Shown: piece after piece, positions 1 to 64,000 of the stretch | Layout of the letters: every line of letters begins with the position of its first letter | Numbering within the stretch: position 1 is the first letter of the stretch | Origin: Myxococcota bacterium | GTDB taxonomy: Bacteria > Myxococcota_A > UBA796 > UBA2385 | Assembly: GCA_023150805.1 (NCBI GenBank) | Contig: JAKLKF010000012.1 | Location: 17,564-81,563 of the forward strand | Direction: 5' to 3' | DNA length: 64,000 nucleotides | Program-made: the position numbers and the translations under genes | Notes under the pieces: generated by a model | What the model saw: only the letters and a program-made list of their open reading frames with translations | Database searches by the model: none | Told to the model about the DNA's origin: nothing

Positions 1-212
1 ACGTGCTGCACCGGCTGGTCGACCAGGGACACACCGTGCTGGTGATCGAGCACCACCTGGACGTGATCCGCAACGCCGACCACGTCATCGACATGGGGCC
101 CGAGGGCGGCGCGGGGGGCGGGAGGGTGGTGGCCGCCGGCACGCCGGAGGCGCTGGTCCAGGGCGCGAAGAAGACGGGGAGCTGGACCGGGCGGGCGCTG
201 GCGCGGAGCTGA
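1..212 (+). CDS. uvrA: Excinuclease ABC subunit A, C-terminal fragment (runs off window start)
   Basis: [48 protein letters not shown] is the characteristic UvrA C-terminus. Confidence 0.93.
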
Positions 213-225
213 GGATCGCCCCGCC

Positions 226-1872
226 CTAGGGCAACTCGGCAGCGGGGATCTCCGGGGGGCGTCCGAGCGTCGCTCGCGCCTGCTGCAGCAGCGCGGCGTA
301 CTCCCCCTCCTCTGGCGCCGCGGCCACCGCGCGCGCGAAGGCGTCCAGGGCCTCCTCCCCCATCCCCTGGGACCACCTCACGCGGCCGGTGAACGCCTGG
401 GCCTCCGCGAAGTGGTCAGACTCCGGCGGGATCGCCGCCCAGGTCGCCAGGGCGGCGTCGAAGCGCTCGACGGTCGCCTGGCAGTGCCCCAGGGCCAGCC
501 GGACCTGGTCGAGCGCCGGGTGTCCCAGGCGCAGCGCCGCCTCGTAGGCGGGGATGGCCTCGGCCTCGCGGCCCGCCTCGTCCAGGCTCTGGGCCATGAG
601 GAAGTGCGACTGGGGGTGCTGGGGATGCCGCTGGAGCTGCAGCTCCCAGAGCTTGAGGGGGTGGCTCCAGGCCTCGGCGTAGCCGAAGGTCACCACCCCC
701 AAGGTGCCGAGCCAGGCGACCAGGAGCGAGGCGGTCGCCCGGCGACGGCGCTGCAGGCCCAGGGCCGCGACGACCGCGAACAACCCGGCGAAGGGCACCG
801 TGGCGACCAGGGAGTTCCGGTCCGCCACCAGGTTGGGGCTCGACTGGAACACGCCGCTGACCGGGGAGAGGAGCAGGGCATACAGCAGGGGCACCGCCGC
901 GAGCCGCCAGCGCCTGCGCAGCAGGAGGCCCAGGGTTCCCAGCGCGCCCGCCAGGGCGATGGCGAGGGCGGGCAGGTGCTCGCCCGGGCGGATCGGCAGG
1001 AGCAGCGGCTGGATGGGGGTCAGCACAACGGGGAGGAGCGTCTGGAAGGCGTAGTAGCGCAGGCCCTCGGCGATGACCGCGGCGCGGGCGCCGGGACCAT
1101 GCGCGTCGAGGGAGAGCGCCGCCCCTCCGTCGACCTGGGAGCTGCCCGCCACCGCGGCAATCACGAGGCCCACGGCGAGCCAGGGGAGCTTCTCCGCCAG
1201 CAGGCGACCGAGTCGCTCCCTCGGCCAGCGCTGCAACACCATCAGGTCGAGCACCAGCAGCGCCACCCCGAAGGTCATGGCGTGAGGCTTGGACAGCATC
1301 GAGGCCACGGTCAGCGAGAGGGCGCCAGCCAGGCGCCAGCGCCGGCCCGCGGGCGCGAGCCCGGGAGCATGGGCGCGCACATACAGGAGGACGGCCGGGA
1401 AGAGGAGGGCGGTGCACAGCACGTCCCGTCGCTCCGTGATCCACACCACGGACTCGACCCGCAGCGGGTGCAGCCCCCAGAACAGGGCGCCCGCCAGGGC
1501 CGCCCACCGGCGGGTGGTGGCGTCGACGGCCTCCAGGATGCGGGACAGGATCGTGTCCAGCAGGGCCCACAGCCCCACGACCGAGACCATGTGGAGCGCC
1601 ACGTTCAGCGCGTGGTAGCCCCGCGGATCCATGCCACCCAGCACGTGGTTGAGCCCCAGGGACATCCAGGCCAGCGGGATCCACAGCCCGCTCCTGTCCG
1701 TCCACATCCAGCGAAGCTGCTCCCGACCGAGGCCCCGGAAGTGGGGGTTGTCCAGGAAGTTGATGTTGTCGTCCCAGTTCAGCCACTCGCCCTGGAGCGC
1801 CGGGGCGAAGGCCACCAGGACCAGGCAGGCTCCCCACAGCGGGATGACGGCGCGGAGACGAGCAGGCTGCAT
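226..1872 (-). CDS. TMTC-like GT-C membrane glycosyltransferase with C-terminal TPRs
   Basis: WDD acidic loop, YHALNVALH, HPLRVESVVWITERRDVL, many TM helices, TPR-like C-terminus; start chosen at MQPARL (ORF open to 1974). Confidence 0.8.
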   Translation of the reverse strand: MQPARLRAVIPLWGACLVLVAFAPALQGEWLNWDDNINFLDNPHFRGLGREQLRWMWTDRSGLWIPLAWMSLGLNHVLGGMDPRGYHALNVALHMVSVVGLWALLDTILSRILEAVDATTRRWAALAGALFWGLHPLRVESVVWITERRDVLCTALLFPAVLLYVRAHAPGLAPAGRRWRLAGALSLTVASMLSKPHAMTFGVALLVLDLMVLQRWPRERLGRLLAEKLPWLAVGLVIAAVAGSSQVDGGAALSLDAHGPGARAAVIAEGLRYYAFQTLLPVVLTPIQPLLLPIRPGEHLPALAIALAGALGTLGLLLRRRWRLAAVPLLYALLLSPVSGVFQSSPNLVADRNSLVATVPFAGLFAVVAALGLQRRRRATASLLVAWLGTLGVVTFGYAEAWSHPLKLWELQLQRHPQHPQSHFLMAQSLDEAGREAEAIPAYEAALRLGHPALDQVRLALGHCQATVERFDAALATWAAIPPESDHFAEAQAFTGRVRWSQGMGEEALDAFARAVAAAPEEGEYAALLQQARATLGRPPEIPAAELP

Positions 1873-2201
1873 GGGAGCAGGACCCTCTGCGGGGAGGTGG
1901 TACCCGGACCGGTCTCGGGCCGCCAGCGGGCCGCGCTCCGCGGTGGACGACCCGGAGGCAGGCCTGGACGCCAAGCGGTGCTACCCTCGCGCGTCGCCGG
2001 CGAGCGGCACACCGGACCGACCCCTGGGCGCCTGGAGAGGTCGGGCGGCCCGATCCCCCCGGCACGAGGTGCTCCCTGCCTCCCTCCCCCACCGGGCCGC
2101 GTGAGCTCGCGGTCGCCGCCCTCCTCACCACCGCAGCGGCGGCTGCCTTCACCTGGCCGGTCCTGGCCAGCGGGGATCGCTGGGGGGGCGCCGACTGGGA
2201 C

Positions 2202-3818
2202 ATGCACCAGCTCTACTGGGGCTTCGCGCGCTGGGCCCTCGTCGACCGGGGGGAGCTGCCCCTCTGGAACCCCTACATGTGCGGGGGCACCGCGGGCCTG
2301 GCCCACCCGGAGTCGCCGGTCGGCAACCCGTTGTTCCCGGTCCTGCTCGTCACCGGCACGGTGCGGGGGCTCAAGCTGCTGACCTGGGCCCACGCCGCCC
2401 TCGCCGGCTTCGGCGCCTGGCTGCTGGGCCGCCGCCTGGGCTGCGGGCCGGTCGCGGCCTACGTCCCCGCCGCTGCCTACGGGCTGTCCTCGGCCTACGC
2501 CCTGCACCTGGCGACCGGGCACTCCACCTGGATGGCCATGGCCTTCCTGCCGCTGGCCCTGGCCGGCCTGCACGCGGGCTTCCTCCGCCCACCGATGGGG
2601 CTCCTCGCGGGCGCCGCCGCGGCCCTGGTCCTGTTCACGGGCAACCCCAACCTGTTCGCCTGGCTCTTCTTCGTCGCGGGCACCTGGGCCACCGTCGAGG
2701 CCCTGCGCACAAGGAGCGCCCGCCCGCTGGCGGCCCTGGCGGTGATGGTCGGCAGCGCCGTCGGCCTGGCGGCCGTGAAGCTGGTGCCGATGATCGCCTT
2801 CCTGGGCGAGGTGACCTCCAAGGAGATGGCGGACACCTCGTCGGGCGACCTCCGGATGCTGGGCAACGCCCTGCTCGGACGGGACCAGCGCCTGCTGGCA
2901 CACCTGGACAGCGGGCTGCACTGGGCCTTCTGGGAGTACGGCGCCTACGTGGGGCCGGTCATCCCCCTGGCCGCCCTGGCCTATGGCCTGACCCGACCGC
3001 GGCGCGCCTGGCCCCTCCTCGTCGTCGCAGGGGCCTGCCTGTGGGTGGCGCTCGGCCACGGCTACGGCGCCTGGGACCTGCTCGCCCGTGTCCCCGGCTT
3101 CACGGACCTGCGCGTGCCGTCCCGCGTGCTCGCCTTCGTGCCCCTCCTGCTGGGGACGCTCGCGGGCCTGCTGCTGACGGAGCACGGCCACCGCCTCCCG
3201 CGCGGGGTCGAGGTCGCCCTGGTGGCCGCGATCGCGCTGGACCTGGGCAGCGTGGGTCGCGTCTCGCTCCACGACGCCTTCCCCCTCCCGGCCCGGTCAC
3301 CGCCGGGCGGTGACTTCATCCAGGTCCAGGGCAGGACCGAGTTCCAGCGTGCCTTCGATCCGACCACCCTCCGCCCGGTCTCCGCCTTCTCCGAGATGTA
3401 CCCGGCCTTCCTGGCCAACCGCGGCACGGTCGACTGCTACGGGCGGGTCCGGCTGCCGGTCGCCGCGGTGCCGGCGATCGACGCCGAGGGTCGGCCGAAC
3501 CCGGCCTGGCGGGGCGAGGCCTGGCTGCCCCACGGCGGGCAGGCCTCGCTGGTCGAGGTGGGTGGCCAGCGGCTGGTGGCCGAGCTGCAGCCCCTCGCCG
3601 CCGGCGGCCTGGTCTTCAACCAGAACTGGGCGCCAGGCTGGGACGCCGCAGACGGGCGGCCCGTGCACGACGCCGGGGGCCTGCTCGCCGTCGCGGTGGG
3701 GCCCGAGGACCGCCGGGTCGAGCTCGTGTACACGCAGCCCGGCCTGGCCGCGGGCGCCGCGACCAGCGTGGCGACGCTCCTGGCCGTCCTCCTGGTGATC
3801 CTGCGCCGGAGGACCTGA
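2202..3818 (+). CDS. YfhO-like multi-pass membrane protein (GT-C fold)
   Basis: GELPLWNPYMCGG, WEYGAYVG, LRVPSR, NQNWAPGW motifs; frame stays open upstream with a TM segment, so true start may be earlier. Confidence 0.7.
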   Translation: MHQLYWGFARWALVDRGELPLWNPYMCGGTAGLAHPESPVGNPLFPVLLVTGTVRGLKLLTWAHAALAGFGAWLLGRRLGCGPVAAYVPAAAYGLSSAYALHLATGHSTWMAMAFLPLALAGLHAGFLRPPMGLLAGAAAALVLFTGNPNLFAWLFFVAGTWATVEALRTRSARPLAALAVMVGSAVGLAAVKLVPMIAFLGEVTSKEMADTSSGDLRMLGNALLGRDQRLLAHLDSGLHWAFWEYGAYVGPVIPLAALAYGLTRPRRAWPLLVVAGACLWVALGHGYGAWDLLARVPGFTDLRVPSRVLAFVPLLLGTLAGLLLTEHGHRLPRGVEVALVAAIALDLGSVGRVSLHDAFPLPARSPPGGDFIQVQGRTEFQRAFDPTTLRPVSAFSEMYPAFLANRGTVDCYGRVRLPVAAVPAIDAEGRPNPAWRGEAWLPHGGQASLVEVGGQRLVAELQPLAAGGLVFNQNWAPGWDAADGRPVHDAGGLLAVAVGPEDRRVELVYTQPGLAAGAATSVATLLAVLLVILRRRT

Positions 3819-3899
3819 GGTCGACCGGGCCGGCCCGCCCGCCGGACCTGGGGCCATCGTCCACCGGCTGGCCGGCGGCGGCGGCGCATGGGGAGCCGC

Positions 3900-4793
3900 T
3901 CAGGCATCGAGCTCGCGGGTGACCAGGGTCAGGACGGCGCTGGCCGAGCCCCCGTCCGGGGTGCCGTGGACCAGCTCGACCTGGACGAGGTCGCGCTCGG
4001 CGACCAGGTCGGCGATGGAGGCGAAGCCGTCGTCGGCGAAGGTGCGCGCCGGCGTGGGCTCGAGCTTCAGCTCCTCCAGGCGGTTGCGGCCCAGCTCGGT
4101 CAGGGTCTCGACGGCCTCGGCGAGCGCGGGCAGGGAGAGGTCGGGGCGGTCGGCCTTCTCCGGCCGCAGGGTCTGCCCGGCGAGGGCGCGCAGGCCGGCC
4201 GTGGAGACCCCCAGCACGGTGATGACCTCGACGATGCCGGCCATGTCCCGACGCCCGCTCCAGGCGATGCCGGGGATGGCGCGCGGGGCGATGCGCACGT
4301 CCACCACCTTGGCGTCGACCAGGCCGAAGCGCGGGAGCCAGCGGCGGGCGAGGTCGACCATGGCCTCGACCACGCGGGGGTGCGGGGCCTCGGCGATGCT
4401 GGTCTCCAGCCGACGCCGCCGGGACATCTCCAGGTGGAGGAAGTCGCGCAGGTAGGACTCGTGCGCGCCGGAGTCCAGCGCGCCGCTCTCCACCAGGATG
4501 TCGCCGACCCGCCGCCAGCCGCTGCGCTGCTCGCGGTGGAGCTGGTCCATGGCCTCGACCGTGGTGAAGCCGAGCGCGACCGCCATCTCGCCGAAGCGCA
4601 GGTCGCCGTGCTCGTGCACGGACTGGCGCTGGCAACGGCGGATCTGCTGGACCTGGGCCTCGGTCAGCACCCCGCGGGCCACCGCCAGCTCGCCCAGCAG
4701 CAGCCGTCCCTCGGACTGCTCGGCCAGGGCGGCACCAAGCTGGTCCTGGCGCACGACGCCGAGCTGGACCAGGAACTCGCCGTAGAAAGGCAT
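3900..4793 (-). CDS. MshEN-like repeat protein with possible CheX/CheC-like C-terminal domain
   Basis: Four (R)xGxxxVxxG..Q repeats (YGEFLVQLG, LGELAVARG, RFGEMAVALG, RVGDILVESG); ATG at 4793 inside longer shadow ORF. Confidence 0.65.
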   Translation of the reverse strand: MPFYGEFLVQLGVVRQDQLGAALAEQSEGRLLLGELAVARGVLTEAQVQQIRRCQRQSVHEHGDLRFGEMAVALGFTTVEAMDQLHREQRSGWRRVGDILVESGALDSGAHESYLRDFLHLEMSRRRRLETSIAEAPHPRVVEAMVDLARRWLPRFGLVDAKVVDVRIAPRAIPGIAWSGRRDMAGIVEVITVLGVSTAGLRALAGQTLRPEKADRPDLSLPALAEAVETLTELGRNRLEELKLEPTPARTFADDGFASIADLVAERDLVQVELVHGTPDGGSASAVLTLVTRELDA

Positions 4794-4866
4794 CGAGACT
4801 CCAGGGGGCTGGACCAGGTGCGCCCCTCGCGTCGGAAGACTACTCCGGAGGAGGAGGGTCGGCCGC

Positions 4867-5652
4867 TTGCTGGACGCCCACAACCACCTGGACCGCTGCC
4901 CGGATCCTGCGCAGGCGCTGGCGCGGGCGCGCGCGGCGGGGGTGCGCGGGCAGGTCCTGGCGGGGGTGGACCCGGCGGGCTGGGCAAGCCAGGCGGCCCT
5001 GGCCGGCGAGCCGGGCCTGTGGGCCTGCTTCGGCGTGCACCCCTGGACGGCGGCGGCGGCGCGGGACGAGGACGAGCCGCCGCTGCTGGAGGCCCTGGTG
5101 CGGGCGCTGGACGGCGGCCTGGGGGTGGACCCGGTGGGCCTGGGCGAGCTGGGGCTCGACCGCGGTCGCCAGGTGGCGGCCGACAGCCTGCCGCGCCAGG
5201 AGCGCCTCTTCCGCGCCCAGCTCGCCCTGGCCCGGGAGCGGGACCTGCCGGTCGTGCTGCACGTGGTGCGGGCCCACGACCGGGCGCTCGCGATCCTGCG
5301 GCGGGACGGGCTGCCCGCGGCGGGCGGCATGGTCCACTCCGCCAGCACCCCGCCCGAGCAGGTCGCGGCCTGGCTGGCGCTGGGCCTGCACATGTCCTTC
5401 GCGGGAGGGGTGACCCGCCACGACAAGGCCCGCGCCGCGGCCGCCCGGGTCCCCCTGGAGCGCCTGCTCGCCGAGACCGACGCGCCGGACCAGCCCCCCG
5501 CGGGCCGGCAGGGGTCCAACGAGCCCGCCTTCCTGCCCGATGTGGTGGCCGCCCTGGCCGAGGTACATGGCCTGCCACCCACCGCCCTCGCCGCCAGGGT
5601 CGAGGACAACGCCCGCCGCCTCTTCCGCCTGCCCTCCCCCGAGCGCCCATGA
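4867..5652 (+). CDS. tatD: TatD family metal-dependent hydrolase/DNase
   Basis: DAHNHLD, GVHPW, GELGLD, LHVVRAH, GMVHS, ETDAPD motifs. Confidence 0.9.
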   Translation: MLDAHNHLDRCPDPAQALARARAAGVRGQVLAGVDPAGWASQAALAGEPGLWACFGVHPWTAAAARDEDEPPLLEALVRALDGGLGVDPVGLGELGLDRGRQVAADSLPRQERLFRAQLALARERDLPVVLHVVRAHDRALAILRRDGLPAAGGMVHSASTPPEQVAAWLALGLHMSFAGGVTRHDKARAAAARVPLERLLAETDAPDQPPAGRQGSNEPAFLPDVVAALAEVHGLPPTALAARVEDNARRLFRLPSPERP

Positions 5653-6476
5653 GCACGCCGACCGAGCTTCCCCCCCCGGCCCGGATCCACCGCCGCTGGG
5701 ACCGCCTGGGCCGCCTGCTGGGCGACGAGGCGATCCACCGCCTGCACGCCGCCCACGTCATGGTGATCGGCCTGGGCGGCGTGGGCTCCTGGGCGGCCGA
5801 GTCCCTGGCCCGCAGCGGGGTCGGGCGGCTGACCCTGGTGGACTTCGACCTGGTCTGCGTCACCAACACGAACCGGCAGCTGCCCTGCGTACGGGGCGCG
5901 GTGGGCAAGCCCAAGGCCAGCGTGCTGGCGGAGCGGCTGCGGGCGATCAACCCCGAGGCCCAGGTGCAGGCCGTGCCCATGTTCTACGAGGCGCGCACCG
6001 CCGACCTGCTGCTCGCCGACAAGCGCGAGCTGACCTGGGTCGTCGACGCCATCGACAACGTGACGGCCAAGTGCCACCTGCTGGCGCAGTGCCGGCAGCG
6101 GGGGCTGGACGTGGTCTGCTGCACCGGCGCCAGCGGGCGGCTGGACCCGACGCGCCTGCGCACCGGCGACCTGGCCGAGACCCGCGTCGATCCGCTGGCG
6201 GCCATGGTGCGCAAGCTGCTGCGGCAGAAGCACGGCTTCCCGCGGGAGGGCAGCTTCGGCATCCCCGCGGTGTGGAGCGAGGAGCCGCTGCGCCCCAGCC
6301 TGCCCCTGGCCTACGACGGCGACGAGGGCTTCTCCTGCGTGTGCCCCGGCGGGGAGAACGACCACCACAACTGCGAGGAGCGCCACGTGATCTGGGGCAC
6401 GGCCAGCTTCGTCACCGGCGCCGCCGGCCTGGCGGCGGCCAGCCTGGTGGTGCGCGCGATCAGCGAGGCGGGTTGA
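5649..6476 (+). CDS. tcdA: tRNA threonylcarbamoyladenosine dehydratase (ThiF/E1-like)
   Basis: VIGLGGVGSWAAESLARSG, DFDLVCVTNTNRQL, VDAIDN, DPLAAMVRKLLR; ATGA overlap with tatD. Confidence 0.88.
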   Translation: MSTPTELPPPARIHRRWDRLGRLLGDEAIHRLHAAHVMVIGLGGVGSWAAESLARSGVGRLTLVDFDLVCVTNTNRQLPCVRGAVGKPKASVLAERLRAINPEAQVQAVPMFYEARTADLLLADKRELTWVVDAIDNVTAKCHLLAQCRQRGLDVVCCTGASGRLDPTRLRTGDLAETRVDPLAAMVRKLLRQKHGFPREGSFGIPAVWSEEPLRPSLPLAYDGDEGFSCVCPGGENDHHNCEERHVIWGTASFVTGAAGLAAASLVVRAISEAG

Positions 6477-7680
6477 GCGGCCGGGGCGGGCCGGGAGGTG
6501 GGACCTGTTCGGGCGGGGCGCCGACCGGGCGCGCCGAGATGGGCACCTCCAGCCACCGGCAGTCGATGCCGCCGTTCCAGACCTCGACCCGCCGCGTCGG
6601 CCGCAGGCCGAGCCGCCGCGCCAGGGCGGGGCTGCCGGCCAGGATCCAGGCCCGCCAGCCCAGGAAGCGGTGGCGCAGCACGTCGCCCAGCGCCGCCATG
6701 GTCTGGCCGGCCTGGTCGGGATCGCCCAGGCGCTCGCCATAGGGCGGGTTGGTCACCAGGATCCCCGGCGGCCCGGCCGGAGGGCCCACCTCGGCCAGCG
6801 GCCGGCGCGCGAGGTGCACCGCCTCGTCGAGCCCCTGGGCGGTGAGGGCGGCACGCGCGACCGCCAGGGCCTGCGGGTCCTGGTCGCTGCCGACGATCAG
6901 CGGCACGGGCCGCGGGGGGCGGGACCGGGCCTGGTCCACGAGCCGCGTCCACAGCGCCGGGTCGTGGCCCAGCCACCCCTGGAAGCCCCACCGCGCCCGC
7001 CCCAGGCCCGGCGCGTCCCCGCGCGCCATGGCGGCGCCCTCCCGCAGCAGGGTGCCCGTGCCGCACATGGGGTCGACCAGGGGCAGCCCCTGCGCCGCGG
7101 CCGCGGGCCAGCCGGCGATGCGCAGCAGGGCCGCGGCCAGCGTCTCCTTGAGCGGCGCCTGCCCCCCCTCGACCCCCCCGCTGCGCAGGTGCAGGGGCGC
7201 CCCGGCCAGGTCGACGCTCAGCGCCAGGTGCTTCTCGGTCAGGTAGGCGTGGACGCGGAGATCGGGCTGTCGGGGATCGACCGAGGGCCGGGCCCCGGTC
7301 GCCGCGCGCAGGGCGTCGCAGATGGCGTCCTTGACCCGCTGGGCGCCGTAGCCGGTGTGGCGGATCCCGTCGTTGGCGCCCACGAAGTCGACCGCCAGGG
7401 TGCGCGCCGGCGAGGCGTGGGCGGTCCAGTCCAGGCTCCGCGCGGTGTCGTAGAGCACCCGCTCGCTGGTCGCCTTGCCGAAGCCGATCTCCAGGAGCAC
7501 CCGGCTGGCCACGCGCGACCAGAGCAGCGCGCGGTAGGCCTGCTCCAGGTCGCCCCGCCAGGCGACCGCGCCGCGGAGCTGCTCGCCCGGGGGCAGCCCC
7601 AGGCTGACCAGCTCCTCGGCGAGCACGGCCTCCAGGCCCCGCGGGCAGGTGGCCGCGAGGCGGTGGCTGCGGGCCTTCAC
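6460..7680 (-). CDS. rlmL: THUMP-domain 23S rRNA m2G methyltransferase, stand-alone RlmL-like
   Basis: ATCPRGLEAVLAEEL, LWSRVASRVL, APLKETLAAALL, DPMCGTGT, NPPYGERL; GTG start overlaps upstream stop. Confidence 0.85.
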   Translation of the reverse strand: MKARSHRLAATCPRGLEAVLAEELVSLGLPPGEQLRGAVAWRGDLEQAYRALLWSRVASRVLLEIGFGKATSERVLYDTARSLDWTAHASPARTLAVDFVGANDGIRHTGYGAQRVKDAICDALRAATGARPSVDPRQPDLRVHAYLTEKHLALSVDLAGAPLHLRSGGVEGGQAPLKETLAAALLRIAGWPAAAAQGLPLVDPMCGTGTLLREGAAMARGDAPGLGRARWGFQGWLGHDPALWTRLVDQARSRPPRPVPLIVGSDQDPQALAVARAALTAQGLDEAVHLARRPLAEVGPPAGPPGILVTNPPYGERLGDPDQAGQTMAALGDVLRHRFLGWRAWILAGSPALARRLGLRPTRRVEVWNGGIDCRWLEVPISARPVGAPPEQVPPPGPPRPLNPPR

Positions 7681-8297
7681 TCGCAGCTCACCGACAGCTC
7701 GAAGGGCGCGCCGGCGCTGTCGTCGCCGTCCACCACCACCAGGTAGCGCGCCGGCTCGTTGTTCCAGATGGTGAAGCTGTTGGTGCCCCCGCCGTCGTCC
7801 CCCTCGCACTCCAGCACGCTGTACTCGGGCAGCGGGCAGGCGTCCTCGTCGGCCCAGCGCACCGCGACGAGGTCGAGGTCGGCGCACGGGGACGTCAACG
7901 AGAAGGTGACGGTCCCGGTGCCCGGGTGGTCGAAGGCGTAGACGCGCTCGGGGCCGTTGAACTCGCTGGCCGTGGAGATCAGGCAGTACCAGCCCTGGTA
8001 GGCCGTGCCGTCCCACTGCTTCTCGCCCCCCTCGGTGTTGTCGATGACGGTGGTGTCGCAGGCCAGCGCGGAGGTCACGCAGTCCGGGCCCTCTCGCGTC
8101 GAGCCGGTCGGCGGGTCGTCGCAGTCGATGTCGCCGCCGCCACCGCCGTCGCCGCCGCCACCGCCGTCGCCACCTCCGCCGTCTCCGCCGCCGCCGTCCT
8201 GACCGCTGCCGCCGTCCCCTCCCCCGCCGGTGTCGTCCCCGTCCTTGTCGGCGCAGGCCAGCAGCAGGCCCAGGAGCAGGCAGATCGAGCCGGTCAT
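7677..8297 (-). CDS. Lipoprotein with Gly/Asp linker and Cys-containing PPC-like beta domain
   Basis: Lipobox LLAC, GGGD linker, ERVYAFxHPGTG..SPCADLDL..YLVVVDG; paralog of next gene. Confidence 0.75.
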   Translation of the reverse strand: MTGSICLLLGLLLACADKDGDDTGGGGDGGSGQDGGGGDGGGGDGGGGGDGGGGGDIDCDDPPTGSTREGPDCVTSALACDTTVIDNTEGGEKQWDGTAYQGWYCLISTASEFNGPERVYAFDHPGTGTVTFSLTSPCADLDLVAVRWADEDACPLPEYSVLECEGDDGGGTNSFTIWNNEPARYLVVVDGDDSAGAPFELSVSCE

Positions 8298-8303
8298 CGT
8301 CCC

Positions 8304-9026
8304 TCACTCACAGGAGATGGACAACGAGAAGTTGTCCAGCGCGCCGTCCACGCCGTCGACGATGACGAGGTAGTCCGCGGGCTCGTTGTTCCACACCGTG
8401 ACGGAGCCGCCGCCGGCGCCGTCGTCCATCTCGCACTCGCTGACCAGGGTCGACGAGCCCGACGGGCACTCGCCGTCGGTGGCCCAGTAGCCCCAGCGCA
8501 GCACGGCGAGGTCCATCTCGGCGCAGGGGCTGTCCAGGGTGAAGGTCACGTTGCCCGTGCCGGGGTGGGTGAAGGCGTAGACGCGCTCCTTGCCGGCCCA
8601 GGGGTCGCCGCCGGTGTAGGAGCAGTACCAGGCCTCGTACTCCTCGGCGCCGAAGGCCGCCTCGCCCCCCACCAGCGTGTCGACGCGCTCCTCTCCGCAG
8701 GCGAGCGTGGCGGTGACGCAGGCCTGGCGGGGCGCGCCGGTCCCGATGTCCAGGTCGCAGATGGGGTCCTCGGTACCGCCATCGCCCCCACCGCCGTCGC
8801 CGCCCCCTCCGTCCGCGTCGGTGCCGCCCCCGTCCCCACCGCCGTCGGCGGTGCCACCGCCGTCCCCGCCGTCGTCGGTCCCGCCGTCCTCGCTGCCGCC
8901 GTCGTCGCTGCCGCCGTCGTCGGCGGGCTGGCCGGTGTCCACGGGCGTGGTCTTGAAGATCGCGCAGGCCGGCAGCGCCAGGCCGAGGAGCAGGGCCATG
9001 GCCGAGGTGGTGGGCGAGGCCCGCAT
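8304..9026 (-). CDS. Lipoprotein, tandem paralog of 7677-8297
   Basis: Lipobox LPAC, DDGG linker, shared ERVYAFTHPGTG, WNNEPA, terminal SCE. Confidence 0.75.
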   Translation of the reverse strand: MRASPTTSAMALLLGLALPACAIFKTTPVDTGQPADDGGSDDGGSEDGGTDDGGDGGGTADGGGDGGGTDADGGGGDGGGGDGGTEDPICDLDIGTGAPRQACVTATLACGEERVDTLVGGEAAFGAEEYEAWYCSYTGGDPWAGKERVYAFTHPGTGNVTFTLDSPCAEMDLAVLRWGYWATDGECPSGSSTLVSECEMDDGAGGGSVTVWNNEPADYLVIVDGVDGALDNFSLSISCE

Positions 9027-9088
9027 CGCTTCCTCCGGGATGCCCTACGATAGCCGCCGGTCGCCCCCCCGGCCACGCGCGCCGCCGG

Positions 9089-10861
9089 TCAGCCGCCGAG
9101 CACCCCCTCCCCGGCGCGGGCCAGCGCCGCGTAGCGGCCGCCGAGGGCCAGCAGCTCCTCGTGGCGGCCGGCCTCGACCACCCGGCCGGCGTCGAGCACG
9201 AAGATGCGGTCGGCCGCCTGCACGGTGCTGAGGCGGTGGGCGACCACGATCACGGTCTTGCGGGTGAAGATGCGCTGGAGGGCGTCCTGCACCAGCGCCT
9301 CGGTCAGCGAGTCGATGCTCGCGGTGGCCTCGTCGAGCAGGATCAGGTCCGGGTCGTGGGCCATGGTGCGGGCGAAGGTCAACAGCTGCCCCTCTCCCAC
9401 CGACAGGTCCGCGCCCCGCTCGCGCAGCATGTGGGTCCAGCCCAGCGCCTGCACCGTGCGGTCGGCGTGCACCAGGCGGGTCGCCTCGTCCATGGCCTGC
9501 GGCGAGATCCCGGGGTTGCCCAGGCCCACGTTGAAGGCGAGGTCCTCGCTGAAGATCTGCTGGTCCTGCCGGACGGCGGCGACGCGGCGCCGCAGGTCGG
9601 CGACGCGCAGCGAGGACAGCTCCCGGCCGTCGAGGGTGATGCTGCCGCGGTAGCCGTCGTAGGAGCGGTCGAGCAGGCGCGTGATCGTCGTCTTGCCGCT
9701 GCCGGTGGCGCCGACCAGGGCCACGACCTGGCCGGGCTGCACCTCCAGGTCCACGCCCTGCAGCACGTCGGGCAGGCCCGGCCGGTAGGCGAAGCGCACG
9801 TCCCGCAGCACCAGGTGACCCCGCACCTCGCCCAGCGGCGCCCCGTCGGTGGGGGCAGGCTCCCCCTCGGCGAGCAGCTCGGTGATCTTGACCAGGCCGG
9901 CGACGGCGCGCTGCAGGATCGCCACCTTGTTGCTGGCCTCCCGCAGGGGCACGAAGAGGCGGTCGAGGTAGTCGACGAAGGCGACGACGGTCCCGGCGCT
10001 CACGGGCGCCAGCAGGCTCCCGTCGAGCCCCAGGGCCTGGCCGAGCGCGCCGGCCGCCACCCACAGGAGCACGCCCGCGACCACGCTGCCGAAGCCGTCC
10101 ACCATGCTGAACAGCAGCGACTCGAAGACGTTGCTGCGCGAGGTCACGCCGCGCAGGCGGGCGTTGCGCTGGTCGAAGCCGGCCGCGGCCAGCGCCTCGG
10201 CCCCCTGGAGCTGGATCACCTCGACGCCGTCGATGCGCTCGGCCATGAAGGCGTTGACCGCCGCCACCGCGTCCCGGACCTCGACGAACAGGCGCCGCAG
10301 CACCCGCCGGACCCGGTCGACCGCGAACAGCAGGGGCGGGGCCAGCAGCAGGGCGACCAGGGTCAGGCCCGGGTCGAGCAGGGCCATTGCGACCAGGACC
10401 CCCACGACCACCAGCGCGTCGAGCACCAGGGTGATGGCGCCGGCGGTGATGGCGTCCCCCAGCGCCTCCACGTCGCTGGTGACGCGGGTCATCAGGCGCC
10501 CGGTCGGCTGCCCGTCCAGGTAGCGCTGGGACAGGCCCAGCAGGTGTCGGAACAGGGCGCTGCGCAGGCGCAGGATGGTGCGAGAGCCCGCGAAGGACAG
10601 GCTCATGGTGTAGGCGACCTGGAGCAGGTAGGCGCCGGCGACCACCGCCAGGTAGGCGCCGGCCAGGCCCCCCAGGCCCTGGGCCTGGCCCGGAACGACG
10701 TGCTCGTCGATGGCCTTGCGCAGCAGCCAGGGCTGGGCGAGCTGGAGCCCGGCCACCAGCGGCGTGACGGCCAGCGCCAGGGCCAGCGCCCAGGCCTCGG
10801 GGCGGGCGTAGGGCCAGACGGTGGCCAGCAGCGAGGCGGTCGACGCCTCCCGGCGGCTCAC
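9089..10861 (-). CDS. ABC exporter, fused TMD+NBD (MdlB-like half)
   Basis: GRLMTRVTSDVE, Walker A GATGSGKT, degenerate signature LSVGEGQ, LILLDEAT, AHRLST. Confidence 0.9.
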   Translation of the reverse strand: MSRREASTASLLATVWPYARPEAWALALALAVTPLVAGLQLAQPWLLRKAIDEHVVPGQAQGLGGLAGAYLAVVAGAYLLQVAYTMSLSFAGSRTILRLRSALFRHLLGLSQRYLDGQPTGRLMTRVTSDVEALGDAITAGAITLVLDALVVVGVLVAMALLDPGLTLVALLLAPPLLFAVDRVRRVLRRLFVEVRDAVAAVNAFMAERIDGVEVIQLQGAEALAAAGFDQRNARLRGVTSRSNVFESLLFSMVDGFGSVVAGVLLWVAAGALGQALGLDGSLLAPVSAGTVVAFVDYLDRLFVPLREASNKVAILQRAVAGLVKITELLAEGEPAPTDGAPLGEVRGHLVLRDVRFAYRPGLPDVLQGVDLEVQPGQVVALVGATGSGKTTITRLLDRSYDGYRGSITLDGRELSSLRVADLRRRVAAVRQDQQIFSEDLAFNVGLGNPGISPQAMDEATRLVHADRTVQALGWTHMLRERGADLSVGEGQLLTFARTMAHDPDLILLDEATASIDSLTEALVQDALQRIFTRKTVIVVAHRLSTVQAADRIFVLDAGRVVEAGRHEELLALGGRYAALARAGEGVLGG

Positions 10862-12636
10862 GGGGCCCCCCCGACCGGCGCTGGCGCGCCGGGGTCGCGC
10901 TGCTGCTCCCAGGTGTCGCGGTACAGGCCGGGGCGGCCCAGCAGGCTCTTGTGGTCCCCCTGGTCGACCAGGCGGCCCTGGTCCAGCACCAGGATCCGGT
11001 CGGCGTGGCGCAGCGCGCTCAGGCGGTGGCTGACGATGAACACCGTCGGCCCCCGGGGGCCGCGCGCCAGGCGGGTCAGGGTCTCGACCAGCCGGGCCTC
11101 GGTCTGGTGGTCGACCGCCGAGAGCACGTCGTCGAGCAGCACCAGGTCGGCGTCCCGGTACAGGCCGCGCGCCAGGGCCGCCCGCTGGCGCTGGCCGCCC
11201 GAGAGCATGATCCCCCGCTCGCCGACCACGGTGTCCAGCCCCTGGGGCAGCGCGGCGAGATCGGGCTCCAGGGCGGCGGCCGACACCGCGGCGCGCAGGC
11301 GCGCGGGATCGGGCGCGTCGACCAGGGCGACGTTGGCCGCCAGGCTCTCGCTGAACAGGAAGGCGCGCTGTGGCACCACCGAGAGGCGGGCCCGCCAAGC
11401 GTCCAGGTCCAGGGTCACCAGGTCGGCCCGCGCGCCGTCGGCGCCCACGACGGTGACCGTGCCCGGCGGCGGGTTGTAGACCCGGGCCAGCAGGCGGATC
11501 AGGGTCGACTTGCCGCTGCCGGTGCGCCCGAAGACGCCGATCACGGCGCCCGGCGGCACCACCAGGTCCAGGTCGCGCAGGACCGGGCGCGCGGGGTCGT
11601 CGGGGTAGGCCCAGCTCAGGCGCCGCAGCTGCAGGCCGGGTCCGCGCCCGGGGCCCGGCATCGCGACCGGCGAGGTCCCCTCGGGGCGCTCGACCGGGGC
11701 GTCCAGCAGCTCGAAGATCCGCTCCAGGCCGGCGCGCCCCTGCTGCACGATCGACAGCAGCCAGCCCAGCGAGCGCAGGGGGCCCGCCAGGGTGGCCAGC
11801 AGCGCCACGAAGGCGGCGAGATCGCCGACGCTCAGGTCGCCCCCCAGCGCCATCGGGCCGCCGACCCCCAGGAGCAGGGCGACGGCGACGCCGCTGCCCA
11901 GGATGAGCAGCGGGAAGGCCACCGATCGCAGCCAGGCCAGCTTCATCCCCAGGCGGTAGAGCGCCTCGTTGCGCGCCTCGAAGCGCCCGATGAAGGCCTC
12001 CTCCGCGCGGAAGCCCTGCACCGTGGCGATGCCCTGCAGCGTGCCCAGCACCTGGTCGGACAGCCGCCCGGTCTCCGCCTGCAGCTCGCGCTGCGCCTCC
12101 AGGAGCGCCAGGATGCACAGCCGGACCACGACCAGCGCCAGGGCCAGCGGTGCGACGACGAACAGGGTGAGCCGCGGGGACAGCACCAGCATCTGCCCGC
12201 CGGTCAGCAGGAAGGCGGTGCTCACGTTGACCGCGGCCAGCAGGCCGAAGCCCATGGCCAGCCGGGCCCAGGTGATGTCGTTGCTGGCGCGGCTGATGAT
12301 GTCGCCGCGCTTCTGCCCGGCGTAGAAGGCCGGCTGCAGGCGCAGCAGGTGCGCGAACAGGTCCCGACGAAGGGCGTACTCGACGTCCCGGCCGGGGTTG
12401 AAGAACAGCACCCGCGACAGCGTGCGCACGCCCATGACGCACAGGCCCATCAGGACGATGCCGGCGGCGTGCCGCCCGACCGGGTCGCCGAGCCGCAGCG
12501 CGTCGATCACCTGGCCGATCTCGACGGGGATGCGGACCGCGAGGCCGTTGGTGGCGAGCAGCGCCAGCACGCCGGCCAGGTAGCTCCACCGGCGCTGCCA
12601 GCCGTAGTCGCGCGCCAGGCGCAGGAGCGGGTGCAC
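10858..12636 (-). CDS. ABC exporter, fused TMD+NBD (MdlA-like half)
   Basis: Walker A GRTGSGKS, LSGGQRQR, Walker B LLDD, SHRLS; GTGA overlap with partner gene. Confidence 0.9.
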   Translation of the reverse strand: MHPLLRLARDYGWQRRWSYLAGVLALLATNGLAVRIPVEIGQVIDALRLGDPVGRHAAGIVLMGLCVMGVRTLSRVLFFNPGRDVEYALRRDLFAHLLRLQPAFYAGQKRGDIISRASNDITWARLAMGFGLLAAVNVSTAFLLTGGQMLVLSPRLTLFVVAPLALALVVVRLCILALLEAQRELQAETGRLSDQVLGTLQGIATVQGFRAEEAFIGRFEARNEALYRLGMKLAWLRSVAFPLLILGSGVAVALLLGVGGPMALGGDLSVGDLAAFVALLATLAGPLRSLGWLLSIVQQGRAGLERIFELLDAPVERPEGTSPVAMPGPGRGPGLQLRRLSWAYPDDPARPVLRDLDLVVPPGAVIGVFGRTGSGKSTLIRLLARVYNPPPGTVTVVGADGARADLVTLDLDAWRARLSVVPQRAFLFSESLAANVALVDAPDPARLRAAVSAAALEPDLAALPQGLDTVVGERGIMLSGGQRQRAALARGLYRDADLVLLDDVLSAVDHQTEARLVETLTRLARGPRGPTVFIVSHRLSALRHADRILVLDQGRLVDQGDHKSLLGRPGLYRDTWEQQRDPGAPAPVGGAP

Positions 12637-12637
12637 C

Positions 12638-13369
12638 TCAGCCCGCGGGGGGGGTCGGAGCGCCGAGCAGGTGACGCGCGCCGGGATCCACCAGGAAGCG
12701 GCCCGCCAGCAGGTCCTGGCCCAGCACCAGCCGCGGCGCGGGGCCGTCGACCAGGCGCAGCAGCACCTCGAAGCGCTCGCCGCCCACCACGACCTGCGCC
12801 GGGAGACCCTGCGGCCCGGCCTCCACCCACTCCTGGCCCAGCCGCAGCCGCGCCTGGCCGGGGGAGGGGCTGTCCAGCGGTCCGGCCAGCACGGCGCCGG
12901 CGAGGCCGGTCGCCAGCGTCGCCGGCAGGGGGTGCGCCGCCCCGCCGACGAGCAGCAGGGCCCGCTCCTCCACCCCGGCCACGGCGCGGGAGGGCGTGGC
13001 GGCGCTCCGGCGGGCCGGCAGGGGCCGGTCGTCGGTCAGCAGCTCCTCGTCGAGCAGCGGGTCGTCGTCAGCGACGGGCGGCGCCTCGGCCAGGCGGGCG
13101 GCGAGGGAGGGGAGCCCCGGCGGGCGGGCCCCGTCACCGTCGTCCCCGGCGTCCTGCTCCTCCAACAGCTCCTCGTCCCCCGGGTCCGGCGCCGACGGGC
13201 TGCGCCTGCGGGCCGCCAGGTGCCCAATCCCCGCGGCCCCCTCGGGGTCCGAGGGTCCCTCCTCCAGCAGGTCCTCCTCCTCCACGTCCGGCGGAGCGGA
13301 CGGGCCGTCCCCGCCGCGGGGATCGCGGCCAGGGGAGAGGGCGGGCGAGGAGAGGCGGGGAACCGGCAT
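12638..13369 (-). CDS. Acidic disordered N-terminus plus degenerate retropepsin-like (RimK-associated protease-like) domain
   Basis: C-terminal LVLGQDLLAGRFLVDPG; ATLATG at the usual DTG position. Confidence 0.5.
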   Translation of the reverse strand: MPVPRLSSPALSPGRDPRGGDGPSAPPDVEEEDLLEEGPSDPEGAAGIGHLAARRRSPSAPDPGDEELLEEQDAGDDGDGARPPGLPSLAARLAEAPPVADDDPLLDEELLTDDRPLPARRSAATPSRAVAGVEERALLLVGGAAHPLPATLATGLAGAVLAGPLDSPSPGQARLRLGQEWVEAGPQGLPAQVVVGGERFEVLLRLVDGPAPRLVLGQDLLAGRFLVDPGARHLLGAPTPPAG

Positions 13370-13481
13370 GGCCCCGGCAGCTAACCGGCTCGCGGCGAGG
13401 CAGGAGAAGATGCGCCCGACAGGTCGGTGCTGTCCGCACCGGCGCGCGCCCGACGTCCACTGGGCAGGGCAGGAGGTGCAG

Positions 13482-14372
13482 GTGGACCGACGACGCTTCC
13501 AGGACGAGTTCCAGGCCGCCATGCAAGCGGAGGGGGTGCGGCCGCTGAGGCAGGCGACGCCGCGCAGCGGCCCGGTGCAGGCGAAGGTGCCCACCCCGCC
13601 GAGCCCGGTCCCGCCCTCTCCGGTGCCGGCCGAGCGGGACGCCCTGCGGGCCGAGCGGGACGCACTGCGGGCCGAGCGGGACGCGCTCCGGTCCGAGCGG
13701 GACGCGCTCCGCGCCGAGCGGGACGCGCTCCAGGCCATCAGCGACGCCCTGCGGGCCGAGCGCGACGAGGCCCTCGGCGCCCTGCAGCGGGAGCAGGCCC
13801 GCGGCGCGGCGCTGGACCAGGAGCGCCGGTCGCTGCAGCGCCGGCTGGCGCAGGCCGTGGCGCCGCCGGACACGGCCGTGGCGCCGCCGGACACGGCCGT
13901 GGCGCCGCCGGCCCCGGGCGCGGCGGCCGAGCCCGGAACCGCGGAGGCGGGCGACGACCCGGATCCCCCGACGGCGGCCGCCCCGATCGACGCCGCCTGG
14001 GCCGCCTTCACCCGCGCCTGCGCCCGGGCCGGGCGCCACCGGGTGCTGATCGTCGGCGGCTCGCCCGCCTACCACACCGCCCTGCGGGAGCGCGCGGCCC
14101 AGGGGGGGCCCCGGCTGCGGCTGGTGGACGGGGAGGCGCGCCGCACCCTGGCCCAGGCCCGCCGGGACGAGGCCAAGGCCGACCTCCTGGTGATCTGGGG
14201 CGCGACCATCCTGCCGCACAGCACCTCGGAGCTCTACGGCCGCGGCGCGCTGAAGCCGGTGCGCATCCCCCACCGCGGCATCGCCGGGATGCTGACGAAG
14301 GTGGCGGAGGCGCTGGACCTCGGGGCATCCGGGCCGCGCTCCGGGGCCGTGGGACGCCTGCCACCCGGATAG
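13482..14372 (+). CDS. Coiled-coil protein with DUF2325-like C-terminal domain
   Basis: AGGAGG just upstream of GTG 13482; AERDALR heptads; VLIVGG..ADLLVIWGATILPHS. Confidence 0.65.
   Translation: MDRRRFQDEFQAAMQAEGVRPLRQATPRSGPVQAKVPTPPSPVPPSPVPAERDALRAERDALRAERDALRSERDALRAERDALQAISDALRAERDEALGALQREQARGAALDQERRSLQRRLAQAVAPPDTAVAPPDTAVAPPAPGAAAEPGTAEAGDDPDPPTAAAPIDAAWAAFTRACARAGRHRVLIVGGSPAYHTALRERAAQGGPRLRLVDGEARRTLAQARRDEAKADLLVIWGATILPHSTSELYGRGALKPVRIPHRGIAGMLTKVAEALDLGASGPRSGAVGRLPPG
13629..13733 (+). repeat. 21-bp coding tandem repeat x5 (AERDALR heptad)
   Basis: gccgagcgggacgc(c/a/g)ct(g/c)cgg units with synonymous variation. Confidence 0.9.
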
Positions 14373-14381
14373 CCCGGGCCG

Positions 14382-15857
14382 GTGTCCCCGATCCCTCCCG
14401 CGCTGCTGACCTGGGCCCTGGGGGCCGGCGCCGCCCTCGCGGCAGGGTTGCCGGACGCCGCCGCGCTGCCGCCCGACGCCGCGCCGCCGCCCGACGACGC
14501 GGCGGCGCTCGCCCGCATGCAGGCCGACGTGGCGTGGATGGTCGAGGCGCTGGGGCCCCGACCGGCCGGCGGAGAGGCCGAGGCGAAGGCCGCCGCGGGG
14601 GTCGCGGCCCGCCTGGACGCGGCGGGCTGGCGACCGGAGGTGGTGGGGTGCCCGCTCTGCGTGGTGGCCTGCCGCGGCGCGGGCCGCCGCCTGTTCCTGG
14701 CGCACCTGGACAGCGTGCCGGGGACCGCGGGCGCGGTGGACAACGCCGCGGGCGTCGCGGCCCTGCTGGAGCTGGCGCGGAGCACGTCCAGCGAGGACCT
14801 GTGCCTGGGCTTCCCGGCGGCCGAGGAGGCGGGCCTGCTGGGCAGCGCGGCCATGGCCGCGGCCTGGCCGGCGCCCCTGCCGGAGCTGGTGGTGGCGCTC
14901 GACCTGACCGGCCACGGGCGCCTGTCGGTCACGGGCCTGGGCCCGCGCTGGGGGGGCGCGGACCTGCGCTGGCTGCGGGAGCACGCGCCGGTCGACAGCC
15001 CCTACGCCTACCGGGTGGTGAGCCGGGCCCTGCCCGGGATGGAGCGCAGCGACCACCGCCCCTTCGCCGACCGCGGCGCCCGCGCCCTGCACCTGCTGGG
15101 GCGAGGCCCCGGCGGGGTCTTCGACCGCTACCACCAGCCCGACGACGACCACGTCGAGGCCCCGGCGCTGGCGGAGCTGCTCGCGGCGCTCCAGGGCCTG
15201 GCGCGGGCGCCGTTGCCCCAGGGGCGGCCCGACGCCGCCGCCACGGTCGGCCCCCTGGTGCTGCCGGCCTGGGCCACCTGGTCGGTCCTCGCCGCGGCCC
15301 TGCTGCTCGGGCTGCACGACCTGCTGCGCCCCGCGCGGGGGCGCCCGGTCCTCGACCCGCTCCTGGACCTGGGCCGGGCCCTGCTGCGCTGCCTGCTGGC
15401 CAGCCTGGTCGCGGGCATCGCCCTGGCCGCCGCCACCCGGGCCGGCGCCTTCACCCCGACCCGGGGCGAGCTGACCGCCGCCCAGGTGATGGGCCTGCCG
15501 GCCAGCGGCTGGTGGACCGGCGCCCTGCCGGGCCTGGCCGCGGGCTGGCTGGCCTGGCTGCTGCTCCGCTGGCGCCTGGGCGGGCGCGGCTCCCCCACCC
15601 TGCCCGCCGCCCTGCTCGCCGCGCTGGCCCTGCGGGTCGACCCGCTCCTGGCCCTGCCCTTCGCCGCCGCGGGCCTGCTCGCCCGCGCCCACCCGCTGCT
15701 CGGCGCCCTGCCCGCCCTCTACCTGCTGTGGCCGGACAAGCTGCGGGAGCTGGCCTTCCACGGCCTGCTCCCCCCCGCCGCCTGGGGCGCGCTCTGGCTG
15801 CTCACGTGGCCGGCCTTCGGGAGTTACGCGAGGCGGGCGAGGAGGGACCCCCGATGA
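14382..15857 (+). CDS. M28 family metallopeptidase with C-terminal membrane domain
   Basis: AHLDS, GAVDNAAGVAALLELAR, AEEAGLLGS, SDH, YHQPDD. Confidence 0.85.
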   Translation: MSPIPPALLTWALGAGAALAAGLPDAAALPPDAAPPPDDAAALARMQADVAWMVEALGPRPAGGEAEAKAAAGVAARLDAAGWRPEVVGCPLCVVACRGAGRRLFLAHLDSVPGTAGAVDNAAGVAALLELARSTSSEDLCLGFPAAEEAGLLGSAAMAAAWPAPLPELVVALDLTGHGRLSVTGLGPRWGGADLRWLREHAPVDSPYAYRVVSRALPGMERSDHRPFADRGARALHLLGRGPGGVFDRYHQPDDDHVEAPALAELLAALQGLARAPLPQGRPDAAATVGPLVLPAWATWSVLAAALLLGLHDLLRPARGRPVLDPLLDLGRALLRCLLASLVAGIALAAATRAGAFTPTRGELTAAQVMGLPASGWWTGALPGLAAGWLAWLLLRWRLGGRGSPTLPAALLAALALRVDPLLALPFAAAGLLARAHPLLGALPALYLLWPDKLRELAFHGLLPPAAWGALWLLTWPAFGSYARRARRDPR

Positions 15858-16783
15858 GCGACCAGCCCGAGGCCGGACCTGCGCCCCGACCCCGGCCCAG
15901 CCGTGCCTACCGCCTGGCCATGGCCGCCGAGCGCCGCGTCGCCAAGGCCACGCGCCTGGCCGCCGCCAGCCGCGGCGAGGCCGTCTCCAAGGAAGAGGTC
16001 AAGCTGCGGTCGACCGTGGGCTACCAGCTCCACGCCGTCGTGCACCGCCCGACCGGGGGCCACCCCGAGACCGCGCCGGAGGGGCGGCTGCCCGCGGTGG
16101 TGCTCTGCCCTGGGATCGACGACGACGGCAGCGTCTTCGACAGCCTGCTGGCGCCGATCAGCGCCGACGAGGTCGCCCGCCTGGGCTGCGTCGCCCTGCG
16201 CTTCGACCCCGCCGGCCGCGGCCGCTCCTGGGGCGAGGAGGACTACGGCGGCCCCGAGCACCAGGACGACGTGGCGACCTGCGTGCGCTACCTGGCCGGC
16301 CGGGCCGACGTCGACCCGCGCCGCATCGGCATCCTCTGCATCTCGCTGGGCGTCGGCATGGGGGTGGGCGCCGCCGCCCGGCCCGACGTCGACGTCGCCT
16401 GGGTGCTCGACTGGGAGGGCCCCTGCGACCGCGAGATCATCACCGCCGGCGGGGCGCGCATGGCGCCGGCGGCGGGCCACACCCTGGACGACGACGTGTA
16501 CTGGCTGCCCCGCGAGGCGGTGCGCCACCTGGGCAGGCTGCGCTGCCCCTACGTGCGCCTGCAGGCCGAGCGCGACCACGCCCAGCCCGGCGAGACCCGC
16601 CACGCCACGCGCATGCTCCACGCCGCCGCCGCCGCCCAGGCCGCCGGCACCCTGCCGTGGTTCCAGGTCAACTACCACCCGCGCAACGAGCTGCCGCCGC
16701 GGCCGGAGTGGCTGCGCCCCGGCACCCTGGCCGCACGCCGGGCGCTGCTGCGCAAGCTCAGGGTGCTGACGGCGGAGCGCTGA
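15854..16783 (+). CDS. Alpha/beta hydrolase (CocE/NonD-like)
   Basis: LPAVVLCPG, RFDPAGRGRSWG, VDPRRIGILCISLG nucleophile elbow; ATGA overlap. Confidence 0.8.
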   Translation: MSDQPEAGPAPRPRPSRAYRLAMAAERRVAKATRLAAASRGEAVSKEEVKLRSTVGYQLHAVVHRPTGGHPETAPEGRLPAVVLCPGIDDDGSVFDSLLAPISADEVARLGCVALRFDPAGRGRSWGEEDYGGPEHQDDVATCVRYLAGRADVDPRRIGILCISLGVGMGVGAAARPDVDVAWVLDWEGPCDREIITAGGARMAPAAGHTLDDDVYWLPREAVRHLGRLRCPYVRLQAERDHAQPGETRHATRMLHAAAAAQAAGTLPWFQVNYHPRNELPPRPEWLRPGTLAARRALLRKLRVLTAER

Positions 16784-18866
16784 GCGTCGCGCCCGAGCTC
16801 CCCGCCGGCTCGGCGCAGCCCTCCAGCCGGTAGATGCCCAGGCGCAGGCGCCCGTCCTCCACCCAGGCCGGGTCGATCCGCCCGTCCAGGTCCGAGCGCG
16901 CGGGAACCCACACCTCGTCCACCGGTACCAGGGTGCAGGCCGCGGCCGCCTGCGGGCAGCCGTCGGCCGGCCGACGCGCCCGCACCTCGCCGCGCTCCAC
17001 GGTGACCTCGCTCTCGAAGCAGGTGAGCCCCAGGAGCACGAGCTGGCCGGTCTGCGGCGGCGCCGAGGACGCGGCCACCTGCACCAGGCCCGGCCGCAGG
17101 GTGGACAGCACCACCGCCATGTCGCGGGCCTTGTCCTGCAGCTCGGCCCGGCTGCCGTCGTCGTAGCGCAGCGCCGGGCCCTGGGGCAGGGTCGGCACCA
17201 CCCGCGCCAGCCAGCGCCACTCGGCGTGCCGGGCGAAGTCCAGGCGCTGCCAGGCCAGGGGCAGGCCGACCAGTCCCACCGCGGCCGCCAGCAGCGCCGG
17301 TCGCGACAGGCGTGGCGCCAGGCCCCACGCCGCCAGGGCCAGCCAGCCCGGCATGGCCAGCAGCTGCAGCCGCCAGGCGTCGGCCAGCGGCCAGCTCTTG
17401 GCCAGCAGGACGCCGGTCCCCAGCACCCACAGCACCCAGGGCGCCAGGGGGCGCCAGGCGCGGCGCGCGGAGGCCAGGGCCAGGGCCACGCCGACCCAGA
17501 GCAGGGGCGAGGTCCAGGCCGCGTCCATGAACAGGTGGATCGGGTGGCGGCGGCTCTCCCAGGCCGGCAGCAGCGCCATCGGCAGGAAGCCGGGCTGCAG
17601 GATCTTCGAGGGGACCAGCGGGCCGTCGTCGCGCACCGGCGGCAGCTCCGCCAGGCGCAGCAGGACCAGGGCGCCGCCGAGCAGCAGGGCCAGCCATGGC
17701 CCCCCGTCCCGCAGCGCCGCGCGCCCCCGCAGGGCGAAGGGCACGGCGGCGACCGCCGGCAGCAGCAGCAGCCCCTCGGGCCGGACGTGGCAGGCCAGCC
17801 CCGCCGCGAGGCCGGCCAGCGCCCCCGCGGCCAGGCCCGAGAGCCCCCGGTCCGCGTGCGCCGCCGCCGCGGCGCCGACCAGGGCCAGCGCCAGCGTCGG
17901 CACCGACATCTCCTCGGTCGGCGCGAGCAGCACCGCCAGGGGCAGGGCCGCCAGCGACAGGCCCGCCACGCGCGCCGCCGCGGGCGAGGCGGGGCGCAGC
18001 GCCGCCCACAGGGCCACCGGCGCCACCGTCGCGAGGAGCCGGTTGGCCAGGAAGACGGTCGCCGGCTCCGCTCCCAGCAGGGACACGGCCGGCGCCATCA
18101 CCGTCGGCCAGCCCTGCCCGTACAGGTCGGGCGAGGAGCTCAGCCCCATGGCCATGACCAGCTTCTCGTAGCCGGCCAGCCCGCCGTTGAAGACCACCGG
18201 AGAGGCCAGCCCGAAGCGGGCCAGGGCCGACAGCCCCGCCACCAGGGCGAGGTCGCGCCAGCCCGGCCGATCCAGCCTGCGGGCCCCGGCCAGCGCGAGC
18301 CCGACCGTGAGCGCGACCACCGCCGCCCCCACCCCCCGCAGGTAGCCGACCGGCGCCTGGGGGATCCCCAAGCGCTCCGCCCCCGGCCCCCCACCATCGG
18401 CCGAGGGCATGCTGCCCGGCGTGGCCGCGGTGATCGTCGGCCCCAGGCGCAGGCCCTCGCCCCGCTCGTCCAGCCGCGCGCAGAGGGCGGCGTGCACCTG
18501 CTCCTCCACCGTGGCGGGGGGCCGCTCTCCCTCGTGCCACGGGTCCTCGGGCACCGGGCCCACCAGCTCCCAGCGCGGGAACAGGGTCAGCCCGTGGTGG
18601 GAGCAGATCCCGGCGCGGCCGCCCTTCTCCTCCACCACCTCCACCGGCGGCAGGGACTGTCCCGGCGCCTCCAGGTGGAGCCGCTCGAACTCGGGGTGGG
18701 TCTCCACGCGGACCACGGTCGCCGGTCCGACCGCCTCCCCCACGCCCAGCCACCGCCCAGGGCCGTCCAGCCCGGGCTGCGCGGCCACCCGCGCCGCGCC
18801 CGGAGAGGGCTCCGCGCGGCCGGGCAGGGCCAGCAAGGCGAGCAGCGGGAGGAGCGGCCAGGGCAT
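16758..18866 (-). CDS. Multi-pass membrane protein, possibly GT-C glycosyltransferase-like
   Basis: Signal peptide, about 11 TM segments, HVRPE motif. Confidence 0.5.
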   Translation of the reverse strand: MPWPLLPLLALLALPGRAEPSPGAARVAAQPGLDGPGRWLGVGEAVGPATVVRVETHPEFERLHLEAPGQSLPPVEVVEEKGGRAGICSHHGLTLFPRWELVGPVPEDPWHEGERPPATVEEQVHAALCARLDERGEGLRLGPTITAATPGSMPSADGGGPGAERLGIPQAPVGYLRGVGAAVVALTVGLALAGARRLDRPGWRDLALVAGLSALARFGLASPVVFNGGLAGYEKLVMAMGLSSSPDLYGQGWPTVMAPAVSLLGAEPATVFLANRLLATVAPVALWAALRPASPAAARVAGLSLAALPLAVLLAPTEEMSVPTLALALVGAAAAAHADRGLSGLAAGALAGLAAGLACHVRPEGLLLLPAVAAVPFALRGRAALRDGGPWLALLLGGALVLLRLAELPPVRDDGPLVPSKILQPGFLPMALLPAWESRRHPIHLFMDAAWTSPLLWVGVALALASARRAWRPLAPWVLWVLGTGVLLAKSWPLADAWRLQLLAMPGWLALAAWGLAPRLSRPALLAAAVGLVGLPLAWQRLDFARHAEWRWLARVVPTLPQGPALRYDDGSRAELQDKARDMAVVLSTLRPGLVQVAASSAPPQTGQLVLLGLTCFESEVTVERGEVRARRPADGCPQAAAACTLVPVDEVWVPARSDLDGRIDPAWVEDGRLRLGIYRLEGCAEPAGSSGATLSAPPSAP

Positions 18867-18905
18867 CGGCGGAGGTTATCGCCTCCCCTCGCCTCCGGAG
18901 CGCCG

Positions 18906-19604
18906 GTGTCCTCCTTCCCCTCCCCTCCCCTGGCCTCCTCCTCCCCGCGCCTGGACGCCCTGTGGCGCGCCGTGCAGCCCCTGCTGCCCACGGCCGACCT
19001 CGCCCACGACCGCGACCACGTCCTGCGGGTGACCGCCTGGGCCCGGCGCCTGGCGCCCGAGGCGGGCGCCGACCCCGAGCTGGCCGTCGCCGCCGCGCTG
19101 GTGCACGACCTGGTCAACATCCCCAAGGACAGCCCCGACCGGCCGCTGGGCAGCGAGGCCAGCGCCGCCGCCAGCCGCGGCCACCTGGAGGCCGCCGGCT
19201 TCACCCCGGCCGAGGTCGCGCAGGTGGTCGAGGCCGTGCGTACCTGCTCCTGGTCGCGCGGCCACGCCCCCACCGGGCCCCTGGGCCGCGTGCTCCAGGA
19301 CGCCGACCGCCTCGACGCCCTGGGCGCCGTCGGCCTGGCGCGCAACCTGGCCTGCGCCCAGTCCTTCGCCGCCCGCTCGCCCTCGCGCTTCTACGACCCG
19401 GCCGACCCGCTGGGCAGCTCGGGCCGCCCCCTCGACGACGTGCGCAACGCCGCCGACCACTTCTTCGTCAAGCTCCAGCACCTCGCGCGGGGCATGCACA
19501 CCGCCACGGCCCGCGCCGAGGCCGCGCGAAGGCAGGCGTTCATGGAGGCCTTCCTGGGACGACTTGCCGCAGAGGCGGAGGTGGCTGCGGATCTTGCTGA
19601 CTGA
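18906..19604 (+). CDS. HD-domain phosphohydrolase (YedJ-like)
   Basis: AHDRDHVLRV, ALVHDLV, LQDADRLDALGAVGLAR, HFFVKL..MHTATAR. Confidence 0.87.
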   Translation: MSSFPSPPLASSSPRLDALWRAVQPLLPTADLAHDRDHVLRVTAWARRLAPEAGADPELAVAAALVHDLVNIPKDSPDRPLGSEASAAASRGHLEAAGFTPAEVAQVVEAVRTCSWSRGHAPTGPLGRVLQDADRLDALGAVGLARNLACAQSFAARSPSRFYDPADPLGSSGRPLDDVRNAADHFFVKLQHLARGMHTATARAEAARRQAFMEAFLGRLAAEAEVAADLAD

Positions 19605-19607
19605 CGT

Positions 19608-21077
19608 TTGTCAGTCTACCTTGTGGGCGTGATCCCGACGCTCGCCATCCTGGCCGCCGCCGCCCTGACGGGCTGCCAGCCGGCCTGCCCCCCCTTCGAC
19701 CAGGTGGAGGTCGAGGATCCCCAGGGCCTGCTGGTCCCGACCGCGCGCCAGGGCATCCAGCAGGCGATCGACGACTTCGCCGCCTGGACCGCCCGCGACG
19801 GCGTGTGCGTGCCCGCCGTGCAGGTCGTGGACGACCGCGGCCACTGGTGGGCCGGCTACTACCTGCGGCCGGGCGCGCCGATCCGCGTCGGGCCCTACCC
19901 CACGCGCAGCTACGACCTGACCCTGCACGAGCTCTGCCACGCCATCGACGAGGTCGAGGGCATCGTGGACCTGCACCCCCGCCACTTCCACGAGGGCCTG
20001 GTCGACGACGGCCGCTACTGGACGCCGGCGCTGCGACGGGCCGAGGGCTTCGCCCGGCTCTGCGACGACGGCCCCGTCGACGCCGCGATGCGCCGTCGCC
20101 TGGTGGAGGAGTGCGGGATCGAGATGGCGCTCCTGCCCCAGCGCGAGCTGCTCCAGGACCAGGTCTTCGCGGGCGTCGCGGCCCTGCCCTGGGACGCGCC
20201 CGCCTGGGATGCCGCCGCGCAGCCGGCCCGCGCCCTGGTCGCGCTGGACGCGGAGTGGACGGCGCTGAGCGGGCGCCTGGCCCTGCCCGGGCAGGAGCTG
20301 GTCCTGGCCCGCCCCGCGGCGCCCGGCCGGGAGCGCCCGGACGGGATCCTGCTGCTCGCCCTGGACGCGGCGACCGGCGCGGGTGTCCCCGTGGCGCGGC
20401 TGGACCCGGGGGACCTTGCCCTCGACCCGCTGGCGCTCGCGGGCTTCACCTTGCTGCCCGGGGACGCCGGGCCGCTGGCCCTCTCCCTGGCGCCCGGGCG
20501 GCCCGGTTGGCGGCTGGACCCCGAGACGGGCGCCTCGGCGCGCCTGCCCTGGTCCTCCCCCGCGCCCACGACGCGCTGGCCGCTGGCCGAGCTGGGGGGG
20601 CGGCTGCTGGTGCAGGAGGCGGACGATCGCTGGGCCCTGGCCCTGCTCGACCCGGAGAGCGGCGAGGCGCAGGCCGTCGGCTGGGCGCGGGACCTGCTGG
20701 TGGAGCGGGTCGCGGTGGACGAGGAGGGTGCCTGGCTGTGGGCCTGGGAGGAGGGGCTGCTGCGGCTGTCGGCCGAGGGGACCCTGTCCGTCGCGGCCGC
20801 GCTGCCCGCCGGGGTGGACGCGCGAGACGCGCTGCCGCTGGCCGACGGGCGGTGGGCGGTCCAGGTCGCGGCGCTCGACGCCGCCGACCAGGCCCGGGCC
20901 GCCGTCGTGCTGGCCGACCCGCTCGCCGCGGACCCCGTCGACCGCTGGGCCACGCCCGCCGACCTGTGCACGCAGGTGCACGACCCGGGCGCCTGGTCGC
21001 TCGCCCCCACGCCCGAGGGCGTCGGCCTGCGCGACGGCCAGCGGCAGGTCGCCCTGGGGGCTCCCCGCGGCCGCTGA
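19608..21077 (+). CDS. Putative lipoprotein with HExxH zincin-like domain
   Basis: Lipobox LTGC, LHELCHAIDE, RRAEGFARLC; start may be GTG 19629. Confidence 0.65.
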   Translation: MSVYLVGVIPTLAILAAAALTGCQPACPPFDQVEVEDPQGLLVPTARQGIQQAIDDFAAWTARDGVCVPAVQVVDDRGHWWAGYYLRPGAPIRVGPYPTRSYDLTLHELCHAIDEVEGIVDLHPRHFHEGLVDDGRYWTPALRRAEGFARLCDDGPVDAAMRRRLVEECGIEMALLPQRELLQDQVFAGVAALPWDAPAWDAAAQPARALVALDAEWTALSGRLALPGQELVLARPAAPGRERPDGILLLALDAATGAGVPVARLDPGDLALDPLALAGFTLLPGDAGPLALSLAPGRPGWRLDPETGASARLPWSSPAPTTRWPLAELGGRLLVQEADDRWALALLDPESGEAQAVGWARDLLVERVAVDEEGAWLWAWEEGLLRLSAEGTLSVAAALPAGVDARDALPLADGRWAVQVAALDAADQARAAVVLADPLAADPVDRWATPADLCTQVHDPGAWSLAPTPEGVGLRDGQRQVALGAPRGR

Positions 21078-21095
21078 GGGCGCTACTCTCCAGGC

Positions 21096-22568
21096 ATGCT
21101 CCTGGTCCTGGCCATGCTCGGCTGTCGCCGAGACTGCGCCACCTTCGACGACATGACGGTCGCCGACCCGGAGGGGCTGTTGGTCCCCTCCTCCCGCTGG
21201 GGCATCGAGCAGGCCCTGGTCGACTTCGCGACCTGGACCGGGCGCGACGGGGTCTGCGTGCCCGGGATCGAGGTGGTCGACGACCGGGAGGAGTGGTGGG
21301 GCGGGCTGTACCGCGGGCCCGGCCGGCCGATCCTGGTCGGCCCCGACCCGGACGGCACCCACCAGCTCACCGTGCACGAGCTGTGTCACGCGCTGGACGA
21401 GGACGAGGGCATCGTCGAGGCCCACGGCCGCCTCTTCCACGAGGACCTGCTCGACAGCGACAACTACAAGCGCACGGACACCCGCCGGGCCGAGGTCTTC
21501 GCCCGCCTGTGCGACGACGGCCCCCAGCCGGTCGCCCTGCTGCAGCGGCTGCACGACGAGTGTGGGATCGAGGTGGAGGACCTGCTCCAGCGGCAGTTCC
21601 TGGCCGAGCACGTCTGGCTGGGCGTGACGCCGACGGACTGGGCCACCCCGGGCTACGACGGCGCCCCGGGGCTGGCGCGGCCCCTGTCGGACGACGGCGC
21701 CGCGTGGAACCCGGTGTCCGCCACGACCGAACACCAGGGGTCTCGCTGGACCCTGGCCCGGTATGACACAACGCCCGAGTGGCTGGGAGGGGGACGTCCC
21801 GGCGGGCCCGAGGGGCTGTGGCTGGTCGAGCAGGAGCTCGATCAATGGCGGGTCCGCACGCGGGTGCCTGTCGATCTCGCGCCCTTCTCCATCGACGTGC
21901 TCGACACCCAGGGGCTGTACCTGGTCCCGGGCGACGATGGTCTGTACGTGATGGCGCGCGCTGGCGACCGTCCATCCTGGCACCTGGATCCGGCCACTGG
22001 CCAGCTCACGCGCGTGCCGGCGTTGGCGCCGCTTGCGTGGGAACAACCCGTCGCCGTCGCTGCCGGCCGGGTACTCCGACGAAGCTGGGTGGATCCGGAG
22101 CTGCCCACCGTGACGCTGCACGAGCTGGCCGATGGCAGCCCCGTGCCGCTCGACCTGCCCCTCGATCCCTGGGGGCAGGCCTACCACGCCTTCACCCCGG
22201 TCCTGGACGGTTCGTCGGTCTGGACCTGGGAGCTGGAAGGGCTGGCCGAGCTGGATCTCGCCTCGGCCACAGTCCGGCTTCGCTACCCCCTCCCCCCCGA
22301 CCAGTCCATCGGCAGCGCGGTTCGCTCCGCGGACGGCCGCTGGGGGCTGGAGCACTGGATCTACCCGACGGCCCGCGGGCCGGTCGGAACCGTGCTCCTG
22401 CTCGACCCCCTCACCGGGCAGACCCAGGCCCCCGAGCACCTGTGTGAGCAGGTCTTCGACCCCTACACCGAGAGCCTGGTCGCCACCAGCGATGGCCTGG
22501 GGATCCTGTCGTACGACACCGACGGGCTGGGACCGGACCGCGACACGATCCGGGTCCTCGTCGAGTAG
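21096..22568 (+). CDS. Putative lipoprotein with HExxH zincin-like domain, tandem paralog
   Basis: Lipobox MLGC, VHELCHALDE, RRAEVFARLC; N-terminal half clearly similar to upstream gene. Confidence 0.65.
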   Translation: MLLVLAMLGCRRDCATFDDMTVADPEGLLVPSSRWGIEQALVDFATWTGRDGVCVPGIEVVDDREEWWGGLYRGPGRPILVGPDPDGTHQLTVHELCHALDEDEGIVEAHGRLFHEDLLDSDNYKRTDTRRAEVFARLCDDGPQPVALLQRLHDECGIEVEDLLQRQFLAEHVWLGVTPTDWATPGYDGAPGLARPLSDDGAAWNPVSATTEHQGSRWTLARYDTTPEWLGGGRPGGPEGLWLVEQELDQWRVRTRVPVDLAPFSIDVLDTQGLYLVPGDDGLYVMARAGDRPSWHLDPATGQLTRVPALAPLAWEQPVAVAAGRVLRRSWVDPELPTVTLHELADGSPVPLDLPLDPWGQAYHAFTPVLDGSSVWTWELEGLAELDLASATVRLRYPLPPDQSIGSAVRSADGRWGLEHWIYPTARGPVGTVLLLDPLTGQTQAPEHLCEQVFDPYTESLVATSDGLGILSYDTDGLGPDRDTIRVLVE

Positions 22569-22571
22569 GCG

Positions 22572-24293
22572 CTACTCCTCCGCGAACAGGTTCAGGCTCA
22601 GCACGTACAGGCCCTCGGTCCAGGTCCCGTCGTCGTTGTAGAGCTTGCGACTGTCCGTGATCTCCACGTCGAGGTTCGCGAAGACGGCCGAGAGGGGGTC
22701 GCCTTCCGCGCCCGAGCCGGCCAGGTCGCCCAGCAGGCTGTCGAGGTCGAAGTCCAGGAAGCCGCCGGCCAGGCCGATCATCGTGCCCATGTACTCGCCC
22801 AGGCCGGCCACCACCTCGTCCTCGGTGTAGCTCTCCGGATCGGCGCCGTAGTACAGCAGGGCGCCGCCGGGCACCTCGACACCGAGATCCAGCGCGGTGC
22901 CCCCCTCCAGGCCCAGGTTGATCGTGACCTCCAGGCTGGCCTCCAGCCAGTCCTCGCAGTCGCCGCCCTGCTCGACACCCGCCTCGAAGCGGAAGTCGGG
23001 CATGTGGAGCTGGGCGACGGGCAGGATGCTCTCCTTCATGCGCACGACGTAGGCGTCGCCCGGGTCCAGGGCCACGCACCAGCCGTCGCCGCTGGGGGCG
23101 TCGTCGCCGCCAGGCAGGCCCTCGATGCCCGCGCCGATGATGTCGCCGAACATGCCGCCCAGGTCGAGATCGGCCAGCAGCGAGATCAGCGCGTCCTCCA
23201 GCAGCAGCTGGAAGGCGCCCTCGTGCAGGGCCAGGCTGGCGTGGGCGCCGTCCAGGCCGTCGGTCTCGCCCGGGGTGGGGATCGAGGGCGCGCCCTCGTG
23301 GGCGGACTCGTTGATGCCGATGCCCAGACCGGCGCCCAGGCCCTGGTCGTCGGTCCACAGGCTGGAGAGCTGCGCCGCGAGCGTGGTGCCCAGCAGGTCG
23401 GTCTCGAAGGCCAGCGGCCCGCCCAGCTCGATGACGCCGTACTCCTCGATCAGCCAGTCCAGCAGCAGGGTGGACAGGGGCTCGATGAAGGAGCTGATCG
23501 CGTCGACGATCAGCTCCAGCAGCCAGCCGTCCAGGCTGCCCAGCTCGAAGGCGGCCTTGCCGATGTCGATGGCCGCCTCGGAGATGACCAGGGACAACAG
23601 CCCCTCGTCGTCCAGCTCGGGGGTCAGCATCACGTCGGCCAGGATCTGCTCGAAGCCGATCTCGATGGGGATGACGATCCAGCCGTCGAGCGCGTTGATC
23701 TCGACGCCGAGCGAGACGTTGCCCATCACGACCTGGGCGGCGATGCCGTCCTCGGAGGGCTCCAGGTAGGCCACGGTGGGATCGTGGGTGACGCCCGTCG
23801 CGTAGATGTCGACGTAGTCGGTGTCCAGCGAGGGGATGGCGTCGCTGATCATGGTGTCCCAGCCGGTGGCGTCCACGATGCCGCCCACCGCCTCGCCCAG
23901 CTTGTCCAGGCCCGCGCCGGTCAGCCGCGCGGTCGCCTCGCCGGGCCAGGACTCCGACGGGTTCGTGCCGCTGAAGACGGGGATGCGCTCGCGGGCGTAC
24001 TGGCTGGCCAGGGTCGCCTCGACCTCGATCATCCGGTAGTCCAGGCCGTCCATCGGCAGGGTGGTCGTGAAGCTGCCGTCCTCGGCGAGCTGCACGGCGA
24101 CGCCGTCGACGAGCACGCTGGCCGACAGGGGCGCCACCTTGCCCGTCACCACCGCCGACTCCTCGCCCAGGAAGAGGCCGTAGGAAGGCGAGGTCACCTC
24201 CAGCGACAGCACGTGCGGCGAGGCCGTGAGCGCGTAGTCCGAGCTGCGGCAGCCGAGCAGGCCGAGGGCGACGGGGAGCAGGGTCACGACCAT
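22572..24293 (-). CDS. Acidic lipoprotein with N-terminal Ig-like domain, unknown function
   Basis: MVVTLLPVALGLLGC lipobox; VTGKV..VLVDG..DGSFTT Ig-like strand pattern. Confidence 0.65.
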   Translation of the reverse strand: MVVTLLPVALGLLGCRSSDYALTASPHVLSLEVTSPSYGLFLGEESAVVTGKVAPLSASVLVDGVAVQLAEDGSFTTTLPMDGLDYRMIEVEATLASQYARERIPVFSGTNPSESWPGEATARLTGAGLDKLGEAVGGIVDATGWDTMISDAIPSLDTDYVDIYATGVTHDPTVAYLEPSEDGIAAQVVMGNVSLGVEINALDGWIVIPIEIGFEQILADVMLTPELDDEGLLSLVISEAAIDIGKAAFELGSLDGWLLELIVDAISSFIEPLSTLLLDWLIEEYGVIELGGPLAFETDLLGTTLAAQLSSLWTDDQGLGAGLGIGINESAHEGAPSIPTPGETDGLDGAHASLALHEGAFQLLLEDALISLLADLDLGGMFGDIIGAGIEGLPGGDDAPSGDGWCVALDPGDAYVVRMKESILPVAQLHMPDFRFEAGVEQGGDCEDWLEASLEVTINLGLEGGTALDLGVEVPGGALLYYGADPESYTEDEVVAGLGEYMGTMIGLAGGFLDFDLDSLLGDLAGSGAEGDPLSAVFANLDVEITDSRKLYNDDGTWTEGLYVLSLNLFAEE

Positions 24294-24399
24294 GATGTCT
24301 CCGGATGTCTGGGCCGCAGCACTATAGCCGACCAGGTGACGGACGGGTGAAGCGCGGGGCGGCGTGCGTGCCTGCAGATCCGGGGCTACCCTGCCGGCG

Positions 24400-25923
24400 A
24401 TGCCCACCATGCTCCTGCCCCTGCTGGCCCTGCTCTCCTGCGGCGAAGACGGCGGCGACGCCCCCGGCCCGGTCCGCCTGGACCGCCCGATCGAGGCCCG
24501 CGACGACCAGCCCGACACCGTCGTCGTCATCGTCGTCGACACCCTGGCCCGCCGCTACGTGCAGCCCTGGGAGCAGGACTGGCAGACCACGCCCGAGCTG
24601 GCGGCCTTCTTCCAGGACGCCACCGTGCTGGCCGACACCCAGGTCACGCGCGGCCTGACGGGCGTGTCGGTCAGCTCGATCAGCAGCGGCACCTACCCGC
24701 GGGTGCACGGCGTGCGGGACAACCGGGACTGGGAGAGCCCGTGGAACCCGATCCTGACCGAGATGTTCCAGGACGCCGGCTACACCACGCTCGGCTACGC
24801 GGCCAACACCTGCCAGTTCATCGACCGCGGCGTCGACGAGCGGATGTGCACCTGGAACTGGGAGGTGCCCGACGGCTACGAGACCCAGGCCGCCCGCGAC
24901 CAGGCGCTGGTGAGCGGCCTCAGCGACAGCCTGCGGGCGCGCGATCCCGACGAGAAGCTGTTCGTCTGGCTGCACCTCATCAACCCGCACGACCCCTTCA
25001 ACCCCGAGGAGGAGTGGTACGACGAGTTCCACCCCGAGGAGTACACGGGGGAGTTGGACCCCGAGGACGAGGCCCAGCTCGACGCCTGGATCCTGGAGGG
25101 GCAGGAGCTGACGGCCGAGGACCAGGCCCACCTGGACGCCGTCTACGCCAGCCAGGTCCGCGACATGGACCGGCAGCTCGGCGACCTGTTCGACGTGCTG
25201 GCCGAGACCGGGCGGTGGGACGACAGCGTCGTCCTGTTCACCGCCGACCACGGCGAGGAGCTGGGCGCCCACCACAGCTACTTCTACCACGGCTGCTCGG
25301 CCTACCAGCAGACCATGCAGGTCGCGACGGCCATCCGGGCGCCCGGGCGCCTGCCGGCCGGGCTGTGGATCGACACCCCCGTGAGCAGCGTCGACCTGGC
25401 CCCCACGCTGGCCGACCTGGCTGGCATCGGCTGGGAGGGCTACCGCGACGGCGAGACCCTGCTCTCCGAGCTGCAGACCGGCGTGGTCGAGGAGCGGCCC
25501 GTCTTCTTCGAGCGCTCGCTGTCCACCGCCGGCGTCGTGTACCAGGGGCACCGCTACATCCTCGACGTGAACGAGGGCTTCGACGAGTGCAAGCCCTTCG
25601 ACCTGTCCGACGCCGTCTTCCCCGGCGAGTACGAGGAGCTGTACGACCACGCGCTGGACCCCGACGAGCAGCTCAACATCGCCGCCGACGACGAGCAGAC
25701 CCTGGCGGAGCTGCGCGAGCTGACCTGCGAGTGGATCACAAGCGACGTCTGGGTGAGCCTGCGCTCGGACGAGACCCACCCGCTGGCCACCGCCTGCCGC
25801 GACGTGCTGGGCATCGAGTGGACGACCGAGGACGAGGACGGCGGCGGGTGCAGCGCCCTGGGCGGCGGAGGCGGCCTGCTGCTGGCGCTGGCCGGGCTGC
25901 TGGGCACCCGTCGGCGCCGCTGA
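24400..25923 (+). CDS. Sulfatase-like (alkaline phosphatase superfamily) protein with MYXO-CTERM-like tail
   Basis: VIVVDTL, WLHLINPHDP, FTADHGEEL, ELYD..DPDE; C-terminal GGGCSALGGGGGLLLALAGLLGTRRRR. Confidence 0.82.
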   Translation: MPTMLLPLLALLSCGEDGGDAPGPVRLDRPIEARDDQPDTVVVIVVDTLARRYVQPWEQDWQTTPELAAFFQDATVLADTQVTRGLTGVSVSSISSGTYPRVHGVRDNRDWESPWNPILTEMFQDAGYTTLGYAANTCQFIDRGVDERMCTWNWEVPDGYETQAARDQALVSGLSDSLRARDPDEKLFVWLHLINPHDPFNPEEEWYDEFHPEEYTGELDPEDEAQLDAWILEGQELTAEDQAHLDAVYASQVRDMDRQLGDLFDVLAETGRWDDSVVLFTADHGEELGAHHSYFYHGCSAYQQTMQVATAIRAPGRLPAGLWIDTPVSSVDLAPTLADLAGIGWEGYRDGETLLSELQTGVVEERPVFFERSLSTAGVVYQGHRYILDVNEGFDECKPFDLSDAVFPGEYEELYDHALDPDEQLNIAADDEQTLAELRELTCEWITSDVWVSLRSDETHPLATACRDVLGIEWTTEDEDGGGCSALGGGGGLLLALAGLLGTRRRR

Positions 25924-26427
25924 TCAGCTCCCGGTGAGCTCGCGCTGGCGGGCCTCGCGCGCCCGCAGGCGCATGGCGCGGCGCTCCTCGGCCTGGCGCG
26001 CCCGGCGCCGGGCCTCGGGGTCCGCACCCGGATCGAAGGGCGGCAGGCTGCGCGTCCTGCCCTCGGCGTCCAGCGCGACGAAGGTCAGGTAGGCGCTGCA
26101 GCAGTGCTGCCGGGACCCCGTGCGCGGGTCCTCGGCCTCGATGCGCACCCCCACCTCCATGCTGCTCCGCCAGGCCATGTTCACCTGGCTCTGCAGCACG
26201 ACCACCATGCCCTGCTTGACCGCCGCCAGGAAGTGGAGCTGGTCGATGCTGGCGGTGACCACCGCCCCCCGGCTGTAGCGCTGGGCGCTCACCGCCGCGC
26301 AGACGTCGATCCAGGCGGCGATCTGCCCGCCGAAGACGGTGCCGTGGGCGTTGGTGAACTGGGGGAGGACGATCTGGGTCATCACGGTCTGGTGGACCGC
26401 GGGGGCGATGCCGGCGGGGGTGGTCAT
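25924..26427 (-). CDS. Acyl-CoA thioesterase (hotdog fold, YciA-like)
   Basis: NAHGTVFGGQIAAWID, VVTASID, SSMEVGV, AYLTFVALD. Confidence 0.9.
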   Translation of the reverse strand: MTTPAGIAPAVHQTVMTQIVLPQFTNAHGTVFGGQIAAWIDVCAAVSAQRYSRGAVVTASIDQLHFLAAVKQGMVVVLQSQVNMAWRSSMEVGVRIEAEDPRTGSRQHCCSAYLTFVALDAEGRTRSLPPFDPGADPEARRRARQAEERRAMRLRAREARQRELTGS

Positions 26428-26550
26428 GCCGGCTCCCTATCGAAGCGCGACATGCGGTGACACAGGTCACGACGTGCAACGCCTGCCCCCCGCGTCGCGT
26501 GTCGAGACACTGGCCGATGTAACGCTTCGATGCAGAGCTCCGAGGGTCCC

Positions 26551-27806
26551 ATGCAGCACAGCGCCTTGGCTTGTCCGGCTCGCCGCCGGCGTGGCAACTA
26601 CAGCCTGATGGTGGCGGTGGCCACGGTCGCGATCCTGGCCATGGGGGCGCTGACGATCGACGTGGCCTACATGCGCCTGGCCCAGGCCCAGGCCCAGGAC
26701 GTCGCGGACGCGGCCAGCAACGCGGCGCTGATCGTGCTCCGCCAGACGGGCAGCCAGTCGCTGGCGCAGCAGGCCGCCGAGAAGGTGATCGCGTCCAACG
26801 AGGTGGCGGGGCACCGCCCGGAGCTGGCCGGGATCACCTTCGGGCACTGGGACGCCGAGGATCCGGCGCCGGAGCTGGTCGAGAGCGGCGCCAACCCGAA
26901 CGCAGTGCGGGTGGTGGTCGCACGGGAGGGGGACCAGGCGGTGCCCCTGTCCCTGTCTCGGCTGTTCGGCAAGGAGGAGTTCGAGGTCCGCGCCTCGTCG
27001 ACCTCGGCGACGCGCAGCTTCCAGATCGTGTTCGTGATGGACATCACGAACTCCTGGAACGAGCGGGACTTCCTGCACGCCAGGGAGGGCGCGCTCGTGT
27101 CGCTGGGCATGCTGGCCAACACGGCGACCGGGGTCGACGAGGTGGGCATGACGAGTTCACCAACCGCTTCGCCTAGGAGTACACGCCCTTCACCCAGCTT
27201 GCCGTCGCGTCCCAAGCCAACGCCGTCGAGGACGCGTGGGCCGAGCTGAGCACGGCCAGCAAGGCCGGCGTGGACAGCAACCACGGCGACGGCAAGAACT
27301 GCACCCTGCACACCGGATCGCGCGAGAACGACTTCAGCTACAAGTCCAAGGGCGGCTGCTACCCGAAGATGCCGCGCGAGTACCGCGACGAGCCGGGCAC
27401 CGACCACAGCACCGGCATGCTGCTGGCCAAGCAGATGTTCGAGGAGTCGCTGTCGGTGGCCGACTACCGCGCGATGATCGTGCTGACCGACGGCCAGCCC
27501 AACGGCCTGGGCGCCGCCGGGGTCAAGCGCGGGCAGGCCGGCTACGTCGAGACCCGCTGGCGCGAGTACCTGGGGCCCGCACCGCGCTCGACGGCGCAGA
27601 TCCGGACCGCCAGCATCGAGGCAGCCGAGCAGATGTGGGACGACCTGCGCGTGCACACCTGGGTGATCTCGTTCGTGGCCGACGACTGGATGATGGACCA
27701 GATGGCCCAGGGGGACGGCTACTACGTCCGCACCAGCAACCCCGCCGACCTGGAGCCGATCATGGCGCAGATCATCAGCGAGCTGCCGCTGGCCATCGTC
27801 GAGTGA
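26551..27806 (+). pseudogene. TadG-like/vWA protein interrupted by a frameshift (~27153) and in-frame TAG (27174-27176)
   Basis: Tad N-terminus (MGALTIDVAYMRLAQAQAQDVADAA), MIDAS-like DITNS; coding continues in another frame FTNRFA*EYTPF...GTDHSTG...IVLTDG. Could be sequencing error. Confidence 0.7.
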
Positions 27807-27833
27807 AGGCGCCGACGACGCCCGCCGCCGCGG

Positions 27834-28103
27834 TCACCGCCGCCGGGGTCCGCGCTCCCGTCCCATGCCGAAGTCGTAGCCCGGGTAGGCCCGCCACATG
27901 CACCGGCCGCGCTCGTCGCGGAAGGTGAAGCCGGCGATGCGCCCGCAGGGGTCGACGATCACCCGCACCTGGCCATCCTGCGTGGTCTGGCGCGCGGCGT
28001 AGGCCGTGGCGTGCGGGGTGGCGGGCACGAACTGCACGGAGGCGACGGTGTCGCTCTGTTCAGCGACCACTTCGCTGGCGACGCTGTCGTGGGGACCGTG
28101 CAT
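27834..28103 (-). CDS. Small hypothetical protein (89 aa)
   Basis: GAGGAG ribosome-binding site before ATG 28103; plausible non-shadow composition. Confidence 0.5.
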   Translation of the reverse strand: MHGPHDSVASEVVAEQSDTVASVQFVPATPHATAYAARQTTQDGQVRVIVDPCGRIAGFTFRDERGRCMWRAYPGYDFGMGRERGPRRR

Positions 28104-28266
28104 CGTCCGCTCCTCGGCCTGCCGGGATGGTACCTCGCGGTGCACCGTGGAACGGTGAAATCGCGTGAAGGGGGCCCAAAGGACTCGCAAGGTCTTGGGA
28201 TCGTTCCCGGTTGCCCGCGGTCGGGCGACGGGCCGCCAGGGCCGGTCGCGGCGCGCCGCCGGGGCC

Positions 28267-29385
28267 TCAGCGCACGGGGCTGAAGCCCCGGTCTCCCCAG
28301 ATGTCCAGGTAGCCCTTCCAGACCCCCTCGCAGCCGTCCCGCAGCCGGCAGTCGGCGCAGGCCGCGGGCTGGCCCTTGAGGTCCCGCTTCTTGCGGTCCT
28401 GCCAGTTGAAGCGCGCGCGCTGCTCGGCCGCGTCGAACTGCACGACGGTGCTGGGGTACTGCTTGCCCCGCCCCTCGCCCGGCGGCACCTTGCCCGGCGG
28501 AATGACGTCCCCTCCGCCGCTGCGGATCGAGCAGGCCGTCGAGAGGTCCCGGTACTCGCCCATGTAGCGGCGCAGCAGGGCCTCGCTGCCGCGGAGCGCG
28601 GGCGGCAGGACGCACATCGGGAAGCCGCCGAAGGTGAAGGTGCGGCGGAAGTGGTGCTCGTTGAGCAGGATGGCCTTCACCAGCAGCGGGACGACCTGCT
28701 CGTAGCGGGGGGTGAGCTCGGCGTCGCCCTCGGCGTAGCCCTCAGCCCGGATGAAGTTCACCCGCAGGTCGGACAGGCCCAGGTCCCGGTAGAAGAACTG
28801 CATCATCTTCGGCAGGGCCGCGGCGTTCCAGCCGTTGAGCACGATGTTGACGGACAGGCCGTCGGGCAGGTGCCCCTGGGCTTGCTGCTTGTGCCGCAGG
28901 TAGCGCAGGGCCTCGACCTTCTTGTCGAAGTTGCCGGGCACCCGGGTCAGGCGGTCCTCGAGCGCGGCCGTGTGCCCGTGCATCGAGACCGTGACGCGCG
29001 TCAGGCCCGCGTCCAGCAGGCGGTCGGTGAAGTGCGGAAGCCGCAGCTTGGTCGCGTTGGTCGCGATGGCGACGCGGGTGAAGCCGAGCTTGCGGGCGTA
29101 GGCGACGCTGTCGACGATCCGCGGGTAGGTGGTGGGCTCGCCGCCGAGGAAGCCCACGCTGCGGTAGCCGTCGGCGTAGAAGCGCTCGAGCTCGGCCTGC
29201 ATCTGCTCGAAGCGCATGTAGCTGCGGTCTTCCTGCTTGGGCAGGCCGTCGATGCAGAAGACGCAGCGGTTGTTGCACGCCTTGCCGATGTTGATCTCGA
29301 CGTTGCGGCGCGCGTCGCGATCCGGGTTCCAGGGCTGGTTGCCCGGGGTCGGCTGCGGCAGGCTGGGGGCGGCGGTGGGCTGCAC
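28267..29385 (-). CDS. Radical SAM protein, HxsC-like
   Basis: CNNRCVFC, FLGGEPT, ATNA, SMHGH, GFPMC, C-terminal CADCRLRDGCEG. Confidence 0.88.
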   Translation of the reverse strand: MQPTAAPSLPQPTPGNQPWNPDRDARRNVEINIGKACNNRCVFCIDGLPKQEDRSYMRFEQMQAELERFYADGYRSVGFLGGEPTTYPRIVDSVAYARKLGFTRVAIATNATKLRLPHFTDRLLDAGLTRVTVSMHGHTAALEDRLTRVPGNFDKKVEALRYLRHKQQAQGHLPDGLSVNIVLNGWNAAALPKMMQFFYRDLGLSDLRVNFIRAEGYAEGDAELTPRYEQVVPLLVKAILLNEHHFRRTFTFGGFPMCVLPPALRGSEALLRRYMGEYRDLSTACSIRSGGGDVIPPGKVPPGEGRGKQYPSTVVQFDAAEQRARFNWQDRKKRDLKGQPAACADCRLRDGCEGVWKGYLDIWGDRGFSPVR

Positions 29386-29421
29386 GGAGGCAGTGTAGCC
29401 CGAGGGGTCGCCCCCGCAGCC

Positions 29422-30447
29422 TCAGCCCGCGCCGCCCGAGAAGGGGCGCAGCTCGTCGGTCTGGAAGGACAGGGCGTAGAGGTCGTTGACGCCCATGCAG
29501 ACCTCGCGGCGCGCGCAGCCCTCGCAGGCGGGCACGTGGGTGCGCTTGCGGTCGGGCGCCCAGGAGTAGATCCCCGCGAAGGCCACCTTGCCGGGGACGG
29601 ACTGCCACTCGACGGTGACGCGGGGATCCCAGTGCAGGTCGTTGCTGCAGCTCCAGTGGGGGCCGAGCAGGCACATCGGCACCCCGAAGAAGCGCAGCAC
29701 CGCGTCGGGCGCGCGCGCGGGGAGCAGGGGCAGGATGCGGGCGAGGTCGGCCAGCCGGGGCGCGAGCTCGGTGAAGCGGTCGAAGCCGCCGCCCTCCGCC
29801 GTCAGGTTGCTCACGACGATGAGGCGCGCCCCCAGCTCGCCCAGCAACGCCACCGTGTCGGGGAGCTGCTCGATGTTGCGCGCGGTGACGACCGTGTTGG
29901 CGAACAGGCCGAAGCCGGGCTGGCGGCGCGCGAGGCGCATGGCCGCCGTCACGGTCTCGAAGCTGCCGACGCGGCCGGCGAGCGCGTCGTGGACCGCGGC
30001 CGAGGGGCCGTGCACGCTGAACAGGGCCTCGTCGAGCCACGGCAGCGCCCGCTCCGCGAAGTCGGGACGCGAGAGCATGGTCCCGATGGTCCCGACGCTG
30101 GTCCGCATGCCCAGGCGGCGCGCGAGCTGCAGGGCCTCGACGAAGCGAGGATGGATCGTCGGCTCGCCCCCCGTGAAGTGCACGGAGCGCACGCCGCGGC
30201 TGGCGTGCAGGCGGAGCACCGTCGCCACGCGCCCCCAGGTCACCGGGAAGGCGCGGTAGGACGCCATCCGGTGCTCCTCGCTGCAGAAGGCGCAGCGCTC
30301 GGGGCAGTGGTAGGTCAGGTGCAGCTCCAGCCGCTGCATCACCTGCCCCTTGGGACCGATCCAAGGGCGCGCGTCGGCCGACAAGCCCAGCTCGCTCTGC
30401 TGGGTCGGGCTGGGCAGGTGACCGGGGGACGCCGCGGGCGAGGTCAT
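29422..30447 (-). CDS. Radical SAM protein, HxsC-like
   Basis: CPERCAFC, FTGGEPT, SVHG, GVPMC, C-terminal CEGCARREVCMG. Confidence 0.88.
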   Translation of the reverse strand: MTSPAASPGHLPSPTQQSELGLSADARPWIGPKGQVMQRLELHLTYHCPERCAFCSEEHRMASYRAFPVTWGRVATVLRLHASRGVRSVHFTGGEPTIHPRFVEALQLARRLGMRTSVGTIGTMLSRPDFAERALPWLDEALFSVHGPSAAVHDALAGRVGSFETVTAAMRLARRQPGFGLFANTVVTARNIEQLPDTVALLGELGARLIVVSNLTAEGGGFDRFTELAPRLADLARILPLLPARAPDAVLRFFGVPMCLLGPHWSCSNDLHWDPRVTVEWQSVPGKVAFAGIYSWAPDRKRTHVPACEGCARREVCMGVNDLYALSFQTDELRPFSGGAG

Positions 30448-30451
30448 CGCG

Positions 30452-31453
30452 TCAGCCCCCGCCGGTGGCGGCGCGCGGGCCCCGGCGCTTGGAGGCCAGC
30501 CACGCCGGGTAGAGGCCGCGCACCAGCCGGGTCAAGGCGGCGTCGACCGCCTGGGTCGACGCCCAGACCCCCTCCGGCAGCGCCTGGCGCAGCAGCTCCT
30601 CGACCCGGGCGGCGCCCGCCGCGAGCGCATCGGGCGTGGGGGGTTCGTCCAGGCTGCCCAGCCGGGTCTGTCCACGCAGCCCGTCGAGCTGGCCCGACAG
30701 GCCGACGTTGCTGGGGTGGACGCTGCGGTCGGCGTCCACGACCAGGCCGGTGTTGAAGAAGGGGGTGGGCGCCCAGGTGAACAGGTTGCGCAGGTAGAGG
30801 GGGCGGCCGGCGGCCCACTCCGCCCGGATCCGCTGCCCGATGGCCGAGAAGCCCGCCTCCAGCGCGTCGAGCTGGGCGGGCCTCCACGGCAGGTAGTAGC
30901 CGGGCAGCAGGTTGAAGCGGCGGAAGCCCAGCTCCAGCAGGTGGGCGAAGTTCTCGGCCGCCCGGGGAGCGGTCGAGGGCGCGATGGTCTGCGTCACGAC
31001 CAGGCGAGGGGCGCGGAGCAGCGCGGGCAGCAGGTCCCGCACGTGCTGGTAGCTGTCGGCCACCCCGGGCAGGGCGCGGCGCAGCCCGCGGTGGTCCTCG
31101 GGCCGCCCGTCCAGGCTCAGGGTCAAGATGACCTTGGGCCGGGCCGCGAGGAGGTCGAGCCAGCCGGCGTCGAGCCCCAGCCCGTTGGTGCTCAGGTAGA
31201 CGCGCCGGATCTCGGGGCGGGCGCTGGCCTCCTCGATGGCAGCCCGCACCACCTGGGGCACCAGCAGGGGCTCGCCGCCGAAGAGCTTCACGTCGCCCGG
31301 CCGGCGCGCGTCCACGTAGCGGGTGGCGAACAGCGAGACGGCCGCGCGCGCGTCCTGCTCCGTCAGCGAGGGCCAGCCGTCCTTGGCGGTCGGGCAGTAG
31401 GCGCAGCGCAGGTTGCAGGCCCGCGTCACCGTCAGGATCATCGACGGCGGCAT
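30452..31453 (-). CDS. Radical SAM protein lacking auxiliary-cluster cysteines
   Basis: CNLRCAYC, FGGEPLL, STNG, LSLDG; alternative GTG start at 31534 beside the precursor stop. Confidence 0.87.
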   Translation of the reverse strand: MPPSMILTVTRACNLRCAYCPTAKDGWPSLTEQDARAAVSLFATRYVDARRPGDVKLFGGEPLLVPQVVRAAIEEASARPEIRRVYLSTNGLGLDAGWLDLLAARPKVILTLSLDGRPEDHRGLRRALPGVADSYQHVRDLLPALLRAPRLVVTQTIAPSTAPRAAENFAHLLELGFRRFNLLPGYYLPWRPAQLDALEAGFSAIGQRIRAEWAAGRPLYLRNLFTWAPTPFFNTGLVVDADRSVHPSNVGLSGQLDGLRGQTRLGSLDEPPTPDALAAGAARVEELLRQALPEGVWASTQAVDAALTRLVRGLYPAWLASKRRGPRAATGGG

Positions 31454-31527
31454 CGCCGCTGGCGCCGGGAAGGTCTCCCCGCGCGTCCCCTCACCCAGCA
31501 CCGGGGCCGTCGGCTCCGCGCTGGGAC

Positions 31528-31860
31528 CTACCACTGCCCGTGGGAGCCGTGGCTGCCGTGGGAGCCGTGGCTGCCGTGGGAGCCGTGGCTGCCGTGCGAG
31601 CCGTGGCTGCCGTGCGAGCCGTGGCTGCCGTGCGAGCCGTGGCTGCCGTGCGAGCCGTGGCTGCCGTGCGAGCAGTGGGCCGCGAGCTGGATGCCGCCGC
31701 TGGCGGGGTCCGCGAGCAGGGCGTCCGCCTTGAGCAGCAGCTCGCTGCTGGCGTCGAGCTCCCCGGCGCTGGCCGCTTCGGTCCGCTGCAGGAAGTCGGC
31801 GGGCTTCTTGTCGATGGCGGGGAGCTTGGCGCTGCCCTTGTCCAGGTCCTTGGTGCTCAT
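31528..31860 (-). CDS. hxsA: His-Xaa-Ser repeat precursor peptide (HxsA-like)
   Basis: 61-aa leader-like region then HCS-(HGS)14-HGQW; strong AGGAGG site; directly downstream of hxsB. Confidence 0.9.
   Translation of the reverse strand: MSTKDLDKGSAKLPAIDKKPADFLQRTEAASAGELDASSELLLKADALLADPASGGIQLAAHCSHGSHGSHGSHGSHGSHGSHGSHGSHGSHGSHGSHGSHGSHGSHGQW
31543..31668 (-). repeat. 18-bp tandem repeat x7 encoding (HGSHGS)7
   Basis: Unit CACGGCAGCCACGGCTC(G/C): four TCG units then three TCC units. Confidence 0.95.
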
Positions 31861-31865
31861 GCCGA

Positions 31866-31871
31866 CCTCCT
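31866..31871 (-). promoter_or_regulatory. Shine-Dalgarno site of the precursor gene, overlapping the hxsB stop
   Basis: Minus strand TAGGAGGTCGGC-ATG. Confidence 0.75.
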
Positions 31872-33384
31872 AATCGTTGCCCGTGGCCGGCGGAGGAGTC
31901 TCCCGCGGCCGCGTGATCGTCCAGCGCTGGAAGATGCGCGCCAGGCTGCCGTCGTCGTCGGCCGCCAGGCGCTCGAAGAGCATGCGGGCGATGCCCATGT
32001 GCTGCATGCACTTGGGGGTGTTGGGCCGCTGCCCGAACAGGTCGCCGGCCTGCATGTAGTTGTGCAGCGGGCGGACCCCGCAGTAGGGCGCGTTCCAGCA
32101 CTCGTGGCACTGCGGCAGCCCGTCGAGCAGGCTGGCCACGGCCATGGCGCGCACGGTCGGGTGGCGGATCGCGTCCTGGATGCTGGTCTCGCCCACGCGC
32201 CCCAGGGCGAACATGGGGTTGCCCATGGCGTCGATCATCCGCCCCTCGTCGCTGGGGAAGATGGTGCCGTCGTAGTTGTAGGCGATCTGCCCCGTGCCCG
32301 CGCCGATCGGCGAGCGGATGTCGACGAAGTTGGGGTCGTCCGGGGTCAGCATCTTCTGCAGGAACAGGGCCGCCGTGCCCTCGATGATCTGCACACCGTC
32401 GCGGTTGAGCTGGATGATGTGGTCGAGCGCCTCCTCGTAGAAGCGCAGGAACTCGGGCATGTCCACGCCCACCACCTTCCAGGTCTTCGTGATGAAGCCG
32501 AAGGGGTTGAGCGGCCGCAGGTAGATGTTGCGGATGCCCAGCGACACGTACAGGTCGATCACCTCCCGCCAGTGGTCCATCGTCTTGCGGGTGGTGGTCA
32601 TCAGGGCGTCGACGTGCCACAGCTCGGGATCGCGTCCCAGCTCCACGTACCGGCGGTTGAAGTAGGAGATCCACTTCATCACGGTGTCGTAGGCGCCCGC
32701 CCCCTTGCCGGTCCAGGGGCGGTTCCAGTCGTGCACGTGCTGCGGACCGTCCAGGCTGGTGCACAGCAGCACGTCGTTGGCCAGCAGCCACTCGGCCTTC
32801 TCCTCGTCCATGCAGGTCATGTTGGTGACGAGGCTGAAGTCCAGCGTCTTGCCTTCCTGGCGGTTCTTCTCCCGGCCGTACTCGACGACGAACTTGATGA
32901 CGTCGAAGTTGACGGTCGGCTCGCCGCCCTGGAACTCGAAGGCGATGTAGGGGCTGGGCGACTGCATCGCCGTGTCGACCACCTTCTTGGCGGTCTCCAG
33001 GCTCATGTCGGTGTCGACCCGGTCCATGTCGGTGCGGGAGGCGTGGCAGTACTTGCAGGACTGGTTGCAGCGCAGCGTCGCGATCACGACGTGCAGGTGC
33101 GGCCCCATGCCCAGCCAGCGCTTCTTGCGCCGGAAGCGCTCGGCCACCGCTTCGGCGTCCATGCCGTCCCGCACGAAGCCCTTGGCCAGCAGGGCGGCGT
33201 GCTCGGCGTGGTCCGGGCCCAGTTCCCCCGCCAGCAGCGCCTGGAAGTCCGGCTCGGAGAGCAGGTGCCACTCGCCCGTGTCGTGGGTGAGGAGCACCTT
33301 GCCCGCCATCCGGCCGAAGCGGAAGGGCCCCAGCGCGTCGGCGTCCAGGCGCGGGTGCTGGAGTCGGAGGCTGCCGGTGCGCAT
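31870..33384 (-). CDS. hxsB: His-Xaa-Ser system radical SAM maturase HxsB
   Basis: N-terminal extension (PFRFGR..LLTHDTGEW), TLRCNQSCKYCHAS, EFQGGEP, TSLDGP, LRPLNPFGF, AYNYDG..SDEGRM, CHECWNAPYCG. Confidence 0.9.
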   Translation of the reverse strand: MRTGSLRLQHPRLDADALGPFRFGRMAGKVLLTHDTGEWHLLSEPDFQALLAGELGPDHAEHAALLAKGFVRDGMDAEAVAERFRRKKRWLGMGPHLHVVIATLRCNQSCKYCHASRTDMDRVDTDMSLETAKKVVDTAMQSPSPYIAFEFQGGEPTVNFDVIKFVVEYGREKNRQEGKTLDFSLVTNMTCMDEEKAEWLLANDVLLCTSLDGPQHVHDWNRPWTGKGAGAYDTVMKWISYFNRRYVELGRDPELWHVDALMTTTRKTMDHWREVIDLYVSLGIRNIYLRPLNPFGFITKTWKVVGVDMPEFLRFYEEALDHIIQLNRDGVQIIEGTAALFLQKMLTPDDPNFVDIRSPIGAGTGQIAYNYDGTIFPSDEGRMIDAMGNPMFALGRVGETSIQDAIRHPTVRAMAVASLLDGLPQCHECWNAPYCGVRPLHNYMQAGDLFGQRPNTPKCMQHMGIARMLFERLAADDDGSLARIFQRWTITRPRETPPPATGND

Positions 33385-33647
33385 CAGGTCGTTCCCCCGC
33401 CGTCGCCCCGCAGGGTCGCCTCGGCCTGGTTCCGCCGGACCACGGTCTCCGCGAGCACGTGGTTGCAGAAGTGGTCGACCAGGACGTCGGCCACGTCCGG
33501 GTCGACCTGCTCGAAGCGCACCGTCAGCTCGTGCTCCGAGGGCAGCACGGTCACGCGCGCCACGCCGGCGTACTGCGAGGCGACCGCCTCGACCGCCCCG
33601 TCGTCGTAGAGCGAGCGATGCAGAGAGACCTCAGGAGCCACCGCCAC
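33384..33647 (-). CDS. Small HxsD-like protein
   Basis: SLYDDGAVEAVASQY..DHFCNHVL parallels the HxsD pattern; TGATG overlap with hxsB. Confidence 0.65.
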   Translation of the reverse strand: MAVAPEVSLHRSLYDDGAVEAVASQYAGVARVTVLPSEHELTVRFEQVDPDVADVLVDHFCNHVLAETVVRRNQAEATLRGDGGGTT

Positions 33648-34113
33648 CCTCCCGCTCGGCGGGCGCGTCCCAGGGCACGCTGATCTCCAGGTCGTCCTGG
33701 GCCAGCTCCTCCTGGTCGAGCTCAGCCAGGAGCTGGTCGATGCTGGACCGGGTCGAGGTGCTGAAGAAGGCGCGGGCCATGTAGTACTCGCGGATCTTCC
33801 GGGTCGAGTCCCCGATGCGCACCCGCAGGACCTGGTTGAGCAGCTCGTTGGCCAGCTCGCCGGCCAGGGCCTCCAGCGCGGCGGGATCGGTCGGGCCCTT
33901 GGGCTTCAGCCGCACCTCGACCTGCTTGTCCGCCGACCGGTGCAGGTACACCCAGCAGCGGTCCACGAACAGGTAGGCGGCGCCGTAGATGGCGTCGAGG
34001 GGGTACAGCTCCTCGTCGACGCGCAGGGCCACGCGCCGGCCGTCCTCCAGCCAGGTCAGCTCGTCCACCAGCGCCTCGGCCGGGGTCGAGGTCTCCACGC
34101 TCACGTCGCTCAC
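33631..34113 (-). CDS. hxsD: His-Xaa-Ser system protein HxsD
   Basis: LYPLDAIYGAAYLFVDRC, GELANELLNQVLRVRI..TRKIRE resembling the HxsD LL(N/D)xxLR motif. Confidence 0.8.
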   Translation of the reverse strand: MSDVSVETSTPAEALVDELTWLEDGRRVALRVDEELYPLDAIYGAAYLFVDRCWVYLHRSADKQVEVRLKPKGPTDPAALEALAGELANELLNQVLRVRIGDSTRKIREYYMARAFFSTSTRSSIDQLLAELDQEELAQDDLEISVPWDAPAEREGGGGS

Positions 34114-34658
34114 GTCAGGCTCTCCGGGCCATAGGCCAGCAGGCGCTCGTCGTGCGGCTCCATCCGGGCCAGCTCGCCGAGGTCCCCCTGCGAGGACAGC
34201 TCGTTGGACCGGATGTGGGCCGCGAGCCCCATGACCACGCGCCCCAGGGACTCGTCGGTGGGCTTGTCGCCCTGCCCGCCGTCCATGAGCACCAGGTCCA
34301 GCAGCTCGGTGTGCGCCACGCCCCGGGGGCTACCCCGCCGGTGGCAGAGGTGCACGCGGCCGACCGCGCCGTCGCGGTGCTGCAGCGTGAGCACGCTGGC
34401 CCCGCGCTCCACCGCGCCGAGGTGGGCGACGAACCAGCCCGCTCCGACGTGCGAGCCGCGGGTCAGCGGCGCCAGCAGCCACCACGGCCCTGCGCCGGCC
34501 TGGGGCGAGGGAGGGGCCGACGAGCGCCCGGCGTCGGACGCTTCCGCCCCGCCGGGCGCGGGAGGCAGGCTCGAACCCACGGCGGCGGTGCCGACCACCA
34601 CCGTGGCCACCGCCGTTCCCAGGCCGATCTGCTGCAGGACCTTGCGACGAGAGTCCAT
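34110..34658 (-). CDS. Hypothetical protein with twin-arginine-like signal peptide
   Basis: MDSRRKVLQQIGLGTAVATVVVG; overlaps both neighbours (TGATG and GTGA). Confidence 0.7.
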   Translation of the reverse strand: MDSRRKVLQQIGLGTAVATVVVGTAAVGSSLPPAPGGAEASDAGRSSAPPSPQAGAGPWWLLAPLTRGSHVGAGWFVAHLGAVERGASVLTLQHRDGAVGRVHLCHRRGSPRGVAHTELLDLVLMDGGQGDKPTDESLGRVVMGLAAHIRSNELSSQGDLGELARMEPHDERLLAYGPESLT

Positions 34659-36979
34659 CACCACACCCCGTTCGTGATCTCGAGCTCGTAGTGCTGGCAG
34701 CTCATGGAGACCGAGCCCTTGCGCACCACCTTGATGTAGAAGTCCCGCGAGTCGTCCGCGCAGGTGTTGTAGAGCGCCGACCCGCCGCTGCAGGACCGCG
34801 TGTCCGAGGGGATCGTGTGCACTCCCTCGCCCTTGTCCTGGTTGAACCAGGAGTACTCGTTCGTCGCCGTCGCGCACTCGACCGCGGTGCTGTCGTAGGA
34901 GTCGTCGTAGACCGTGAACTCGTAGGTCGAGGCGCCCTCGACCAGCTCGACGGCGAACTTGAAGTAGTCGATGCCCGCCGAGACGTCGTCGCTGACGTCG
35001 TCGCTGGCCGTGACCCGGTACCAGTCGGCCTCGTCCCCCTCGAGCATGTTGCCCTCGATGGAGATGGTGTCGACGCCGTCGTCGGAGATGCTGCTCCACT
35101 CGCTGATGGCGTCACGCCCCTCGTCGCCGTAGCCGGCGCTGTCCTCGAAGGTGTCGTAGGGGTCGCAGACCTCGGTGCTGACGGTGTTGCTGTCGGCCGA
35201 GGTGTTGCCCGCGGAGTCGGTGCAGGTCGCGTAGCACTCGTTGACCTCGCCCCGGCTGAGCGTCGTCGACCAGGAGAAGGTGCCTCCCGAGGTGCAGGTG
35301 TCGGTGTCCGACCAGCTCGACAGCGAGTCGCTGCAGTAGAAGGTCAGGTCGCAGAGCGCCTCGCAGGTGCCGGTCAGGGTGACCGACTCCTCGTTGCGGT
35401 AGGCGAAGGGCGTGTTGATCTCCGGCGCGTCCGGCGCCGTGCCGTCGTTGATCGTGACGTAGTCGCTGGCCGAGGTCCCGTCCTCCTCGCCGTCGTTGGG
35501 GGTGACCACGCACTCCCAGCCCTGGCCGTGGGCGGTGTAGCTGCTGTCCACGGTGTTGGTCGTGACCGTCGAGAGGGCGCCGTCGCGGTACCACTCGTAG
35601 CGATACTCGATCCGGTCGCCGTCGGCGTCGGTGGAGGCCGTCAGGACCTCGCAGTAGAGGTCGTCCTCGGGCTCGGGGCGCTCGGGCGAGATGCCCACGA
35701 CGGGCGCGGTCGGCTGGGCGTTCTCGATCTGGGTGGTCGGGCTGGTGACCGGGGTGCCGTCGACGTAGCTGTCGTAGGGCGTGATCTGGACCTGGACCAG
35801 GTCGCCCTTGGTCGTCTTGGCCGCCGGGTAGGTGCCGGTCGTCTCGCCGGTGTCCACCGTGCCGTTGACGGTCCACTGGTAGCGGTAGCGCTCGCTGTCG
35901 CCGTCCTGGTCGAACCAGCCCGACGGCGAGGCGACCAGGTCCACGGTGGTGTCCGGCGCCGAGGGGGTGATCGCCACCGAGTCGACCGAGGGCCCCGAGT
36001 TCTCCACGGTGATCGAGTCGTAGCCCGGGTCGCCGTAGCCATAGCCGTCGTTGGGGTAGGCGTAGACCTCCCAGTACTGCCCGCGCACGGTGACGCCGCG
36101 GCTGACGGTGTCGTTGCTGCCCGACTGGTAGAGGGCGCCCCCCAGGTACCAGTCGTAGCGGTAGGTCACGGCGTCACCCTCGGGATCCGCCGCGTCCGCG
36201 GTGACCACGGCCACCAGGCTCTCGCCCGACGCGGCCGGCTCGGGCGAGATGACGACCGAGGGCGCCCCCGGGCGCGCGTTGACCGACAGGGTCGCGGTGT
36301 CCTGGTCCGTGCGTCCCGCGCTGTCCGTGACCTCCACCGTGATCAGGTGGTCGCCGTTGCTCAGCGTGCCGGCGGCGGTCCAGGCCCCCGAGGAGGAGGG
36401 CGCGGCCGACAGGCCGAGGTCGCCGTCGACCGACGAGCGGACCGAGACCACCAGGTCCTCGGAGGAGTCCTCGGCGTCGGCCACCTGGGCCTCGAAGACG
36501 ATGAGATCCCCCGGCTCGAAGAAGTCCCCGGAGGCCGGCGTCACCAGATCGATCGAGGGAGGCGTGTTCTCCTCGATGACGACCGACACGGTGGCGCTGG
36601 CCGTGTCCAGCCGGGGGTCGGTCACCGTGACGGTCACGGTCTGCTCGCCGACCTCGTCGAAGGTCCAGTCGCAGGTGGCGGTACCGTCGGAGTTCACCGG
36701 CGCCGTGGTGCACATCGTGGAGGTGCCCGTGACCCAGGCGTGGTCCAGGTCGGAGAGCGCCGTCTCGTCGAAGACCTGGGCGAGCGCCTCGAAGCGCACC
36801 GACTGGCCCTGGAAGAAGCGCGCACCCTCGGAGGGCGAGGTGATGGTCACGGCCGGCGGCTCGTGCCGGATGTTGACCGTCTTGTCGCCGCTGCAGCCCG
36901 CCATGAGCAGGGCCAGCAGCGCCGCGCCTGCGACAGGCGCAGGTACAGCGTGGCGGTGCGAGGGGACACTGCAGGGCAT
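34658..36979 (-). CDS. Ig-like repeat surface lipoprotein with Cys-containing PPC-like C-terminal domain
   Basis: Lipobox LMAGC; repeated P..V.I.P / D.DGD...Y.Y.W / V.P.DG units; ends CQHYELEITNGVW. Confidence 0.82.
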   Translation of the reverse strand: MPCSVPSHRHAVPAPVAGAALLALLMAGCSGDKTVNIRHEPPAVTITSPSEGARFFQGQSVRFEALAQVFDETALSDLDHAWVTGTSTMCTTAPVNSDGTATCDWTFDEVGEQTVTVTVTDPRLDTASATVSVVIEENTPPSIDLVTPASGDFFEPGDLIVFEAQVADAEDSSEDLVVSVRSSVDGDLGLSAAPSSSGAWTAAGTLSNGDHLITVEVTDSAGRTDQDTATLSVNARPGAPSVVISPEPAASGESLVAVVTADAADPEGDAVTYRYDWYLGGALYQSGSNDTVSRGVTVRGQYWEVYAYPNDGYGYGDPGYDSITVENSGPSVDSVAITPSAPDTTVDLVASPSGWFDQDGDSERYRYQWTVNGTVDTGETTGTYPAAKTTKGDLVQVQITPYDSYVDGTPVTSPTTQIENAQPTAPVVGISPERPEPEDDLYCEVLTASTDADGDRIEYRYEWYRDGALSTVTTNTVDSSYTAHGQGWECVVTPNDGEEDGTSASDYVTINDGTAPDAPEINTPFAYRNEESVTLTGTCEALCDLTFYCSDSLSSWSDTDTCTSGGTFSWSTTLSRGEVNECYATCTDSAGNTSADSNTVSTEVCDPYDTFEDSAGYGDEGRDAISEWSSISDDGVDTISIEGNMLEGDEADWYRVTASDDVSDDVSAGIDYFKFAVELVEGASTYEFTVYDDSYDSTAVECATATNEYSWFNQDKGEGVHTIPSDTRSCSGGSALYNTCADDSRDFYIKVVRKGSVSMSCQHYELEITNGVW

Positions 36980-37083
36980 CGCCGGCTCCGGGAACTCGGA
37001 CTCGGAGCCTACAGGAACCCGGAGGGGTCCGCAAGCGCCGCGTCAAGATCACCAAGCGTCGCAGGGGCCCGGGGGCGACCACC

Positions 37084-38121
37084 TCAAAGCGCGCGTTCGA
37101 GGGCCGCGGTCCGGCGCTCCAAGGACGGCTGCTCGGTCGGGCTGCGCCGCCCCCGCCGCGCCTGGATCCGCTCGAGCAGCGCCGGCTCGGGGTCGCGGCC
37201 GAGCACCGCGCGCACCACGGGCAGCGGGTCCTCGAAGACCGGCGACAGCTCGCGCTCGTCGAAGGTCCGCGCCATGCTGAACATCCCCGCGCAGACCGGG
37301 TCCCACCGGCAGGCGTCGCAGGCCCGCCCCTTGCCGTGGAGGAACTCGAGCTGGTGCACGAAGCCCTTGCCGTCGAGGAAGCGGATGCAGCGCTCCTCCT
37401 CCTTGACGATCTTGCGCGTCTCGGTGCTGGCCCAGGCGAAGCGGCGCATGAAGCACAGGGGCACGCGCTCGGCCCGGAAGGTGCGTCCCGTGCGGTGCAG
37501 GTACTCCATCGCCAGCTCCAGGCTCACCATGAACTCGTGGTGGCGCGGCACGCAGTCGGGGTTGTCCTCCGCCCGGTTCCCGTCCGGGTCCATGTTGTTC
37601 CACACGAAGTGCCGGATGAAGGGGAAGCGGTCGCAGAGCCACATCACGGTCTCGTGGAGGTGGTCGGCGTTGTAGGCGCAGATCACGGTGTTGATGTCGG
37701 CGGTGATCCCGACCTCGGGCACGTGGCCCAGGCACTGCACCAGGGTCTCCCAGGCGCGCGGGTACTGCGTGATCCAGTCGTGCACCTCTCGCCGGTGGGA
37801 GTGCAGCGAGACGTGGACGTGCTGCAGGCCCGCGGCGACGCACTCGCGGAAGAAGCCCAGGTCGGCCAGCCGCTGGCCGTTGGTGATCATGCGGTTGTAC
37901 AGCCCCCGCTGCGTGGCGTACTCCAGGGCCGGGAAGAGCAGCGGGGACAGCGTCGGCTCCCCCCCCGTCAAGATGATGCCGTCGTAGCCGAGCTCCACCA
38001 GCCCATCGACGTGCTCCCGGAGCTCCTGCTCGGTCAGGTCCACCCCCGTCGGCGGGTTGCTGCAGAAGCGGCACCGCTGCAGGCAGTTGCGGGTGAGCTG
38101 GAGGTAGCCGAGGTTCGCCAT
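37084..38121 (-). CDS. Radical SAM protein, HxsC-like
   Basis: MANLGYLQLTRNCLQRCRFC, LTGGEPT, ITNG, SLHSH, RVPLC, CDACRWDPVCAG; GGAG site before ATG 38121. Confidence 0.88.
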   Translation of the reverse strand: MANLGYLQLTRNCLQRCRFCSNPPTGVDLTEQELREHVDGLVELGYDGIILTGGEPTLSPLLFPALEYATQRGLYNRMITNGQRLADLGFFRECVAAGLQHVHVSLHSHRREVHDWITQYPRAWETLVQCLGHVPEVGITADINTVICAYNADHLHETVMWLCDRFPFIRHFVWNNMDPDGNRAEDNPDCVPRHHEFMVSLELAMEYLHRTGRTFRAERVPLCFMRRFAWASTETRKIVKEEERCIRFLDGKGFVHQLEFLHGKGRACDACRWDPVCAGMFSMARTFDERELSPVFEDPLPVVRAVLGRDPEPALLERIQARRGRRSPTEQPSLERRTAALERAL

Positions 38122-38277
38122 GCCAGCTCCGGTCCGGGCGGGGTCGGTCGTTCCACCGATGCGGTCAGGGCGCGCCGGCGGGCAGGGTGAACCTACACGG
38201 GCGAAGTGAACTTGGCAGCGGGAGGTGCAAGGCGCCGTCGCGGGCGGTATCGTCTGCGCTCTCTCGGGAGCCCCGCC

Positions 38278-41200
38278 ATGCCCCTGGTCGCCCCTTTCCT
38301 GGCCATCTTCGCGCTGGCGTGCAGCAGCGACGGCAAGATCACCGCCTACACCGAGCCGCCGGAGGTGACGATCACCACCCCCGCCGACGGTGCCGAGGTG
38401 CTCCAGGCCGTCGCCGTGTCGATGCGCGGCCTGGTGGTCGACAAGGAGTTCTCCGACAGCCTGTCCAGCCTGACGGCGCAGTGGAGCGTCGACGGCGAGG
38501 CCATCTGCGAGGGGTCCTACGTCGACGACGGCGGCAACGTCGCCTGCGTCCACACCTTCGCGGTGGCCGGCACGGTCGAGCTGGCGCTGACCGTCACCAA
38601 CCCCGACGGCGCCTCGGCCACCGCGACCTCCGAGGTGGTGGTCCTGCCCAACGCCGCCCCGACCGTGGCCATCGAGCTGCCCGACCCGACCGGGCGGTAC
38701 TACGCCGACCAGCTTCTCTCCTTCCTGGCGTGGGCCAACGACGGCGAGGACGCCGCGACCGACCTGTTCGCCACCTGGACGAGCGACCTCGAGGGCACGC
38801 TGGACATCGACGACACGCCCGACGCCGACGGCATGCTGGCCGGAGACACGGTGCTGGGCGAGGGCGAGCACCTGATCACCCTGCAGGTCGAGGACACCAC
38901 CGGCCTGATCGGCACCGACTCGATCATCGTGGACATCGGGCCGCCGAACAGCCCCCCCTCCTGCGCCATCACCGCCCCCGGCAACAACGACAGCTTCGAG
39001 ATCGGCAGCACCATCCTCTTCGAGGGGACGGCGACCGACGCGGACATCGACGCCGACGAGCTGACCGTCACCTGGAGCAGCTCCCTGGACGGCGTGCTCT
39101 CGACCACCGCGCCGACCTCGGCGGGCACCATGACCTTCGGGGCCAGCGGCCTGAGCGCGGCCACCCACACCATCACCCTGCAGGTCGAGGACGAGCTGGG
39201 CGGGTCCTGCAGCGACGCCATCCTCATCTCGGTGGGCGACGGTCCCGACGTGGTCATCGACAACCCGACCTCCGGGGACGTCGAGAACGAGGGCGAGTCG
39301 GTCGCCTTCCAGGCGACGGTCACCGATCCCGACGACGCGGCGACCTCGCTGGACATCACCTGGGAGAGCAGCCTGGACGGCGTGCTGAGCACCGCTGGCG
39401 CCGACAGCTCGGGCATCACGGCCTTCTCTTTCGCGGGCCTGTCGGTGGGCGACCACATCATCTCGGTCACCGCGGTCGACCCGGAGGGCTACTACGCCGT
39501 CGAGAGCGTGCGGCTCACCATCAACGGCCTGCCCGACGAGCCGGTGGTCGAGATCGACCCCGGCGACCCGCTCTCCGACCAGGACCTGACGGCGATCATC
39601 ACCGCCGACAGCACCGACCCCGAGGGTGACGCGGTCACCTACACCTATGCCTGGCGCCGGAACGGCGCGTCCACCAGCTACATCACCGACACGGTGCCGG
39701 CCTCGGCGACCACGCGTGGCGAGACCTGGTCGGTCGTCGTGACCCCCAACGATCCCTACGGCAGCGGGGCCACCGGCACCGACAGCGTGGTCGTCGCCAA
39801 CGCGCCGCCGTCGGTGGCCTCCGCCGCCATCAGCCCCACGAGCCCGGTCGAGGGGGACACGCTGACCTGTGTCGCGGGCGCGACCTCGGACGCCGACGGG
39901 GACACGGTGAGCCTGAGCTACCGCTGGACCGTCGACGGCGTGGCGGCGTCTTCGACCTCCAGCACGCTGTCGTCGACCGCCTTCGAGAAGGGCGACAGCG
40001 TCACCTGCAGCATCACGCCCAACGATGGCTACGCCGACGGCACGACCGTCACCTCGGCGGCCGTGACCGTGGGCAACAGCGCCCCCACCATCACCGCGGC
40101 CACGCTCGCGCCGACCACGGCCTACGAGGCGTCGACCCTGACCTGCACCCCCAGCGGCGGCACGGACGCCGACGGGGACACGGTCAGCTACCGCTACGAC
40201 TGGGTCGTGGGCAGCTCGACCCTGGGGCTGGACAGCGCGAGCCTGACGGGATCCTGGTTCGACAAGGGCGACGCGGTCACCTGCGTGGTGACCCCCACCG
40301 ACGGGACCGACGACGGCAGCCCGGTGTCCTCCAACGTCGTCACGGTCCGGAACACGGCCCCCCAGCTCACCAGCGTGACCCTCAGCCCGACCTCGCCCAC
40401 CGAGAGCAGCACCATGTCCTGCTCGCCGGGCGCGACCTCGGACGACGACGGTGACAGCGTCAGCCTGACCTACGGCTGGGTGGTGGACGGGGTCGACCTG
40501 GGCCTCAGCGGCAGCAGCCTGAGCAGCGCCTGGTTCGGCAGCGGCGACACGATCCAGTGCTACGGCACCCCCGACGACGGCACGACCGCGGGCGCCGCCG
40601 TGTACTCGGCGGTCGTGACGGTGGCCAACACGGCCGCGACGGTCGCCAGCGCCAGCATCACCCCGACCAGCCCGGTCGAGGGGGACACGCTGACCTGCGT
40701 GGCGGGCACCAGCAGCGATGTCGACGGCGACGCCGTCACGCTGTCCTACCGCTGGGCGATCGACGGCTCGACCATCGCCGCCACTGGCAGCACCCTCTCT
40801 TCCACCTGGTTCGGCCGGGGCGACTCGGTCACCTGCACCATCACGCCCAACGACGGGACGACCGACGGGACCAGCGTCACCTCGGCGGCCGTCGTGGTCG
40901 GCAACACGGCCCCCAGCCTGGCCTCGGTCAACCTCTCGCCCACTACGGCCTACGAAGGCTCGACGATGACCTGCACGCCGGGCAGCGCCACGGACGTGGA
41001 CGGCGACACGGTCTCGTACCGCTACGACTGGCTGGTCTCCGGCACCTCGCTGGGCCTGGACAGCAGCAGCCTGTCGGGCTCCTGGTTCGACAAGGCCGAC
41101 ACGGTCACCTGCGTGGTGACGCCGACCGACGGCACCGCCTCCGGCAGCGCGGTCTCGTCGAACACCGTGACCATCCGGAACACCGCGCCGGTCCTGGCCA

Positions 41201-42798
41201 GCCTGTCGCTCACGCCCACCACCGCGACCGAGAGCAGCACCTTCGCCTGCACGCCGGGCGGGACCTCGGACGCCGACGGCGACAGCGTCAGCCTGAACTA
41301 CGGCTGGCTGGTCGACGGCGCGGACGCCGGGGTGACTGCGGCCAGCCTGGCGGGCGCGTACTTCGGAAAGGGCGACACCGTCCAGTGCTACGCGACGCCC
41401 TACGACGGCGCGACCAGCGGGACCACGCTGTACTCGGCGACGGTGACCGTGTCCAACACCGCGCCCTCGGCCACCGCCGTCGAGATCGCGCCCGTCGACC
41501 CCTACACGGACGACACCCTGACGGCGACCGCCAGCGGCTGGACCGACCCCGACGGCGACGCCGAGGGCTACGACTGGCAGTGGTACGTCGACGGCACCGC
41601 GGTCAGCTCGGGCGGCACCAGCCGCACCCTGTCGGGCACCAAGTTCTCCAAGCACCAGCTCGTCCACGTGGTGGCCACCCCCGACGACGGCACCGCGACG
41701 GGCAGCCCCGTCACCAGCGGCACGGTGGAGATCCTGAACACCGCGCCGACCGCGCCCACGGTGCAGGTCACGCCGACCGACGCCGAGCCCGAGGACGACC
41801 TGGTCTGCGGCATCGTCACCCCCAGCGCCGACGCTGACGGCGACACGGTCAACTACCGCTACGAGTGGTGGGTGGACGGGGTCAAGTCGACCGTCACCAC
41901 CGCCACCCTGGACGAGGCCTACACCGAGGACGGCGACACCTGGACCTGCCGGGTCACGCCCTACGACGACGACGAGGACGGCACCTCGGCCAGCGACGCC
42001 CAGGAGGTGGTGGACCGCACGGCGCCCGACCAGCCGGTGATCTCGGCCATCGACGAGTACCGGAACACGACCTCGGTGTCGTTGTCCGGCACGGCCGAGG
42101 CCGGCGCGACGGTCACGGTGACCATGGACTGCACCGACGGCACGCTGAGCGAGGTGGACGTCACCGCCTCGTCCGGCGGCACCTGGTCGACCTCGTTCTC
42201 GATGGACCGCGGCGAGGAGTGTGACTTCGTCGCCTACGCCACCGACGCCCACGGCAACGTCAGCGGCCTGAGCAACACGGTCACCACCGAGTCCTGCAAC
42301 CCCTACGACACGCGCGAGGACAGCCTGGGCTACGGCGACACCTGTGTCGAGTCCATCGACGAGTGGTCGGTCCTCACCGACGCCGGCACGACCGTCGTCG
42401 AGATCCAGGGCAACATCATCGACACCACCGATGTCGACTGGTACGTCATCGACACCTCGCAGACGGTGCTGACCGCCGGCACCAACGTCTACAACTTCGA
42501 GGTGACGCTGACGGAGGGCGCCTCGGACTACACCTTCGAGGTGTACCGCGGCAGCTGCGCGACCGCCGACCTGGAGTGTCCGTCGACGCCGGACCTGACG
42601 GACTACGCCTACTTCGCCCAGGACGTGGGCGGCGCGGAGCACTCGATCCCCTCGGACAGCCGCTACTGCTACACGGGCTCGCCCTTCTACAACAACTGCG
42701 ACGACCTCAGCGACGTGTACTACATCAAGGTCGAGCGGATCAGCACCGCCCTGTCCTGCCAGCACTACGAGCTGTCGATCAGCAACGGCGCCTGGTAG
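38278..42798 (+). CDS. Giant Ig-like repeat surface lipoprotein (~1500 aa), paralog of 34658-36979
   Basis: Lipobox ALAC; many ~90-aa S/T/D-rich repeats with DADGD and paired Cys; ends CQHYELSISNGAW. Confidence 0.85.
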   Translation: MPLVAPFLAIFALACSSDGKITAYTEPPEVTITTPADGAEVLQAVAVSMRGLVVDKEFSDSLSSLTAQWSVDGEAICEGSYVDDGGNVACVHTFAVAGTVELALTVTNPDGASATATSEVVVLPNAAPTVAIELPDPTGRYYADQLLSFLAWANDGEDAATDLFATWTSDLEGTLDIDDTPDADGMLAGDTVLGEGEHLITLQVEDTTGLIGTDSIIVDIGPPNSPPSCAITAPGNNDSFEIGSTILFEGTATDADIDADELTVTWSSSLDGVLSTTAPTSAGTMTFGASGLSAATHTITLQVEDELGGSCSDAILISVGDGPDVVIDNPTSGDVENEGESVAFQATVTDPDDAATSLDITWESSLDGVLSTAGADSSGITAFSFAGLSVGDHIISVTAVDPEGYYAVESVRLTINGLPDEPVVEIDPGDPLSDQDLTAIITADSTDPEGDAVTYTYAWRRNGASTSYITDTVPASATTRGETWSVVVTPNDPYGSGATGTDSVVVANAPPSVASAAISPTSPVEGDTLTCVAGATSDADGDTVSLSYRWTVDGVAASSTSSTLSSTAFEKGDSVTCSITPNDGYADGTTVTSAAVTVGNSAPTITAATLAPTTAYEASTLTCTPSGGTDADGDTVSYRYDWVVGSSTLGLDSASLTGSWFDKGDAVTCVVTPTDGTDDGSPVSSNVVTVRNTAPQLTSVTLSPTSPTESSTMSCSPGATSDDDGDSVSLTYGWVVDGVDLGLSGSSLSSAWFGSGDTIQCYGTPDDGTTAGAAVYSAVVTVANTAATVASASITPTSPVEGDTLTCVAGTSSDVDGDAVTLSYRWAIDGSTIAATGSTLSSTWFGRGDSVTCTITPNDGTTDGTSVTSAAVVVGNTAPSLASVNLSPTTAYEGSTMTCTPGSATDVDGDTVSYRYDWLVSGTSLGLDSSSLSGSWFDKADTVTCVVTPTDGTASGSAVSSNTVTIRNTAPVLASLSLTPTTATESSTFACTPGGTSDADGDSVSLNYGWLVDGADAGVTAASLAGAYFGKGDTVQCYATPYDGATSGTTLYSATVTVSNTAPSATAVEIAPVDPYTDDTLTATASGWTDPDGDAEGYDWQWYVDGTAVSSGGTSRTLSGTKFSKHQLVHVVATPDDGTATGSPVTSGTVEILNTAPTAPTVQVTPTDAEPEDDLVCGIVTPSADADGDTVNYRYEWWVDGVKSTVTTATLDEAYTEDGDTWTCRVTPYDDDEDGTSASDAQEVVDRTAPDQPVISAIDEYRNTTSVSLSGTAEAGATVTVTMDCTDGTLSEVDVTASSGGTWSTSFSMDRGEECDFVAYATDAHGNVSGLSNTVTTESCNPYDTREDSLGYGDTCVESIDEWSVLTDAGTTVVEIQGNIIDTTDVDWYVIDTSQTVLTAGTNVYNFEVTLTEGASDYTFEVYRGSCATADLECPSTPDLTDYAYFAQDVGGAEHSIPSDSRYCYTGSPFYNNCDDLSDVYYIKVERISTALSCQHYELSISNGAW

Positions 42799-42850
42799 GC
42801 GGTCGCGGCGCCGGGGGCGCAAGGGGAAGGGGGCCGGCGGGGCCCCGCCC

Positions 42851-44707
42851 CTACCGGTCCACCGGGTGAGGGGCCACCTTGACCCGGGTCGGGCCCTTCA
42901 CCAGCGGCCGGGGCAGCTTGCCCAGCGCGTTGGCCGCGACGGCGAGGGGATCGTCGACAGGCCCGGCGGGCGCCGCGAAGCCCGGCAGCGACGGGTGGGC
43001 CGGCTCCAGCGCCTTGCCGTCGCGAACCCGGGGCGGCGGCGAGGGGAAGCGCGCCTGGAGCTGCTCGGCGGCGTCCCGCGCCCAGGCGCCCGTCAGCGGC
43101 CGACACTGGCGCAGGCCCTGGTCCCGCACCATCTGGATGTGCACGCCGTCGCAGCGGTCGGTCACCGGGCAGTCGGCGCAGCGCACGGACTTCGCGCGGT
43201 AGGCGCGGGTCACGTGCTCCCGGGCCAGCTCGCGGATGGCGATGCGGCCGGTCTGCGGGTCGAAGAGTACCGGCCCCACCCGCCGCACCGGCGCGACCAG
43301 CTCCATCCCCGGCGCCTGGCAGGGCGCCAGGCCGCTCACCGGCAGGCGCCGGCCGAGCGCGGCGAAGAAGGCGGCCGGATCGCGCAGGTCGTGGGCCACG
43401 GCCTGGGCCAGGTGCTCGAAGGTGGGCTGGTGCACGCGCACCGCCCCCACCAGCCGCTGGGGGTGGGCGAGCATCCACGCCGCCGTGTCCCGGTTCAGCT
43501 CGATCTCCACGCGGACGTCCGCCGCGGTCCCCAGCCAGGCGTCCAGCTGGTCGCCGCGGCTGGCGATCAGCCACAGGTCCGGCGGCAGGTCCACCAGGGC
43601 CTCGGCCGAGGCCAGGCGGGCCTCCAGGCCCAGCCCCGGCGGCAGGACGGCGGCCAGGGCGTGCAGGGCGGCCAGGTCGGCCACCTCGACCCCGACCCGT
43701 CGACAGCCATAGGGCAGGGGCGAAGGCAGCGACAGGGACTCCGGCGAGGTGGCCCCCAGCTCCCACACCTCGAAGCGCGCGGCGTTCAGGTCGGCGACCG
43801 TCCGGTCCATCGTCGTGCAGAAGGGCTCGATGAAGCAGTGCACGCACCGGTCGGCGTCGCGGCACTCCATCGCCTTGCCGACGTCGAGGTAGTTGCGGAC
43901 CATCGTCCCGCGGCCGTTCACCTCGTCCAGCATCTTGTGCGGGTCCTGGATCAGCTCCTCCAGGCCCTCCAGGAAGTGCACCGGGAAGCGGTTGGTCCAC
44001 ACGTAGACGCCGGGGTGCCGGTTGAGCCGGAAGACCTTGTGCAGCACCGGGAGGTGCTCCCGCACGTCGTAGAAGAGCAGGTCGCGGTTCTCGAAGGCGT
44101 TGGCCTGGGGGATGACGTGCAGCAGGTCGAACTCCCGCACGCCCACGCTCAGGCACAGCTCCACGATCTTGTCGAGGTGGGCCACGTTCTGCTTGTTGAT
44201 GCAGACGTCGACGTTGACGATGGGCCCCCGCGGGTCCCGCCGCGCCCGCATCATGCCCTTCATCAGCTTCTGGAAGCCGCCGGGCGTCTGGGTCAGCCAG
44301 TCATGCAGCGCCTCGGTGTGGCCGTGCAGGCTGAAGGTGATCTCGCCCAGCCCGGCGTCCCGGCAGGCCAGGTAGAAGTCCCGGTCCGCGAACATCGTGC
44401 CGTTGGTCACGGTCTGGACCCGGTCGTAGCCCAGCTCCCGCTTCGCGAAGCGCACCAGCTCGACGAACTGCGGGTGCAGCGTCGCCTCGCCCCCGCTGAT
44501 GATGACCTTGTCCGCGCCCAGCTCCTCGATGCCCCGGCGCAGCTCGGCCTTGACCTCGTCCACCGGCAGGTAGACGTTGCGCGGCGTGTCGGCGTCCAGG
44601 CAGAACAGGCACCGGCTGTTGCAGGCCGTCACCGCGCGCACCCAGTGCTTGGGGCGGTTGGCGATGCGCTCGCGAAGCAGCAGGTCTTCGGTGGTCGGTG
44701 CGGCCAT
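42851..44707 (-). CDS. Extended radical SAM protein (HxsC-like N-half plus second Cys-rich module)
   Basis: CNSRCLFC, ISGGEAT, VTNG, SLHGH; internal CRDADRCVHCFIEPFC and terminal CADCPVTDRCDG. Confidence 0.87.
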   Translation of the reverse strand: MAAPTTEDLLLRERIANRPKHWVRAVTACNSRCLFCLDADTPRNVYLPVDEVKAELRRGIEELGADKVIISGGEATLHPQFVELVRFAKRELGYDRVQTVTNGTMFADRDFYLACRDAGLGEITFSLHGHTEALHDWLTQTPGGFQKLMKGMMRARRDPRGPIVNVDVCINKQNVAHLDKIVELCLSVGVREFDLLHVIPQANAFENRDLLFYDVREHLPVLHKVFRLNRHPGVYVWTNRFPVHFLEGLEELIQDPHKMLDEVNGRGTMVRNYLDVGKAMECRDADRCVHCFIEPFCTTMDRTVADLNAARFEVWELGATSPESLSLPSPLPYGCRRVGVEVADLAALHALAAVLPPGLGLEARLASAEALVDLPPDLWLIASRGDQLDAWLGTAADVRVEIELNRDTAAWMLAHPQRLVGAVRVHQPTFEHLAQAVAHDLRDPAAFFAALGRRLPVSGLAPCQAPGMELVAPVRRVGPVLFDPQTGRIAIRELAREHVTRAYRAKSVRCADCPVTDRCDGVHIQMVRDQGLRQCRPLTGAWARDAAEQLQARFPSPPPRVRDGKALEPAHPSLPGFAAPAGPVDDPLAVAANALGKLPRPLVKGPTRVKVAPHPVDR

Positions 44708-44768
44708 GGGCGCAGCCTACCCGCGCGGGCGTGCCAGGGGGAGGGCCGCGTGCCTTCGAGAGGAGGCG

Positions 44769-45740
44769 CTAGCCGCCGTCCCGCACGGCCAGCGTGGCGC
44801 AGGCGCTGGCGCTGGCCACCCAGCAGCGGTCGGGCACGGCCACCACGAAGCCCGCCTCGGGCGCCGCCAGCTCCTGCAAGGTGCGGCCGTCCAGCGAGCG
44901 CACCCGGGCGATGATCTCGCCGGCGGGGAAGACCTGGCCCGGCTCGGGCAGGACCTCGAGCACGCCCGCCTGGGTGCAGCGCGGGCCGCTCTCCCGCCGC
45001 CAGGGCCCCCCGGGCACCACCGAGGCGTGCGCCGGCGCGGGGCAGTCCACCAGGCCCGCCGCGGTCAGCACGCCCAGCGCCGCCTGCAGCGCCACCTCGA
45101 CGGCGCGCGGGTCCAGCGCCCGCCGCGGCCCGACCTCCAGCGTCACGGCCGCGATGCCCGGGCCGTTGACCAGCGCGCCGGGCAGGCTGCGGTCCAGCCC
45201 GTAGCGGAGGTAGCGGGGCCGAGGGTACTCGCGCAGCACGGTCAGCCCGCTGGCCGCGGCCAGGTCCTGGCAGCGCTGGTCCAGCTCGCGCCGCCCGTTG
45301 CCCCGGCAGACCCGGTCCAGGATGGCGTAGGGGATGGCCCGCACGCTGTCGGTGTGCAGGTCGACCAGCAGGTCGGGGGTCCGGGACAGGATGTCGGTCC
45401 AGGACGCGTGGGCCAGGCGCTCGGCCATCGACCCGTCGACCGCGCCGGGGAAGCTGCGGTTGGGGTCCCGCTCGTCCCCCGGTACGCCGCGGCTGGCTTC
45501 GCGCAGGCCCCCGGGGTTCAGGCTGGGGTACAGGTGCACGCAGCCGCGCAGCAGGCGTTCGGGGAGCAGGTGGCGCAGGCGGTGCACCACGCCGACGCCC
45601 GTGCACTCGTCGCCGTGCAGGTTGGCCGTGATCACGGCCACGGGGCCGGGCCGGTCGCTCCGCACGCTGACCACGGGCAGCTCGCCCAGGCCGGGCACGG
45701 CGAGGTTGCTCTTCTGGGTCTGGGCGCGGGGCTCCGGCAC
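44769..45740 (-). CDS. Succinylglutamate desuccinylase/aspartoacylase family (M14-like)
   Basis: LHGDE, DPNRSFPG, DLHT, TLEVG, C-terminal barrel-sandwich. Confidence 0.85.
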   Translation of the reverse strand: MPEPRAQTQKSNLAVPGLGELPVVSVRSDRPGPVAVITANLHGDECTGVGVVHRLRHLLPERLLRGCVHLYPSLNPGGLREASRGVPGDERDPNRSFPGAVDGSMAERLAHASWTDILSRTPDLLVDLHTDSVRAIPYAILDRVCRGNGRRELDQRCQDLAAASGLTVLREYPRPRYLRYGLDRSLPGALVNGPGIAAVTLEVGPRRALDPRAVEVALQAALGVLTAAGLVDCPAPAHASVVPGGPWRRESGPRCTQAGVLEVLPEPGQVFPAGEIIARVRSLDGRTLQELAAPEAGFVVAVPDRCWVASASACATLAVRDGG

Positions 45741-45790
45741 GGCCCCGGTCTATCCGACCCGGCGCCCGGTCGACCCGGCGGGACCCGCCT

Positions 45791-47080
45791 TCAGCGCCCC
45801 AGCACCCAGCACTTCAGGTAGCGGCTCTCCGGGAAGGACAGGGCCGCCGGGAAGTCCGGCGGCGGGCAGCCCTCGTGCAGCAGGCGCAGCGGCACCTCGG
45901 CCTTCTGGCTGCCTTGCAGCACCATCCGCCCGAAGTCCTTGGGCGACAGCCCCCCGTGGTTGCTGGCGACCAGCAGCCAGCCCTGCTCCGACAGCACCCG
46001 GCAGCAGCCCGCGACCAGCCGGCCCAGGTCCTGGAGCACCGACCAGTCGCCGCGGGGGCCGTGCGAGAAGGAGGGCGGGTCGGCGATCACCAGGTCGAAC
46101 TGCTGGCCCTTGCGGCGCAGGCGGTCGAGCGCTGCCAGGCTGTCCTCGGCGGCCCAGGCGTGCAGGGAGGGATCGAGCCCGTTGCGGCGCAGGTTGTCCT
46201 GGGCGCGCTCCAGGAAGGCCGAGGAGAGGTCCACCGTCGTGACCGTCGCGCCCTCGGCCGCCGCGAGCACCGAGAAGGCGCCGGTGTGGGCGAAGAGGTT
46301 GAGCACGCGCCGCCCCGCCAGGAAGGGGCGCAGCCAGGCCCGGACCTGGCGCATGTCGCAGAACAGGCCCACGTCGTGGCGCAGCCCGGGGCGGACGCCG
46401 TAGCGCAGGCCCAGCTCCACCACCTCGATCTCTTCGCCCCCCGGCTGCCCCCACAGCAGCCCGTGGCGGCCCCGATCGGGCGAGGCGGCCCCCTCGGGGC
46501 CCTCCGGAGGCGGGCGGTCCGCGCGCCAGATGGCCCGCGGCGCGGCCAGCTCCCGCAGCGACCGCACCAGCGCCGGCAGCAGCACCTCCAGCGACGGGTC
46601 CTCCAGCCCGATCGAGAGCTCGTCGCCCCACACGTCCACGCGCACGCCGGGCATGTCGTCGTTCTCGCCGTGCGCCCATCGCCAGGCCGAGGTCGCGGGC
46701 GGCAGCACGCGCCGCGCGCGCGCCGACGCCAGCCGCGCGTGCACCAGCGCGTCGTCCACCGGCCCGGCGTCGGACCGCCAGGCCCGCACCGCCACCTTGC
46801 CCTCCGCGCCCCACAGGCCGGCGCCCAGCGGCTGCCCCTCGCCCGAGACGAGCTGGACCACCTCGCCCGGCGCGCGCCCCTCCCCTCCGCCGACCACCTC
46901 GTCCCGGTACACCCACGGGAAGCCCTTGCGCAGCCAGCCCTCGCTGTAGCCGTTGTCCTGGACCTGGGCGGCCGGCAGCCGCCGCAGGCGCGGCGCGGAG
47001 GGGATGGGCGCCGGCCGCGCCCGCTCAGGTGGCCCGCCCGCCCCCCGCCGTCCTCTTCCTCCGCGGTAACCTCCCGACAT
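45791..47080 (-). CDS. RlmI/RlmK-family class I SAM-dependent rRNA methyltransferase
   Basis: GFPWVY PUA-like start, HGENDDMPGVRVD, GLFCDMR, VLNLFAHTGAFS, DPPSF, YLK. Confidence 0.85.
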   Translation of the reverse strand: MSGGYRGGRGRRGAGGPPERARPAPIPSAPRLRRLPAAQVQDNGYSEGWLRKGFPWVYRDEVVGGGEGRAPGEVVQLVSGEGQPLGAGLWGAEGKVAVRAWRSDAGPVDDALVHARLASARARRVLPPATSAWRWAHGENDDMPGVRVDVWGDELSIGLEDPSLEVLLPALVRSLRELAAPRAIWRADRPPPEGPEGAASPDRGRHGLLWGQPGGEEIEVVELGLRYGVRPGLRHDVGLFCDMRQVRAWLRPFLAGRRVLNLFAHTGAFSVLAAAEGATVTTVDLSSAFLERAQDNLRRNGLDPSLHAWAAEDSLAALDRLRRKGQQFDLVIADPPSFSHGPRGDWSVLQDLGRLVAGCCRVLSEQGWLLVASNHGGLSPKDFGRMVLQGSQKAEVPLRLLHEGCPPPDFPAALSFPESRYLKCWVLGR

Positions 47081-48416
47081 GCCGACCTCTCCGCCCCCCT
47101 CCGTGCCCGGCGCCGGCCCTCGCCGCGGGCTGGCGCCGGAGTTCTTCCAGCTCGTCCAGGCCGCGGTCTACCACGCCGATGGGATGTGGGGCGAGGCCAC
47201 CTTCGACCTGTACGTCAAGGAGGCCCCACCCGACCAGGGCTACCTGGTGGCGGCCGGCATCGAGCCGGCGATCCAGGCCGTGCTCGACACGCGCTTCTCG
47301 CCCGCGCTGGCCGCCTGGCTGCAGCAGCAGCCCCAGCTCCAGGGCATCGGCCCCCGGTTCTTCGAGGACCTGGTCGACTTCGCCTTCGAAGGGGACATCC
47401 ACGCGGTCCCCGAGGGCACGGTCGTCTTCCCGGGCCAGCCCATCCTGCGCCTCTCCGCGCCCCTGCCCCAGGCCGGCCTGTTCGAGGCGGGCCTCATCCA
47501 GCTCGTCTCGCAGGCGACCGGGGTCGCCACCCGCGCCAGCCGCATGGTGACCGCCGCGCGCGGGCGGCCGGTGCTCGACTTCGGCAGCCGGCGGTGCCCG
47601 GGGCCCGAGGCGGCGTGGAGCGTCGCGCGGGCGGCCTGCATCGGCGGCGTCGCGGGCACGACCAACACCCTGGCCGCCGCCGACCTGGGCATCCCCGTGG
47701 TCGGCGTCGTGGGCGAGACGATCGCGGCGGCCTACGGTGGCCACCTGGCGGCCTGGGAGGCGCTGCGGCTGCACGCCCCGCGGGCCGTCGAGCTGCAGCG
47801 GCCGCGCGGTTCCGTCGCCGAGGTGACCCGCCTGCTCGCCAAGGTGGGCGAGGAGCTGCGCACCGTGCGGGTGGACGACGGGGAGCTGGTGGGCGCCGCC
47901 GACGCCCTGCGCCGGGCCCTGGACCAGGCGGGCCAGCGCCGCACCCGCATCCTGGGCAGCGGGGGCCTGGACGAGCTGGCGATCGACCAGCTCGTGCGCG
48001 CGGGCGCGCCGGTGGACGAGCTGGGGGTGGGGGCGGCCCTGGCCGAGGCGCCCGTCCCGGCCACGACCTACCGCATCGCGGAGCGGGTCGGCGGCCTGCA
48101 GCCCGAGCCGGTCACCGGACCCTGGGCCAGCGCCTGGCCGGGACGCAAGAGCGTGGTGCGCCTGAGCGACCACGACGTCATCTGCGAGGAGATCGAGGCC
48201 GAGGTGATCGCCGGCGGCGATGGCCTCGTGCTCCTGCAGCCCTGGGTCCGCGCCGGCCGACGGGTCCGCGCGGCCGAGCCGCTGGCCGAGGCGCGCGCCC
48301 GTCGGGCGCAGCAGGTCCAGGCACTGCCCGAGGGGGTCCGCCGCCTGGTCGACCCCGACCCCTACCCGGTGATCCCCAGCGAGCGCCTGCTCCAGCTCCG
48401 CCAGGCGCGCGGCTGA
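47079..48416 (+). CDS. pncB: Nicotinate phosphoribosyltransferase-like protein, degenerate motifs
   Basis: ATFDLYVK, AVPEGTVVFPGQP, VATRASR, DFGSRR, ACIGGVAGTTN, SGGLDE, GVG, PGRK. Confidence 0.7.
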   Translation: MPTSPPPSVPGAGPRRGLAPEFFQLVQAAVYHADGMWGEATFDLYVKEAPPDQGYLVAAGIEPAIQAVLDTRFSPALAAWLQQQPQLQGIGPRFFEDLVDFAFEGDIHAVPEGTVVFPGQPILRLSAPLPQAGLFEAGLIQLVSQATGVATRASRMVTAARGRPVLDFGSRRCPGPEAAWSVARAACIGGVAGTTNTLAAADLGIPVVGVVGETIAAAYGGHLAAWEALRLHAPRAVELQRPRGSVAEVTRLLAKVGEELRTVRVDDGELVGAADALRRALDQAGQRRTRILGSGGLDELAIDQLVRAGAPVDELGVGAALAEAPVPATTYRIAERVGGLQPEPVTGPWASAWPGRKSVVRLSDHDVICEEIEAEVIAGGDGLVLLQPWVRAGRRVRAAEPLAEARARRAQQVQALPEGVRRLVDPDPYPVIPSERLLQLRQARG

Positions 48417-48428
48417 GCCGGGCGCGGC

Positions 48429-49988
48429 TCAGGCCTGGGGCTCCTTGACGGCGATGACGCTGGTGCCGGTCACGATCAGGTCGCCGGGGCTGGTCGCGCG
48501 CGGCCCGATGACCTGCTCCAGCCCCTCGCCGTCGTAGATGTAGGTCGGACACCGGTCGTGCAGGCTCAGCACCGTGGCGCCCGAGGGGCCGAGCTGGATC
48601 GCCGCCTGGCGGCGCCCCGCGAGGGCCCGGTCCAGGGTGAAGCCGCTCTCTCGCGCGCGGGCCGCCCGGGAGCCCACGCACCAGCGGATGTTGTCCTGCC
48701 CGCGGCGGTCCGGCAGCGCCAGGCCCGGGTGGTTGGGCTCGCGCCCGACCTCGGCGAGCTGCCCCGGCGCGATGCCCAGCCGCGACAGCGTGTCGGCCAC
48801 CATCAGCCCCAGGTAGGCCCGCCCCTGGGTGCGGCGGAAGGTGATGGTGCCCGAGGGCACGTGGATCTGCTCACCACCGCGCAGGAGCACGGACTCGCCG
48901 GGGAGGAGCTGCTGGCCGGACACCAGGATCCCGGGCGCCATGGCGCTGAGCCGGACCCCCTCGGGCGAGGCGTCGACGCGCGCGACGCCCTGGTCGCTCT
49001 TGTTGACCCAGCGCCCGTCAGCCAGCAGGTCGTAGGAGTAGCCCGCCACGACCTCGCTCATCGGCACGGCCGGCAGGGCCAGGCCCGCCATCACCAGGTC
49101 GAGGACCGAGGTCCCCGAGACGTCCAGGATGATGGTGTCCGCGCTGGTCGTGTGGGTCGGCGGCCGCCGGGTCTCGGTGATGGCGCGGTCGATGGCCGCC
49201 CCCTGGCCGATCACCAGGCCGTGTCCGGCGCGGGTCCAGCGGTCGCGGTCGGCGGGCGGCACCTTGTAGGCCGTCATCCACAGGGCCGCGGGATCGACCA
49301 CCGGCAGCGAGTCGACCACCTCCTGGAGCATGCCGCTGCCGGGCTCGAAGCCCTCGAGCAGGATCACCGGGTCGGGAGCGAGCGCCGGCAGCGGATCGCC
49401 GCGCTGGATCCGCACCAGGCGGCCGCCCCGGACCGCCTGCAGGATGGGCTCGGGCAGCCAGGCCCGGGTCGCCGGCACCGCCCGGTAGACCTGCACCTCG
49501 CCCACGATGCCCTTGAGCGAGTAGCGGCCGACCGGCTCCCAGGCCAGCTCGGACTGGTTCATGCAGGCGTGGGTGGCCGCGGAGAACCAGATCTGCCCCG
49601 AGGGGCACTTGTTGTTGATCCGGCTGGCCAGGTTCACGGCCTCGCCGAAGGCGTCGCCGTCGATCTCCTCGACGTCGCCGGTCGCCATGCCCACCCGCAT
49701 GGTGAAGGCCTTCTCGCGGGTGGCCAGCTCGACCAGGTCGACCCCGGCGCGCACGGCGTCGGTCGCCGAGCTGAACAGCGCCATGAAGGCGTCGCCCAGG
49801 TTCTTGACGACCCGCCCGTTGTGGCGCTCGAGCACGGGGACCACGGTCTTCTCGTGGTCCGCGATGAGCTTTCGCAGCGCCTCGCGATCGGCGCCCACGA
49901 CCTTGTCCGTGTACTTCTCGAGGTCGGTGAAGACCACGGTGCGCGTGTGGGTCGACACCCCAAGCCTCCTGAGCGCCGCGGCGAGCAT
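48429..49988 (-). CDS. Class III adenylate/guanylate cyclase with long C-terminal (possibly FHA-like) region
   Basis: VFTDLEKYT, VKNLGDAFMA, RVGMATG, DAFGEAVNLASRI, LKGI. Confidence 0.85.
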   Translation of the reverse strand: MLAAALRRLGVSTHTRTVVFTDLEKYTDKVVGADREALRKLIADHEKTVVPVLERHNGRVVKNLGDAFMALFSSATDAVRAGVDLVELATREKAFTMRVGMATGDVEEIDGDAFGEAVNLASRINNKCPSGQIWFSAATHACMNQSELAWEPVGRYSLKGIVGEVQVYRAVPATRAWLPEPILQAVRGGRLVRIQRGDPLPALAPDPVILLEGFEPGSGMLQEVVDSLPVVDPAALWMTAYKVPPADRDRWTRAGHGLVIGQGAAIDRAITETRRPPTHTTSADTIILDVSGTSVLDLVMAGLALPAVPMSEVVAGYSYDLLADGRWVNKSDQGVARVDASPEGVRLSAMAPGILVSGQQLLPGESVLLRGGEQIHVPSGTITFRRTQGRAYLGLMVADTLSRLGIAPGQLAEVGREPNHPGLALPDRRGQDNIRWCVGSRAARARESGFTLDRALAGRRQAAIQLGPSGATVLSLHDRCPTYIYDGEGLEQVIGPRATSPGDLIVTGTSVIAVKEPQA

Positions 49989-50171
49989 AGCCCGCCGGGA
50001 GCAGAGGCGTCGACCGCCCCGGCCGAAAGGCGCGAGACCGGCCGGGCAGGGGGCACGACGATGCACACGCCATCGGCACGCTCGGCGATCTGCCCGCCTG
50101 CCGCGCGCCCCCCGGGCCGCGCCGCACCGACCGGCGCGCGGGCCCGCCAGGCGTCGGCAGGGCAGGGCCCC

Positions 50172-50221
50172 CCGGGCTGCGGCGCCGCGAGGCCCGCCGG
50201 GCTGCGGCGCCGCGAGGCCCG
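50172..50221. repeat. 25-bp intergenic tandem repeat x2 plus partial third copy
   Basis: ccgggctgcggcgccgcgaggcccg twice, then ccgagctacggcgc. Confidence 0.85.
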
Positions 50222-50266
50222 CCGAGCTACGGCGCACCCGGGGCCGCCGGGCATCGGCGGCCTCGA

Positions 50267-50324
50267 GCTGACAAGCTGTCAGCGCCCTCCAGGCCCCCTC
50301 GGCCAGGGGCATGACAGCTTGTCG
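50267..50324. promoter_or_regulatory. Palindromic TGACA-N3-TGTC(A/G) sites, putative activator binding sites
   Basis: GCTGACAAGCTGTCAGC at 50267-50283 and TGACAGCTTGTCG at 50312-50324; half site at 50347. Confidence 0.6.
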
Positions 50325-50365
50325 CGACCCTCGCGGATCCGCGCGCTGACAGGCTGCCTCCCCTA

Positions 50366-50381
50366 CGGCATGCACCTTGCA
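50366..50381 (+). promoter_or_regulatory. Putative sigma54 (-24/-12) promoter of the gsp operon
   Basis: CGGCATGCACCTTGCA gives GG-N10-GC with GGCA..TTGCA consensus, about 56 nt before gspC. Confidence 0.7.
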
Positions 50382-50437
50382 GCCACCCACCGCGACCCGG
50401 TGCACCCGCACCCCCCCCTTGCCTCGAGCGAGGAGCC

Positions 50438-51394
50438 ATGGCCCGGCCATCCCCCCGCCTCATCGGAGCCTTCGTCGCCGTCGGTGTCGCCGCGTGGGCG
50501 GCCGCCTTCGTGGTCGACCAGGTCCTCGCCCGCGCCCTGGCCCTGCCCGAGGGCGCCACCCTGATCGCGCCCGGCGACGCCGCCCTGGCGGTCGCCCCGG
50601 ACGGCGGGGAGGCGGACCCGGACGCCACCACCACCACCGCCCGGACCTCGGTGACCTCGGGCCGACGCCCCACTCGCGACGCGCTGATCGGCCCCATCGT
50701 CAAGCGCAGCATCTTCGACTCCACCAAGGTCGGCGCCAGCGCCGACGGCACCCCCGCCAACGACGGCCCCGAGGCCAAGAGCGACCTCGACGCCACGCTG
50801 CTGGCCACCGTGGTCGCCGACCCGCCCGAGTACAGCTCGGCCCTCATCGCCCGCAAGGGCGGCGACGACGCCAAGGGCTACGGCATCGGCGACGACCTGT
50901 GGGGCGAGGGCACCGTCGTCGGCATCGAGCCCAAGCGGGTCATCATCGAGCGCAGCGACGGCTCCCGCGAGTTCATCGCCATGGGCGGCGAGGCCCAGGT
51001 CAAGAAGTCCACCACCCGCAGCCTGCGCGAGGGCGAGGGCGAGGGCGAGGAGGGCGTCGAGCAGACGGGCGAGAACAAGTTCGTCGTCGACGCCGCCCTG
51101 GTGGAGGAGGCGCTCAAGGACCCCGAGAAGCTGGCCAGCCAGGTCCGCGTCGCCCCGCACAAGGACGAGAACGGCCAGATCGACGGCTACCGCATGTCCG
51201 GCATCCGCCGGAACTCCCTGTTCAAGAAGCTGGGCATCAAGAACGGCGACGTCGTGCACTCGGTCAACGGCCAGCCCCTGACCAGCATGCAGTCGGCGAT
51301 GTCCGCCTACGAGTCCCTCCAGAACGACAAGAACTTCTCCTTCGAGATCACGCGCCGAAACCAGCGCCAGACCTTCGAGTACGAGATCCGCTGA
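50438..51394 (+). CDS. gspC: Type II secretion protein C (TM, HR and PDZ domains)
   Basis: N-terminal TM, LLATVVA..SSALI, PDZ GYRMSGIRRNSLFKKLGIKNGDVVHSVNG; first gene of operon. Confidence 0.85.
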   Translation: MARPSPRLIGAFVAVGVAAWAAAFVVDQVLARALALPEGATLIAPGDAALAVAPDGGEADPDATTTTARTSVTSGRRPTRDALIGPIVKRSIFDSTKVGASADGTPANDGPEAKSDLDATLLATVVADPPEYSSALIARKGGDDAKGYGIGDDLWGEGTVVGIEPKRVIIERSDGSREFIAMGGEAQVKKSTTRSLREGEGEGEEGVEQTGENKFVVDAALVEEALKDPEKLASQVRVAPHKDENGQIDGYRMSGIRRNSLFKKLGIKNGDVVHSVNGQPLTSMQSAMSAYESLQNDKNFSFEITRRNQRQTFEYEIR

Positions 51395-53943
51395 TGCCGA
51401 CCCCCGCTCGCTCCCTGCTCCTGCCGGCCTCCCTGCTCCTGGGCATGGTCCTCTCCGGTCCCACCATGGCGGCCGGACCCGCCGCCCACGGGCCCCCCGC
51501 GCCCCAGGACGACGAGTCCGACAAGGACGCCATCCTCCGCCGCGCCGCCGGCGGGGCCGGCAGCAAGAACGCGCCGGCCGCCGCGGAGGACGAGGGCGGC
51601 GAGGCCGACGGCGGCGGAGACGCGACGTCCAGCTCGACCCGGGGCAAGCCGCCGATCCTCACCGGCCGCAGCACCCAGGTGACCATCGACTTCGTCGACA
51701 CGCCGATCACCGACCTCATCAAGTACTTCGCCGAGATCACCGGTCGGAACTTCCTGCTGACCGAGGAGCTCAAGGGCGAGGTGACGATCATCAGCCACAA
51801 GCCGGTGAGCGTGGGCGAGGCCTACGAGGCCTTCCTCTCGGCGCTGGAGAGCGCCGGCTACACCACGGTCACCGTGGGCCAGCTCACCAAGGTCGTCGCC
51901 ACCGGGGAAGCCGCCAGCTCGCCGCTCAACGAGTACTACCAGGGCAACATCCCCTACACCGACAACTACGTCACGCAGATCATCCAGCTCGAGAACGTGG
52001 CCGTCGGCGACGTCTCCAGCGTGGTCAAGGAGCTGGCCGGCGCCAAGGCCAAGGTCATCGCCTACTCGCCGACCAACACGCTCATCATCACCGACAGCGC
52101 GGTCAACATCCGCCGGGTCTACCGGATCGTCAGCCAGCTCGACGTGGCCGCGCCCAAGTCGGGCCTGCGGATCTTCCCGATCCGCTACGCCCAGGCCGCC
52201 GAGATCCAGAAGGTCATCACCGAGATCTACGGAGCGGAGGCCTCCAGCGCCTCCAGCAGCACCTCGGCCGGCGGCACCAGCGCCCGCAACAACCGCCGCA
52301 CGGCCCGCCGCGCCACCGAGGCCCCCGCCGCCGCCGACGCCGCCAGCTCGACCACGGTCGGCAAGGAGGGCAGCTTCATCCAGAAGATCATCTCCGACGA
52401 GCGCACCAACTCGGTGATCGTGCTGGCCAACGACGAGGCCATGCTCAAGATCGAGGAGCTGATCGCCCAGCTCGACATCGACGTCGACCCCCAGAGCCGC
52501 GCCCAGATCAAGGTGGTCTACCTGGAGCACGCCAAGGCCGAGGACGTGGCCCAGGTGCTCAGCAACCTGTCGGAGAACAGCAGCCGCGCCAGCAGCAGCA
52601 CGCGGACGGCCGCCGGGACCCGGGGCGCCGCCAACACCCGCAACCTGCGGGCGGGCGCCGACGGCGCCGCACCGGCCGGCGCGGCGGGCGACGACGACGG
52701 CTCGGCGGTCGCGGCGCTGGACGGCGGCACCCGCATCACCAGCGACGAGAACACCAACTCCCTGGTCATCGTCGCCACCCCCGACCAGTTCCAGGTCCTC
52801 GAGCAGGTCATCAAGCAGCTCGACATCCGGCGCCAGCAGGTCTTCGTCCAGGCCGTGATCCTGGAGATGGCCGGCGAGGACACCTTCGAGCTGGGCCTGG
52901 GCCTGCACGGTGGCATCCCCGGCGAGGACGGCGGCCTGCAGATCGGCAGCGCCCAGCTCGGCGGCAGCTCCCTGGGCCTGTCCACCGAGGCGCTCTCCGG
53001 CCTGGCCGTGGGCGTGTACGGCAAGACCATCGAGGTGCCGCTGTCGGGCCTGTCGGGCTCGGAGAGCACCACCCTGGCCGTGCCCGCCTTCGGCATCGCG
53101 CTCAACGCCCTGGCCAGCAACTCGGCGGTCAACATCGTGGCCACCCCCGAGATCCTGACCATGGACAACGAGGAGGCCAAGATCGTCGTCGGCCGCAACG
53201 TGCCCTTCCCCGTCTCCTCGGGCCGCGACAACAACAACAACCCGATCATCAGCTACCAGCGGGAAGACGTCGCCACGACGCTCAAGGTCACCCCGCAGAT
53301 CAACGAGTCCAACTTCGTCACCCTGGAGCTGTTCCAGGAGGTGACCGAGGTCGAAGAGGACGACAGCGGCCTGGACGTGACGACCGCCGGCTTCATCACC
53401 AGCAAGCGCTCGGCCGAGACCGTCGTCGTCGTCCAGGACAACCAGACGGTCGTCATCGGCGGCCTGATCGGCAGTACGGACACCCAGGTCGAGACCAAGA
53501 TCCCCATCCTGGGCGACCTGCCGCTGATCGGCAACCTCTTCCGCGGCAAGCGCGACGTCAGCCGCAAGACGAACCTGCTCATCTTCCTGACGCCGCACAT
53601 CATCGAGGAGCCGGCCGACCTCGAGGAGGTCTACCGGATCAAGTGGGCGCAGCGCGAGGAGTTCATCCGGCGCTTCTACGGCAAGTCCCGCGAGGAGCAG
53701 GAGGCCCAGATCCAGGACCTGCTGCGCTTCAGCATGAACCGCATCGACGAGCCCAGCCCCTGGCGCACCAAGCCGCCCAAGGGCGACACCAGCGTCATCA
53801 TCGGGCCCACCAGCGACAGCGCCGTCATCGAGGACGTGACCGAGACCTCGACCTCGACCTCGGCCTCCGGCGCCGAGCCGACCCCCGAGGTGAGCCCCGA
53901 GGCGACCGAGGGCGCCGACACCTCCCGCGAGCTGGAGCCCTGA
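51394..53943 (+). CDS. gspD: Type II secretion secretin D
   Basis: N0 IDFVDTPI, repeated N domains (DERTNSVIV), TPEILTMDNEEAKIVVG, LKVTPQIN, KIPILGDLPLIGNLF. Confidence 0.95.
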   Translation: MPTPARSLLLPASLLLGMVLSGPTMAAGPAAHGPPAPQDDESDKDAILRRAAGGAGSKNAPAAAEDEGGEADGGGDATSSSTRGKPPILTGRSTQVTIDFVDTPITDLIKYFAEITGRNFLLTEELKGEVTIISHKPVSVGEAYEAFLSALESAGYTTVTVGQLTKVVATGEAASSPLNEYYQGNIPYTDNYVTQIIQLENVAVGDVSSVVKELAGAKAKVIAYSPTNTLIITDSAVNIRRVYRIVSQLDVAAPKSGLRIFPIRYAQAAEIQKVITEIYGAEASSASSSTSAGGTSARNNRRTARRATEAPAAADAASSTTVGKEGSFIQKIISDERTNSVIVLANDEAMLKIEELIAQLDIDVDPQSRAQIKVVYLEHAKAEDVAQVLSNLSENSSRASSSTRTAAGTRGAANTRNLRAGADGAAPAGAAGDDDGSAVAALDGGTRITSDENTNSLVIVATPDQFQVLEQVIKQLDIRRQQVFVQAVILEMAGEDTFELGLGLHGGIPGEDGGLQIGSAQLGGSSLGLSTEALSGLAVGVYGKTIEVPLSGLSGSESTTLAVPAFGIALNALASNSAVNIVATPEILTMDNEEAKIVVGRNVPFPVSSGRDNNNNPIISYQREDVATTLKVTPQINESNFVTLELFQEVTEVEEDDSGLDVTTAGFITSKRSAETVVVVQDNQTVVIGGLIGSTDTQVETKIPILGDLPLIGNLFRGKRDVSRKTNLLIFLTPHIIEEPADLEEVYRIKWAQREEFIRRFYGKSREEQEAQIQDLLRFSMNRIDEPSPWRTKPPKGDTSVIIGPTSDSAVIEDVTETSTSTSASGAEPTPEVSPEATEGADTSRELEP

Positions 53944-53945
53944 CC

Positions 53946-55655
53946 GTGGCCATCCGACGCGAGCGCCTCGACGACATCCTGGTGCGGCAGGGCGTGGACC
54001 CCGCCGTGCTCCAGGCCGCCCGCGCCCAGGCCGAGAAGGCCGGCGTCGACCTGGTGGAGGGGCTCAACCGCACCCAGGCCGTCGACGGCAAGGTGATCGC
54101 CCGCAGCCTGGCGGCGCAGACCGGCCTGCCGGTGCTGGACGCCATCGACGTCGAGCGCGTGGATCCGGCCCTGGTGCGCGGCCTGCCGCTGGGCCTGGCC
54201 CGCGAGGCGGGGGTGCTGCCCCTGTGGGAGGAGCCCGACGGCGGCGTGCTGATCGCCATCTCCTCGCCCGCGGCCCTGCCGGCCCTGGGCGACCTGCGCC
54301 TGGTCTACCACCGCCCGGTGCGCCCCGTCCTGGTCGCGCCCACCGTGCTGCGCGACGCCACCAACAAGGCCTACGACAAGGCCAGCCAGACGGCCAGCGC
54401 CGTCATGGAGGAGATCCACGAGGAGCAGGGCAAGGAGAGCGACGACCTGATGCTCGCCGAGGACCTGCTCGACGATCCGAACCAGGCGCCGATCATCCGC
54501 TTCGTCAACTCCCTGCTCACCCAGGCGACCAAGGAGCGGGCCAGCGACATCCACATCGAGCCCTTCGAGAAGGAGCTGGCCGTCCGCTTCCGCGTGGACG
54601 GCGTGCTCTACGAGGTGGTCAAGCCCCCTCCCCGCCTGCAGGCCAGCATCGTCAGCCGCGTGAAGATCATGGCCGGCCTGAACATCGCCGAGAAGCGCAT
54701 CCCCCAGGACGGCCGCATCCGCACCCGCATGGCGGGCCGCGAGATCGACATCCGCGTCAGCACCATGCCGGTTCGCCACGGCGAGCGCGTGGTCATGCGT
54801 ATCCTGGAGAAGGGCACCGTCTTCTCGCTCGACGGCGTGGGCATGGAAGGAGACACGCTGCGGCACTTCCGCAAGCTCATCCGCCTGCCGCACGGCATCA
54901 TCCTGGTCGCCGGCCCCACGGGCTCCGGAAAGACGACCACCCTGTACAGCGCCCTGTCCGAGGTGAACACACCCGACAAGAACATCCTGACGGTCGAGGA
55001 CCCCGTCGAGTACGAGCTGCGCGGCATCGGCCAGACCCAGGTCAACCCCAAGATCGACCTGACCTTCGCCAGCGTGCTGCGCGCCCACCTGCGCCAGGAC
55101 CCCGACATCATCCTGGTCGGCGAGACCCGCGACCGGGAGACGGCCGAGAACGCCGTCCAGGCCTCGCTCACGGGCCACCTGGTCTTCAGCACCATCCACA
55201 CGAACTCGGCGCCGGCCACCTTCACCCGCATCATCGACATGGGGGTCGAGCCCTTCCTGGTCGCCTCCTCGCTGGTCGCGGTGCTGGCCCAGCGCCTGGT
55301 GCGTCGCCTGTGCCCGCACTGCAAGGAGCTGTACCGCCCCAGCGACGAGGAGCTGCACGACGTGGGCCTGGACGGCCGGACCTTCGACGGCCAGCTCTGG
55401 CGGGCGGTCGGCTGCTCGGAGTGCAACCAGAAGGGCTACCGCGGCCGGATGGGCATCTACGAGCTGCTGGTCGTCAGCGAGCGCATCCGCGCCCTCGTGA
55501 CCAGCGGGGCCGACGCCGGCGTGATCAAGAAGCAGGCCGTCACCGAGGGCATGGCGACGCTGCGGGATGACGGCATCCGCAAGGCCCTGATGGGCCACAC
55601 CTCGCTGGACGAGGTGATGCGGGTGACCCAGGACGACGTCGTCGAGCTGGACTGA
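53946..55655 (+). CDS. gspE: Type II secretion ATPase E
   Basis: ASDIHIEP, EKRIPQDGRI, GPTGSGKTT, TVEDPVEY, LRQDPDIILVGE, tetracysteine motif. Confidence 0.95.
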   Translation: MAIRRERLDDILVRQGVDPAVLQAARAQAEKAGVDLVEGLNRTQAVDGKVIARSLAAQTGLPVLDAIDVERVDPALVRGLPLGLAREAGVLPLWEEPDGGVLIAISSPAALPALGDLRLVYHRPVRPVLVAPTVLRDATNKAYDKASQTASAVMEEIHEEQGKESDDLMLAEDLLDDPNQAPIIRFVNSLLTQATKERASDIHIEPFEKELAVRFRVDGVLYEVVKPPPRLQASIVSRVKIMAGLNIAEKRIPQDGRIRTRMAGREIDIRVSTMPVRHGERVVMRILEKGTVFSLDGVGMEGDTLRHFRKLIRLPHGIILVAGPTGSGKTTTLYSALSEVNTPDKNILTVEDPVEYELRGIGQTQVNPKIDLTFASVLRAHLRQDPDIILVGETRDRETAENAVQASLTGHLVFSTIHTNSAPATFTRIIDMGVEPFLVASSLVAVLAQRLVRRLCPHCKELYRPSDEELHDVGLDGRTFDGQLWRAVGCSECNQKGYRGRMGIYELLVVSERIRALVTSGADAGVIKKQAVTEGMATLRDDGIRKALMGHTSLDEVMRVTQDDVVELD

Positions 55656-55673
55656 AGGAGGACCTGACAGCAC

Positions 55674-56909
55674 ATGGCCGCCTTCGAGTACAGAGGCTTC
55701 GACCGCGCCGGCAAGGCCACCCAGGGCATCGTCGACAGCGACAGCGCGCGCGGCGCCCGCAGCAAGCTGCGCAAGCAGGGCGTGTTCGCGACCGAGGTCT
55801 GGGAGCAGAAGGCCGGCCGGCGGACGAAGGGCTCGGGGCTCAACGTCGAGATCGACTTCAGCAAGTTCTTCCGGCGGGTCAGCCTGGAGGACGTGAGCCA
55901 GATGACGAGCCAGCTCTCGACCCTGGTCGGGGCCGGCATCCCGATGGTCGAGGCGCTCACCGCCCTCATCGAGCAGACCGACCACCCCACCCTGCACCTG
56001 GTGCTGGTCGAGATCCGCGAGAAGGTCAACCAGGGCGACACCCTGGCCGACGCGATGAAGGGCCACCCGCGGATCTTCAGCGATCTCTACGTCAACATGG
56101 TCCGCGCGGGCGAGCAGTCCGGCGCGCTGGACATCGTGCTCAAGCGGCTCACGGAGTACTCCGAGTCCCAGGTCAAGCTGCGGGGCCAGCTCCGCAGCGC
56201 GCTGACCTACCCGCTCTTGATGGGCGGCGTCTCCTTCCTGATCGTCATCGGCCTGTTCGTCGGCGTCATCCCGCGCATCAAGCGGATCTTCGACAGCTTC
56301 GGCGAGGGGCTCCCGATGATCACGCGCGTGATCCTGGCGATCAGCGACTTCATCGTCGGGTACTGGTGGGCGCTGGGGATCCTGGCGGCCGGCGCCATCT
56401 ACGGCGTGGTCCGCTACGTGCGCACCAAGAACGGGCGCCGCCGCTGGCACACGCTGCAGCTCCAGGTGCCCGTCTTCGGGCGGATCAACCGCCTGGTCGC
56501 CGTCAGCCGCTTCTGCCGGACCCTGTCGACCCTGCTCGACAGCGGCGTGCCGATCCTGACCGCCGTGGGCATCGTCAAGACCGTCGTCGGCAACGACATC
56601 ATCGCCGAGGCCATCGAGGGCGCCGGGCAGAACATCCGCGAGGGCGAGAGCATCGCCCGGCCGCTGAAGGCCAGCGGGCAGTTCCCGCCGCTGGTCACGC
56701 ACATGATCGCCATCGGCGAGCGCACGGGCGAGCTGGAGCCGATGCTCGGCAAGGTGGCCGACGCCTACGACCAGCAGGTCGAGAACACCGTCGGCACGCT
56801 GACCTCGCTGATGGAGCCCATCCTGATCCTGACGATGGGCGCCGTCGTCACCGTCGTCGCCCTGTCGATCCTGCTGCCCATGCTGAGCATGACCTCGATC
56901 GTCCGCTGA
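55674..56909 (+). CDS. gspF: Type II secretion inner membrane protein F
   Basis: QLSTLVGAGIP, AGEQSGAL, ALTYP, LLDSGVP, IGERTGEL, LMEP. Confidence 0.95.
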   Translation: MAAFEYRGFDRAGKATQGIVDSDSARGARSKLRKQGVFATEVWEQKAGRRTKGSGLNVEIDFSKFFRRVSLEDVSQMTSQLSTLVGAGIPMVEALTALIEQTDHPTLHLVLVEIREKVNQGDTLADAMKGHPRIFSDLYVNMVRAGEQSGALDIVLKRLTEYSESQVKLRGQLRSALTYPLLMGGVSFLIVIGLFVGVIPRIKRIFDSFGEGLPMITRVILAISDFIVGYWWALGILAAGAIYGVVRYVRTKNGRRRWHTLQLQVPVFGRINRLVAVSRFCRTLSTLLDSGVPILTAVGIVKTVVGNDIIAEAIEGAGQNIREGESIARPLKASGQFPPLVTHMIAIGERTGELEPMLGKVADAYDQQVENTVGTLTSLMEPILILTMGAVVTVVALSILLPMLSMTSIVR

Positions 56910-56971
56910 GATCCCGTCTGCTGAGATCCCGTCCGGTGAAGCCACACCCCCTCCCCCACCCCGGAGCCGCC

Positions 56972-57415
56972 ATGCACCCGCGTCCCCTCCTCCCCCGTCG
57001 CCGGTCCCTCTGGCACAGCCAGCGCGGCCTGACCCTCGTCGAGATCATGGTGGTCATCGCCATCCTCGGCACGCTCATGGCCATCGTCGGCGTGAACGTC
57101 GTCAACCGCATGCAGGAGGCCAACGTCGAGACGACCAAGCTGCAGATCAAGCAGATCGAGCAGAACCTGGCGATGTACGCGGCCAAGCACAAGGGCAAGT
57201 TCCCGACCACGTCCGAGGGCCTGGAGGCGGCGGCCAAGTACTTCCCCGACGGCACCGTGCCCACCGACGCCTGGGGCGGCTCCTTCCAGTACTACAGCCC
57301 CGGCACGCACGGGGACCACGACTACGAGATCATCAGCCTGGGCCGCGACGGCGCCGAGGGCGGCGAGGACTACGACGCCGACATCGAGAGCTGGTCGATC
57401 GGCAAGGAGGAGTAG
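56972..57415 (+). CDS. gspG: Major pseudopilin G
   Basis: G|LTLVEIMVVIAILG, FPTTSEGL, DAWG..Y, SLGRDGAEGGEDYDADI. Confidence 0.93.
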   Translation: MHPRPLLPRRRSLWHSQRGLTLVEIMVVIAILGTLMAIVGVNVVNRMQEANVETTKLQIKQIEQNLAMYAAKHKGKFPTTSEGLEAAAKYFPDGTVPTDAWGGSFQYYSPGTHGDHDYEIISLGRDGAEGGEDYDADIESWSIGKEE

Positions 57416-57418
57416 CTC

Positions 57419-58147
57419 GTGCTGCATCGCCGGCGCGGCATGACGCTGATCGAGATCGTGGTGGTGATCGCCATCATGGGGCTCATCGCGCTCGTGAGCG
57501 TGCCGGCGATCGGCGGCCTGATGGACCTGCAGCAGCGGGCCGGCGCCCGCGAGCTGGCCCAGACCTACACCTGGCTCATCGACGAGGCCGCCCTGCGCAA
57601 CGCGACCTTCCGCATCGCCTTCGACCTGGACCGCAACACCTGGAAGGTCGAGGTGGGCGATCCGAACACGGTGGTCTTCGGCACCCCCGAGGAGCGGGAG
57701 CAGTACGACGAGGAGCTGCAGGACAAGATGAAGCGCTTCACCAAGCGCGAGCTGGAGGAGGGCGCGGCCGCCGAGCTGGAGGACCAGACCGGCCGCTTCG
57801 AGGGCCTGACCGACCCCTCCTTCACCACCGAGCAGGCCCTGCCCTCGGGCACCCGCTTCGCGTGGGTCTGGACCCCCCAGTACGGGGAGGACGGGGTGCG
57901 CCCCGACCCCGAGTACGATCCCGAGGAGCAGGGCGAGGACGCCCAAGGCACCATCGCCTACAGCTACGTGTTCAGCGACGGCACGGCCGAGCACACCGTG
58001 ATCCGCATCGTCGACGAGGACGACGAGGAGGACGGCTACACCGTCCAGATCGAGCCGGTGACCGGCCGGGTGCACCTGCTGGCCGAGCTGGTCGACCCCG
58101 CCGAGTCCCTGTCCTGGGTGCCCGAGTCCGGGCCGAGCATCGAATGA
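57419..58147 (+). CDS. gspH: Minor pseudopilin H
   Basis: G|MTLIEIVVVIAIMG; position after gspG. Confidence 0.75.
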   Translation: MLHRRRGMTLIEIVVVIAIMGLIALVSVPAIGGLMDLQQRAGARELAQTYTWLIDEAALRNATFRIAFDLDRNTWKVEVGDPNTVVFGTPEEREQYDEELQDKMKRFTKRELEEGAAAELEDQTGRFEGLTDPSFTTEQALPSGTRFAWVWTPQYGEDGVRPDPEYDPEEQGEDAQGTIAYSYVFSDGTAEHTVIRIVDEDDEEDGYTVQIEPVTGRVHLLAELVDPAESLSWVPESGPSIE

Positions 58148-58806
58148 GCCGCCCCTCGCCCGCCCTCCGGTCCCTGCGGCGCGGCTTCACCCTGCTGGAG
58201 GTCGTCGTCGGCCTGGGGATCCTCTCCCTGGGCCTGATGGTGCTGGTCGACACCCAGGCCAGCAGCGTGCTGTCGACCGTCGAGGGCAACAAGATGCTCA
58301 TCGCCACCGAGCTGGCCGAGGAGAAGCTGGCCGAGGTGATGCTGCTGGTCGAGGTCGAGGGCTTCACCGAGGACGACAAGAGCGAGGAGGGCGACTTCGA
58401 GGAGTACGGCGAGGAGGACTGGCGCGGCGACGGGCTGGACCTGGAGATCGAGGGCCTGGAGGAGTTCCACTACGCCTGGACGGTCCGCAAGATCGAGCTG
58501 ACCCTGCCGACCGACCTGGCCAGCATGATGGGCGACCTGGAGGGCGTGGGCTTCCTGCCCGAGGAGAAGACGGGCGAGGACTTCGACGCCAGCATGGCGC
58601 CGGACCTGGGCGACTTCGGCATCAGCTCCGACATGATCGCCGACTACCTGGGCGACTACATCCGCGAGGTGCGCGTCGTCGTGTGGTGGGGCAGCGAGGA
58701 GCCCGACGTCGACGAGCCCGGGCAGCTCCCCGAGGACAGCATCGAGCTGCTGACCCACGTCATCAACCCGACGGGCAAGATCAACCCGCCGCTGGGGGGC
58801 TCGTGA
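58144..58806 (+). CDS. gspI: Minor pseudopilin I
   Basis: G|FTLLEVVVGLGIL; ATGA overlap; operon position. Confidence 0.75.
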   Translation: MSRPSPALRSLRRGFTLLEVVVGLGILSLGLMVLVDTQASSVLSTVEGNKMLIATELAEEKLAEVMLLVEVEGFTEDDKSEEGDFEEYGEEDWRGDGLDLEIEGLEEFHYAWTVRKIELTLPTDLASMMGDLEGVGFLPEEKTGEDFDASMAPDLGDFGISSDMIADYLGDYIREVRVVVWWGSEEPDVDEPGQLPEDSIELLTHVINPTGKINPPLGGS

Positions 58807-59516
58807 GGCACCCGCGGCGCGGCTTCACGCTGCTCGAGGTCGTCGTCGCCCTGGGCGTGATGGCGATCATCGGCCTGCTGTCCTTCCAGGCGCTGTCGGG
58901 CTCCCTGCGGGCGCGCGACTTCATGGAGGAGGAGGAGGGGTTCAGCCGCTCGGCGGGCACGGCGCTCGACCGCCTCTCCCGCCACCTGGAGCTGGCCTAC
59001 CTGACGACGAACACCACGGCGATCAACAGCTACCGCACCGTCTTCATCGTCAAGGACGGCGACGAGCGCGACGAGCTGTGGCTGGCCAGCCTGGGCCACC
59101 AGCGGCGCTTCCGCGACAGCCGGGAGGGCGACCAGGCCGAGGTGACCTTCTGGACCGAGGTGGACCCCGAGAACGACGACGCCTACGTCCTGATGATGCG
59201 CGAGAGCCAGCGCATCGACGAGAAGCCCGACGAGGACGGGCCGGTCATGCCCCTGGCGCACGGGGTGCAGCGCTTCGACCTGCGCCTGCTGGACGCCAAG
59301 ACCGGCGAGTGGACCGAGGAGTGGGACAGCACCGGCGCCGACCAGCCCAACCGCCTGCCGCGCGCGGTGCAGATCGTGCTGGTGCTGCTGGCGCCGGACC
59401 CCGACGACCCCGAGGCGCTGGCCCCGCGCACCTTCGTGCGCACCGTGCCCCTGGCCTTCTCCGAGACGCTCAACCGCGACGCGCAGGCCTTCGCCGCGCA
59501 GCCGGCGGCGGAATGA
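58803..59516 (+). CDS. gspJ: Minor pseudopilin J
   Basis: G|FTLLEVVVALGVM; WTEEWDS..LPRAVQI. Confidence 0.85.
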   Translation: MRHPRRGFTLLEVVVALGVMAIIGLLSFQALSGSLRARDFMEEEEGFSRSAGTALDRLSRHLELAYLTTNTTAINSYRTVFIVKDGDERDELWLASLGHQRRFRDSREGDQAEVTFWTEVDPENDDAYVLMMRESQRIDEKPDEDGPVMPLAHGVQRFDLRLLDAKTGEWTEEWDSTGADQPNRLPRAVQIVLVLLAPDPDDPEALAPRTFVRTVPLAFSETLNRDAQAFAAQPAAE

Positions 59517-60880
59517 GCGCGCCCCGCCATCCCCTGGCCCGCCTGTGGCGCGCGCTGACCCGGCCGCGCTCCTGGACGGATCTTCGCGGTCGGGGCGGCC
59601 TGCGCACGGGCGGGCGCGGCGGCCAGCGCTCGGGCGTGGCGCTGCTGGTCGTGATGACGACCGTGATGATCGTCACCGTCGTCGTCACCGACCTGGCCTA
59701 CTCGGCCCGGGTGCGCTTCCTGGTCGCCGCCCACCGCACCGAGCGCCGCCAGGCCTACTGGATGGCCCGCAGCGGCATCGAGATCTACCAGCTGCTCATC
59801 CTGGCCGACCGGGAGCTGGACGACACGGCCGGGGACATGATGGAGAGCGCCGGGCTCAGCGGGCTCAACATCGACGGCCTGCTGGACATGGTGCCCCAGC
59901 TCAACACGGGCCTGCTCACCATGCTGATGGCGACGGACGGCGGCAGCGACCTGCCCGACGAGGAGGAGGAGCTGACCGAGGACCAGCGGCTGGCCCTGCA
60001 AGGCGAGAAGGCCGTCAGCGACGAGCTCAAGGAGCAGGCCCTGGAGGAGGGCGGCGGCCTGTTCAGCGAGCGCTCCTGGCTGGACATGCCCGGCGACTTC
60101 TCGGCCGAGGTGCAGGAGGAGGACTGCCGGATCAACATCAACCTGCTGCGCAGCGCCTCCGCCACGACCAGCAGCAGCACCGGCACGCGCACCCTGTCCG
60201 GCGGCGGCGGCAGCAGCGGGACCAGCCTGGAGGAGTCGCCCACCTACCAGCTCATGCTCGGCCGCATGTCCGGCGAGGACAACGACCAGTGGCTGCGCGA
60301 CCGCAACCTGCTGGCCCGCGATCTCATCGCCAACCTGGCCGACTGGGTCGACGCCGACGGCACCCGCAGCGGCGGCCGCGGCGGCTACGAGGACAGCCTG
60401 TACCAGGTGATCGAGCCCCCCTACAAGGCCAAGAACGCCGCCTTCGACACCCAGGAGGAGATCCGCCTGGTCGAGGGCTGGACCGACGAGGTCTACGACC
60501 GCTTCGCCGACCAGTTCACGATCTACGGCTCGGGCAAGCTGAACATCTCCTGCGAGGACGACCAGATCGACTGGGCGATCCTCCACAGCAGCTTCGTCGA
60601 GAGCCCGCCGCTGAACGACGCGCGGGCCCAGGAGCTGATCGACCTCATCAACGAGCAGCGTCTGCTCGGCTTCATCAACACGCCCAAGGAGTACGTCGAC
60701 TTCCTGCGCCAGCTCGGGGTCGGCCCGAAGAACGAGCTGCAGGGGATGTTGACGGACAGCGCCAGCGTCTTCCGCATCACCAGCACCGGCCTGGTCGGCA
60801 ACAGCGCCGTGACCATCACCGAGGTGCTCCAGTACGACAGCCGCGGTCGCAGCACCTTGCTGTACCACCGCGTGGACTGA
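59513..60880 (+). CDS. gspK: Minor pseudopilin K
   Basis: G|VALLVV lacking E5, RININLL, LADWVDAD, KNAAFDTQEEIRLVEG, GKLNI. Confidence 0.88.
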   Translation: MSAPRHPLARLWRALTRPRSWTDLRGRGGLRTGGRGGQRSGVALLVVMTTVMIVTVVVTDLAYSARVRFLVAAHRTERRQAYWMARSGIEIYQLLILADRELDDTAGDMMESAGLSGLNIDGLLDMVPQLNTGLLTMLMATDGGSDLPDEEEELTEDQRLALQGEKAVSDELKEQALEEGGGLFSERSWLDMPGDFSAEVQEEDCRININLLRSASATTSSSTGTRTLSGGGGSSGTSLEESPTYQLMLGRMSGEDNDQWLRDRNLLARDLIANLADWVDADGTRSGGRGGYEDSLYQVIEPPYKAKNAAFDTQEEIRLVEGWTDEVYDRFADQFTIYGSGKLNISCEDDQIDWAILHSSFVESPPLNDARAQELIDLINEQRLLGFINTPKEYVDFLRQLGVGPKNELQGMLTDSASVFRITSTGLVGNSAVTITEVLQYDSRGRSTLLYHRVD

Positions 60881-60895
60881 AGGGACGAGACGACC

Positions 60896-62569
60896 ATGTC
60901 CAAGCTCATCGCCGTCGACCTCGGCAGCCACCGCGTCAAGCTCGCGGTCTACGAGGGCGGCTTCGGTCGCTACCAGCTCGAGCAGGTGCTCGGCGCCCGC
61001 GTCGACCAGGACGAGGTCGAGGCGCCCACGCCCGGCGCGCGCCTGGCCGCCCTGACCGAGCTGCTCCGGCAGCTCCCCAGCGGCGGCCGGCCCGCCTACG
61101 CCGCCGCCTGGCCGGCCGAGCAGGCCAGCCTGCGCCACGTGGTGCTGCCCTTCGGGGACAAGGCCCAGGTGGAGAAGGTGCTGCCCTTCGAGGTCGAGGG
61201 CATGGTGCCCTTCGACCTCGAGGACGTCGAGCTGCGCCACCGCCTGCTGCACCAGGAGGGGGGGGAGAGCCACGTCCTGGTCGCCATGGTGGAGCGCGAG
61301 CCCCTGGTCGGCTGGCTCTCGGCCCTGCACGCCACCGGCGCCGACCCGCGCACCGTCGACATCGACGCCGACGTGCTGGGGGAGCTGTCGCGGGAGGGCG
61401 CCCAGGCCGTGATCGACCTGGGCCACACCCGGACCCTGGTCAGCCTGTGCCAGGACGGGCAGGTCGTGGCCGCGCGCGCGCTCGACGGCGGCGGTCGCCA
61501 GCTCACCCTGGCCCTCGCCCAGGCGCTGGGCCTGACCTGGGCGGAGGCCGAGGACCGCAAGCACGTCGCGACGATCTCGCTGGGCGCGCCGGGCCCCTCC
61601 TCGCCCGTGCAGGTCGAGTGGGAGGGAGAGGAGACCACCTCGCCGGGGCAGGCCGCCGGCACGCCCCCTCGCCCGCTGGCCGCCGACGCCGACGGCGCCG
61701 TGCTGGGGCAGGCCCTGGTGCCCCTGCTGGCCGAGCTGCGCTCGACGCTCATCGGCTTCGAGGACGGCATGGGCGTGGAGATCGACGAGGTGCTGCTCGT
61801 CGGCGGCGGCAGCCACCTGGGCGGCTTGCGCGACCTGCTGGCGACCACCCTGGGCGTGCCGGTGCGCCTGGCCGACCCGGGCACGGGCCCCACCGCGCAG
61901 ACCGACCCGGGCTCGTGGGCGCTGGTGCACAGCATCGGCGCCCGTGCCTGCCGGGGCAAGCCGGCGGCGCTGGACCTGCGCCACGGCGCGCTGGCCTTCA
62001 AGGGCGACCTGTACGTGCTGCGCCAGGTCGGCATCTACGGCGGCGTCTTCGCTGCCTGCGCGCTGTTGGCCGGCACCGGCATGTTCGTGGTCCGCGCCGT
62101 CCAGCTCGAGCGGCAGCTCTCCGCGCTCGACGCCGAGATCGCCCAGGCGGTGGCCGACACCTTCCCCGGGGAGATCGACCCGGAGAAGGTGGACTCGGCC
62201 AGCAAGGCCCTGGCGATCATGACGGAGAAGAGCCTGGAGGTCACGACCCGGGTGGACACCCTGGGCAGCATCCTCACCGACGAGCCGCCGACCGTGACCC
62301 TGCTGCGAGACCTGAGCCAGGCCATGCCCGCGCACGGCGAGGCCCGCGTCGACGTCGACGAGCTGTCGATGAACAGCTCGACCATCACGCTGAAGGCCGA
62401 GACGGACGGCTACGAGGCGGCCGCCCGCATCGAGAGCAGCCTGCAGGCCAGCGAGCGCTTCAAGGGCGCCCGGAAGGGCGACGAGAAGAAGGCCCGCGGC
62501 GGCGGCATCAGCTTCACCGTCACCATCCCCCGCGAGGTCGAGGCCAGCTCGACCGGCGAGGAGGGCTGA
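60896..62569 (+). CDS. gspL: Type II secretion protein L (PilM/actin-like cytoplasmic domain, TM, periplasmic domain)
   Basis: AVDLGSHRVK, LPFEVE..PF, IDLGHTRT, LVGGGS; position between gspK and gspM. Confidence 0.8.
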   Translation: MSKLIAVDLGSHRVKLAVYEGGFGRYQLEQVLGARVDQDEVEAPTPGARLAALTELLRQLPSGGRPAYAAAWPAEQASLRHVVLPFGDKAQVEKVLPFEVEGMVPFDLEDVELRHRLLHQEGGESHVLVAMVEREPLVGWLSALHATGADPRTVDIDADVLGELSREGAQAVIDLGHTRTLVSLCQDGQVVAARALDGGGRQLTLALAQALGLTWAEAEDRKHVATISLGAPGPSSPVQVEWEGEETTSPGQAAGTPPRPLAADADGAVLGQALVPLLAELRSTLIGFEDGMGVEIDEVLLVGGGSHLGGLRDLLATTLGVPVRLADPGTGPTAQTDPGSWALVHSIGARACRGKPAALDLRHGALAFKGDLYVLRQVGIYGGVFAACALLAGTGMFVVRAVQLERQLSALDAEIAQAVADTFPGEIDPEKVDSASKALAIMTEKSLEVTTRVDTLGSILTDEPPTVTLLRDLSQAMPAHGEARVDVDELSMNSSTITLKAETDGYEAAARIESSLQASERFKGARKGDEKKARGGGISFTVTIPREVEASSTGEEG

Positions 62570-62572
62570 ACC

Positions 62573-63163
62573 ATGGCCGCACTCGACCGCCTGCAACCCC
62601 TGGCCGACCGGGCCCGCGACCAGCTCGCCGCGATGAGCCCACGCGACCGCAAGCTGCTGCTGGGCCTGGGCATCGGCGGCGCCCTGCTGGTCGTCTTCGG
62701 CGGCATCTTCCTGATGAAGGGCGCGCTGGACGCCCGCCAGGCCCAGGTCGCCGACCGCCAGGAGGCCCTGCGCCGCGTGCACCTGCTGGCGGGGGACTTC
62801 GCCGAGAGCAAGGCCCAGGCCGAGCAGATCGAGGCGAAGATCTCCGAGCACGCCGGCACGGACATGTCGGCCTACCTCGAGCAGGTCGCCAGCCGCACCA
62901 ACGTGGGCGACCGCCTGGACTCGGTCCGGCAGAAGGCGACGACCGAGGAGGGCACGCTGCAGGAGACGATCTACGCCGTGTCCCTGTCCAAGCTGGGCCA
63001 GTCGGAGCTGGCCACCTTCCTCTACGAGCTGGAGAGCACGGGCTACCCGCTCCAGGTCCGGACCATGACCGTGAAGTCCCGCCGGCGGGCCGAGGAGGTC
63101 ACGCTGAACGTCGACCTCGACATCGCCGCCTACAAGCTCGTCTCCCAGACGGAGGAGCCCTGA
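62573..63163 (+). CDS. gspM: Type II secretion protein M
   Basis: MSPRDRKLL plus TM, LATFLYELES. Confidence 0.8.
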   Translation: MAALDRLQPLADRARDQLAAMSPRDRKLLLGLGIGGALLVVFGGIFLMKGALDARQAQVADRQEALRRVHLLAGDFAESKAQAEQIEAKISEHAGTDMSAYLEQVASRTNVGDRLDSVRQKATTEEGTLQETIYAVSLSKLGQSELATFLYELESTGYPLQVRTMTVKSRRRAEEVTLNVDLDIAAYKLVSQTEEP

Positions 63164-64000
63164 TGCGCATCGTCGCCCTGCTCGGTGGCGGCCTGGCCAC
63201 CTTCGTCCTGGTCTTCTTCCTGGCCCTCTACCTGCACTTCCCCGGGCAGGCCGCCGCCGACCGGCTGTCCTGGCAGGTCCAGGAGGCCAGCGGGGGCAAG
63301 TGGCTCATCCAGGCCGCCGACGCGCGCATCTGGCGCGGGGCCGGCCTGGCCCTGGAGGACGTGGTCCTGTTCAAGCGGGAGGCCGGCCGCAAGCGCGCCG
63401 CCGAGGGCACCGAGTCCCCGGCCGTCCCCGTCCTGCGCGTCGACGACCTGGCGCTGCGCGCACGCCTGCTGCCCCTGCTGCGGGGCGAGCGGAGCGCGGC
63501 CTTCGCCGCCGAGCTGTACGGCGGCCACCTCGACGGCGTCGTCGGCCAGAGCGCGACGGAGCGCCGCCTGCGCCTGGACGGCGCCGACATCGACCTCGCC
63601 CGGATCCCCCTGGAGGGCGAGGACTGGTCCATCGACGCCACCGGCGCCCTGTCGGTGGTGGGCGACCTGGCGCTGGGGGTGGAGGAGATCAAGGAGAGCC
63701 AGGGCGAGCTGAAGATCGAGCTGACCGACCTGGTCTTCCAGCAGGCCACCGTGATGGGCATGACCCTGGAGCCGACGCCCTTCACCGAGGCGGTGCTGGC
63801 CTTCGAGGTCAAGGAGGGCAAGGCCGAGGTGACCCAGGGCCGCTTCACCAGCGAGCCGGTGGACATCACGGTCAAGGGAGAGGTCGTGCTGAACAAGGCG
63901 CTGGAGCGCAGCCGCCTGAAGCTGGAGCTGGAGGTGCGCTTCAGCGAGCAGTTCGACAAGCTGGCCCGGATGGCGCCCGACCTCAAGTCGGCCCGCGACG
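63163..64000 (+). CDS. gspN: Type II secretion protein N, partial (runs off window end)
   Basis: TGATG overlap; MRIVALLGGGLATFVLVFFLALYLHFP.. stays open to the window end; absent from the ORF track because no stop is reached. Confidence 0.75.
   Translation, partial: MRIVALLGGGLATFVLVFFLALYLHFPGQAAADRLSWQVQEASGGKWLIQAADARIWRGAGLALEDVVLFKREAGRKRAAEGTESPAVPVLRVDDLALRARLLPLLRGERSAAFAAELYGGHLDGVVGQSATERRLRLDGADIDLARIPLEGEDWSIDATGALSVVGDLALGVEEIKESQGELKIELTDLVFQQATVMGMTLEPTPFTEAVLAFEVKEGKAEVTQGRFTSEPVDITVKGEVVLNKALERSRLKLELEVRFSEQFDKLARMAPDLKSARD

Follow-up and report, generated by a model that had tools for sequence, protein, structure and literature searches.

Known His-Xaa-Ser systems and related maturases

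HxsABCD, the canonical His-Xaa-Ser (HXS) system, was recently reported to be an antiphage system that blocks phage DNA entry (Li et al., Nat Commun 2026, PMC13128918). Therefore, the statement of an earlier note on the DNA studied here, that such genes have no established function, is outdated. According to that report, HxsA is matured by HxsB, HxsC and HxsD, HxsC and HxsD form a complex, and each HxS repeat is required. In E. coli, a +8 Da change (+C, -4H) was found on HxsA and mapped to one HxS repeat, and Arg/Lys enrichment was invoked for DNA binding by HxsA (PMC13128918). Protection from phage, a matured effector in the periplasm and the +8 Da modification are known for the E. coli system only. 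Canonical systems consist of four genes in the order D-B-C-A and are often plasmid-borne; 99.7% are reported to be from Pseudomonadota. Their HxsA carries a signal peptide, five basic-rich HxS repeats and a peptidoglycan-binding domain.

NCBIfam also includes models for a type 4 of these proteins: HxsA4 (NF038313), HxsC4 (NF038332, described as 'rare') and HxsD-like (NF038315). Since the type-4 kind is thus already curated, the view that the present pathway was probably undescribed is outdated or not supported. Nevertheless, our searches gave no publication dealing with HxsA4-type systems or with the multi-enzyme architecture, and none naming HxsA4 or HxsC4. Three loci of the same phylum but of other classes (L082, L087 and L089) have a true HxsC4 gene (594-602 bits on NF038332) directly 3' of an HxsA4 gene whose product ends in ...HGSW, and these loci hold additional radical SAM genes.

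Plasmid HxsA2-type systems, for instance that of Nostoc p057_G (annotated hxsA2-hxsD-hxsB-hxsC), likewise have a small precursor with C-terminal HxS repeats, and their leader consensus shares with that of HxsA4 a (K/R)(K/R)..FL motif at a common position. However, their precursors differ from HxsA4 in starting with a signal peptide that has a Tat-like (R/K)(R/K)xFL(K/S/T) motif (RRKFLK in a Sphingobium plasmid system), and they have 4-6 repeats and a standard single HxsC. Outside Hxs systems, CteB, anSME and PqqE follow a similar logic, in which a radical SAM enzyme carrying auxiliary clusters modifies a leader-bearing ribosomal peptide.

Organization of the locus

Positions 28267-44707 of the window, i.e. 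of the whole stretch of 64,000 nucleotides that was analyzed, contain six genes for radical SAM enzymes. They also encode a 110-aa precursor, HxsD and a short HxsD-like protein, two large Ig-repeat lipoproteins and an orphan protein bearing a Tat signal. Genes were called by plotting GC3 in each frame and translating the ORFs, and the features are as follows (bit scores are followed by the family cut-off):

28267..29385, minus strand: g1, HxsC-like radical SAM enzyme, 372 aa (PF04055, 76.2 bits; NF038332, 133.2 versus 500)
29422..30447, minus strand: g2, HxsC-like radical SAM enzyme, 341 aa (PF04055 and NCBIfam searches)
30452..31453, minus strand: g3, single-cluster radical SAM enzyme, 333 aa (NF047865, 89.4 versus 340)
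31528..31860, minus strand: HxsA4 precursor, 110 aa (NF038313, 82.8 versus 55)
31538..31678, no strand: DNA tandem repeat, 7.8 copies of an 18-nt unit that encodes HGSHGS, the two Ser codons alternating
31870..33384, minus strand: HxsB, radical SAM/SPASM maturase, 504 aa (TIGR03978, 503.1 versus 370)
33384..33647, minus strand: HxsD-like protein, 87 aa (NF038315, 54.3 versus 41)
33631..34113, minus strand: HxsD, 160 aa, extended by helical sequence at its C-terminus (TIGR03976, 55.5 versus 50)
34110..34658, minus strand: g8, 182-aa orphan protein bearing a twin-arginine (Tat) signal (translation and orthologue alignment)
34658..36979, minus strand: g9, lipoprotein, 773 aa, Ig-like repeats (Big_7 and related Pfam matches)
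37084..38121, minus strand: g10, HxsC-like radical SAM enzyme, 345 aa, at the head of the operon (TIGR03977, 89.9 versus 267.9)
38206..42798, plus strand: g11, Ig-repeat lipoprotein, 1530 aa (GC3 0.98 in the plus frame; Pfam Big_6 and Big_7)
42851..44707, minus strand: g12, HxsC-like radical SAM enzyme, 618 aa (PF04055 and NCBIfam searches)

All six radical SAM proteins belong to PF04055 (50.9-76.2 bits, cut-off 29.5) and have the CX3CX2C motif, so the six minus-strand genes listed by the earlier note all stand, as do its two HxsD-type proteins and its description of an expanded His-Xaa-Ser locus with HxsB and exported proteins. The 1530-aa gene, by contrast, lies on the plus strand, and the long minus-strand ORF 37084-42822 is spurious past 38121.

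Ten genes would form one operon, g10-g9-g8-hxsD-hxsD-like-hxsB-hxsA4-g3-g2-g1, as judged from their arrangement. Stop and start codons overlap at g9/g8, g8/hxsD, hxsD/hxsD-like and hxsD-like/hxsB, g8 being translationally coupled to both g9 and HxsD, and the remaining spacers are 4-104 nt. The neighbors of the operon are the divergent paralogous lipoprotein gene g11 and the further radical SAM gene g12. The operon contains no peptidase or dedicated exporter gene. Contigs from RNA libraries of three studies match it with 0-4 differences, including at the hxsB-hxsA4 junction, which is only a weak sign of its expression.

Like canonical HXS, the locus combines HxsB, HxsD (the motif NELLNQxLRxR corresponding to LLNDYxLRE) and an HxS-repeat substrate with a second class of radical SAM enzymes bearing a C-terminal C...CX2CX5C set. 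In contrast to canonical HXS, it has no true HxsC; its radical SAM enzymes number six and its HxsD-type proteins two, the extreme C-terminus of its precursor is made of 14 HGS units without charge, and it also encodes an orphan Tat protein and lipoproteins. The identity of its HxsB to plasmid HxsB does not exceed 37.6%. It also differs from the HxsC4-type loci, as g3-g2-g1 fill the place of HxsC4, the precursor tail is HGQW and g8 is present.

The precursor and the core Hxs proteins

HxsA4 consists of a leader of about 61 aa followed by H-C-S, (HGS)14 and HGQW as its C-terminus. Its ORF has a GC3 of 0.99, its ATG is shortly preceded by a GGAGG ribosome binding site and its product is recognized by the HxsA4 model: the short HGS-repeat ORF noticed earlier is a real gene. 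It scores 16.2 bits on the canonical HxsA model TIGR03979 (cut-off 121.65). Pfam detects no domain in it except a low-complexity Collagen match, and hence no peptidoglycan-binding domain; its translation has no signal peptide or hydrophobic N-terminus. Among 86 precursors collected, the number of repeats varies from 5 to 57 and 75 end in HGQW, while the H-C-S start, the HGS unit and the terminal W are invariant. A short precursor, a conserved leader, a core of 5-57 repeats and adjacent radical SAM maturase genes make this a RiPP-type arrangement.

The cysteines 106/110/113 and 426/429/435 of HxsB are invariant in 91/91 orthologues. Among SPASM/twitch maturases, HxsB and g3 are nearest to anSME and to 5wgg (E 1.2e-25 and 8.7e-23, respectively, the best PDB match of each), which we take to be CteB (SCIFF). 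However, the enzymes of the locus score far under every such family cut-off. The predicted model of HxsD is confident over residues 30-110 (pLDDT >90) and has no fold match at E <=0.001; it weakly resembles the small alpha/beta adaptor modules Rpb11, Pcc1 and S6 (E ~3e-3). No PqqD/RRE-type domain was identified at the locus.

HxsC-like paralogs and the single-cluster enzyme

The earlier note had counted four HxsC-like paralogs. These four genes are indeed present, but curated cut-offs do not make them HxsC or HxsC4. In the window, scores on the HxsC equivalog TIGR03977 are highest for g10, then 81.3, 62.2 and 49.9, whereas true HxsC of the same phylum reach 360-365. On NF038332, g1 gives the best score of the window, and the whole genome has no match above the cut-off (best 129.6). 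Hence, neither window nor genome contains a curated HxsC or HxsC4.

With pairwise identities of 25-33%, g1, g2, g10 and g12 are old paralogs. In addition to CX3CX2C (C37/41/44), g1 has five more invariant cysteines, including C343-X2-C346-X5-C352, in 43/43 orthologues. Besides their CX3CX2C, g2 retains C259 and C308-X2-C311-X5-C317 in 77/77 orthologues and g10 retains C223 and C268-X2-C271-X5-C277 in 37/37, orthologues of g10 in other classes being 44-52% identical. Two extra four-Cys sets (282/288/291/297 and 463/510/513/519) are invariant in 37-38/38 orthologues of g12. In the tree, g1, g2, g10 and g3 each make one clade with SH-like support of 99; the g12 label takes three changes, yet inside a 17-row clade with support of 100. 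The Cys-poor extra enzyme proved to be g3, whose core is PapB/CteB-like: its three cysteines (C13/C17/C20) are those of the SAM cluster and the only invariant ones in its alignment, SPASM cysteines being absent.

Exported proteins

The N-terminus of g8, S-R-R-K-V-L-Q followed by a hydrophobic run, has the form of a Tat signal, and g8 is thus a predicted Tat-exported protein. R4 and R5 are nearly invariant among 29 orthologues, four of which are matched by Pfam TAT_signal and none by another Pfam family. No match was found for g8 among NCBIfam, Pfam and PDB sequences, and although its model is confident (pLDDT >90 for residues 60-175), it gave no match to PDB folds at E <=0.001. No clean correlation supports a role of g8 in export: loci of the HxsC4 type lack both a hydrophobic leader and a nearby g8. 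The lipobox of g9 reads LMAGC. Its paralog g11, divergent from g10, has a Cys-containing C-terminal domain in common with it, and some of the related loci place a g11-like gene between hxsB and the precursor gene.

Conservation and inheritance

Related loci were sought with a g3 profile, which gave 130 relatives, of which 80 were kept and 36 were flanked by 9 kb or more on each side; the records all come from metagenome genomes of Myxococcota type. Among these 36, the poly-HGS ORF and g2 are each found in 35, HxsD and g8 in 34, HxsB in 33, HxsD-like in 26, g1 in 25, g12 in 20, g10 in 15, g9 in eight and g11 in three. The precursor gene is directly followed by g3 and g2 in nearly all loci (35/36). 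The gene g12 adjoins g10 in relatives, upstream of g8 in some and downstream of g1 in others, and therefore their linkage survives rearrangement.

The absence of g1, g10 and g12 from part of the related loci counts against the pathway proposed below; in some cases, however, a contig end truncates the locus or the genes lie outside the 10-kb flank.

In a 401-genome sample of the phylum, HxsB occurs in 51/53 genomes with g3 and 75/79 with a g8-like gene, against a base rate of 144/401. Hence, the extra enzymes co-occur with hxsB elsewhere, and the neighborhood comparison does not refute the earlier note, for which a failure to do so would have been damaging.

Across its 7.77 Mb, the genome contains 88 PF04055 matches and several further radical SAM clusters, and an accidental pile-up of decaying radical SAM paralogs could be imagined in such a genome. 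However, this density predicts about 0.19 matches per 16.4 kb versus the six seen; the corresponding Poisson chance of ~5e-8 is rough because paralogs cluster, and the clustering is far above chance. Frames are open throughout the locus with GC3 of 0.9-0.99, the catalytic and auxiliary cysteines are invariant across 37-91 orthologues, and synteny is kept across families, orders and the class. An accidental origin is thus already contradicted by the conservation data and extremely improbable: the cassette is real and widely conserved, not a chance cluster.

The locus looks vertically inherited because HxsB is near-universal in four families (29/29, 18/19, 6/6 and 5/5 sampled genomes) and its identity drops with taxonomic distance, from 83% within the genus to 34-50% in other classes; the argument is soft since related genomes are not independent. 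Two high-quality genomes (G300 and G380) each hold both an HxsC4-type locus and a g8/g3-type locus.

A putative maturation pathway and its role

We propose, with a probability of about 0.7, that the locus represents a type-4 Hxs variant, conserved and inherited with the chromosome, that carries out the multi-step cytoplasmic maturation of a His-rich peptide acting in the envelope; its chemistry and biological role are what we infer. HxsA4 would be the ribosomal precursor, with a leader, a Cys, (HGS)14 and HGQW. HxsB, the four HxsC-like enzymes and g3 would act in turn on the repeat units in the cytoplasm, the C...CX2CX5C set of HxsB (SPASM type) and of each HxsC-like enzyme being compatible with an auxiliary Fe-S cluster. 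HxsD and HxsD-like may be small adaptor subunits, by analogy with the HxsC-HxsD complex published for canonical HXS; this transfer is inferential because curated HxsC and HxsC4 are absent from window and genome. Chemically, the modification is probably related to the +8 Da change of canonical HxsA, but introduced many times over and taken further. Once matured, the peptide would likely be used outside the cytoplasm, possibly with g8 or carried by it.

Alternatively, Hxs proper could be limited to HxsB, HxsD and HxsA4, the extra radical SAM enzymes maturing g8, g9 or g11 or making a non-peptide compound. Tat substrates are often cofactor-bearing proteins, g1, g2, g10 and g12 fall under the HxsC and HxsC4 cut-offs, and their nearest solved relatives include BlsE, which does not act on peptides, as well as PqqE, the nearest one of g10. 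However, the paralogs have the C...CX2CX5C set of a true, canonical HxsC, g3 and g2 follow the precursor almost everywhere while g9 and g11 are infrequent, and other-class loci without g8, g9 and g11 keep two to four HxsC-like enzymes beside HxsA4. This makes another substrate very unlikely.

The same maturation logic might instead serve defense, a periplasmic poly-HGS peptide, perhaps held by g8 or the lipoproteins, hindering phage DNA entry. Defense is the sole experimentally shown Hxs function, through an HxsA that is matured by HxsB, HxsC and HxsD and needs every repeat (PMC13128918). Furthermore, the predicted Tat protein and lipoproteins would put part of the locus in the envelope, and the two genomes with both locus types are compatible with lateral gain. 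On the other hand, HxsA4 lacks a signal peptide and a peptidoglycan-binding domain, its repeats contain no basic residue, the locus is flanked by housekeeping-like genes, and PADLOC 2.0 gives generic viperin cross-hits and nothing more at the locus. Moreover, canonical hxsB is found on 392 plasmids, 317 of them conjugative, versus an apparent vertical inheritance here, itself a soft argument. Overall, this antiphage scenario is unlikely.

If the proposed maturation pathway is right, we tentatively lean, at somewhat less than even odds, toward a housekeeping role in the envelope (metal binding, a peptide-derived cofactor or a structural element); some other role is less likely, and phage-entry defense as in canonical HXS slightly less likely still.

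While the type-4 families were already curated at NCBI, the architectural variant with multiple enzymes is best read as new. The locus can be viewed as an unstudied and far larger relative of the four-gene system that was recently shown to block the entry of phage DNA.

Gene organization of the cluster

Gene calls were based on third-position G+C, frame plot and translations. Since the G+C content of the window is about 72%, most of its long ORFs are spurious. Thirteen features were delimited in this way between 28267 and 44707. The genes are, in order of their transcription on the minus strand:

42851-44707, minus strand: g12, HxsC-like radical SAM enzyme (618 aa)
38206-42798, plus strand: g11, Ig-repeat lipoprotein (1530 aa), between g10 and g12
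37084-38121, minus strand: g10, HxsC-like radical SAM enzyme (345 aa)
34658-36979, minus strand: g9, Ig-repeat lipoprotein (773 aa)
34110-34658, minus strand: g8, orphan Tat-signal protein (182 aa)
33631-34113, minus strand: HxsD, putative small adaptor (160 aa)
33384-33647, minus strand: HxsD-like protein, putative small adaptor (87 aa)
31870-33384, minus strand: HxsB, radical SAM/SPASM maturase (504 aa)
31528-31860, minus strand: HxsA4, poly-HGS precursor (110 aa)
30452-31453, minus strand: g3, single-cluster radical SAM enzyme (333 aa)
29422-30447, minus strand: g2, HxsC-like radical SAM enzyme (341 aa)
28267-29385, minus strand: g1, HxsC-like radical SAM enzyme (372 aa)

A 1912-aa minus-strand ORF lying over the g11 stretch was rejected as an artefact. 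The genes from g10 to g1 are packed as an operon: one base is common to g9 and g8 and one to the HxsD-like gene and hxsB, g8 and hxsD overlap by GTGA, hxsD and the HxsD-like gene overlap by 17 nt, and the other spacers measure 4-104 nt. The ATG of hxsA4 is directly preceded by GGAGG. An Rfam scan of the window gave 0 matches, and scans for promoters and terminators found no signal above shuffled controls. Near-identical DNA occurs in activated-sludge and wastewater metagenomes. Furthermore, RNA libraries from three studies yielded contigs that fall on every part of the cluster with 0-4 differences per piece, some of them bridging hxsB and hxsA4; they are a weak hint of expression, since DNA carry-over is possible and they do not show strand, level or transcript ends.

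The flanking genes encode an AstE/AspA-family protein, an rRNA methyltransferase, a nicotinate phosphoribosyltransferase, a thioesterase and a sulfatase, and look unrelated to the cluster. A small ORF just downstream of g1 (27834-28190, minus strand) has a high GC3, shows conservation limited to its genus and family (57-94% identity in the related loci L040, L099, L100, L104 and L105) and was assigned to no family. The window also carries an ABC exporter-type gene (10861-12636, minus strand) 16 kb from the operon and, at its far end, type II secretion/type IV pilus-like genes (T2SSF, PilM; 55674-56906 and 60896-62566, both plus strand), for none of which a link to the Hxs operon was seen.

Six radical SAM enzymes, four of them HxsC-like

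All six enzymes belong to the Pfam Radical_SAM family (PF04055, 50.9-76.2 bits for a cut-off of 29.5), and HxsA4 (NF038313, 82.8 vs 55), HxsB (TIGR03978, 503.1 vs 370), HxsD (TIGR03976, 55.5 vs 50) and the HxsD-like protein (NF038315, 54.3 vs 41) exceed their NCBIfam cut-offs, which confirms the six-enzyme His-Xaa-Ser cluster that the earlier note had recognized from the sequence. The outline of its interpretation also held, but the membership of four enzymes in HxsC was overstated. The best NCBIfam matches of g1, g2, g10 and g12 are indeed HxsC4 or HxsC, all far under the cut-offs: 133.2, 89.1, 63.4 and 90.7 bits, respectively, on HxsC4 (NF038332, cut-off 500) and 62.2, 49.9, 89.9 and 81.3 on HxsC (TIGR03977, cut-off 267.9). 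As positive controls from the same phylum, true HxsC reaches 360-365 bits in loci L068 and L071 and true HxsC4 594-602 bits in L082, L087 and L089. No HxsC4 was found by profile search of the window's own genome.

The four HxsC-like enzymes share 25-33% identity. In a FastTree phylogeny of 120 rows sampled from 385 extracted sequences, g1, g2, g10 and g3 form one clade each (support 99), with group labels given by best hit and at least 44% identity and therefore partly circular; HxsC4 and several further paralogue groups are separate. The g12 label requires three changes because of this 44% identity labelling, and the rows of g12 type, some of them from other classes, make up one 17-row clade (support 100). 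Each HxsC-like paralogue retains CX3CX2C and an invariant four-Cys set, C...CX2CX5C (37-77 orthologues each). Moreover, g1 has a fifth invariant Cys, C285, and g12 keeps two sets of the C...CX2CX5C type. A canonical plasmid HxsC displays the same pattern, with Cys at 332, 357, 360 and 366, and for HxsC a second Fe-S site has been reported at C342/C345 (Li et al., Nat Commun 2026, PMC13128918). The sets found here may bind auxiliary clusters. The cysteines of g3 are just the three of the SAM cluster, and g3 is similar to the PapB-type maturase core (89.4 vs a cut-off of 340). Among solved structures, HxsB and g3 come closest to 5wgg and anSME, and g10 to PqqE. An anSME-type sulfatase maturase acting on the product of the nearby sulfatase gene (24364-25923) was considered and rejected, HxsB scoring just 85/349 bits on the sulfatase-maturase model; this gene is a neighbour in one of the 20 first-batch HxsB neighbourhoods, that of the same-genus locus L040.

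The genome contains 88 PF04055 matches in 7.77 Mb, 87 of them above the cut-off, so that about 0.19 radical SAM genes would be expected per 16.4 kb, where six were found. Several other tight radical SAM clusters exist in this genome, for instance four genes within about 3.3 kb on contig C72 and others on C210, C358 and C66. A second HxsB (453.8 bits, above cut-off) is encoded on contig C166 (locus L039, about 5600-10100). On its flanks are a convergent HxsC-like radical SAM gene (134.5 bits on HxsC4, below cut-off), a further radical SAM gene and a GNAT-like ORF, with a very large PKS-like ORF alongside; no HxS-repeat ORF was found within 3 kb.

Conservation of the cluster among Myxococcota

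HxsB scores above the cut-off in 141 of the 401 sampled genomes of the phylum, among them 29/29, 18/19, 6/6 and 5/5 genomes of four families. The proteins of the window were mapped onto 60 HxsB neighbourhoods. The 27 same-class loci, many of them cut by contig ends, encode HxsD (25), the poly-HGS precursor (23), g8 (22), g2 (19), g3 (18), g1 (10), g10 (8) and g12 (7). The 32 loci from other classes harbor HxsD (14), a poly-HGS precursor (11) and g12-like (5) or g10-like (4) genes, and no close g3, g2 or g1.

A g3 profile scan of one genome per species retrieved 130 relatives, of which 80 were kept. All derive from metagenome-assembled or draft genomes, entitled Myxococcota, Deltaproteobacteria, Polyangiaceae, Sandaracinaceae or evidently mislabelled. 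In the 36 loci that extend at least 9 kb to either side, the precursor and g2 are each found in 35, HxsD and g8 in 34, HxsB in 33, the HxsD-like protein in 26, g1 in 25, g12 in 20, g10 in 15, g9 in eight and g11 in three. The g12-g10 pair is located either upstream of g8 or downstream of g1 and therefore its linkage survives rearrangement. Within the 401 genomes, HxsB accompanies g3 in 51 of 53 and g8-like proteins in 75 of 79; these co-occurrences are given as counts and not as tests because related genomes are not independent. Distant g8-like genes also adjoin hxsB in other classes (for instance in genomes G300, G380, G349, G269 and G150).

G300 and G380, two high-quality genomes from other classes, contain two Hxs loci each. 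In both, g8-like, HxsB and g3 genes lie side by side (contigs C21 and C54, respectively), with E-values for g3 as strong as those within the window's own order. The other locus is of the HxsC4 type in G380 (L082), and only HxsB was seen in that of G300 (L072). These double loci are compatible with lateral transfer.

Some relatives carry two additional enzymes that are absent from the window. An aKG-HExxH-type peptide beta-hydroxylase domain protein (TIGR04267, 80-90 bits vs a cut-off of 40) is encoded next to the cassette in 12 of the 39 related loci that span 18 kb or more (L178:16601-17794, L145:16769-18004 and 10 further loci). The other is a protein of about 1060 aa (L130:3743-6922 and four further loci) in which a B12-binding-type radical SAM region is fused to a g3-like radical SAM domain (about 31% identical to g3). 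Many genomes of the class encode this protein, close to the cassette as well as at other sites.

The precursor and its partner proteins

In HxsA4, about 61 leader residues precede H-C-S, fourteen HGS units and a closing HGQW. Three features are constant among 86 precursors gathered from related loci: the initial H-C-S, the HGS unit, which is rarely replaced by HAS, and the terminal W. Of these precursors, 75 end in HGQW and have 5 to 57 repeats (median 14), and the 11 that end in HGSW have 10 to 22. The leader has conserved L-P-x-L, (K/R)(K/R) and F-L-Q..E motifs and, further on, D-P. At the DNA level, the repeat is an 18-nt unit with alternating Ser codons, and because of this alternation a DNA pattern for the HGS repeat matched nowhere, including in the window. 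The Pfam Collagen match of HxsA4 (31531-31860, minus strand; 34.1 vs a gathering score of 27.2) arises because (GSH)n sets Gly at every third residue; it was dismissed as a low-complexity artefact, and HAS variants in relatives break the Gly period.

The published LYW and LLNDYxLRE motifs have counterparts in HxsD. Its model, confident at residues 30-110, weakly resembles small alpha/beta adaptor or dimerisation modules (Rpb11, Pcc1, S6; E about 3e-3), and the fold search gave no match at E <= 0.001. The N-terminus of g8 bears an S-R-R motif with a nearly invariant RR. Its mature domain is modelled with pLDDT > 90 and matched no PDB fold at E <= 0.001 (best E 1.0, TM <= 0.23) and no PDB sequence; it has no family in NCBIfam or PADLOC and only TAT_signal in Pfam. 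A kinship of g8 with HxsD was ruled out (hhalign probability 0.2%). A word-indexed search collected 149 clusters of g8 relatives, all unnamed, and an exhaustive one 816 representatives at E <= 0.001. g8 represents a sizeable uncharacterised protein family tied to Hxs systems. The two lipoproteins, g9 and g11, are paralogues; both contain Ig-like repeats and end in a common Cys-containing domain of about 170 aa (34661-35182, minus strand, and 42316-42795, plus strand). This domain, which also ends other large proteins in related loci, gave no PDB sequence match for g9 and is, as an impression only, like pre-peptidase C-terminal domains.

Known Hxs systems and the possible role of the locus

The His-Xaa-Ser system was reportedly first described from genomes, by Haft and Basu in 2011. 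In our literature search on His-Xaa-Ser and HxsA/B/C/D, Li et al. (2026) was the sole functional study found. According to this study, HxsABCD of E. coli stops phage DNA entry, HxsD is bound by HxsC, and HxsA, which comprises a signal peptide, five basic HxS repeats and a peptidoglycan-binding domain, is modified by +8 Da (read as +C, -4H) on the last HxS repeat (PMC13128918). The earlier note, which knew of no established function, was thus outdated on this point. A JBC paper from 2022 names HxsB and HxsC, in two passages, as annotated clusters only. The type-4 families have already been named by NCBI curators; no paper on HxsA4, HxsC4, HxsA2, HxsA3 or a His-Gly-Ser repeat was found in the searchable part of the literature, most subscription journals being outside it. 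The locus belongs to a known type of system, characterised only recently, and represents a new architecture of it.

In the conserved operon, a precursor made of leader and repeats is coupled with HxsB, two proteins of the HxsD type, four HxsC-like enzymes with twin motifs, one single-cluster enzyme and a Tat-signal protein. The radical SAM enzymes would act sequentially in the cytoplasm on every HGS unit, with the invariant Cys and Trp of HxsA4 as possible further targets; the HxsD-type proteins would serve as adaptors, and the mature product would work in the envelope.

How this product might leave the cell can be considered from other precursors. Four plasmid loci (L179-L182) encode short precursors of the HxsA2 kind, so annotated in Nostoc, with an N-terminal signal peptide containing a Tat-like (R/K)(R/K)xFL(K/S/T) motif (RRKFLK in the n-region on a Sphingobium plasmid) and C-terminal HxS repeats. 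These signals hint that radical-SAM-matured Hxs peptides may exit by the Tat route. The HxsA4 leader has (K/R)(K/R)..FLQ at a similar place, whereas the hydrophobic stretch is lost in the window's class; some other classes retain it. In addition, locus L121 (5514-9995) contains two precursor genes, with 18 and 41 HGS units, and a second g8 copy directly upstream of the second one, so that g8 and precursor were co-duplicated as a pair. The lost hydrophobic stretch, the near-constant presence of g8 and this duplication suggest that g8 may have taken over export. However, when g8 was tested for being confined to loci whose leaders lack the hydrophobic stretch, the means did not differ (0.71 vs 0.72), and HxsC4-type loci have neither a close g8 nor a hydrophobic leader, so that the correlation gives no clean support. 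A Tat hitch-hiker role of g8 is a low-odds lead, kept because of the co-duplication in L121 and the Tat-like signals of HxsA2 precursors.

Concerning the role of the product, a housekeeping function is favoured, at about 45%, be it in metal binding, as a peptide-derived cofactor or as a structural element. The grounds are that the poly-His core is uncharged, that the locus is present family-wide with chromosomal synteny, and that its neighbours include no defence genes. Phage defence like that of the E. coli system is less probable; that system is a relative with a demonstrated antiphage effect, and PADLOC returned only generic radical SAM-to-viperin cross-hits. Canonical hxsB is found on 392 plasmids (315 from Klebsiella, 317 conjugative), encoding proteins of at most 37.6% identity to HxsB of the window, and matches six phage records. 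Some other role takes the remaining probability. Beyond the favoured housekeeping function, one fuller reading makes the operon the source of a new kind of ribosomal product. Up to six or seven radical SAM enzymes would remodel each unit of a poly(His-Gly-Ser) chain, whose length varies between 5 and 57 units, and turn it into a rigid polymer rich in imidazole that acts as a cofactor or wire, either metal-binding or redox-active. Having lost the Tat-like signal of the short HxsA2 precursors, this polymer would ride on g8 for export and have a housekeeping envelope function across Myxococcota and not phage defence. Taken as a whole, this reading is improbable.

For the Hxs family, the first function and the first modification (+8 Da) came only in 2026. 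The locus and its roughly 130 relatives can be viewed as a natural dissection kit for this chemistry, offering the target unit 5-57 times per substrate, two adaptors of the HxsD type and six radical SAM enzymes from separate genes, among them four old HxsC paralogues. The HGS-repeat substrate should give large, readable mass shifts, and enzyme-by-enzyme additions could reveal the separate tasks of HxsB-type and HxsC-type enzymes. The distribution picture also changes: PMC13128918 assigns 99.7% of the systems found through HxsA to Pseudomonadota (>99.8% being four-gene systems), whereas HxsB is present in 141 of the 401 genomes sampled here. HxsA4-type precursors account for most of the HxsB carriers of this phylum, and a search with canonical HxsA would miss them.

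What the first reader, a model, noticed from the sequence alone, without database searches (positions are those of the whole stretch)
31528..31860. Precursor with near-perfect core HCS-(HGS)14-HGQW
Seen: 61-aa acidic leader-like region ending IQLAA, then 16 His at strict 3-residue spacing, a single Cys in the first triad and a terminal Trp. Known: triceptide radical SAMs crosslink aromatic residue 1 to residue 3 of a three-residue motif, including His. Inference: the core could become a serially crosslinked poly-cyclophane rod or a high-capacity metal-binding polymer; the unique Cys and Trp ends are candidate sites for the extra enzymes.
Basis: partly seen in the sequence, partly recalled or inferred. 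Interest (0 to 1): 0.85.

Follow-up and report, generated by a model that had tools for sequence, protein, structure and literature searches.

The report
Known-family His-Gly-Ser repeat peptide precursor
This small gene is real and encodes a peptide with 16 evenly spaced histidines, but it belongs to an already catalogued family (HxsA4) of substrates for radical-SAM enzymes that is common in myxobacteria and whose chemistry and role are still untested.

Summary
ORF 31528..31860 (-) encodes 110 aa: a 61-aa leader ending IQLAA, then HCS-(HGS)14-HGQW, with one Cys and one Trp.

It is not a new kind of precursor. It scores above the curated cut-off of NCBIfam NF038313, "His-Xaa-Ser repeat protein HxsA4". 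It lies between HxsB, HxsD and an HxsD-like gene upstream and three further radical-SAM genes downstream.

The same cassette, with a conserved Tat-signal protein upstream of HxsD, recurs in 28 Myxococcota MAG loci. HxsA4 passes its cut-off in 125 of 401 sampled genomes of the phylum.

Relatives all end in HGQW but carry 7 to 59 His triads. The first-triad Cys is Ala in 7 of 23.

The closest studied system is the E. coli HXS antiphage system (PMC13128918), which differs in effector, gene order and HxsC.

The triceptide reading is only partly supported. His and Ser are the constrained positions, but no enzyme here belongs to a known cyclophane-synthase family, and the only measured HXS modification is +8 Da, not -2 Da.

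This scan found the same operon type before on other DNA. Verdict: new member of a known kind, moderate interest.

The parts
31528..31860 (-). HxsA4-type precursor, 110 aa: 61-aa leader plus HCS-(HGS)14-HGQW
   Evidence: Translation and counts. NF038313 scores 82.8 bits against a cut-off of 55. GC3 is 0.99. AGGAGG lies upstream of the ATG. Orthologues at the same position in related loci.
31538..31678 (.). 18-bp tandem DNA repeat that encodes the HGS units (two triads per unit)
   Evidence: TRF finds period 18, 7.8 copies, 98% matches. Three 9-mers make up 14 of the 16 triads. No listed contig piece bridges the array in the four runs laid.
31870..33384 (-). HxsB, a radical SAM/SPASM maturase, 504 aa
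   Evidence: TIGR03978 scores 503.1 bits against a cut-off of 370, over model positions 3-466. CNQSCKYC at 106-113, plus Cys 426, 429, 435 and 459.
33384..33647 (-). HxsD-like small protein, 87 aa; its stop overlaps the HxsB ATG
   Evidence: NF038315 scores 54.3 bits against a cut-off of 41. tblastn finds homologues in 25 of 28 related loci.
33631..34113 (-). HxsD, 160 aa as called from a GTG (the true start may be further in)
   Evidence: TIGR03976 scores 55.5 bits against a cut-off of 50. Found in 27 of 28 related loci. AF2 model has pLDDT 76.2. The weak best fold matches are Rpb11/L-type RNA polymerase subunits, not a winged-helix peptide-recognition domain.
34110..34658 (-). Conserved Tat-signal protein of unknown fold, 182 aa; its ATG overlaps the stop of the lipoprotein gene
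   Evidence: The twin-arginine motif is kept in 26 of 26 homologues. No Pfam hit and only a below-cut-off Tat-signal hit in NCBIfam. AF2 core residues 60-183 mostly have pLDDT above 90. Foldseek against the PDB gives 0 matches at E <= 0.001.
34658..36979 (-). Lipoprotein with Ig-like domains, 773 aa; upstream neighbour, conserved in part of the clade
   Evidence: Big_7, Glucodextran_B and related Pfam hits. LMAGC lipobox seen in the sequence. Full-length-type tblastn matches directly upstream of the cassette in 13 of 28 loci.
30452..31453 (-). Radical SAM gene 1, 333 aa, with only the three CX3CX2C cysteines
   Evidence: PF04055 hit. Best NCBIfam hit is PapB at 89 bits against a cut-off of 340. 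Cysteines only at 13, 17 and 20. 501 homologues at E <= 1e-10; the names shown are generic (radical SAM protein, MoaA/NifB/PqqE/SkfB family, AslB, pyruvate formate-lyase activating enzyme).
29422..30447 (-). Radical SAM gene 2, 341 aa, a distant HxsC/HxsC4 relative with C-terminal Cys cluster motifs
   Evidence: HxsC4 scores 89.1 bits (cut-off 500) and HxsC scores 49.9 bits (cut-off 267.9). Cysteines at 48, 52, 55 plus 259, 267, 308, 311, 317. 31% identical to gene 3.
28267..29385 (-). Radical SAM gene 3, 372 aa, a distant HxsC/HxsC4 relative
   Evidence: HxsC4 scores 133.2 bits (cut-off 500) and HxsC scores 62.2 bits (cut-off 267.9). Cysteines at 37, 41, 44 plus 258, 285, 343, 346, 352.

Best explanation
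The ORF is a genuine HxsA4-family His-Xaa-Ser repeat precursor. It is the substrate gene of a Myxococcota-type HXS cassette: (Ig-like lipoprotein), Tat-signal protein, HxsD, HxsD-like, HxsB, HxsA4, then three more radical-SAM genes, tightly spaced on one strand.

Shown here:
- family membership of HxsA4, HxsB, HxsD and HxsD-like by curated HMM cut-offs;
- conservation of the whole cassette in relatives;
- constraint on His and Ser;
- an invariant HGQW end;
- a variable repeat number.

Inferred:
- The conserved leader (LP at 13-14, E28, AD at 45-46) docks the peptide on the HxsB/HxsD machinery.
- HxsB (SPASM type), the two HxsC-like enzymes and the cluster-poor third enzyme then modify the His and Ser side chains of each triad in turn.
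- The leader is removed by a protease encoded elsewhere.
- The product acts at the cell envelope together with the co-transcribed Tat-exported protein and lipoprotein.

By analogy with E. coli HXS, a multivalent His-rich array that blocks phage DNA entry is the leading single guess for the role (about 0.3). A metal-related or other envelope role is about as likely. The confidence given below refers to the identity and the radical-SAM substrate role, not to the physiological function.
For: Family membership:
- NF038313 HxsA4 scores 82.8 bits (cut-off 55). TIGR03978 HxsB scores 503.1 (cut-off 370). TIGR03976 HxsD scores 55.5 (cut-off 50).
- NF038315 HxsD-like scores 54.3 (cut-off 41).
- All four radical-SAM genes carry CX3CX2C.

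Operon structure:
- Gaps between genes are 9, 74, 4 and 36 nt, and start/stop codons overlap among the lipoprotein, Tat protein, HxsD, HxsD-like and HxsB genes.

Synteny:
- 28 loci (L013-L040, HxsB 55-85% identical) were examined.
- 22 have enough downstream sequence. Of these, 20 carry all three extra radical-SAM genes and 2 (L026, L034) carry two.
- HxsD is in 27 of 28 loci and HxsD-like in 25 of 28. A Tat-protein homologue with the RR motif is in 26.

Precursors in relatives:
- 23 of 23 complete ones are leader + H(C/A)S-(HGS)n-HGQW.
- Invariant leader columns are P14, E28, A45 and D46.

Spread:
- The wider family gives 194 hits at E <= 0.001, three of them named HxsA4 by NCBI.
- 125 of 401 sampled genomes of the phylum pass the cut-off, against 0 of 14 control genomes.

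E. coli HXS:
- Radical-SAM-dependent maturation, a periplasmic site of action and the need for every HxS repeat are reported in PMC13128918 (sections 9-11 read).

Weak hint of expression:
- Contigs from three metatranscriptome runs of three studies lie on the cassette with 0-3 differences.
- They include pieces at 31717-32081 (X11) and 31706-32094 (X18), which cross the HxsB/precursor junction.
Against: - No HxsC-type enzyme here reaches a curated cut-off. HxsC4 scores 133 and 89 bits against 500; HxsC scores 62 and 50 against 267.9.
- The canonical HxsA model scores only 16.2 bits against 121.65.
- The peptide has no peptidoglycan-binding domain and no signal peptide, so the E. coli mechanism cannot simply be transferred.
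- No protease or transporter is conserved next to the cassette, so processing and export are unexplained.
- The cassette is near-universal in some families of the phylum at the loose threshold (f19 29/29, f27 18/19). That looks more like vertical inheritance than the patchy pattern usual for defence genes.
- PADLOC gives only generic viperin-type radical-SAM hits.
- RNA-library contigs can contain DNA, so expression is not shown.
- No modification has been measured for any HxsA4 peptide in any paper my searches found.
Confidence: 0.8

Rival explanations
1. This is the first reader's chemistry: each H-G-S triad is turned into a three-residue His-to-Ser C-C cyclophane (triceptide type, -2 Da each), giving a serially cross-linked rod. 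It is a sub-hypothesis about the chemistry and is compatible with the family assignment above.
For: The motif has the omega1-X2-X3 form with His at position 1. His triceptides exist: HAA, HNR and HTK motifs with a His-C2 to C-beta link (PMC11499958 passages). Positions 1 and 3 are the constrained ones. HxsB is a SPASM-type enzyme, the class that makes most such links. In E. coli the His and Ser residues of the modified motif are required.
Against: HxsB and radical-SAM gene 1 score 35-47 bits on the YhhB, FxsB and GrrM/OscB models, against cut-offs of 310-445. The measured E. coli HXS modification is +8.0 Da, described as +C/-4H type, and sits on one motif only. Four radical-SAM enzymes are more than one cross-link type needs.
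Confidence: 0.2
2. The peptide is an unmodified His-rich metal-binding or metal-storage peptide (like His-rich tails of nickel or zinc chaperones), and the neighbouring radical-SAM genes are unrelated to it.
For: Sixteen regularly spaced imidazoles would bind Ni, Zn or Cu. The repeat number varies freely (7-59), as expected for a capacity-type function.
Against: The gene sits among the same HxsB and radical-SAM genes in every related locus whose contig reaches it; in L031 it lies between genes 2 and 3 rather than directly after HxsB. A conserved non-repeat leader and invariant Ser and HGQW are not needed for simple metal binding. The family was defined by this co-occurrence (NCBIfam names).
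Confidence: 0.05
3. The (Gly-Ser-His)n stretch is a short bacterial collagen-like triple helix.
For: Pfam Collagen PF01391 scores 34.1 bits against a cut-off of 27.2. There are weak hits to the Scl and Lcl adhesin models.
Against: There are only about 15 triplets, with no Pro, no trimerisation domain, no signal peptide and no anchor. The adhesin models score 24-29 bits against cut-offs of 325-500. In the wider family the 'Gly' position is Gly in only 709 of 1388 triads, while His and Ser are kept. The hit therefore reflects periodicity, not homology.
Confidence: 0.02

Closest known systems
HxsA4-type His-Xaa-Ser repeat proteins as catalogued by NCBIfam (NF038313 HxsA4, NF038315 HxsD-like, NF038332 HxsC4), seen mostly in Omnitrophota, Elusimicrobiota and other uncultured groups
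   Same: The precursor passes the HxsA4 cut-off. It shares the N-terminal LPx(I/L)xK..F(L/M) leader motif, long runs of H-x-S triads and an aromatic C-terminal end such as HGQW. An HxsD-like gene is present.
   Different: The leader here has no hydrophobic membrane-like stretch, whereas 22 of 120 listed family members have one by my crude test. No gene reaches the HxsC4 cut-off; three divergent radical-SAM genes are present instead. A Tat-signal protein is part of the conserved cassette.
Canonical HXS antiphage system HxsD-HxsB-HxsC-HxsA of E. coli and other Pseudomonadota (Li et al., Nat Commun 2026, PMC13128918; predicted earlier by Haft and Basu 2011, which I did not read and know only as cited in PMC9062424)
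   Same: HxsB and HxsD are members by curated cut-offs. The substrate has tandem His-Xaa-Ser units. More than one radical-SAM enzyme is present. The co-transcribed Tat protein and lipoprotein hint at the envelope, which matches the periplasmic site of action in E. coli.
   Different: [quoted passage not shown] Here the product is a 110-aa peptide with 16 triads and no other domain. The gene order is D-D'-B-A-rSAM x3, not D-B-C-A, which that paper reports for 99.6% of systems. The paper also reports 99.7% of systems in Pseudomonadota. The HxsA and HxsC models are not met.
Triceptides (three-residue cyclophane RiPPs; maturases YhhB, HaaB, HtkB, FxsB, GrrM/OscB)
   Same: Repeated three-residue motif starting with an aromatic residue (His). 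A radical SAM/SPASM enzyme lies next to a leader-bearing precursor.
   Different: No enzyme here belongs to a known triceptide-synthase family. The only mass datum for an HXS system is +8 Da, not -2 Da. Ser at position 3 of a His motif does not appear among the characterised motifs (HAA, HNR, HTK) in the passages I read.

Membership tests
HxsA4 (NCBIfam NF038313) | Whole-protein HMM score at or above the curated cut-off of 55 bits | tested here: met
   82.8 bits, E 2.4e-23, model positions 1-93 of 93. 81.4 bits in the six-frame genome search.
HxsA4 (NCBIfam NF038313) | Tandem His-Xaa-Ser triads after a non-repeat N-terminal region | tested here: met
   15 H-x-S and 16 His at period 3 after a 61-aa leader.
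His-Xaa-Ser (HXS) system in the broad sense | Adjacent HxsB radical SAM/SPASM maturase (TIGR03978, cut-off 370) | tested here: met
   503.1 bits; the gene ends 9 nt before the precursor ATG.
His-Xaa-Ser (HXS) system in the broad sense | HxsD small protein (TIGR03976, cut-off 50) | tested here: met
   55.5 bits. In addition, HxsD-like NF038315 scores 54.3 against a cut-off of 41.
His-Xaa-Ser (HXS) system in the broad sense | Paired second radical-SAM enzyme HxsC (TIGR03977, cut-off 267.9) or HxsC4 (NF038332, cut-off 500) | tested here: not met
   Best scores are HxsC 62.2 and 49.9 bits, HxsC4 133.2 and 89.1 bits. These genes are distant relatives only.
Canonical HXS antiphage system (E. coli type) | HxsA effector (TIGR03979, cut-off 121.65) with a peptidoglycan-binding domain | tested here: not met
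   16.2 bits. No Pfam domain apart from the periodicity-driven Collagen hit.
Canonical HXS antiphage system (E. coli type) | Gene order HxsD-HxsB-HxsC-HxsA | tested here: not met
   The order here is Tat protein, HxsD, HxsD-like, HxsB, HxsA4, then three radical-SAM genes. The paper gives D-B-C-A for 99.6% of systems.
Canonical HXS antiphage system (E. coli type) | Protection against phage by blocking DNA entry | not testable with these tools
   Needs phage challenge of a host that carries or lacks the cassette.
Triceptides (3-residue cyclophane RiPPs) | Omega1-X2-X3 motif with an aromatic residue at position 1 | tested here: met
   H-G-S with His at position 1. Definition taken from PMC11499958.
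Triceptides (3-residue cyclophane RiPPs) | Maturase belonging to a known cyclophane-synthase family (YhhB NF041707, FxsB TIGR04269, GrrM/OscB TIGR04261) | tested here: not met
   HxsB scores YhhB 46.9 (cut-off 445) and GrrM/OscB 45.1 (cut-off 310). Radical-SAM gene 1 scores YhhB 37.5 and FxsB 35.0 (cut-off 370).
Triceptides (3-residue cyclophane RiPPs) | Aromatic-to-C-beta cross-link, -2 Da per motif | not testable with these tools
   Needs mass spectrometry and NMR. The only HXS datum is +8.0 Da in E. coli HxsA.
Bacterial collagen-like proteins (PF01391) | Gly conserved at every third position as a structural requirement | tested here: not met
   The Pfam score passes (34.1 against 27.2). But in 112 family members that position is Gly in only 709 of 1388 triads.

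The most novel reading that the evidence does not exclude
The Myxococcota cassette makes a length-variable (7 to 59 units) polymer of modified His-Gly-Ser triads. Each triad carries a His/Ser-centred ring built by up to four different radical-SAM enzymes, a chemistry not yet described. The product is delivered to the envelope together with a Tat-exported protein of a fold with no solved relative. There it forms a multivalent barrier or a metal- or DNA-binding array. On this reading it would be a vertically inherited, near-core envelope component in several myxobacterial families, not a sporadic defence island.
Probability: 0.2. Interest if true: 0.7.

Novelty: new member of a known kind. Interest (0 to 1): 0.35.

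Why it matters
The gene itself would be named automatically by NCBI's pipeline, so the discovery value of this single ORF is low. The system behind it is still of real interest. No paper my searches found reports the structure of any HxsA4 product. The one studied HXS system left its +8 Da chemistry unsolved.

The myxobacterial form offers a very regular substrate, (HGS)n, with four dedicated radical-SAM enzymes, and it passes the family cut-off in about a third of sampled genomes of the phylum (125 of 401). That makes it a convenient model for solving HXS chemistry. It could also show whether HXS-type systems act in defence outside Pseudomonadota.

Tried and rejected
1. Complex prediction of the Tat protein (residues 58-183, alignment A1) with the precursor (alignment A2): score 0.00 in both runs, no verdict. 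This says nothing either way about binding.

2. Fold of the Tat protein: the model has a confident core, but Foldseek against the PDB gave 0 matches at E <= 0.001. The ESM Atlas gave only Tat-signal look-alikes at 0.77-0.81, below the 0.9 lead level. No function could be derived.

3. PADLOC scan of 8 cassette proteins: only generic viperin-type radical-SAM hits, and none for the precursor, HxsD or the Tat protein. The library dates from 2023, before the HXS paper.

4. The promoter and terminator scan was uninformative: 0 promoter-like sites and 2 terminator-like sites, against 1.8 expected.

5. Reads: none of the listed contig pieces of X6, X11, X18 or X19 spans 31567-31644, so neither the repeat number nor transcription through the core could be checked. 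Raised word depth over the repeat bin cannot be interpreted.

6. Search for a conserved protease or exporter next to the cassette: none found by clustering ORFs of the window region plus 28 loci.

7. Second HxsB locus in the same genome (contig C166): no HxS-repeat ORF of 40 aa or more in the 18 kb fetched.

8. An opposite-strand or other-frame gene at 31528..31860 was rejected. Only the minus-strand frame passed the GC3 and GC2 filter.

9. One search failed because one locus reference contained a stop codon. I dropped that row and repeated the alignment.

Full report
OBSERVATION

The minus-strand ORF 31528..31860 translates to 110 residues. A script count gives a 61-residue leader ending IQLAA, followed by HCS, fourteen HGS, then HGQ and W. 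That is 16 His at period 3, one Cys and one Trp.

The window is 69-80% GC, and the ORF's third-position GC is 0.99, as expected for a real gene in such DNA. AGGAGG lies just upstream of the ATG, and the gene begins 9 nt after the stop of the upstream gene.

At the DNA level the core is an 18-bp tandem array (31538..31678, 7.8 copies, 98% matches). Three 9-mers make up 14 of the 16 triads.

One reservation applies. Among the listed contig pieces of one independent DNA run (X6), one stops at 31567 and the next long one starts at 31644, and no listed piece of the three RNA runs crosses the array either (32 pieces listed, 272 not shown). The exact repeat number therefore rests on this assembly alone.

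WHAT IT IS

Curated HMMs place the peptide in NCBIfam NF038313, "His-Xaa-Ser repeat protein HxsA4" (82.8 bits, cut-off 55), matched over the whole model including the leader. The surrounding genes are:
- Upstream, HxsB: TIGR03978, 503.1 bits, cut-off 370.
- Further upstream, HxsD: TIGR03976, 55.5 bits, cut-off 50.
- Between HxsD and HxsB, an 87-aa HxsD-like gene: NF038315, 54.3 bits, cut-off 41.
- Downstream, three more radical-SAM genes.

The three downstream genes differ from one another:
- Gene 1 (333 aa) has only the three CX3CX2C cysteines.
- Genes 2 and 3 (341 and 372 aa) are 31% identical to each other and carry five further C-terminal cysteines each.
- Genes 2 and 3 are distant HxsC/HxsC4 relatives that stay far below both cut-offs.

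Upstream of HxsD, with overlapping stop and start codons, lie two more genes:
- A 182-aa protein with a twin-arginine signal.
- A 773-aa lipoprotein with Ig-like domains.

RELATIVES

A scan of species-representative genomes with HxsB returned 35 loci. Of these, 28 (L013-L040) are 55-85% identical and come from Myxococcota MAGs, some with other phylum labels in their titles. tblastn with the window's proteins gave these counts (unless stated):
- 22 loci have enough downstream sequence. 20 carry all three extra radical-SAM genes and 2 (L026, L034) carry two.
- HxsD is found in 27 of 28 loci and HxsD-like in 25 of 28.
- A Tat-protein homologue that keeps the RR motif is found in 26.
- The lipoprotein is directly upstream in 13 of 28.
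- Clustering all ORFs of the window region plus these loci found no other conserved neighbour, and so no protease or exporter.

All 23 complete precursors in these loci have the form leader + H(C/A)S-(HGS)n-HGQW. The numbers of His triads are 7, 8, 8, 8, 12, 13, 13, 13, 13, 14, 15, 15, 18, 18, 18, 19, 19, 19, 20, 20, 43 and 59, plus one with an interrupted run.
- The first triad is HCS in 16 and HAS in 7.
- Of the 7 HAS loci, 5 still have all three extra enzymes.
- Near-identical leaders go with different repeat numbers, for example L022, L023, L039 and L020 with 12, 13, 14 and 15. This points to replication slippage.
- Invariant leader columns are P14, E28, A45 and D46.
- In L031 the precursor sits between radical-SAM genes 2 and 3. 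L019 has two precursors.

THE WIDER FAMILY

A protein search gave 194 hits at E <= 0.001 among 5270 candidates. Three of the 120 listed are named HxsA4 by NCBI (Omnitrophota and Elusimicrobiales MAGs).
- 112 of the 120 listed have runs of five or more His triads.
- In their 1388 triads, position 3 is Ser 1187 times. Position 2 is Gly 709 times, Ser 274 times and Ala 237 times.
- 48 of 120 end in Trp.

In the window's own phylum the HxsA4 model passes its cut-off in 125 of 401 sampled genomes (214 of 401 at E <= 0.001), against 0 of 14 control genomes.

The own genome has one HxsA4 over the cut-off and two HxsB over the cut-off.

This scan had already described the same Myxococcota operon, and expanded forms in other phyla, on other DNA.

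HOW IT MOST LIKELY WORKS

Shown here: a leader-bearing repeat peptide is embedded in a conserved, tightly spaced set of HxsB, two HxsD-type proteins and three further radical-SAM enzymes. His and Ser are the constrained residues, the HGQW end is invariant, and the repeat number is free to vary.

Known from the one studied relative, E. coli HXS (PMC13128918; outline and sections 9-11 read):
- A +8.0 Da change is localised to an SHRSS motif whose His and flanking Ser residues are each essential.
- HxsC binds HxsD.
- The mature protein acts in the periplasm.
- Every one of its five HxS repeats is required.

Inferred for this locus:
- The leader docks the peptide on the HxsB/HxsD machinery.
- The enzymes modify His and Ser of successive triads.
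- An unlinked protease removes the leader.
- The product acts at the envelope with the Tat protein and the lipoprotein.

The HxsD model (pLDDT 76.2) resembles Rpb11/L-type assembly subunits only weakly (best E 9.4e-4, TM 0.36-0.47). It does not look like a winged-helix peptide-recognition domain, so I cannot say which protein reads the leader.

For the physiological role I put about 0.3 on an HXS-like block to phage DNA entry. Several points weigh against a simple transfer of that role:
- The peptide lacks a peptidoglycan-binding domain and a signal peptide.
- The gene order differs.
- The cassette looks vertically inherited in several families (f19 29/29, f27 18/19 at the loose threshold).

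His triceptides are real: HaaB, YhhB and HtkB make a His-C2 to C-beta link with a -2 Da shift (passages of PMC11499958). A residue-1 to residue-3 link also fits the conservation pattern.

However, none of the enzymes here belongs to a known cyclophane-synthase family (35-47 bits against cut-offs of 310-445). The only HXS mass datum is +8 Da. The Cys is dispensable across the clade. I rate the triceptide-type chemistry at about 0.2.

OTHER RIVALS

- The Pfam Collagen hit (34.1 bits) reflects Gly-X-Y periodicity. The "Gly" position is the least conserved of the three across the family.
- A plain unmodified metal-binding peptide does not explain the conserved leader, the invariant Ser, or the constant association with radical-SAM genes.

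EXPRESSION

Contigs from three metatranscriptome runs of three studies lie on cassette genes with 0-3 differences. They include pieces at 31717-32081 (X11) and 31706-32094 (X18), which cross the HxsB/precursor junction. RNA libraries can hold DNA, and contigs cannot show strand or level, so this is a weak hint only.

LITERATURE

Three full-text searches found only three kinds of paper mentioning Hxs proteins or HxS repeats:
- the Li et al. paper and its preprint;
- a genome report whose listing I did not open;
- PMC9062424, whose passages mention HxsB/HxsC as annotated but uncharacterised and cite Haft and Basu 2011.

None deals with HxsA4 or (HGS)n peptides. Those of PMC13128918 may list non-canonical layouts.

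VERDICT

This is a real, well-preserved gene and a new member of a known, catalogued kind. It sits in a Myxococcota-specific cassette variant that remains chemically and functionally uncharacterised. Interest is 0.35.

Noticed in passing
window 42854..44716 (-): A 621-aa radical-SAM protein about 6 kb upstream of the cassette is also a distant HxsC/HxsC4 relative (HxsC 81.3 bits, HxsC4 90.7 bits, both below cut-off). Weak radical-SAM matches also lie upstream of the lipoprotein gene in several related loci (for example L014 3388-4044, L019 1530-2135).
   Followed up: partly
window 38206..42798 (+): A 1530-aa protein with Ig-like domains, divergently oriented, clusters with the 773-aa lipoprotein of the cassette. 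Paralogous copies also flank the cassette in L014, L015 and L036.
   Followed up: partly
own genome contig C166, L012 6813..9441: A second HxsB paralogue (453.8 bits, over the cut-off) lies beside an HxsC4/HxsC-like radical-SAM gene (135 and 91.6 bits), a GNAT-like gene and a large PKS-like ORF. No HxS-repeat ORF of 40 aa or more was found in the 18 kb fetched.
   Followed up: partly
L019 9577..9939 and 10714..11283; L031 4878..5591: One relative carries two precursor genes (20 and 43 His triads) separated by a second copy of the Tat-protein gene. Another has a 59-triad precursor placed between radical-SAM genes 2 and 3.
   Followed up: partly
L015 10924..13620 and L036 10888..13583: About 2.7 kb of extra DNA sits between radical-SAM genes 1 and 2 in two close relatives. 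I did not examine its content.
   Followed up: no
window 34110..34658 (-): The conserved Tat-signal protein has a confidently modelled core (residues 60-183) with no PDB fold match at E <= 0.001. Its invariant residues are P65, G69, G87, D122, M126, G131, E137, E154, H170 and R173.
   Followed up: yes
window 33631..34113 (-): The HxsD model (beta-beta-alpha-beta-beta plus a 40-residue helix) weakly resembles Rpb11/L-type RNA polymerase assembly subunits, which work as heterodimers. HxsD and HxsD-like might pair in the same way. This was not tested.
   Followed up: partly
protein P0004 (71 aa, on an 816-base contig): Its leader is 95% identical to the window's, but it diverges just before the repeat and has no His triads. 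It looks like a frame or assembly break at the repeat in a close relative.
   Followed up: no
L038 9800..12805: In this most distant cassette relative (HxsB 55% identical), radical-SAM genes 2 and 3 each match in two pieces in different frames. These may be frameshifts or assembly errors.
   Followed up: no

Follow-up and report, generated by a model that had tools for sequence, protein, structure and literature searches.

The gene cluster described here, which lies in a 64,000-nucleotide stretch of DNA from a Myxococcota bacterium (GCA_023150805.1 JAKLKF010000012.1:17564-81563, referred to as a whole as the window), is read with moderate confidence as a Myxococcota-type (HxsA4) variant of the His-Xaa-Ser radical-SAM system, in which a pair of exported proteins would constitute an envelope-side module. 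The pair, a twin-arginine-signal (Tat) protein and a lipoprotein, is encoded at the upstream end of a chain of minus-strand genes (31528..36979). That the Tat-signal protein is a core operon member, old and near-constant, is well supported, and the lipoprotein is an accessory, belonging to the operon in part of the lineage only. Gene identities were assigned from bit scores against NCBIfam cut-offs, and the features are as follows:

28267..29385, minus strand: radical SAM protein rSAM_d3, 372 aa, final gene in the minus-strand run (PF04055 76 bits; GC3 frame analysis)
29422..30447, minus strand: radical SAM protein rSAM_d2, 341 aa (best match NF038332, HxsC4, 89.1 bits, cut-off 500)
30452..31453, minus strand: radical SAM protein rSAM_d1, 333 aa (PF04055; best NCBIfam match PapB, 89 bits, below cut-off)
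31528..31860, minus strand: HxsA4-type precursor, 110 aa (NF038313 82.8 bits, cut-off 55)
31870..33384, minus strand: HxsB radical SAM/SPASM maturase, 504 aa (TIGR03978 503.1 bits, cut-off 370)
33384..33647, minus strand: small HxsD-like protein, 87 aa, or 85 aa with GTG 33641 as its start (NF038315 54.3 bits, cut-off 41)
33631..34113, minus strand: HxsD, 160 aa (TIGR03976 55.5 bits, cut-off 50)
34110..34658, minus strand: twin-arginine-signal protein, 182 aa (signal and variable linker, 1-55, then a conserved 125-aa alpha/beta domain)
34658..36979, minus strand: lipoprotein, 773 aa (signal and lipobox, Ig-like domains, three YRY-W repeat modules, Ig/FN3-like domain, C-terminal beta-sandwich)
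36980..37083, minus strand: intergenic gap before the lipoprotein gene, 104 nt, from the sequence
37084..38121, minus strand: radical SAM protein rSAM_up, 345 aa (TIGR03977 89.9 bits, cut-off 267.9)
38206..42798, plus strand: divergently transcribed Ig-repeat lipoprotein, 1530 aa (lipobox ALAC; Big_6/Big_7)
42851..44716, minus strand: radical SAM protein rSAM6, 621 aa (Pfam PF04055 72 bits)

Five tight junctions had been described within the chain in an earlier note on this DNA, and all of them read as stated on the minus strand. The lipoprotein stop TGA (34660-34658) and the ATG of the Tat protein (34658-34656) have one A in common, and the Tat-protein stop TGA (34112-34110) is overlapped by the hxsD GTG (34113-34111) in a GTGA. 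The hxsD gene (stop 33633-33631) overlaps the HxsD-like reading frame by 17 nt from GTG 33647, or by 11 nt from the in-frame GTG 33641, whose spacing from the upstream GGGAGG is better, in such a way that an overlap exists under both starts. The HxsD-like stop TGA (33386-33384) again shares one A with the hxsB ATG (33384-33382), and the hxsB stop TAG (31872-31870) merges into AGGAGG, with the precursor ATG (31860) 5 nt further on. A lone GTGA or TGATG is within chance expectation at 72% G+C, and it is the conservation of the overlap that is above chance; at the lipoprotein/Tat junction, TGATG is kept in 15 of the 17 relatives' loci having both genes.

The Tat protein carries the motif SRRKVLQ at residues 3-9, of the S/T-R-R-x-F-L-K type and followed by a mildly hydrophobic stretch. 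All 25 aligned homologues (38-67% identity) retain its R4 and R5, and H103-x-C105, D121, M125-D126-G127, N152-E153 and H169 are likewise invariant or nearly so among them. The Pfam model TAT_signal (PF10518) does not match the window's protein at E values up to 1 and matches 7 of the 25 homologues (best E 0.001). A Tat translocase component, TatC, is encoded on contig C398 of the same genome (PF00902, 235 bits), and the signal motif suggests that the protein would be exported via TatABC. Searches with Pfam, NCBIfam and PADLOC gave no match for it, and its AF2 model, with pLDDT over 90 across most of residues 60-180, has no match among PDB folds (lowest Foldseek E 0.48, highest VIA Z 5.3).

In the lipoprotein, a hydrophobic signal is followed by the lipobox LMAGC with the cysteine at position 29. 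The lipobox and the conserved motif following it occur in most homologues, counted with a search pattern that missed some rows, and in the 1530-aa lipoprotein, which is an expanded paralogue (44% identical by BLASTP across the C-terminal 552 aa, E 6e-122) with no Tat partner. Pfam matches were found to Big_7, Big_9, PKD and Glucodextran_B, and none to PPC. The C-terminal domain ends in NGVW, and its model (pLDDT 85) gave 235 Foldseek matches at E up to 0.001, among them carbohydrate-binding (CBM) modules, FN3 domains and the ColG collagen-binding tandem (for example the CBM 2c26, 4.9e-06, VesC 6bqm and ColG 5iku), with TM-scores of only 0.2-0.3 over the two-domain model.

The putative substrate of the system begins with a conserved 60-aa leader, continues with HCS and a run of HGS repeats, and ends in HGQW; its homologues have 4-49 HxS units. 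Neither a hydrophobic segment (maximal Kyte-Doolittle value, window of 13, of 1.05) nor a signal peptide was found in it, and its sole Pfam match is a compositional one to Collagen, with no peptidoglycan-binding domain. The precursor reaches 16.2 bits with the canonical HxsA model TIGR03979, below the cut-off of 121.65. The maximal hydrophobicity of the precursors has a median of 0.91 and a highest value of 1.54 in Tat-linked loci (n=31), and a median of 1.45 in Tat-less loci (n=9), though the two classes overlap, with L019, L029 and L031 reaching 1.28-1.54. Among the Tat-less loci, the precursor has a twin-arginine motif in cis in L101 and a Sec-like signal in L103, and L094 has neither a precursor signal nor a Tat-like gene.

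Regarding the radical SAM neighbours, HxsB has a secondary match to TIGR03906 (97.6 bits). The product of rSAM_up, with 76-87% identity in relatives, is the closest to HxsC within the window, far under the HxsC cut-off, and the best score in the 90.7%-complete metagenome-assembled genome is 90.8 bits, with no HxsC above the cut-off recovered in either; similarly, rSAM_d2 gives the best HxsC4 score, below the cut-off. In most relatives rSAM6 lies on the same strand directly upstream of rSAM_up, and in nearly all of them rSAM_d1 comes next after the precursor. Pfam and NCBIfam profile searches found no peptidase or transporter domain among the 12 proteins of the cluster, in agreement with the earlier statement that the chain holds no dedicated peptidase or transporter.

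The distribution of the Tat gene was analysed in 41 relatives (24 HxsB-positive) and in a phylum sample of 251 genomes (94 HxsB-positive), both of which contain related genomes, so that the counts are from non-independent samples. The Tat protein is present in all 24 HxsB-positive relatives, and 15 of the 41 have neither protein. In the phylum sample, HxsB was found in 52 of 54 Tat-like-positive genomes, compared with 94 of 251 overall, and 42 of the 94 HxsB-positive genomes have no Tat-like match. Within the same class, 18 of 20 positive genomes have the Tat-like gene within 10 kb of HxsB, against only 2 of 34 in other classes. In 32 fetched loci (21 + 7 + 4) the Tat gene immediately precedes hxsD, with the lipoprotein present or not, and in more distant families (L074-L077, L085) a Tat-like gene is still found beside radical SAM and HxsD-like genes. 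The lipoprotein is coupled to the Tat gene in 21 loci, with its stop overlapping the Tat start in two families of the order, and 12 loci keep the Tat-hxsD arrangement without it. The claim that the exported proteins are true operon members is thus well supported for the Tat protein, and holds for the lipoprotein only in part of the lineage. Relatives carrying hxs genes without these partners, which had been named as evidence against the claim, do exist to some extent: besides the HxsB-positive genomes of the phylum lacking a Tat-like match, in G004 (locus L047) the orthologous operon reads rSAM_up-HxsD-HxsD-like-HxsB-HxsA4, with a gap of 99 nt and both exported genes missing from the chain, the lipoprotein-Tat pair of that genome being on a different contig, and stand-alone pairs are found as well.

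We consider it very improbable that the overlaps are incidental and that hxsD-hxsA4 are a separate transcription unit, driven by an internal promoter located within the Tat gene or after it, leaving the exported proteins as mere neighbours. Such a division would fit the 36-300 nt that separate the Tat stop from hxsD in 8 relatives' loci, and a GTGA is expected by chance at a TGA stop about once in three at this G+C; it is opposed by the 10 of 21 relatives' loci in which hxsD still starts with ATGA or GTGA at the Tat stop, with ATG and GTG alternating. Co-transcription of the chain is itself inferred, and RNA-library contigs bridge only some junctions. Contigs from separate studies cross the Tat/hxsD, hxsD/hxsD-like, hxsD-like/hxsB and hxsB/hxsA4 junctions, the first of them in two studies (X1 record 5, X8 record 20), and none among the contigs listed crosses the lipoprotein/Tat junction. 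DNA carry-over in these libraries is possible, because one contig spans the divergent promoter region. The gap at 36980..37083, the sole sizeable intergenic space upstream of the chain, is a possible site of internal transcription start; no promoter-like or terminator-like site was found in it, its fold z-score is 0.11, both of these being weak tests, and one RNA-library contig extends across it, by 31 nt on one of the two sides. Across the minus strand from 28000 to 38400, a weak test likewise detected no promoter-like or terminator-like site, the kind of element that according to the earlier note would separate the exported proteins from the hxs genes.

A co-transcribed pair could nevertheless be functionally unrelated to the Hxs product, as an envelope module complete in itself (such as an adhesin-like lipoprotein and its periplasmic partner) that was inserted in the hxs operon. 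Five loci (L030, L033-L036) contain paralogous two-gene units of lipoprotein and Tat-like genes with no hxs gene nearby, and therefore the pair is able to work alone; the G004 operon without both genes, the paralogous 1530-aa lipoprotein next door and the scarce linkage of distant Tat-like genes to HxsB point in the same direction. We regard this explanation as unlikely, since the Tat gene, with or without the lipoprotein, keeps its place beside hxsD over class-level divergence, and was not found in the 15 relatives lacking HxsB, with G012 and the 68%-complete G007 as exceptions. Furthermore, a Tat-like gene was duplicated along with HxsA4 in L065, where the additional copy is separated by 11 nt from an additional HxsA4 gene downstream, and lipoproteins with a homologous C-terminal domain recur in Tat-less families: a large one directly precedes hxsD or hxsD-like in 5 of the 20 HxsB loci taken from genomes that lack a Tat-like match. 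Improbable to a greater degree is that the Tat-exported protein is neither carrier nor receptor, being instead a periplasmic processing or cofactor-handling enzyme, such as a leader peptidase or a metal-binding loader or unloader of the His-rich peptide. The invariant or nearly invariant His103, Cys105, Asp121, Met125-Asp126 and His169, which a confident model places on adjacent strands and a helix, would suit an enzyme, as would the lack of a peptidase in the chain and an (HGS)n core that would be an obvious metal ligand, but no resemblance to a peptidase or metalloprotein was found in fold or sequence, and the precursor would still need a route to the periplasm because it has no export signal of its own.

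The canonical HXS system is said to have been predicted by Haft and Basu in 2011. As described by Li et al. (2026, Nat Commun, PMC13128918), it is an antiphage system, HxsD-HxsB-HxsC-HxsA, of Pseudomonadota, the phylum with 99.7% of the HXS systems, more than 99.8% of them with four proteins; the periplasm is the site of action of matured HxsA, whose export is described as non-canonical and dependent on the other Hxs proteins. The present cluster has in common with it HxsB and HxsD above the cut-offs, a His-Xaa-Ser repeat substrate and no dedicated transporter or peptidase, and by analogy its product would be expected to act outside the cytoplasm. It differs in the lack of HxsC above the cut-off in window and genome, in its gene order (D, D-like, B, A, rSAM) and in five extra radical SAM genes plus the HxsD-like, Tat-signal and lipoprotein genes. 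[quoted passage not shown] The fourth Hxs type of NCBIfam (NF038313 HxsA4, NF038315 HxsD-like, NF038332 HxsC4) is closer, with the precursor and the small protein passing the cut-offs, although HxsC4 fails and neither the Tat-signal protein nor the lipoprotein is covered by a model; these are database models, and no paper naming them was found in the literature searched.

Two other systems offer partial parallels. Tat hitchhiker or caddie pairs are known from the Streptomyces tyrosinase MelC1-MelC2 and from the small and large subunits of hydrogenases. As in them, a small Tat-signal protein is encoded here beside a signal-less partner needing the periplasm, a likeness of working principle only; there is no sequence or fold similarity, and the partner here would be a radical-SAM-modified repeat peptide. 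In the maturation of quinohemoprotein amine dehydrogenase, the SPASM radical SAM enzyme QhpD modifies the signal-less small gamma subunit QhpC in the cytoplasm, which then joins exported periplasmic partners; that system has its own ABC exporter and a subtilisin-like peptidase. QhpD is related to HxsB, as reflected in the TIGR03906 match, but neither such an exporter nor such a peptidase is present in this cluster.

In the proposed explanation, the 110-aa precursor would be modified in the cytoplasm by HxsB and as many as five other radical SAM enzymes, acting with HxsD and the HxsD-like protein, to judge from their family membership. The exported proteins may stand in place of the signal peptide and peptidoglycan-binding domain that the precursor lacks, forming a module that would deliver the matured repeat peptide to the periplasm or the outer membrane, or else receive or hold it there. 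The Tat protein would be a carrier of the signal-less product through TatABC or a periplasmic receptor, and the lipoprotein an anchor or binding platform. The Hxs product would thus be tied to the envelope by putative export and by putative contact of the exported proteins with HxsA4, a link made more plausible because canonical HxsA acts in the periplasm (Li et al. 2026, PMC13128918). Its biological role is likewise conjectural, an envelope-level antiphage function being suggested only by analogy with canonical HXS. A more specific proposal, tentative and rather doubtful, is that the Tat protein is a dedicated caddie of a new fold, which would bind the matured (HGS)n peptide in the cytoplasm and take it through the Tat translocase, while the C-terminal beta-sandwich of the lipoprotein would dock the pair at the outer membrane. 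If this were true, a radical-SAM-modified effector would be exported by a route not described before, and the arrangement would be the myxobacterial counterpart of the periplasmic HXS barrier to phage DNA entry.

The chain belongs to a run of minus-strand genes that extends from 38121 down to 28267, in a region of ~72% G+C where real frames were sorted from spurious ones by third-position G+C. The genes of the run and their neighbours are the following:

38121-37084, minus strand: radical SAM gene rSAM_up, separated from the lipoprotein gene by a gap of 104 nt
36979-34658, minus strand: lipoprotein
34658-34110, minus strand: Tat-signal protein
34113-33631, minus strand: HxsD (NCBIfam 55.5, cut-off 50)
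33647-33384, minus strand: HxsD-like (NCBIfam 54.3, cut-off 41)
33384-31870, minus strand: HxsB (NCBIfam 503, cut-off 370)
31860-31528, minus strand: precursor (NCBIfam HxsA4 82.8, cut-off 55)
31453-30452, 30447-29422 and 29385-28267, minus strand: three more radical SAM genes
38206-42798, plus strand: divergent 1530-aa lipoprotein, upstream of rSAM_up
44716-42851, minus strand: sixth radical SAM gene (rSAM6), upstream of the chain
44769-45749, minus strand: AstE/AspA-type deacylase gene, just upstream of rSAM6
45791-47167, minus strand: PUA-domain SAM methyltransferase gene, upstream of rSAM6
26461-27806, plus strand: TadE/TadG-like (Tad, Tad_C) gene and an unassigned 209-aa ORF, both pointing towards the last of the radical SAM genes

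The locus passes the tests for HxsB, HxsD, HxsD-like and HxsA4, and fails those for HxsC, HxsC4 and canonical HxsA. No protein reached the HxsC cut-off of 267.9 (best scores of 89.9 bits in the window and 90.8 bits in the genome) or the HxsC4 cut-off of 500 (best score 89.1). PADLOC returned only generic matches to a viperin-like radical SAM core, and none for the lipoprotein, the Tat protein, HxsD or HxsA4. A second HxsB-family gene of the same genome (L042, G000:C166:6813-8471, 453.8 bits) has as neighbours two opposite-strand radical SAM genes, a GNAT-like ORF and a polyketide-synthase-like ORF of very large size; by tblastn, neither HxsD nor HxsA4, the Tat protein or the lipoprotein has a counterpart next to it.

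The tight packing of the chain described in an earlier note on this DNA was confirmed at every junction. The lipoprotein stop and the Tat start overlap as TGATG (34660-34656), the Tat stop and the hxsD start as GTGA (34113-34110), and the HxsD-like stop and the hxsB start as TGATG (33386-33382); hxsD overlaps the HxsD-like gene by 17 nt (33647-33631), or by 11 nt from an alternative GTG, and the hxsB TAG runs into the AGGAGG ahead of the precursor ATG. Also as proposed, the chain is devoid of peptidase or transporter, with no such domain in any of the 12 proteins analyzed. The AstE/AspA-like gene was tried as the missing peptidase and rejected, no homologue being found among the fetched loci, of which those of the closest relatives stop short of the region upstream of rSAM6; the methyltransferase gene had no homologue among the fetched relatives' loci either. 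A pattern scan of the minus strand found no promoter-like or terminator-like site, and the 104-nt gap folded no better than its shuffles (z 0.11), both being weak tests in high-G+C DNA.

Thirteen runs on record as RNA contain part of the stretch, and the contigs of four runs from four studies were compared. These are Logan contigs and not reads, in such a way that strand, level and ends are not readable and uncovered parts carry no meaning. They cover the chain as near-identical pieces of 200-700 nt. Of the junctions for which the earlier note proposed an RNA check, Tat/hxsD (X1 record 5 and X8 record 20 of the contig sets), hxsD/hxsD-like (X1 record 4), hxsD-like/hxsB (X8 record 19) and hxsB/hxsA4 (X1 record 2, X8 record 18) are bridged, whereas lipoprotein/Tat (position 34658) is crossed by none of the contigs listed. 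The gap between rSAM_up and the lipoprotein gene is bridged by X9 record 30, with only 31 nt on one side. One contig spans the divergent intergenic region, so DNA carry-over is possible in these libraries, and the contig data are compatible with co-transcription of the chain.

A single overlap of this kind is unremarkable in DNA of such composition, and conservation is the informative part. Among the window's own genome (7.8 Mb, 90.7% complete, metagenome-assembled) and 40 relatives, a homologue of the Tat-signal protein was found in 26 of the 41 genomes and HxsB above its cut-off in 24, all 24 of which carry the Tat protein as well. Neither protein was found in 15, and the Tat protein occurs without HxsB in G012 and G007, the latter genome being 68% complete and its match lying at a contig end. 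Related genomes are not independent, so that these counts overstate their statistical weight. To place the genes, up to 20 kb around each match was fetched and the window's twelve proteins were located by tblastn. The Tat gene is the immediate upstream neighbour of hxsD in 21 relatives' loci, in 7/7 further species from the GTDB genome collection, and in 4/4 genomes from other families of the same class. Genes are most often arranged as rSAM6, rSAM_up, (lipoprotein), Tat, HxsD, HxsD-like, HxsB, HxsA4, rSAM_d1, rSAM_d2, (rSAM_d3); in the window, the 1530-aa lipoprotein gene separates rSAM6 from rSAM_up, which adjoin in most relatives. The TGATG between lipoprotein and Tat genes is kept in 15 of the 17 loci with both genes and a placeable start (gaps of 1 and 3 nt in the other two), the Tat stop still carries an ATGA or GTGA start in 10/21 loci, and hxsD lies 36-300 nt from the Tat stop in 8 loci.

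The Tat-signal protein is an old, near-constant member of the operon. The claim that both exported proteins are true operon members is well supported for this one, by its recurrent position directly 5' of hxsD among other things, but was weakened for the lipoprotein, absent from 12 Tat-hxsD loci (L018, L022, L038, L052, L053, L055-L057 and L086-L089). In addition, relatives with hxs genes lacking these partners, which the earlier note regarded as contrary evidence, were found in part: besides those 12 loci, the orthologous operon of G004 (L047: rSAM_up, a 99-nt gap, HxsD, HxsD-like, HxsB, HxsA4) lacks both exported genes, and the lipoprotein-Tat pair of this genome lies at the end of another contig (L034). 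In another relative, the lipoprotein-Tat-HxsD-HxsD-like series (L026, G039:C9) continues into rSAM_d1-d3 with HxsB absent, and its only HxsB is on a separate contig (L048, G039:C198), beside a different radical SAM gene.

In a phylum-wide sample of 251 genomes, a Tat-like match was detected in 54 and HxsB in 94; HxsB is present in 52 of the 54 Tat-like-positive genomes, and 42 HxsB-positive genomes showed no Tat-like match. Outside the window's class, a Tat-like gene was found within 10 kb of HxsB in only 2/34 cases. Several others there are still beside radical SAM and HxsD-like genes (L074-L077, L085), and those of L081 and L082 have nothing recognisable nearby. Members of the Tat-signal protein family are almost always accompanied by Hxs-type radical SAM genes.

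The Tat-signal protein gave no match in Pfam, NCBIfam or PADLOC, and its 158 homologues in a word-indexed collection are all labelled "hypothetical". A profile search of 1.84 billion entries recovered 715 family representatives at E ≤0.001 (374 at ≤1e-10 and 133 at ≤1e-30). Among the 150 matches listed, members are small, stand-alone proteins of ~100-240 aa, and no forms fused into longer proteins were found, which is weak evidence. In 25 aligned homologues, M1, R4 and R5 are invariant and the remaining N-terminal 55 residues vary in sequence and length, as they should if the twin-arginine signal is functional; 7 of the 25 are recognised by the Pfam TAT_signal model, the window's own copy not being one of them, and TatC was found in the window's genome. 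Invariant or near-invariant positions of the mature domain are P58, W60, W75, H103, C105, D121, M125-D126-G127, N152-E153, H169 and R172. AlphaFold2 run on this alignment (mean pLDDT 80, >90 for most of residues 60-180) predicted a five- or six-stranded sheet packed on a long helix plus three short helices. No relative of this model was found by Foldseek (best E 0.48) or by exhaustive structural alignment with VIA wide, where the best Z of 5.3 was under the noise level of 7-8 and the weak rows (Mdm12, MucB/RseB, KA1, Aha1, BamC) were all below noise. Likewise, the Tat profile against PDB sequences gave nothing below E 0.9, and the ESM Atlas returned only Tat-signal look-alikes at 0.77-0.81, below the level that counts. 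An origin as an exported HxsD paralogue was rejected, with an hhalign probability of 1.3% between the two alignments. The Tat-signal proteins are defined here as a protein family without model or known fold.

The lipobox (Cys29) of the lipoprotein and the motif following it are common to its homologues and to the divergent 1530-aa neighbour. The latter is an expanded paralogue, 44% identical across the last 552 residues; its N-terminal and C-terminal domains are those of the chain lipoprotein, and its repeat modules are more numerous. Pfam identified Ig-like domains, and the C-terminal 262 residues were modelled confidently (pLDDT 85) as two domains, one Ig/FN3-like and the other a beta-sandwich, for which Foldseek matched carbohydrate-binding, collagen-binding and adhesin modules, with low TM for the domain pair; none of these analyses gave a sign of catalysis. 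A complex prediction between these 262 residues and the mature Tat domain (56-182) scored 0.01 against a mark of 0.32 and carries no weight either way. Twenty HxsB loci were then fetched from the 42 genomes that have HxsB but gave no Tat-like match. In five (L091, L092, L093, L095, L101), a large lipoprotein with a homologous C-terminal domain is encoded immediately 5' of hxsD or hxsD-like in the same orientation, its length ranging up to 1863 aa from 699 aa, the latter truncated at the locus end; L094 has one more nearby on the opposite strand, and tblastn found none in the remaining 14. The lipoproteins of L091-L095 and L101 are giant (up to 1863 aa) and cysteine-rich, with many CDG-x-DNDCDG-type repeats. 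This recurrence speaks for a link of the C-terminal domain to Hxs in its own right; a module with that domain has been recruited beside hxs genes elsewhere in the phylum. The chain lipoprotein itself was added later, in two families, and its gene shares one base with the Tat gene.

The HxsA4-type precursors share a leader with a KKP-x-DFLQ-type motif and then KAD-x-LLADP, followed by HCS, the HGS run and a terminal HGQW. Relatives differ in their count of HGS units, from 4 up to 49, and two assemblies have runs of N within the repeat, which is evidently either unstable in length or difficult to assemble. A clear hydrophobic segment was found in none of the 31 precursors from Tat-linked loci, where the highest Kyte-Doolittle mean in a 13-residue span is 0.91 in the median precursor and 1.54 at most. 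For nine precursors from eight of the 20 Tat-less loci, the corresponding median is 1.45 (range -0.09 to 2.27), the two distributions overlapping, and six of the nine show a signal-like stretch behind a basic patch. The (HGS)n precursor of L101 (G043:C27) has a canonical twin-arginine motif and a hydrophobic stretch within its own leader, that of L103 a Sec-like signal, and that of L094 no signal. This complementarity, a cis export signal where the Tat protein is missing and none where it is present, is suggestive and not decisive.

HXS, a four-gene system, protects E. coli by keeping phage DNA from entering the cell, according to Li et al. (2026, Nat Commun, PMC13128918), who showed it to be an antiphage barrier with an effector that must reach the periplasm. 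As described there, canonical HxsA is equipped with a signal peptide as well as a peptidoglycan-binding domain; it undergoes N-terminal cleavage and a +8 Da change and accumulates in the periplasm, all of which require each of HxsB, HxsC and HxsD; its export route is termed "non-canonical", with the way it works left open; and 99.7% of HXS systems are in Pseudomonadota, >99.8% having just the four proteins. In the available part of a 2022 JBC paper, HxsB appears only as a similarity-network cluster, and HxsA4, HxsC4, "HxsD-like" and "His-Gly-Ser repeat" are named in no paper of the literature searched. The locus described here is a new variant of an HXS-type system: whereas the canonical effector has an export signal and an envelope anchor in cis, the window's precursor is without both and the operon encodes two exported proteins. 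From this comparison, the lipoprotein and the Tat protein would rather likely be the envelope-side half of the system. Signals for export and anchoring have been lost from the precursor itself, and the two proteins gained by the operon. On the envelope-side reading, the Tat protein might conceivably, though we think it improbable, carry the matured peptide across the membrane by way of TatABC; roles as a receptor or an enzyme in the periplasm were also considered.

The chief alternative, which we regard as unlikely, is that lipoprotein and Tat protein constitute an independent envelope module merely riding in the operon. It is favoured by the G004 operon and by stand-alone pairs (L030, L033-L036), with no hxs genes within reach, in which a paralogous Ig-repeat lipoprotein of 1250-1310 aa is followed after 9-51 nt by a Tat-like gene; the junction in L034 resembles the TGATG type. 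Against it, the Tat-hxsD adjacency is maintained across deep divergence, and L065 (9761-11485) has two HxsA4 genes, one with 19 and the other with 42 HGS units, separated by a second Tat-like gene that stands 11 nt ahead of the second, diverged HxsA4 gene. This duplication is the most direct hint that the Tat-like protein and HxsA4 go together.

The variant sets the parts of the system apart, and raises the direct experimental question of whether the repeat peptide travels with, or binds, the Tat protein or the lipoprotein.
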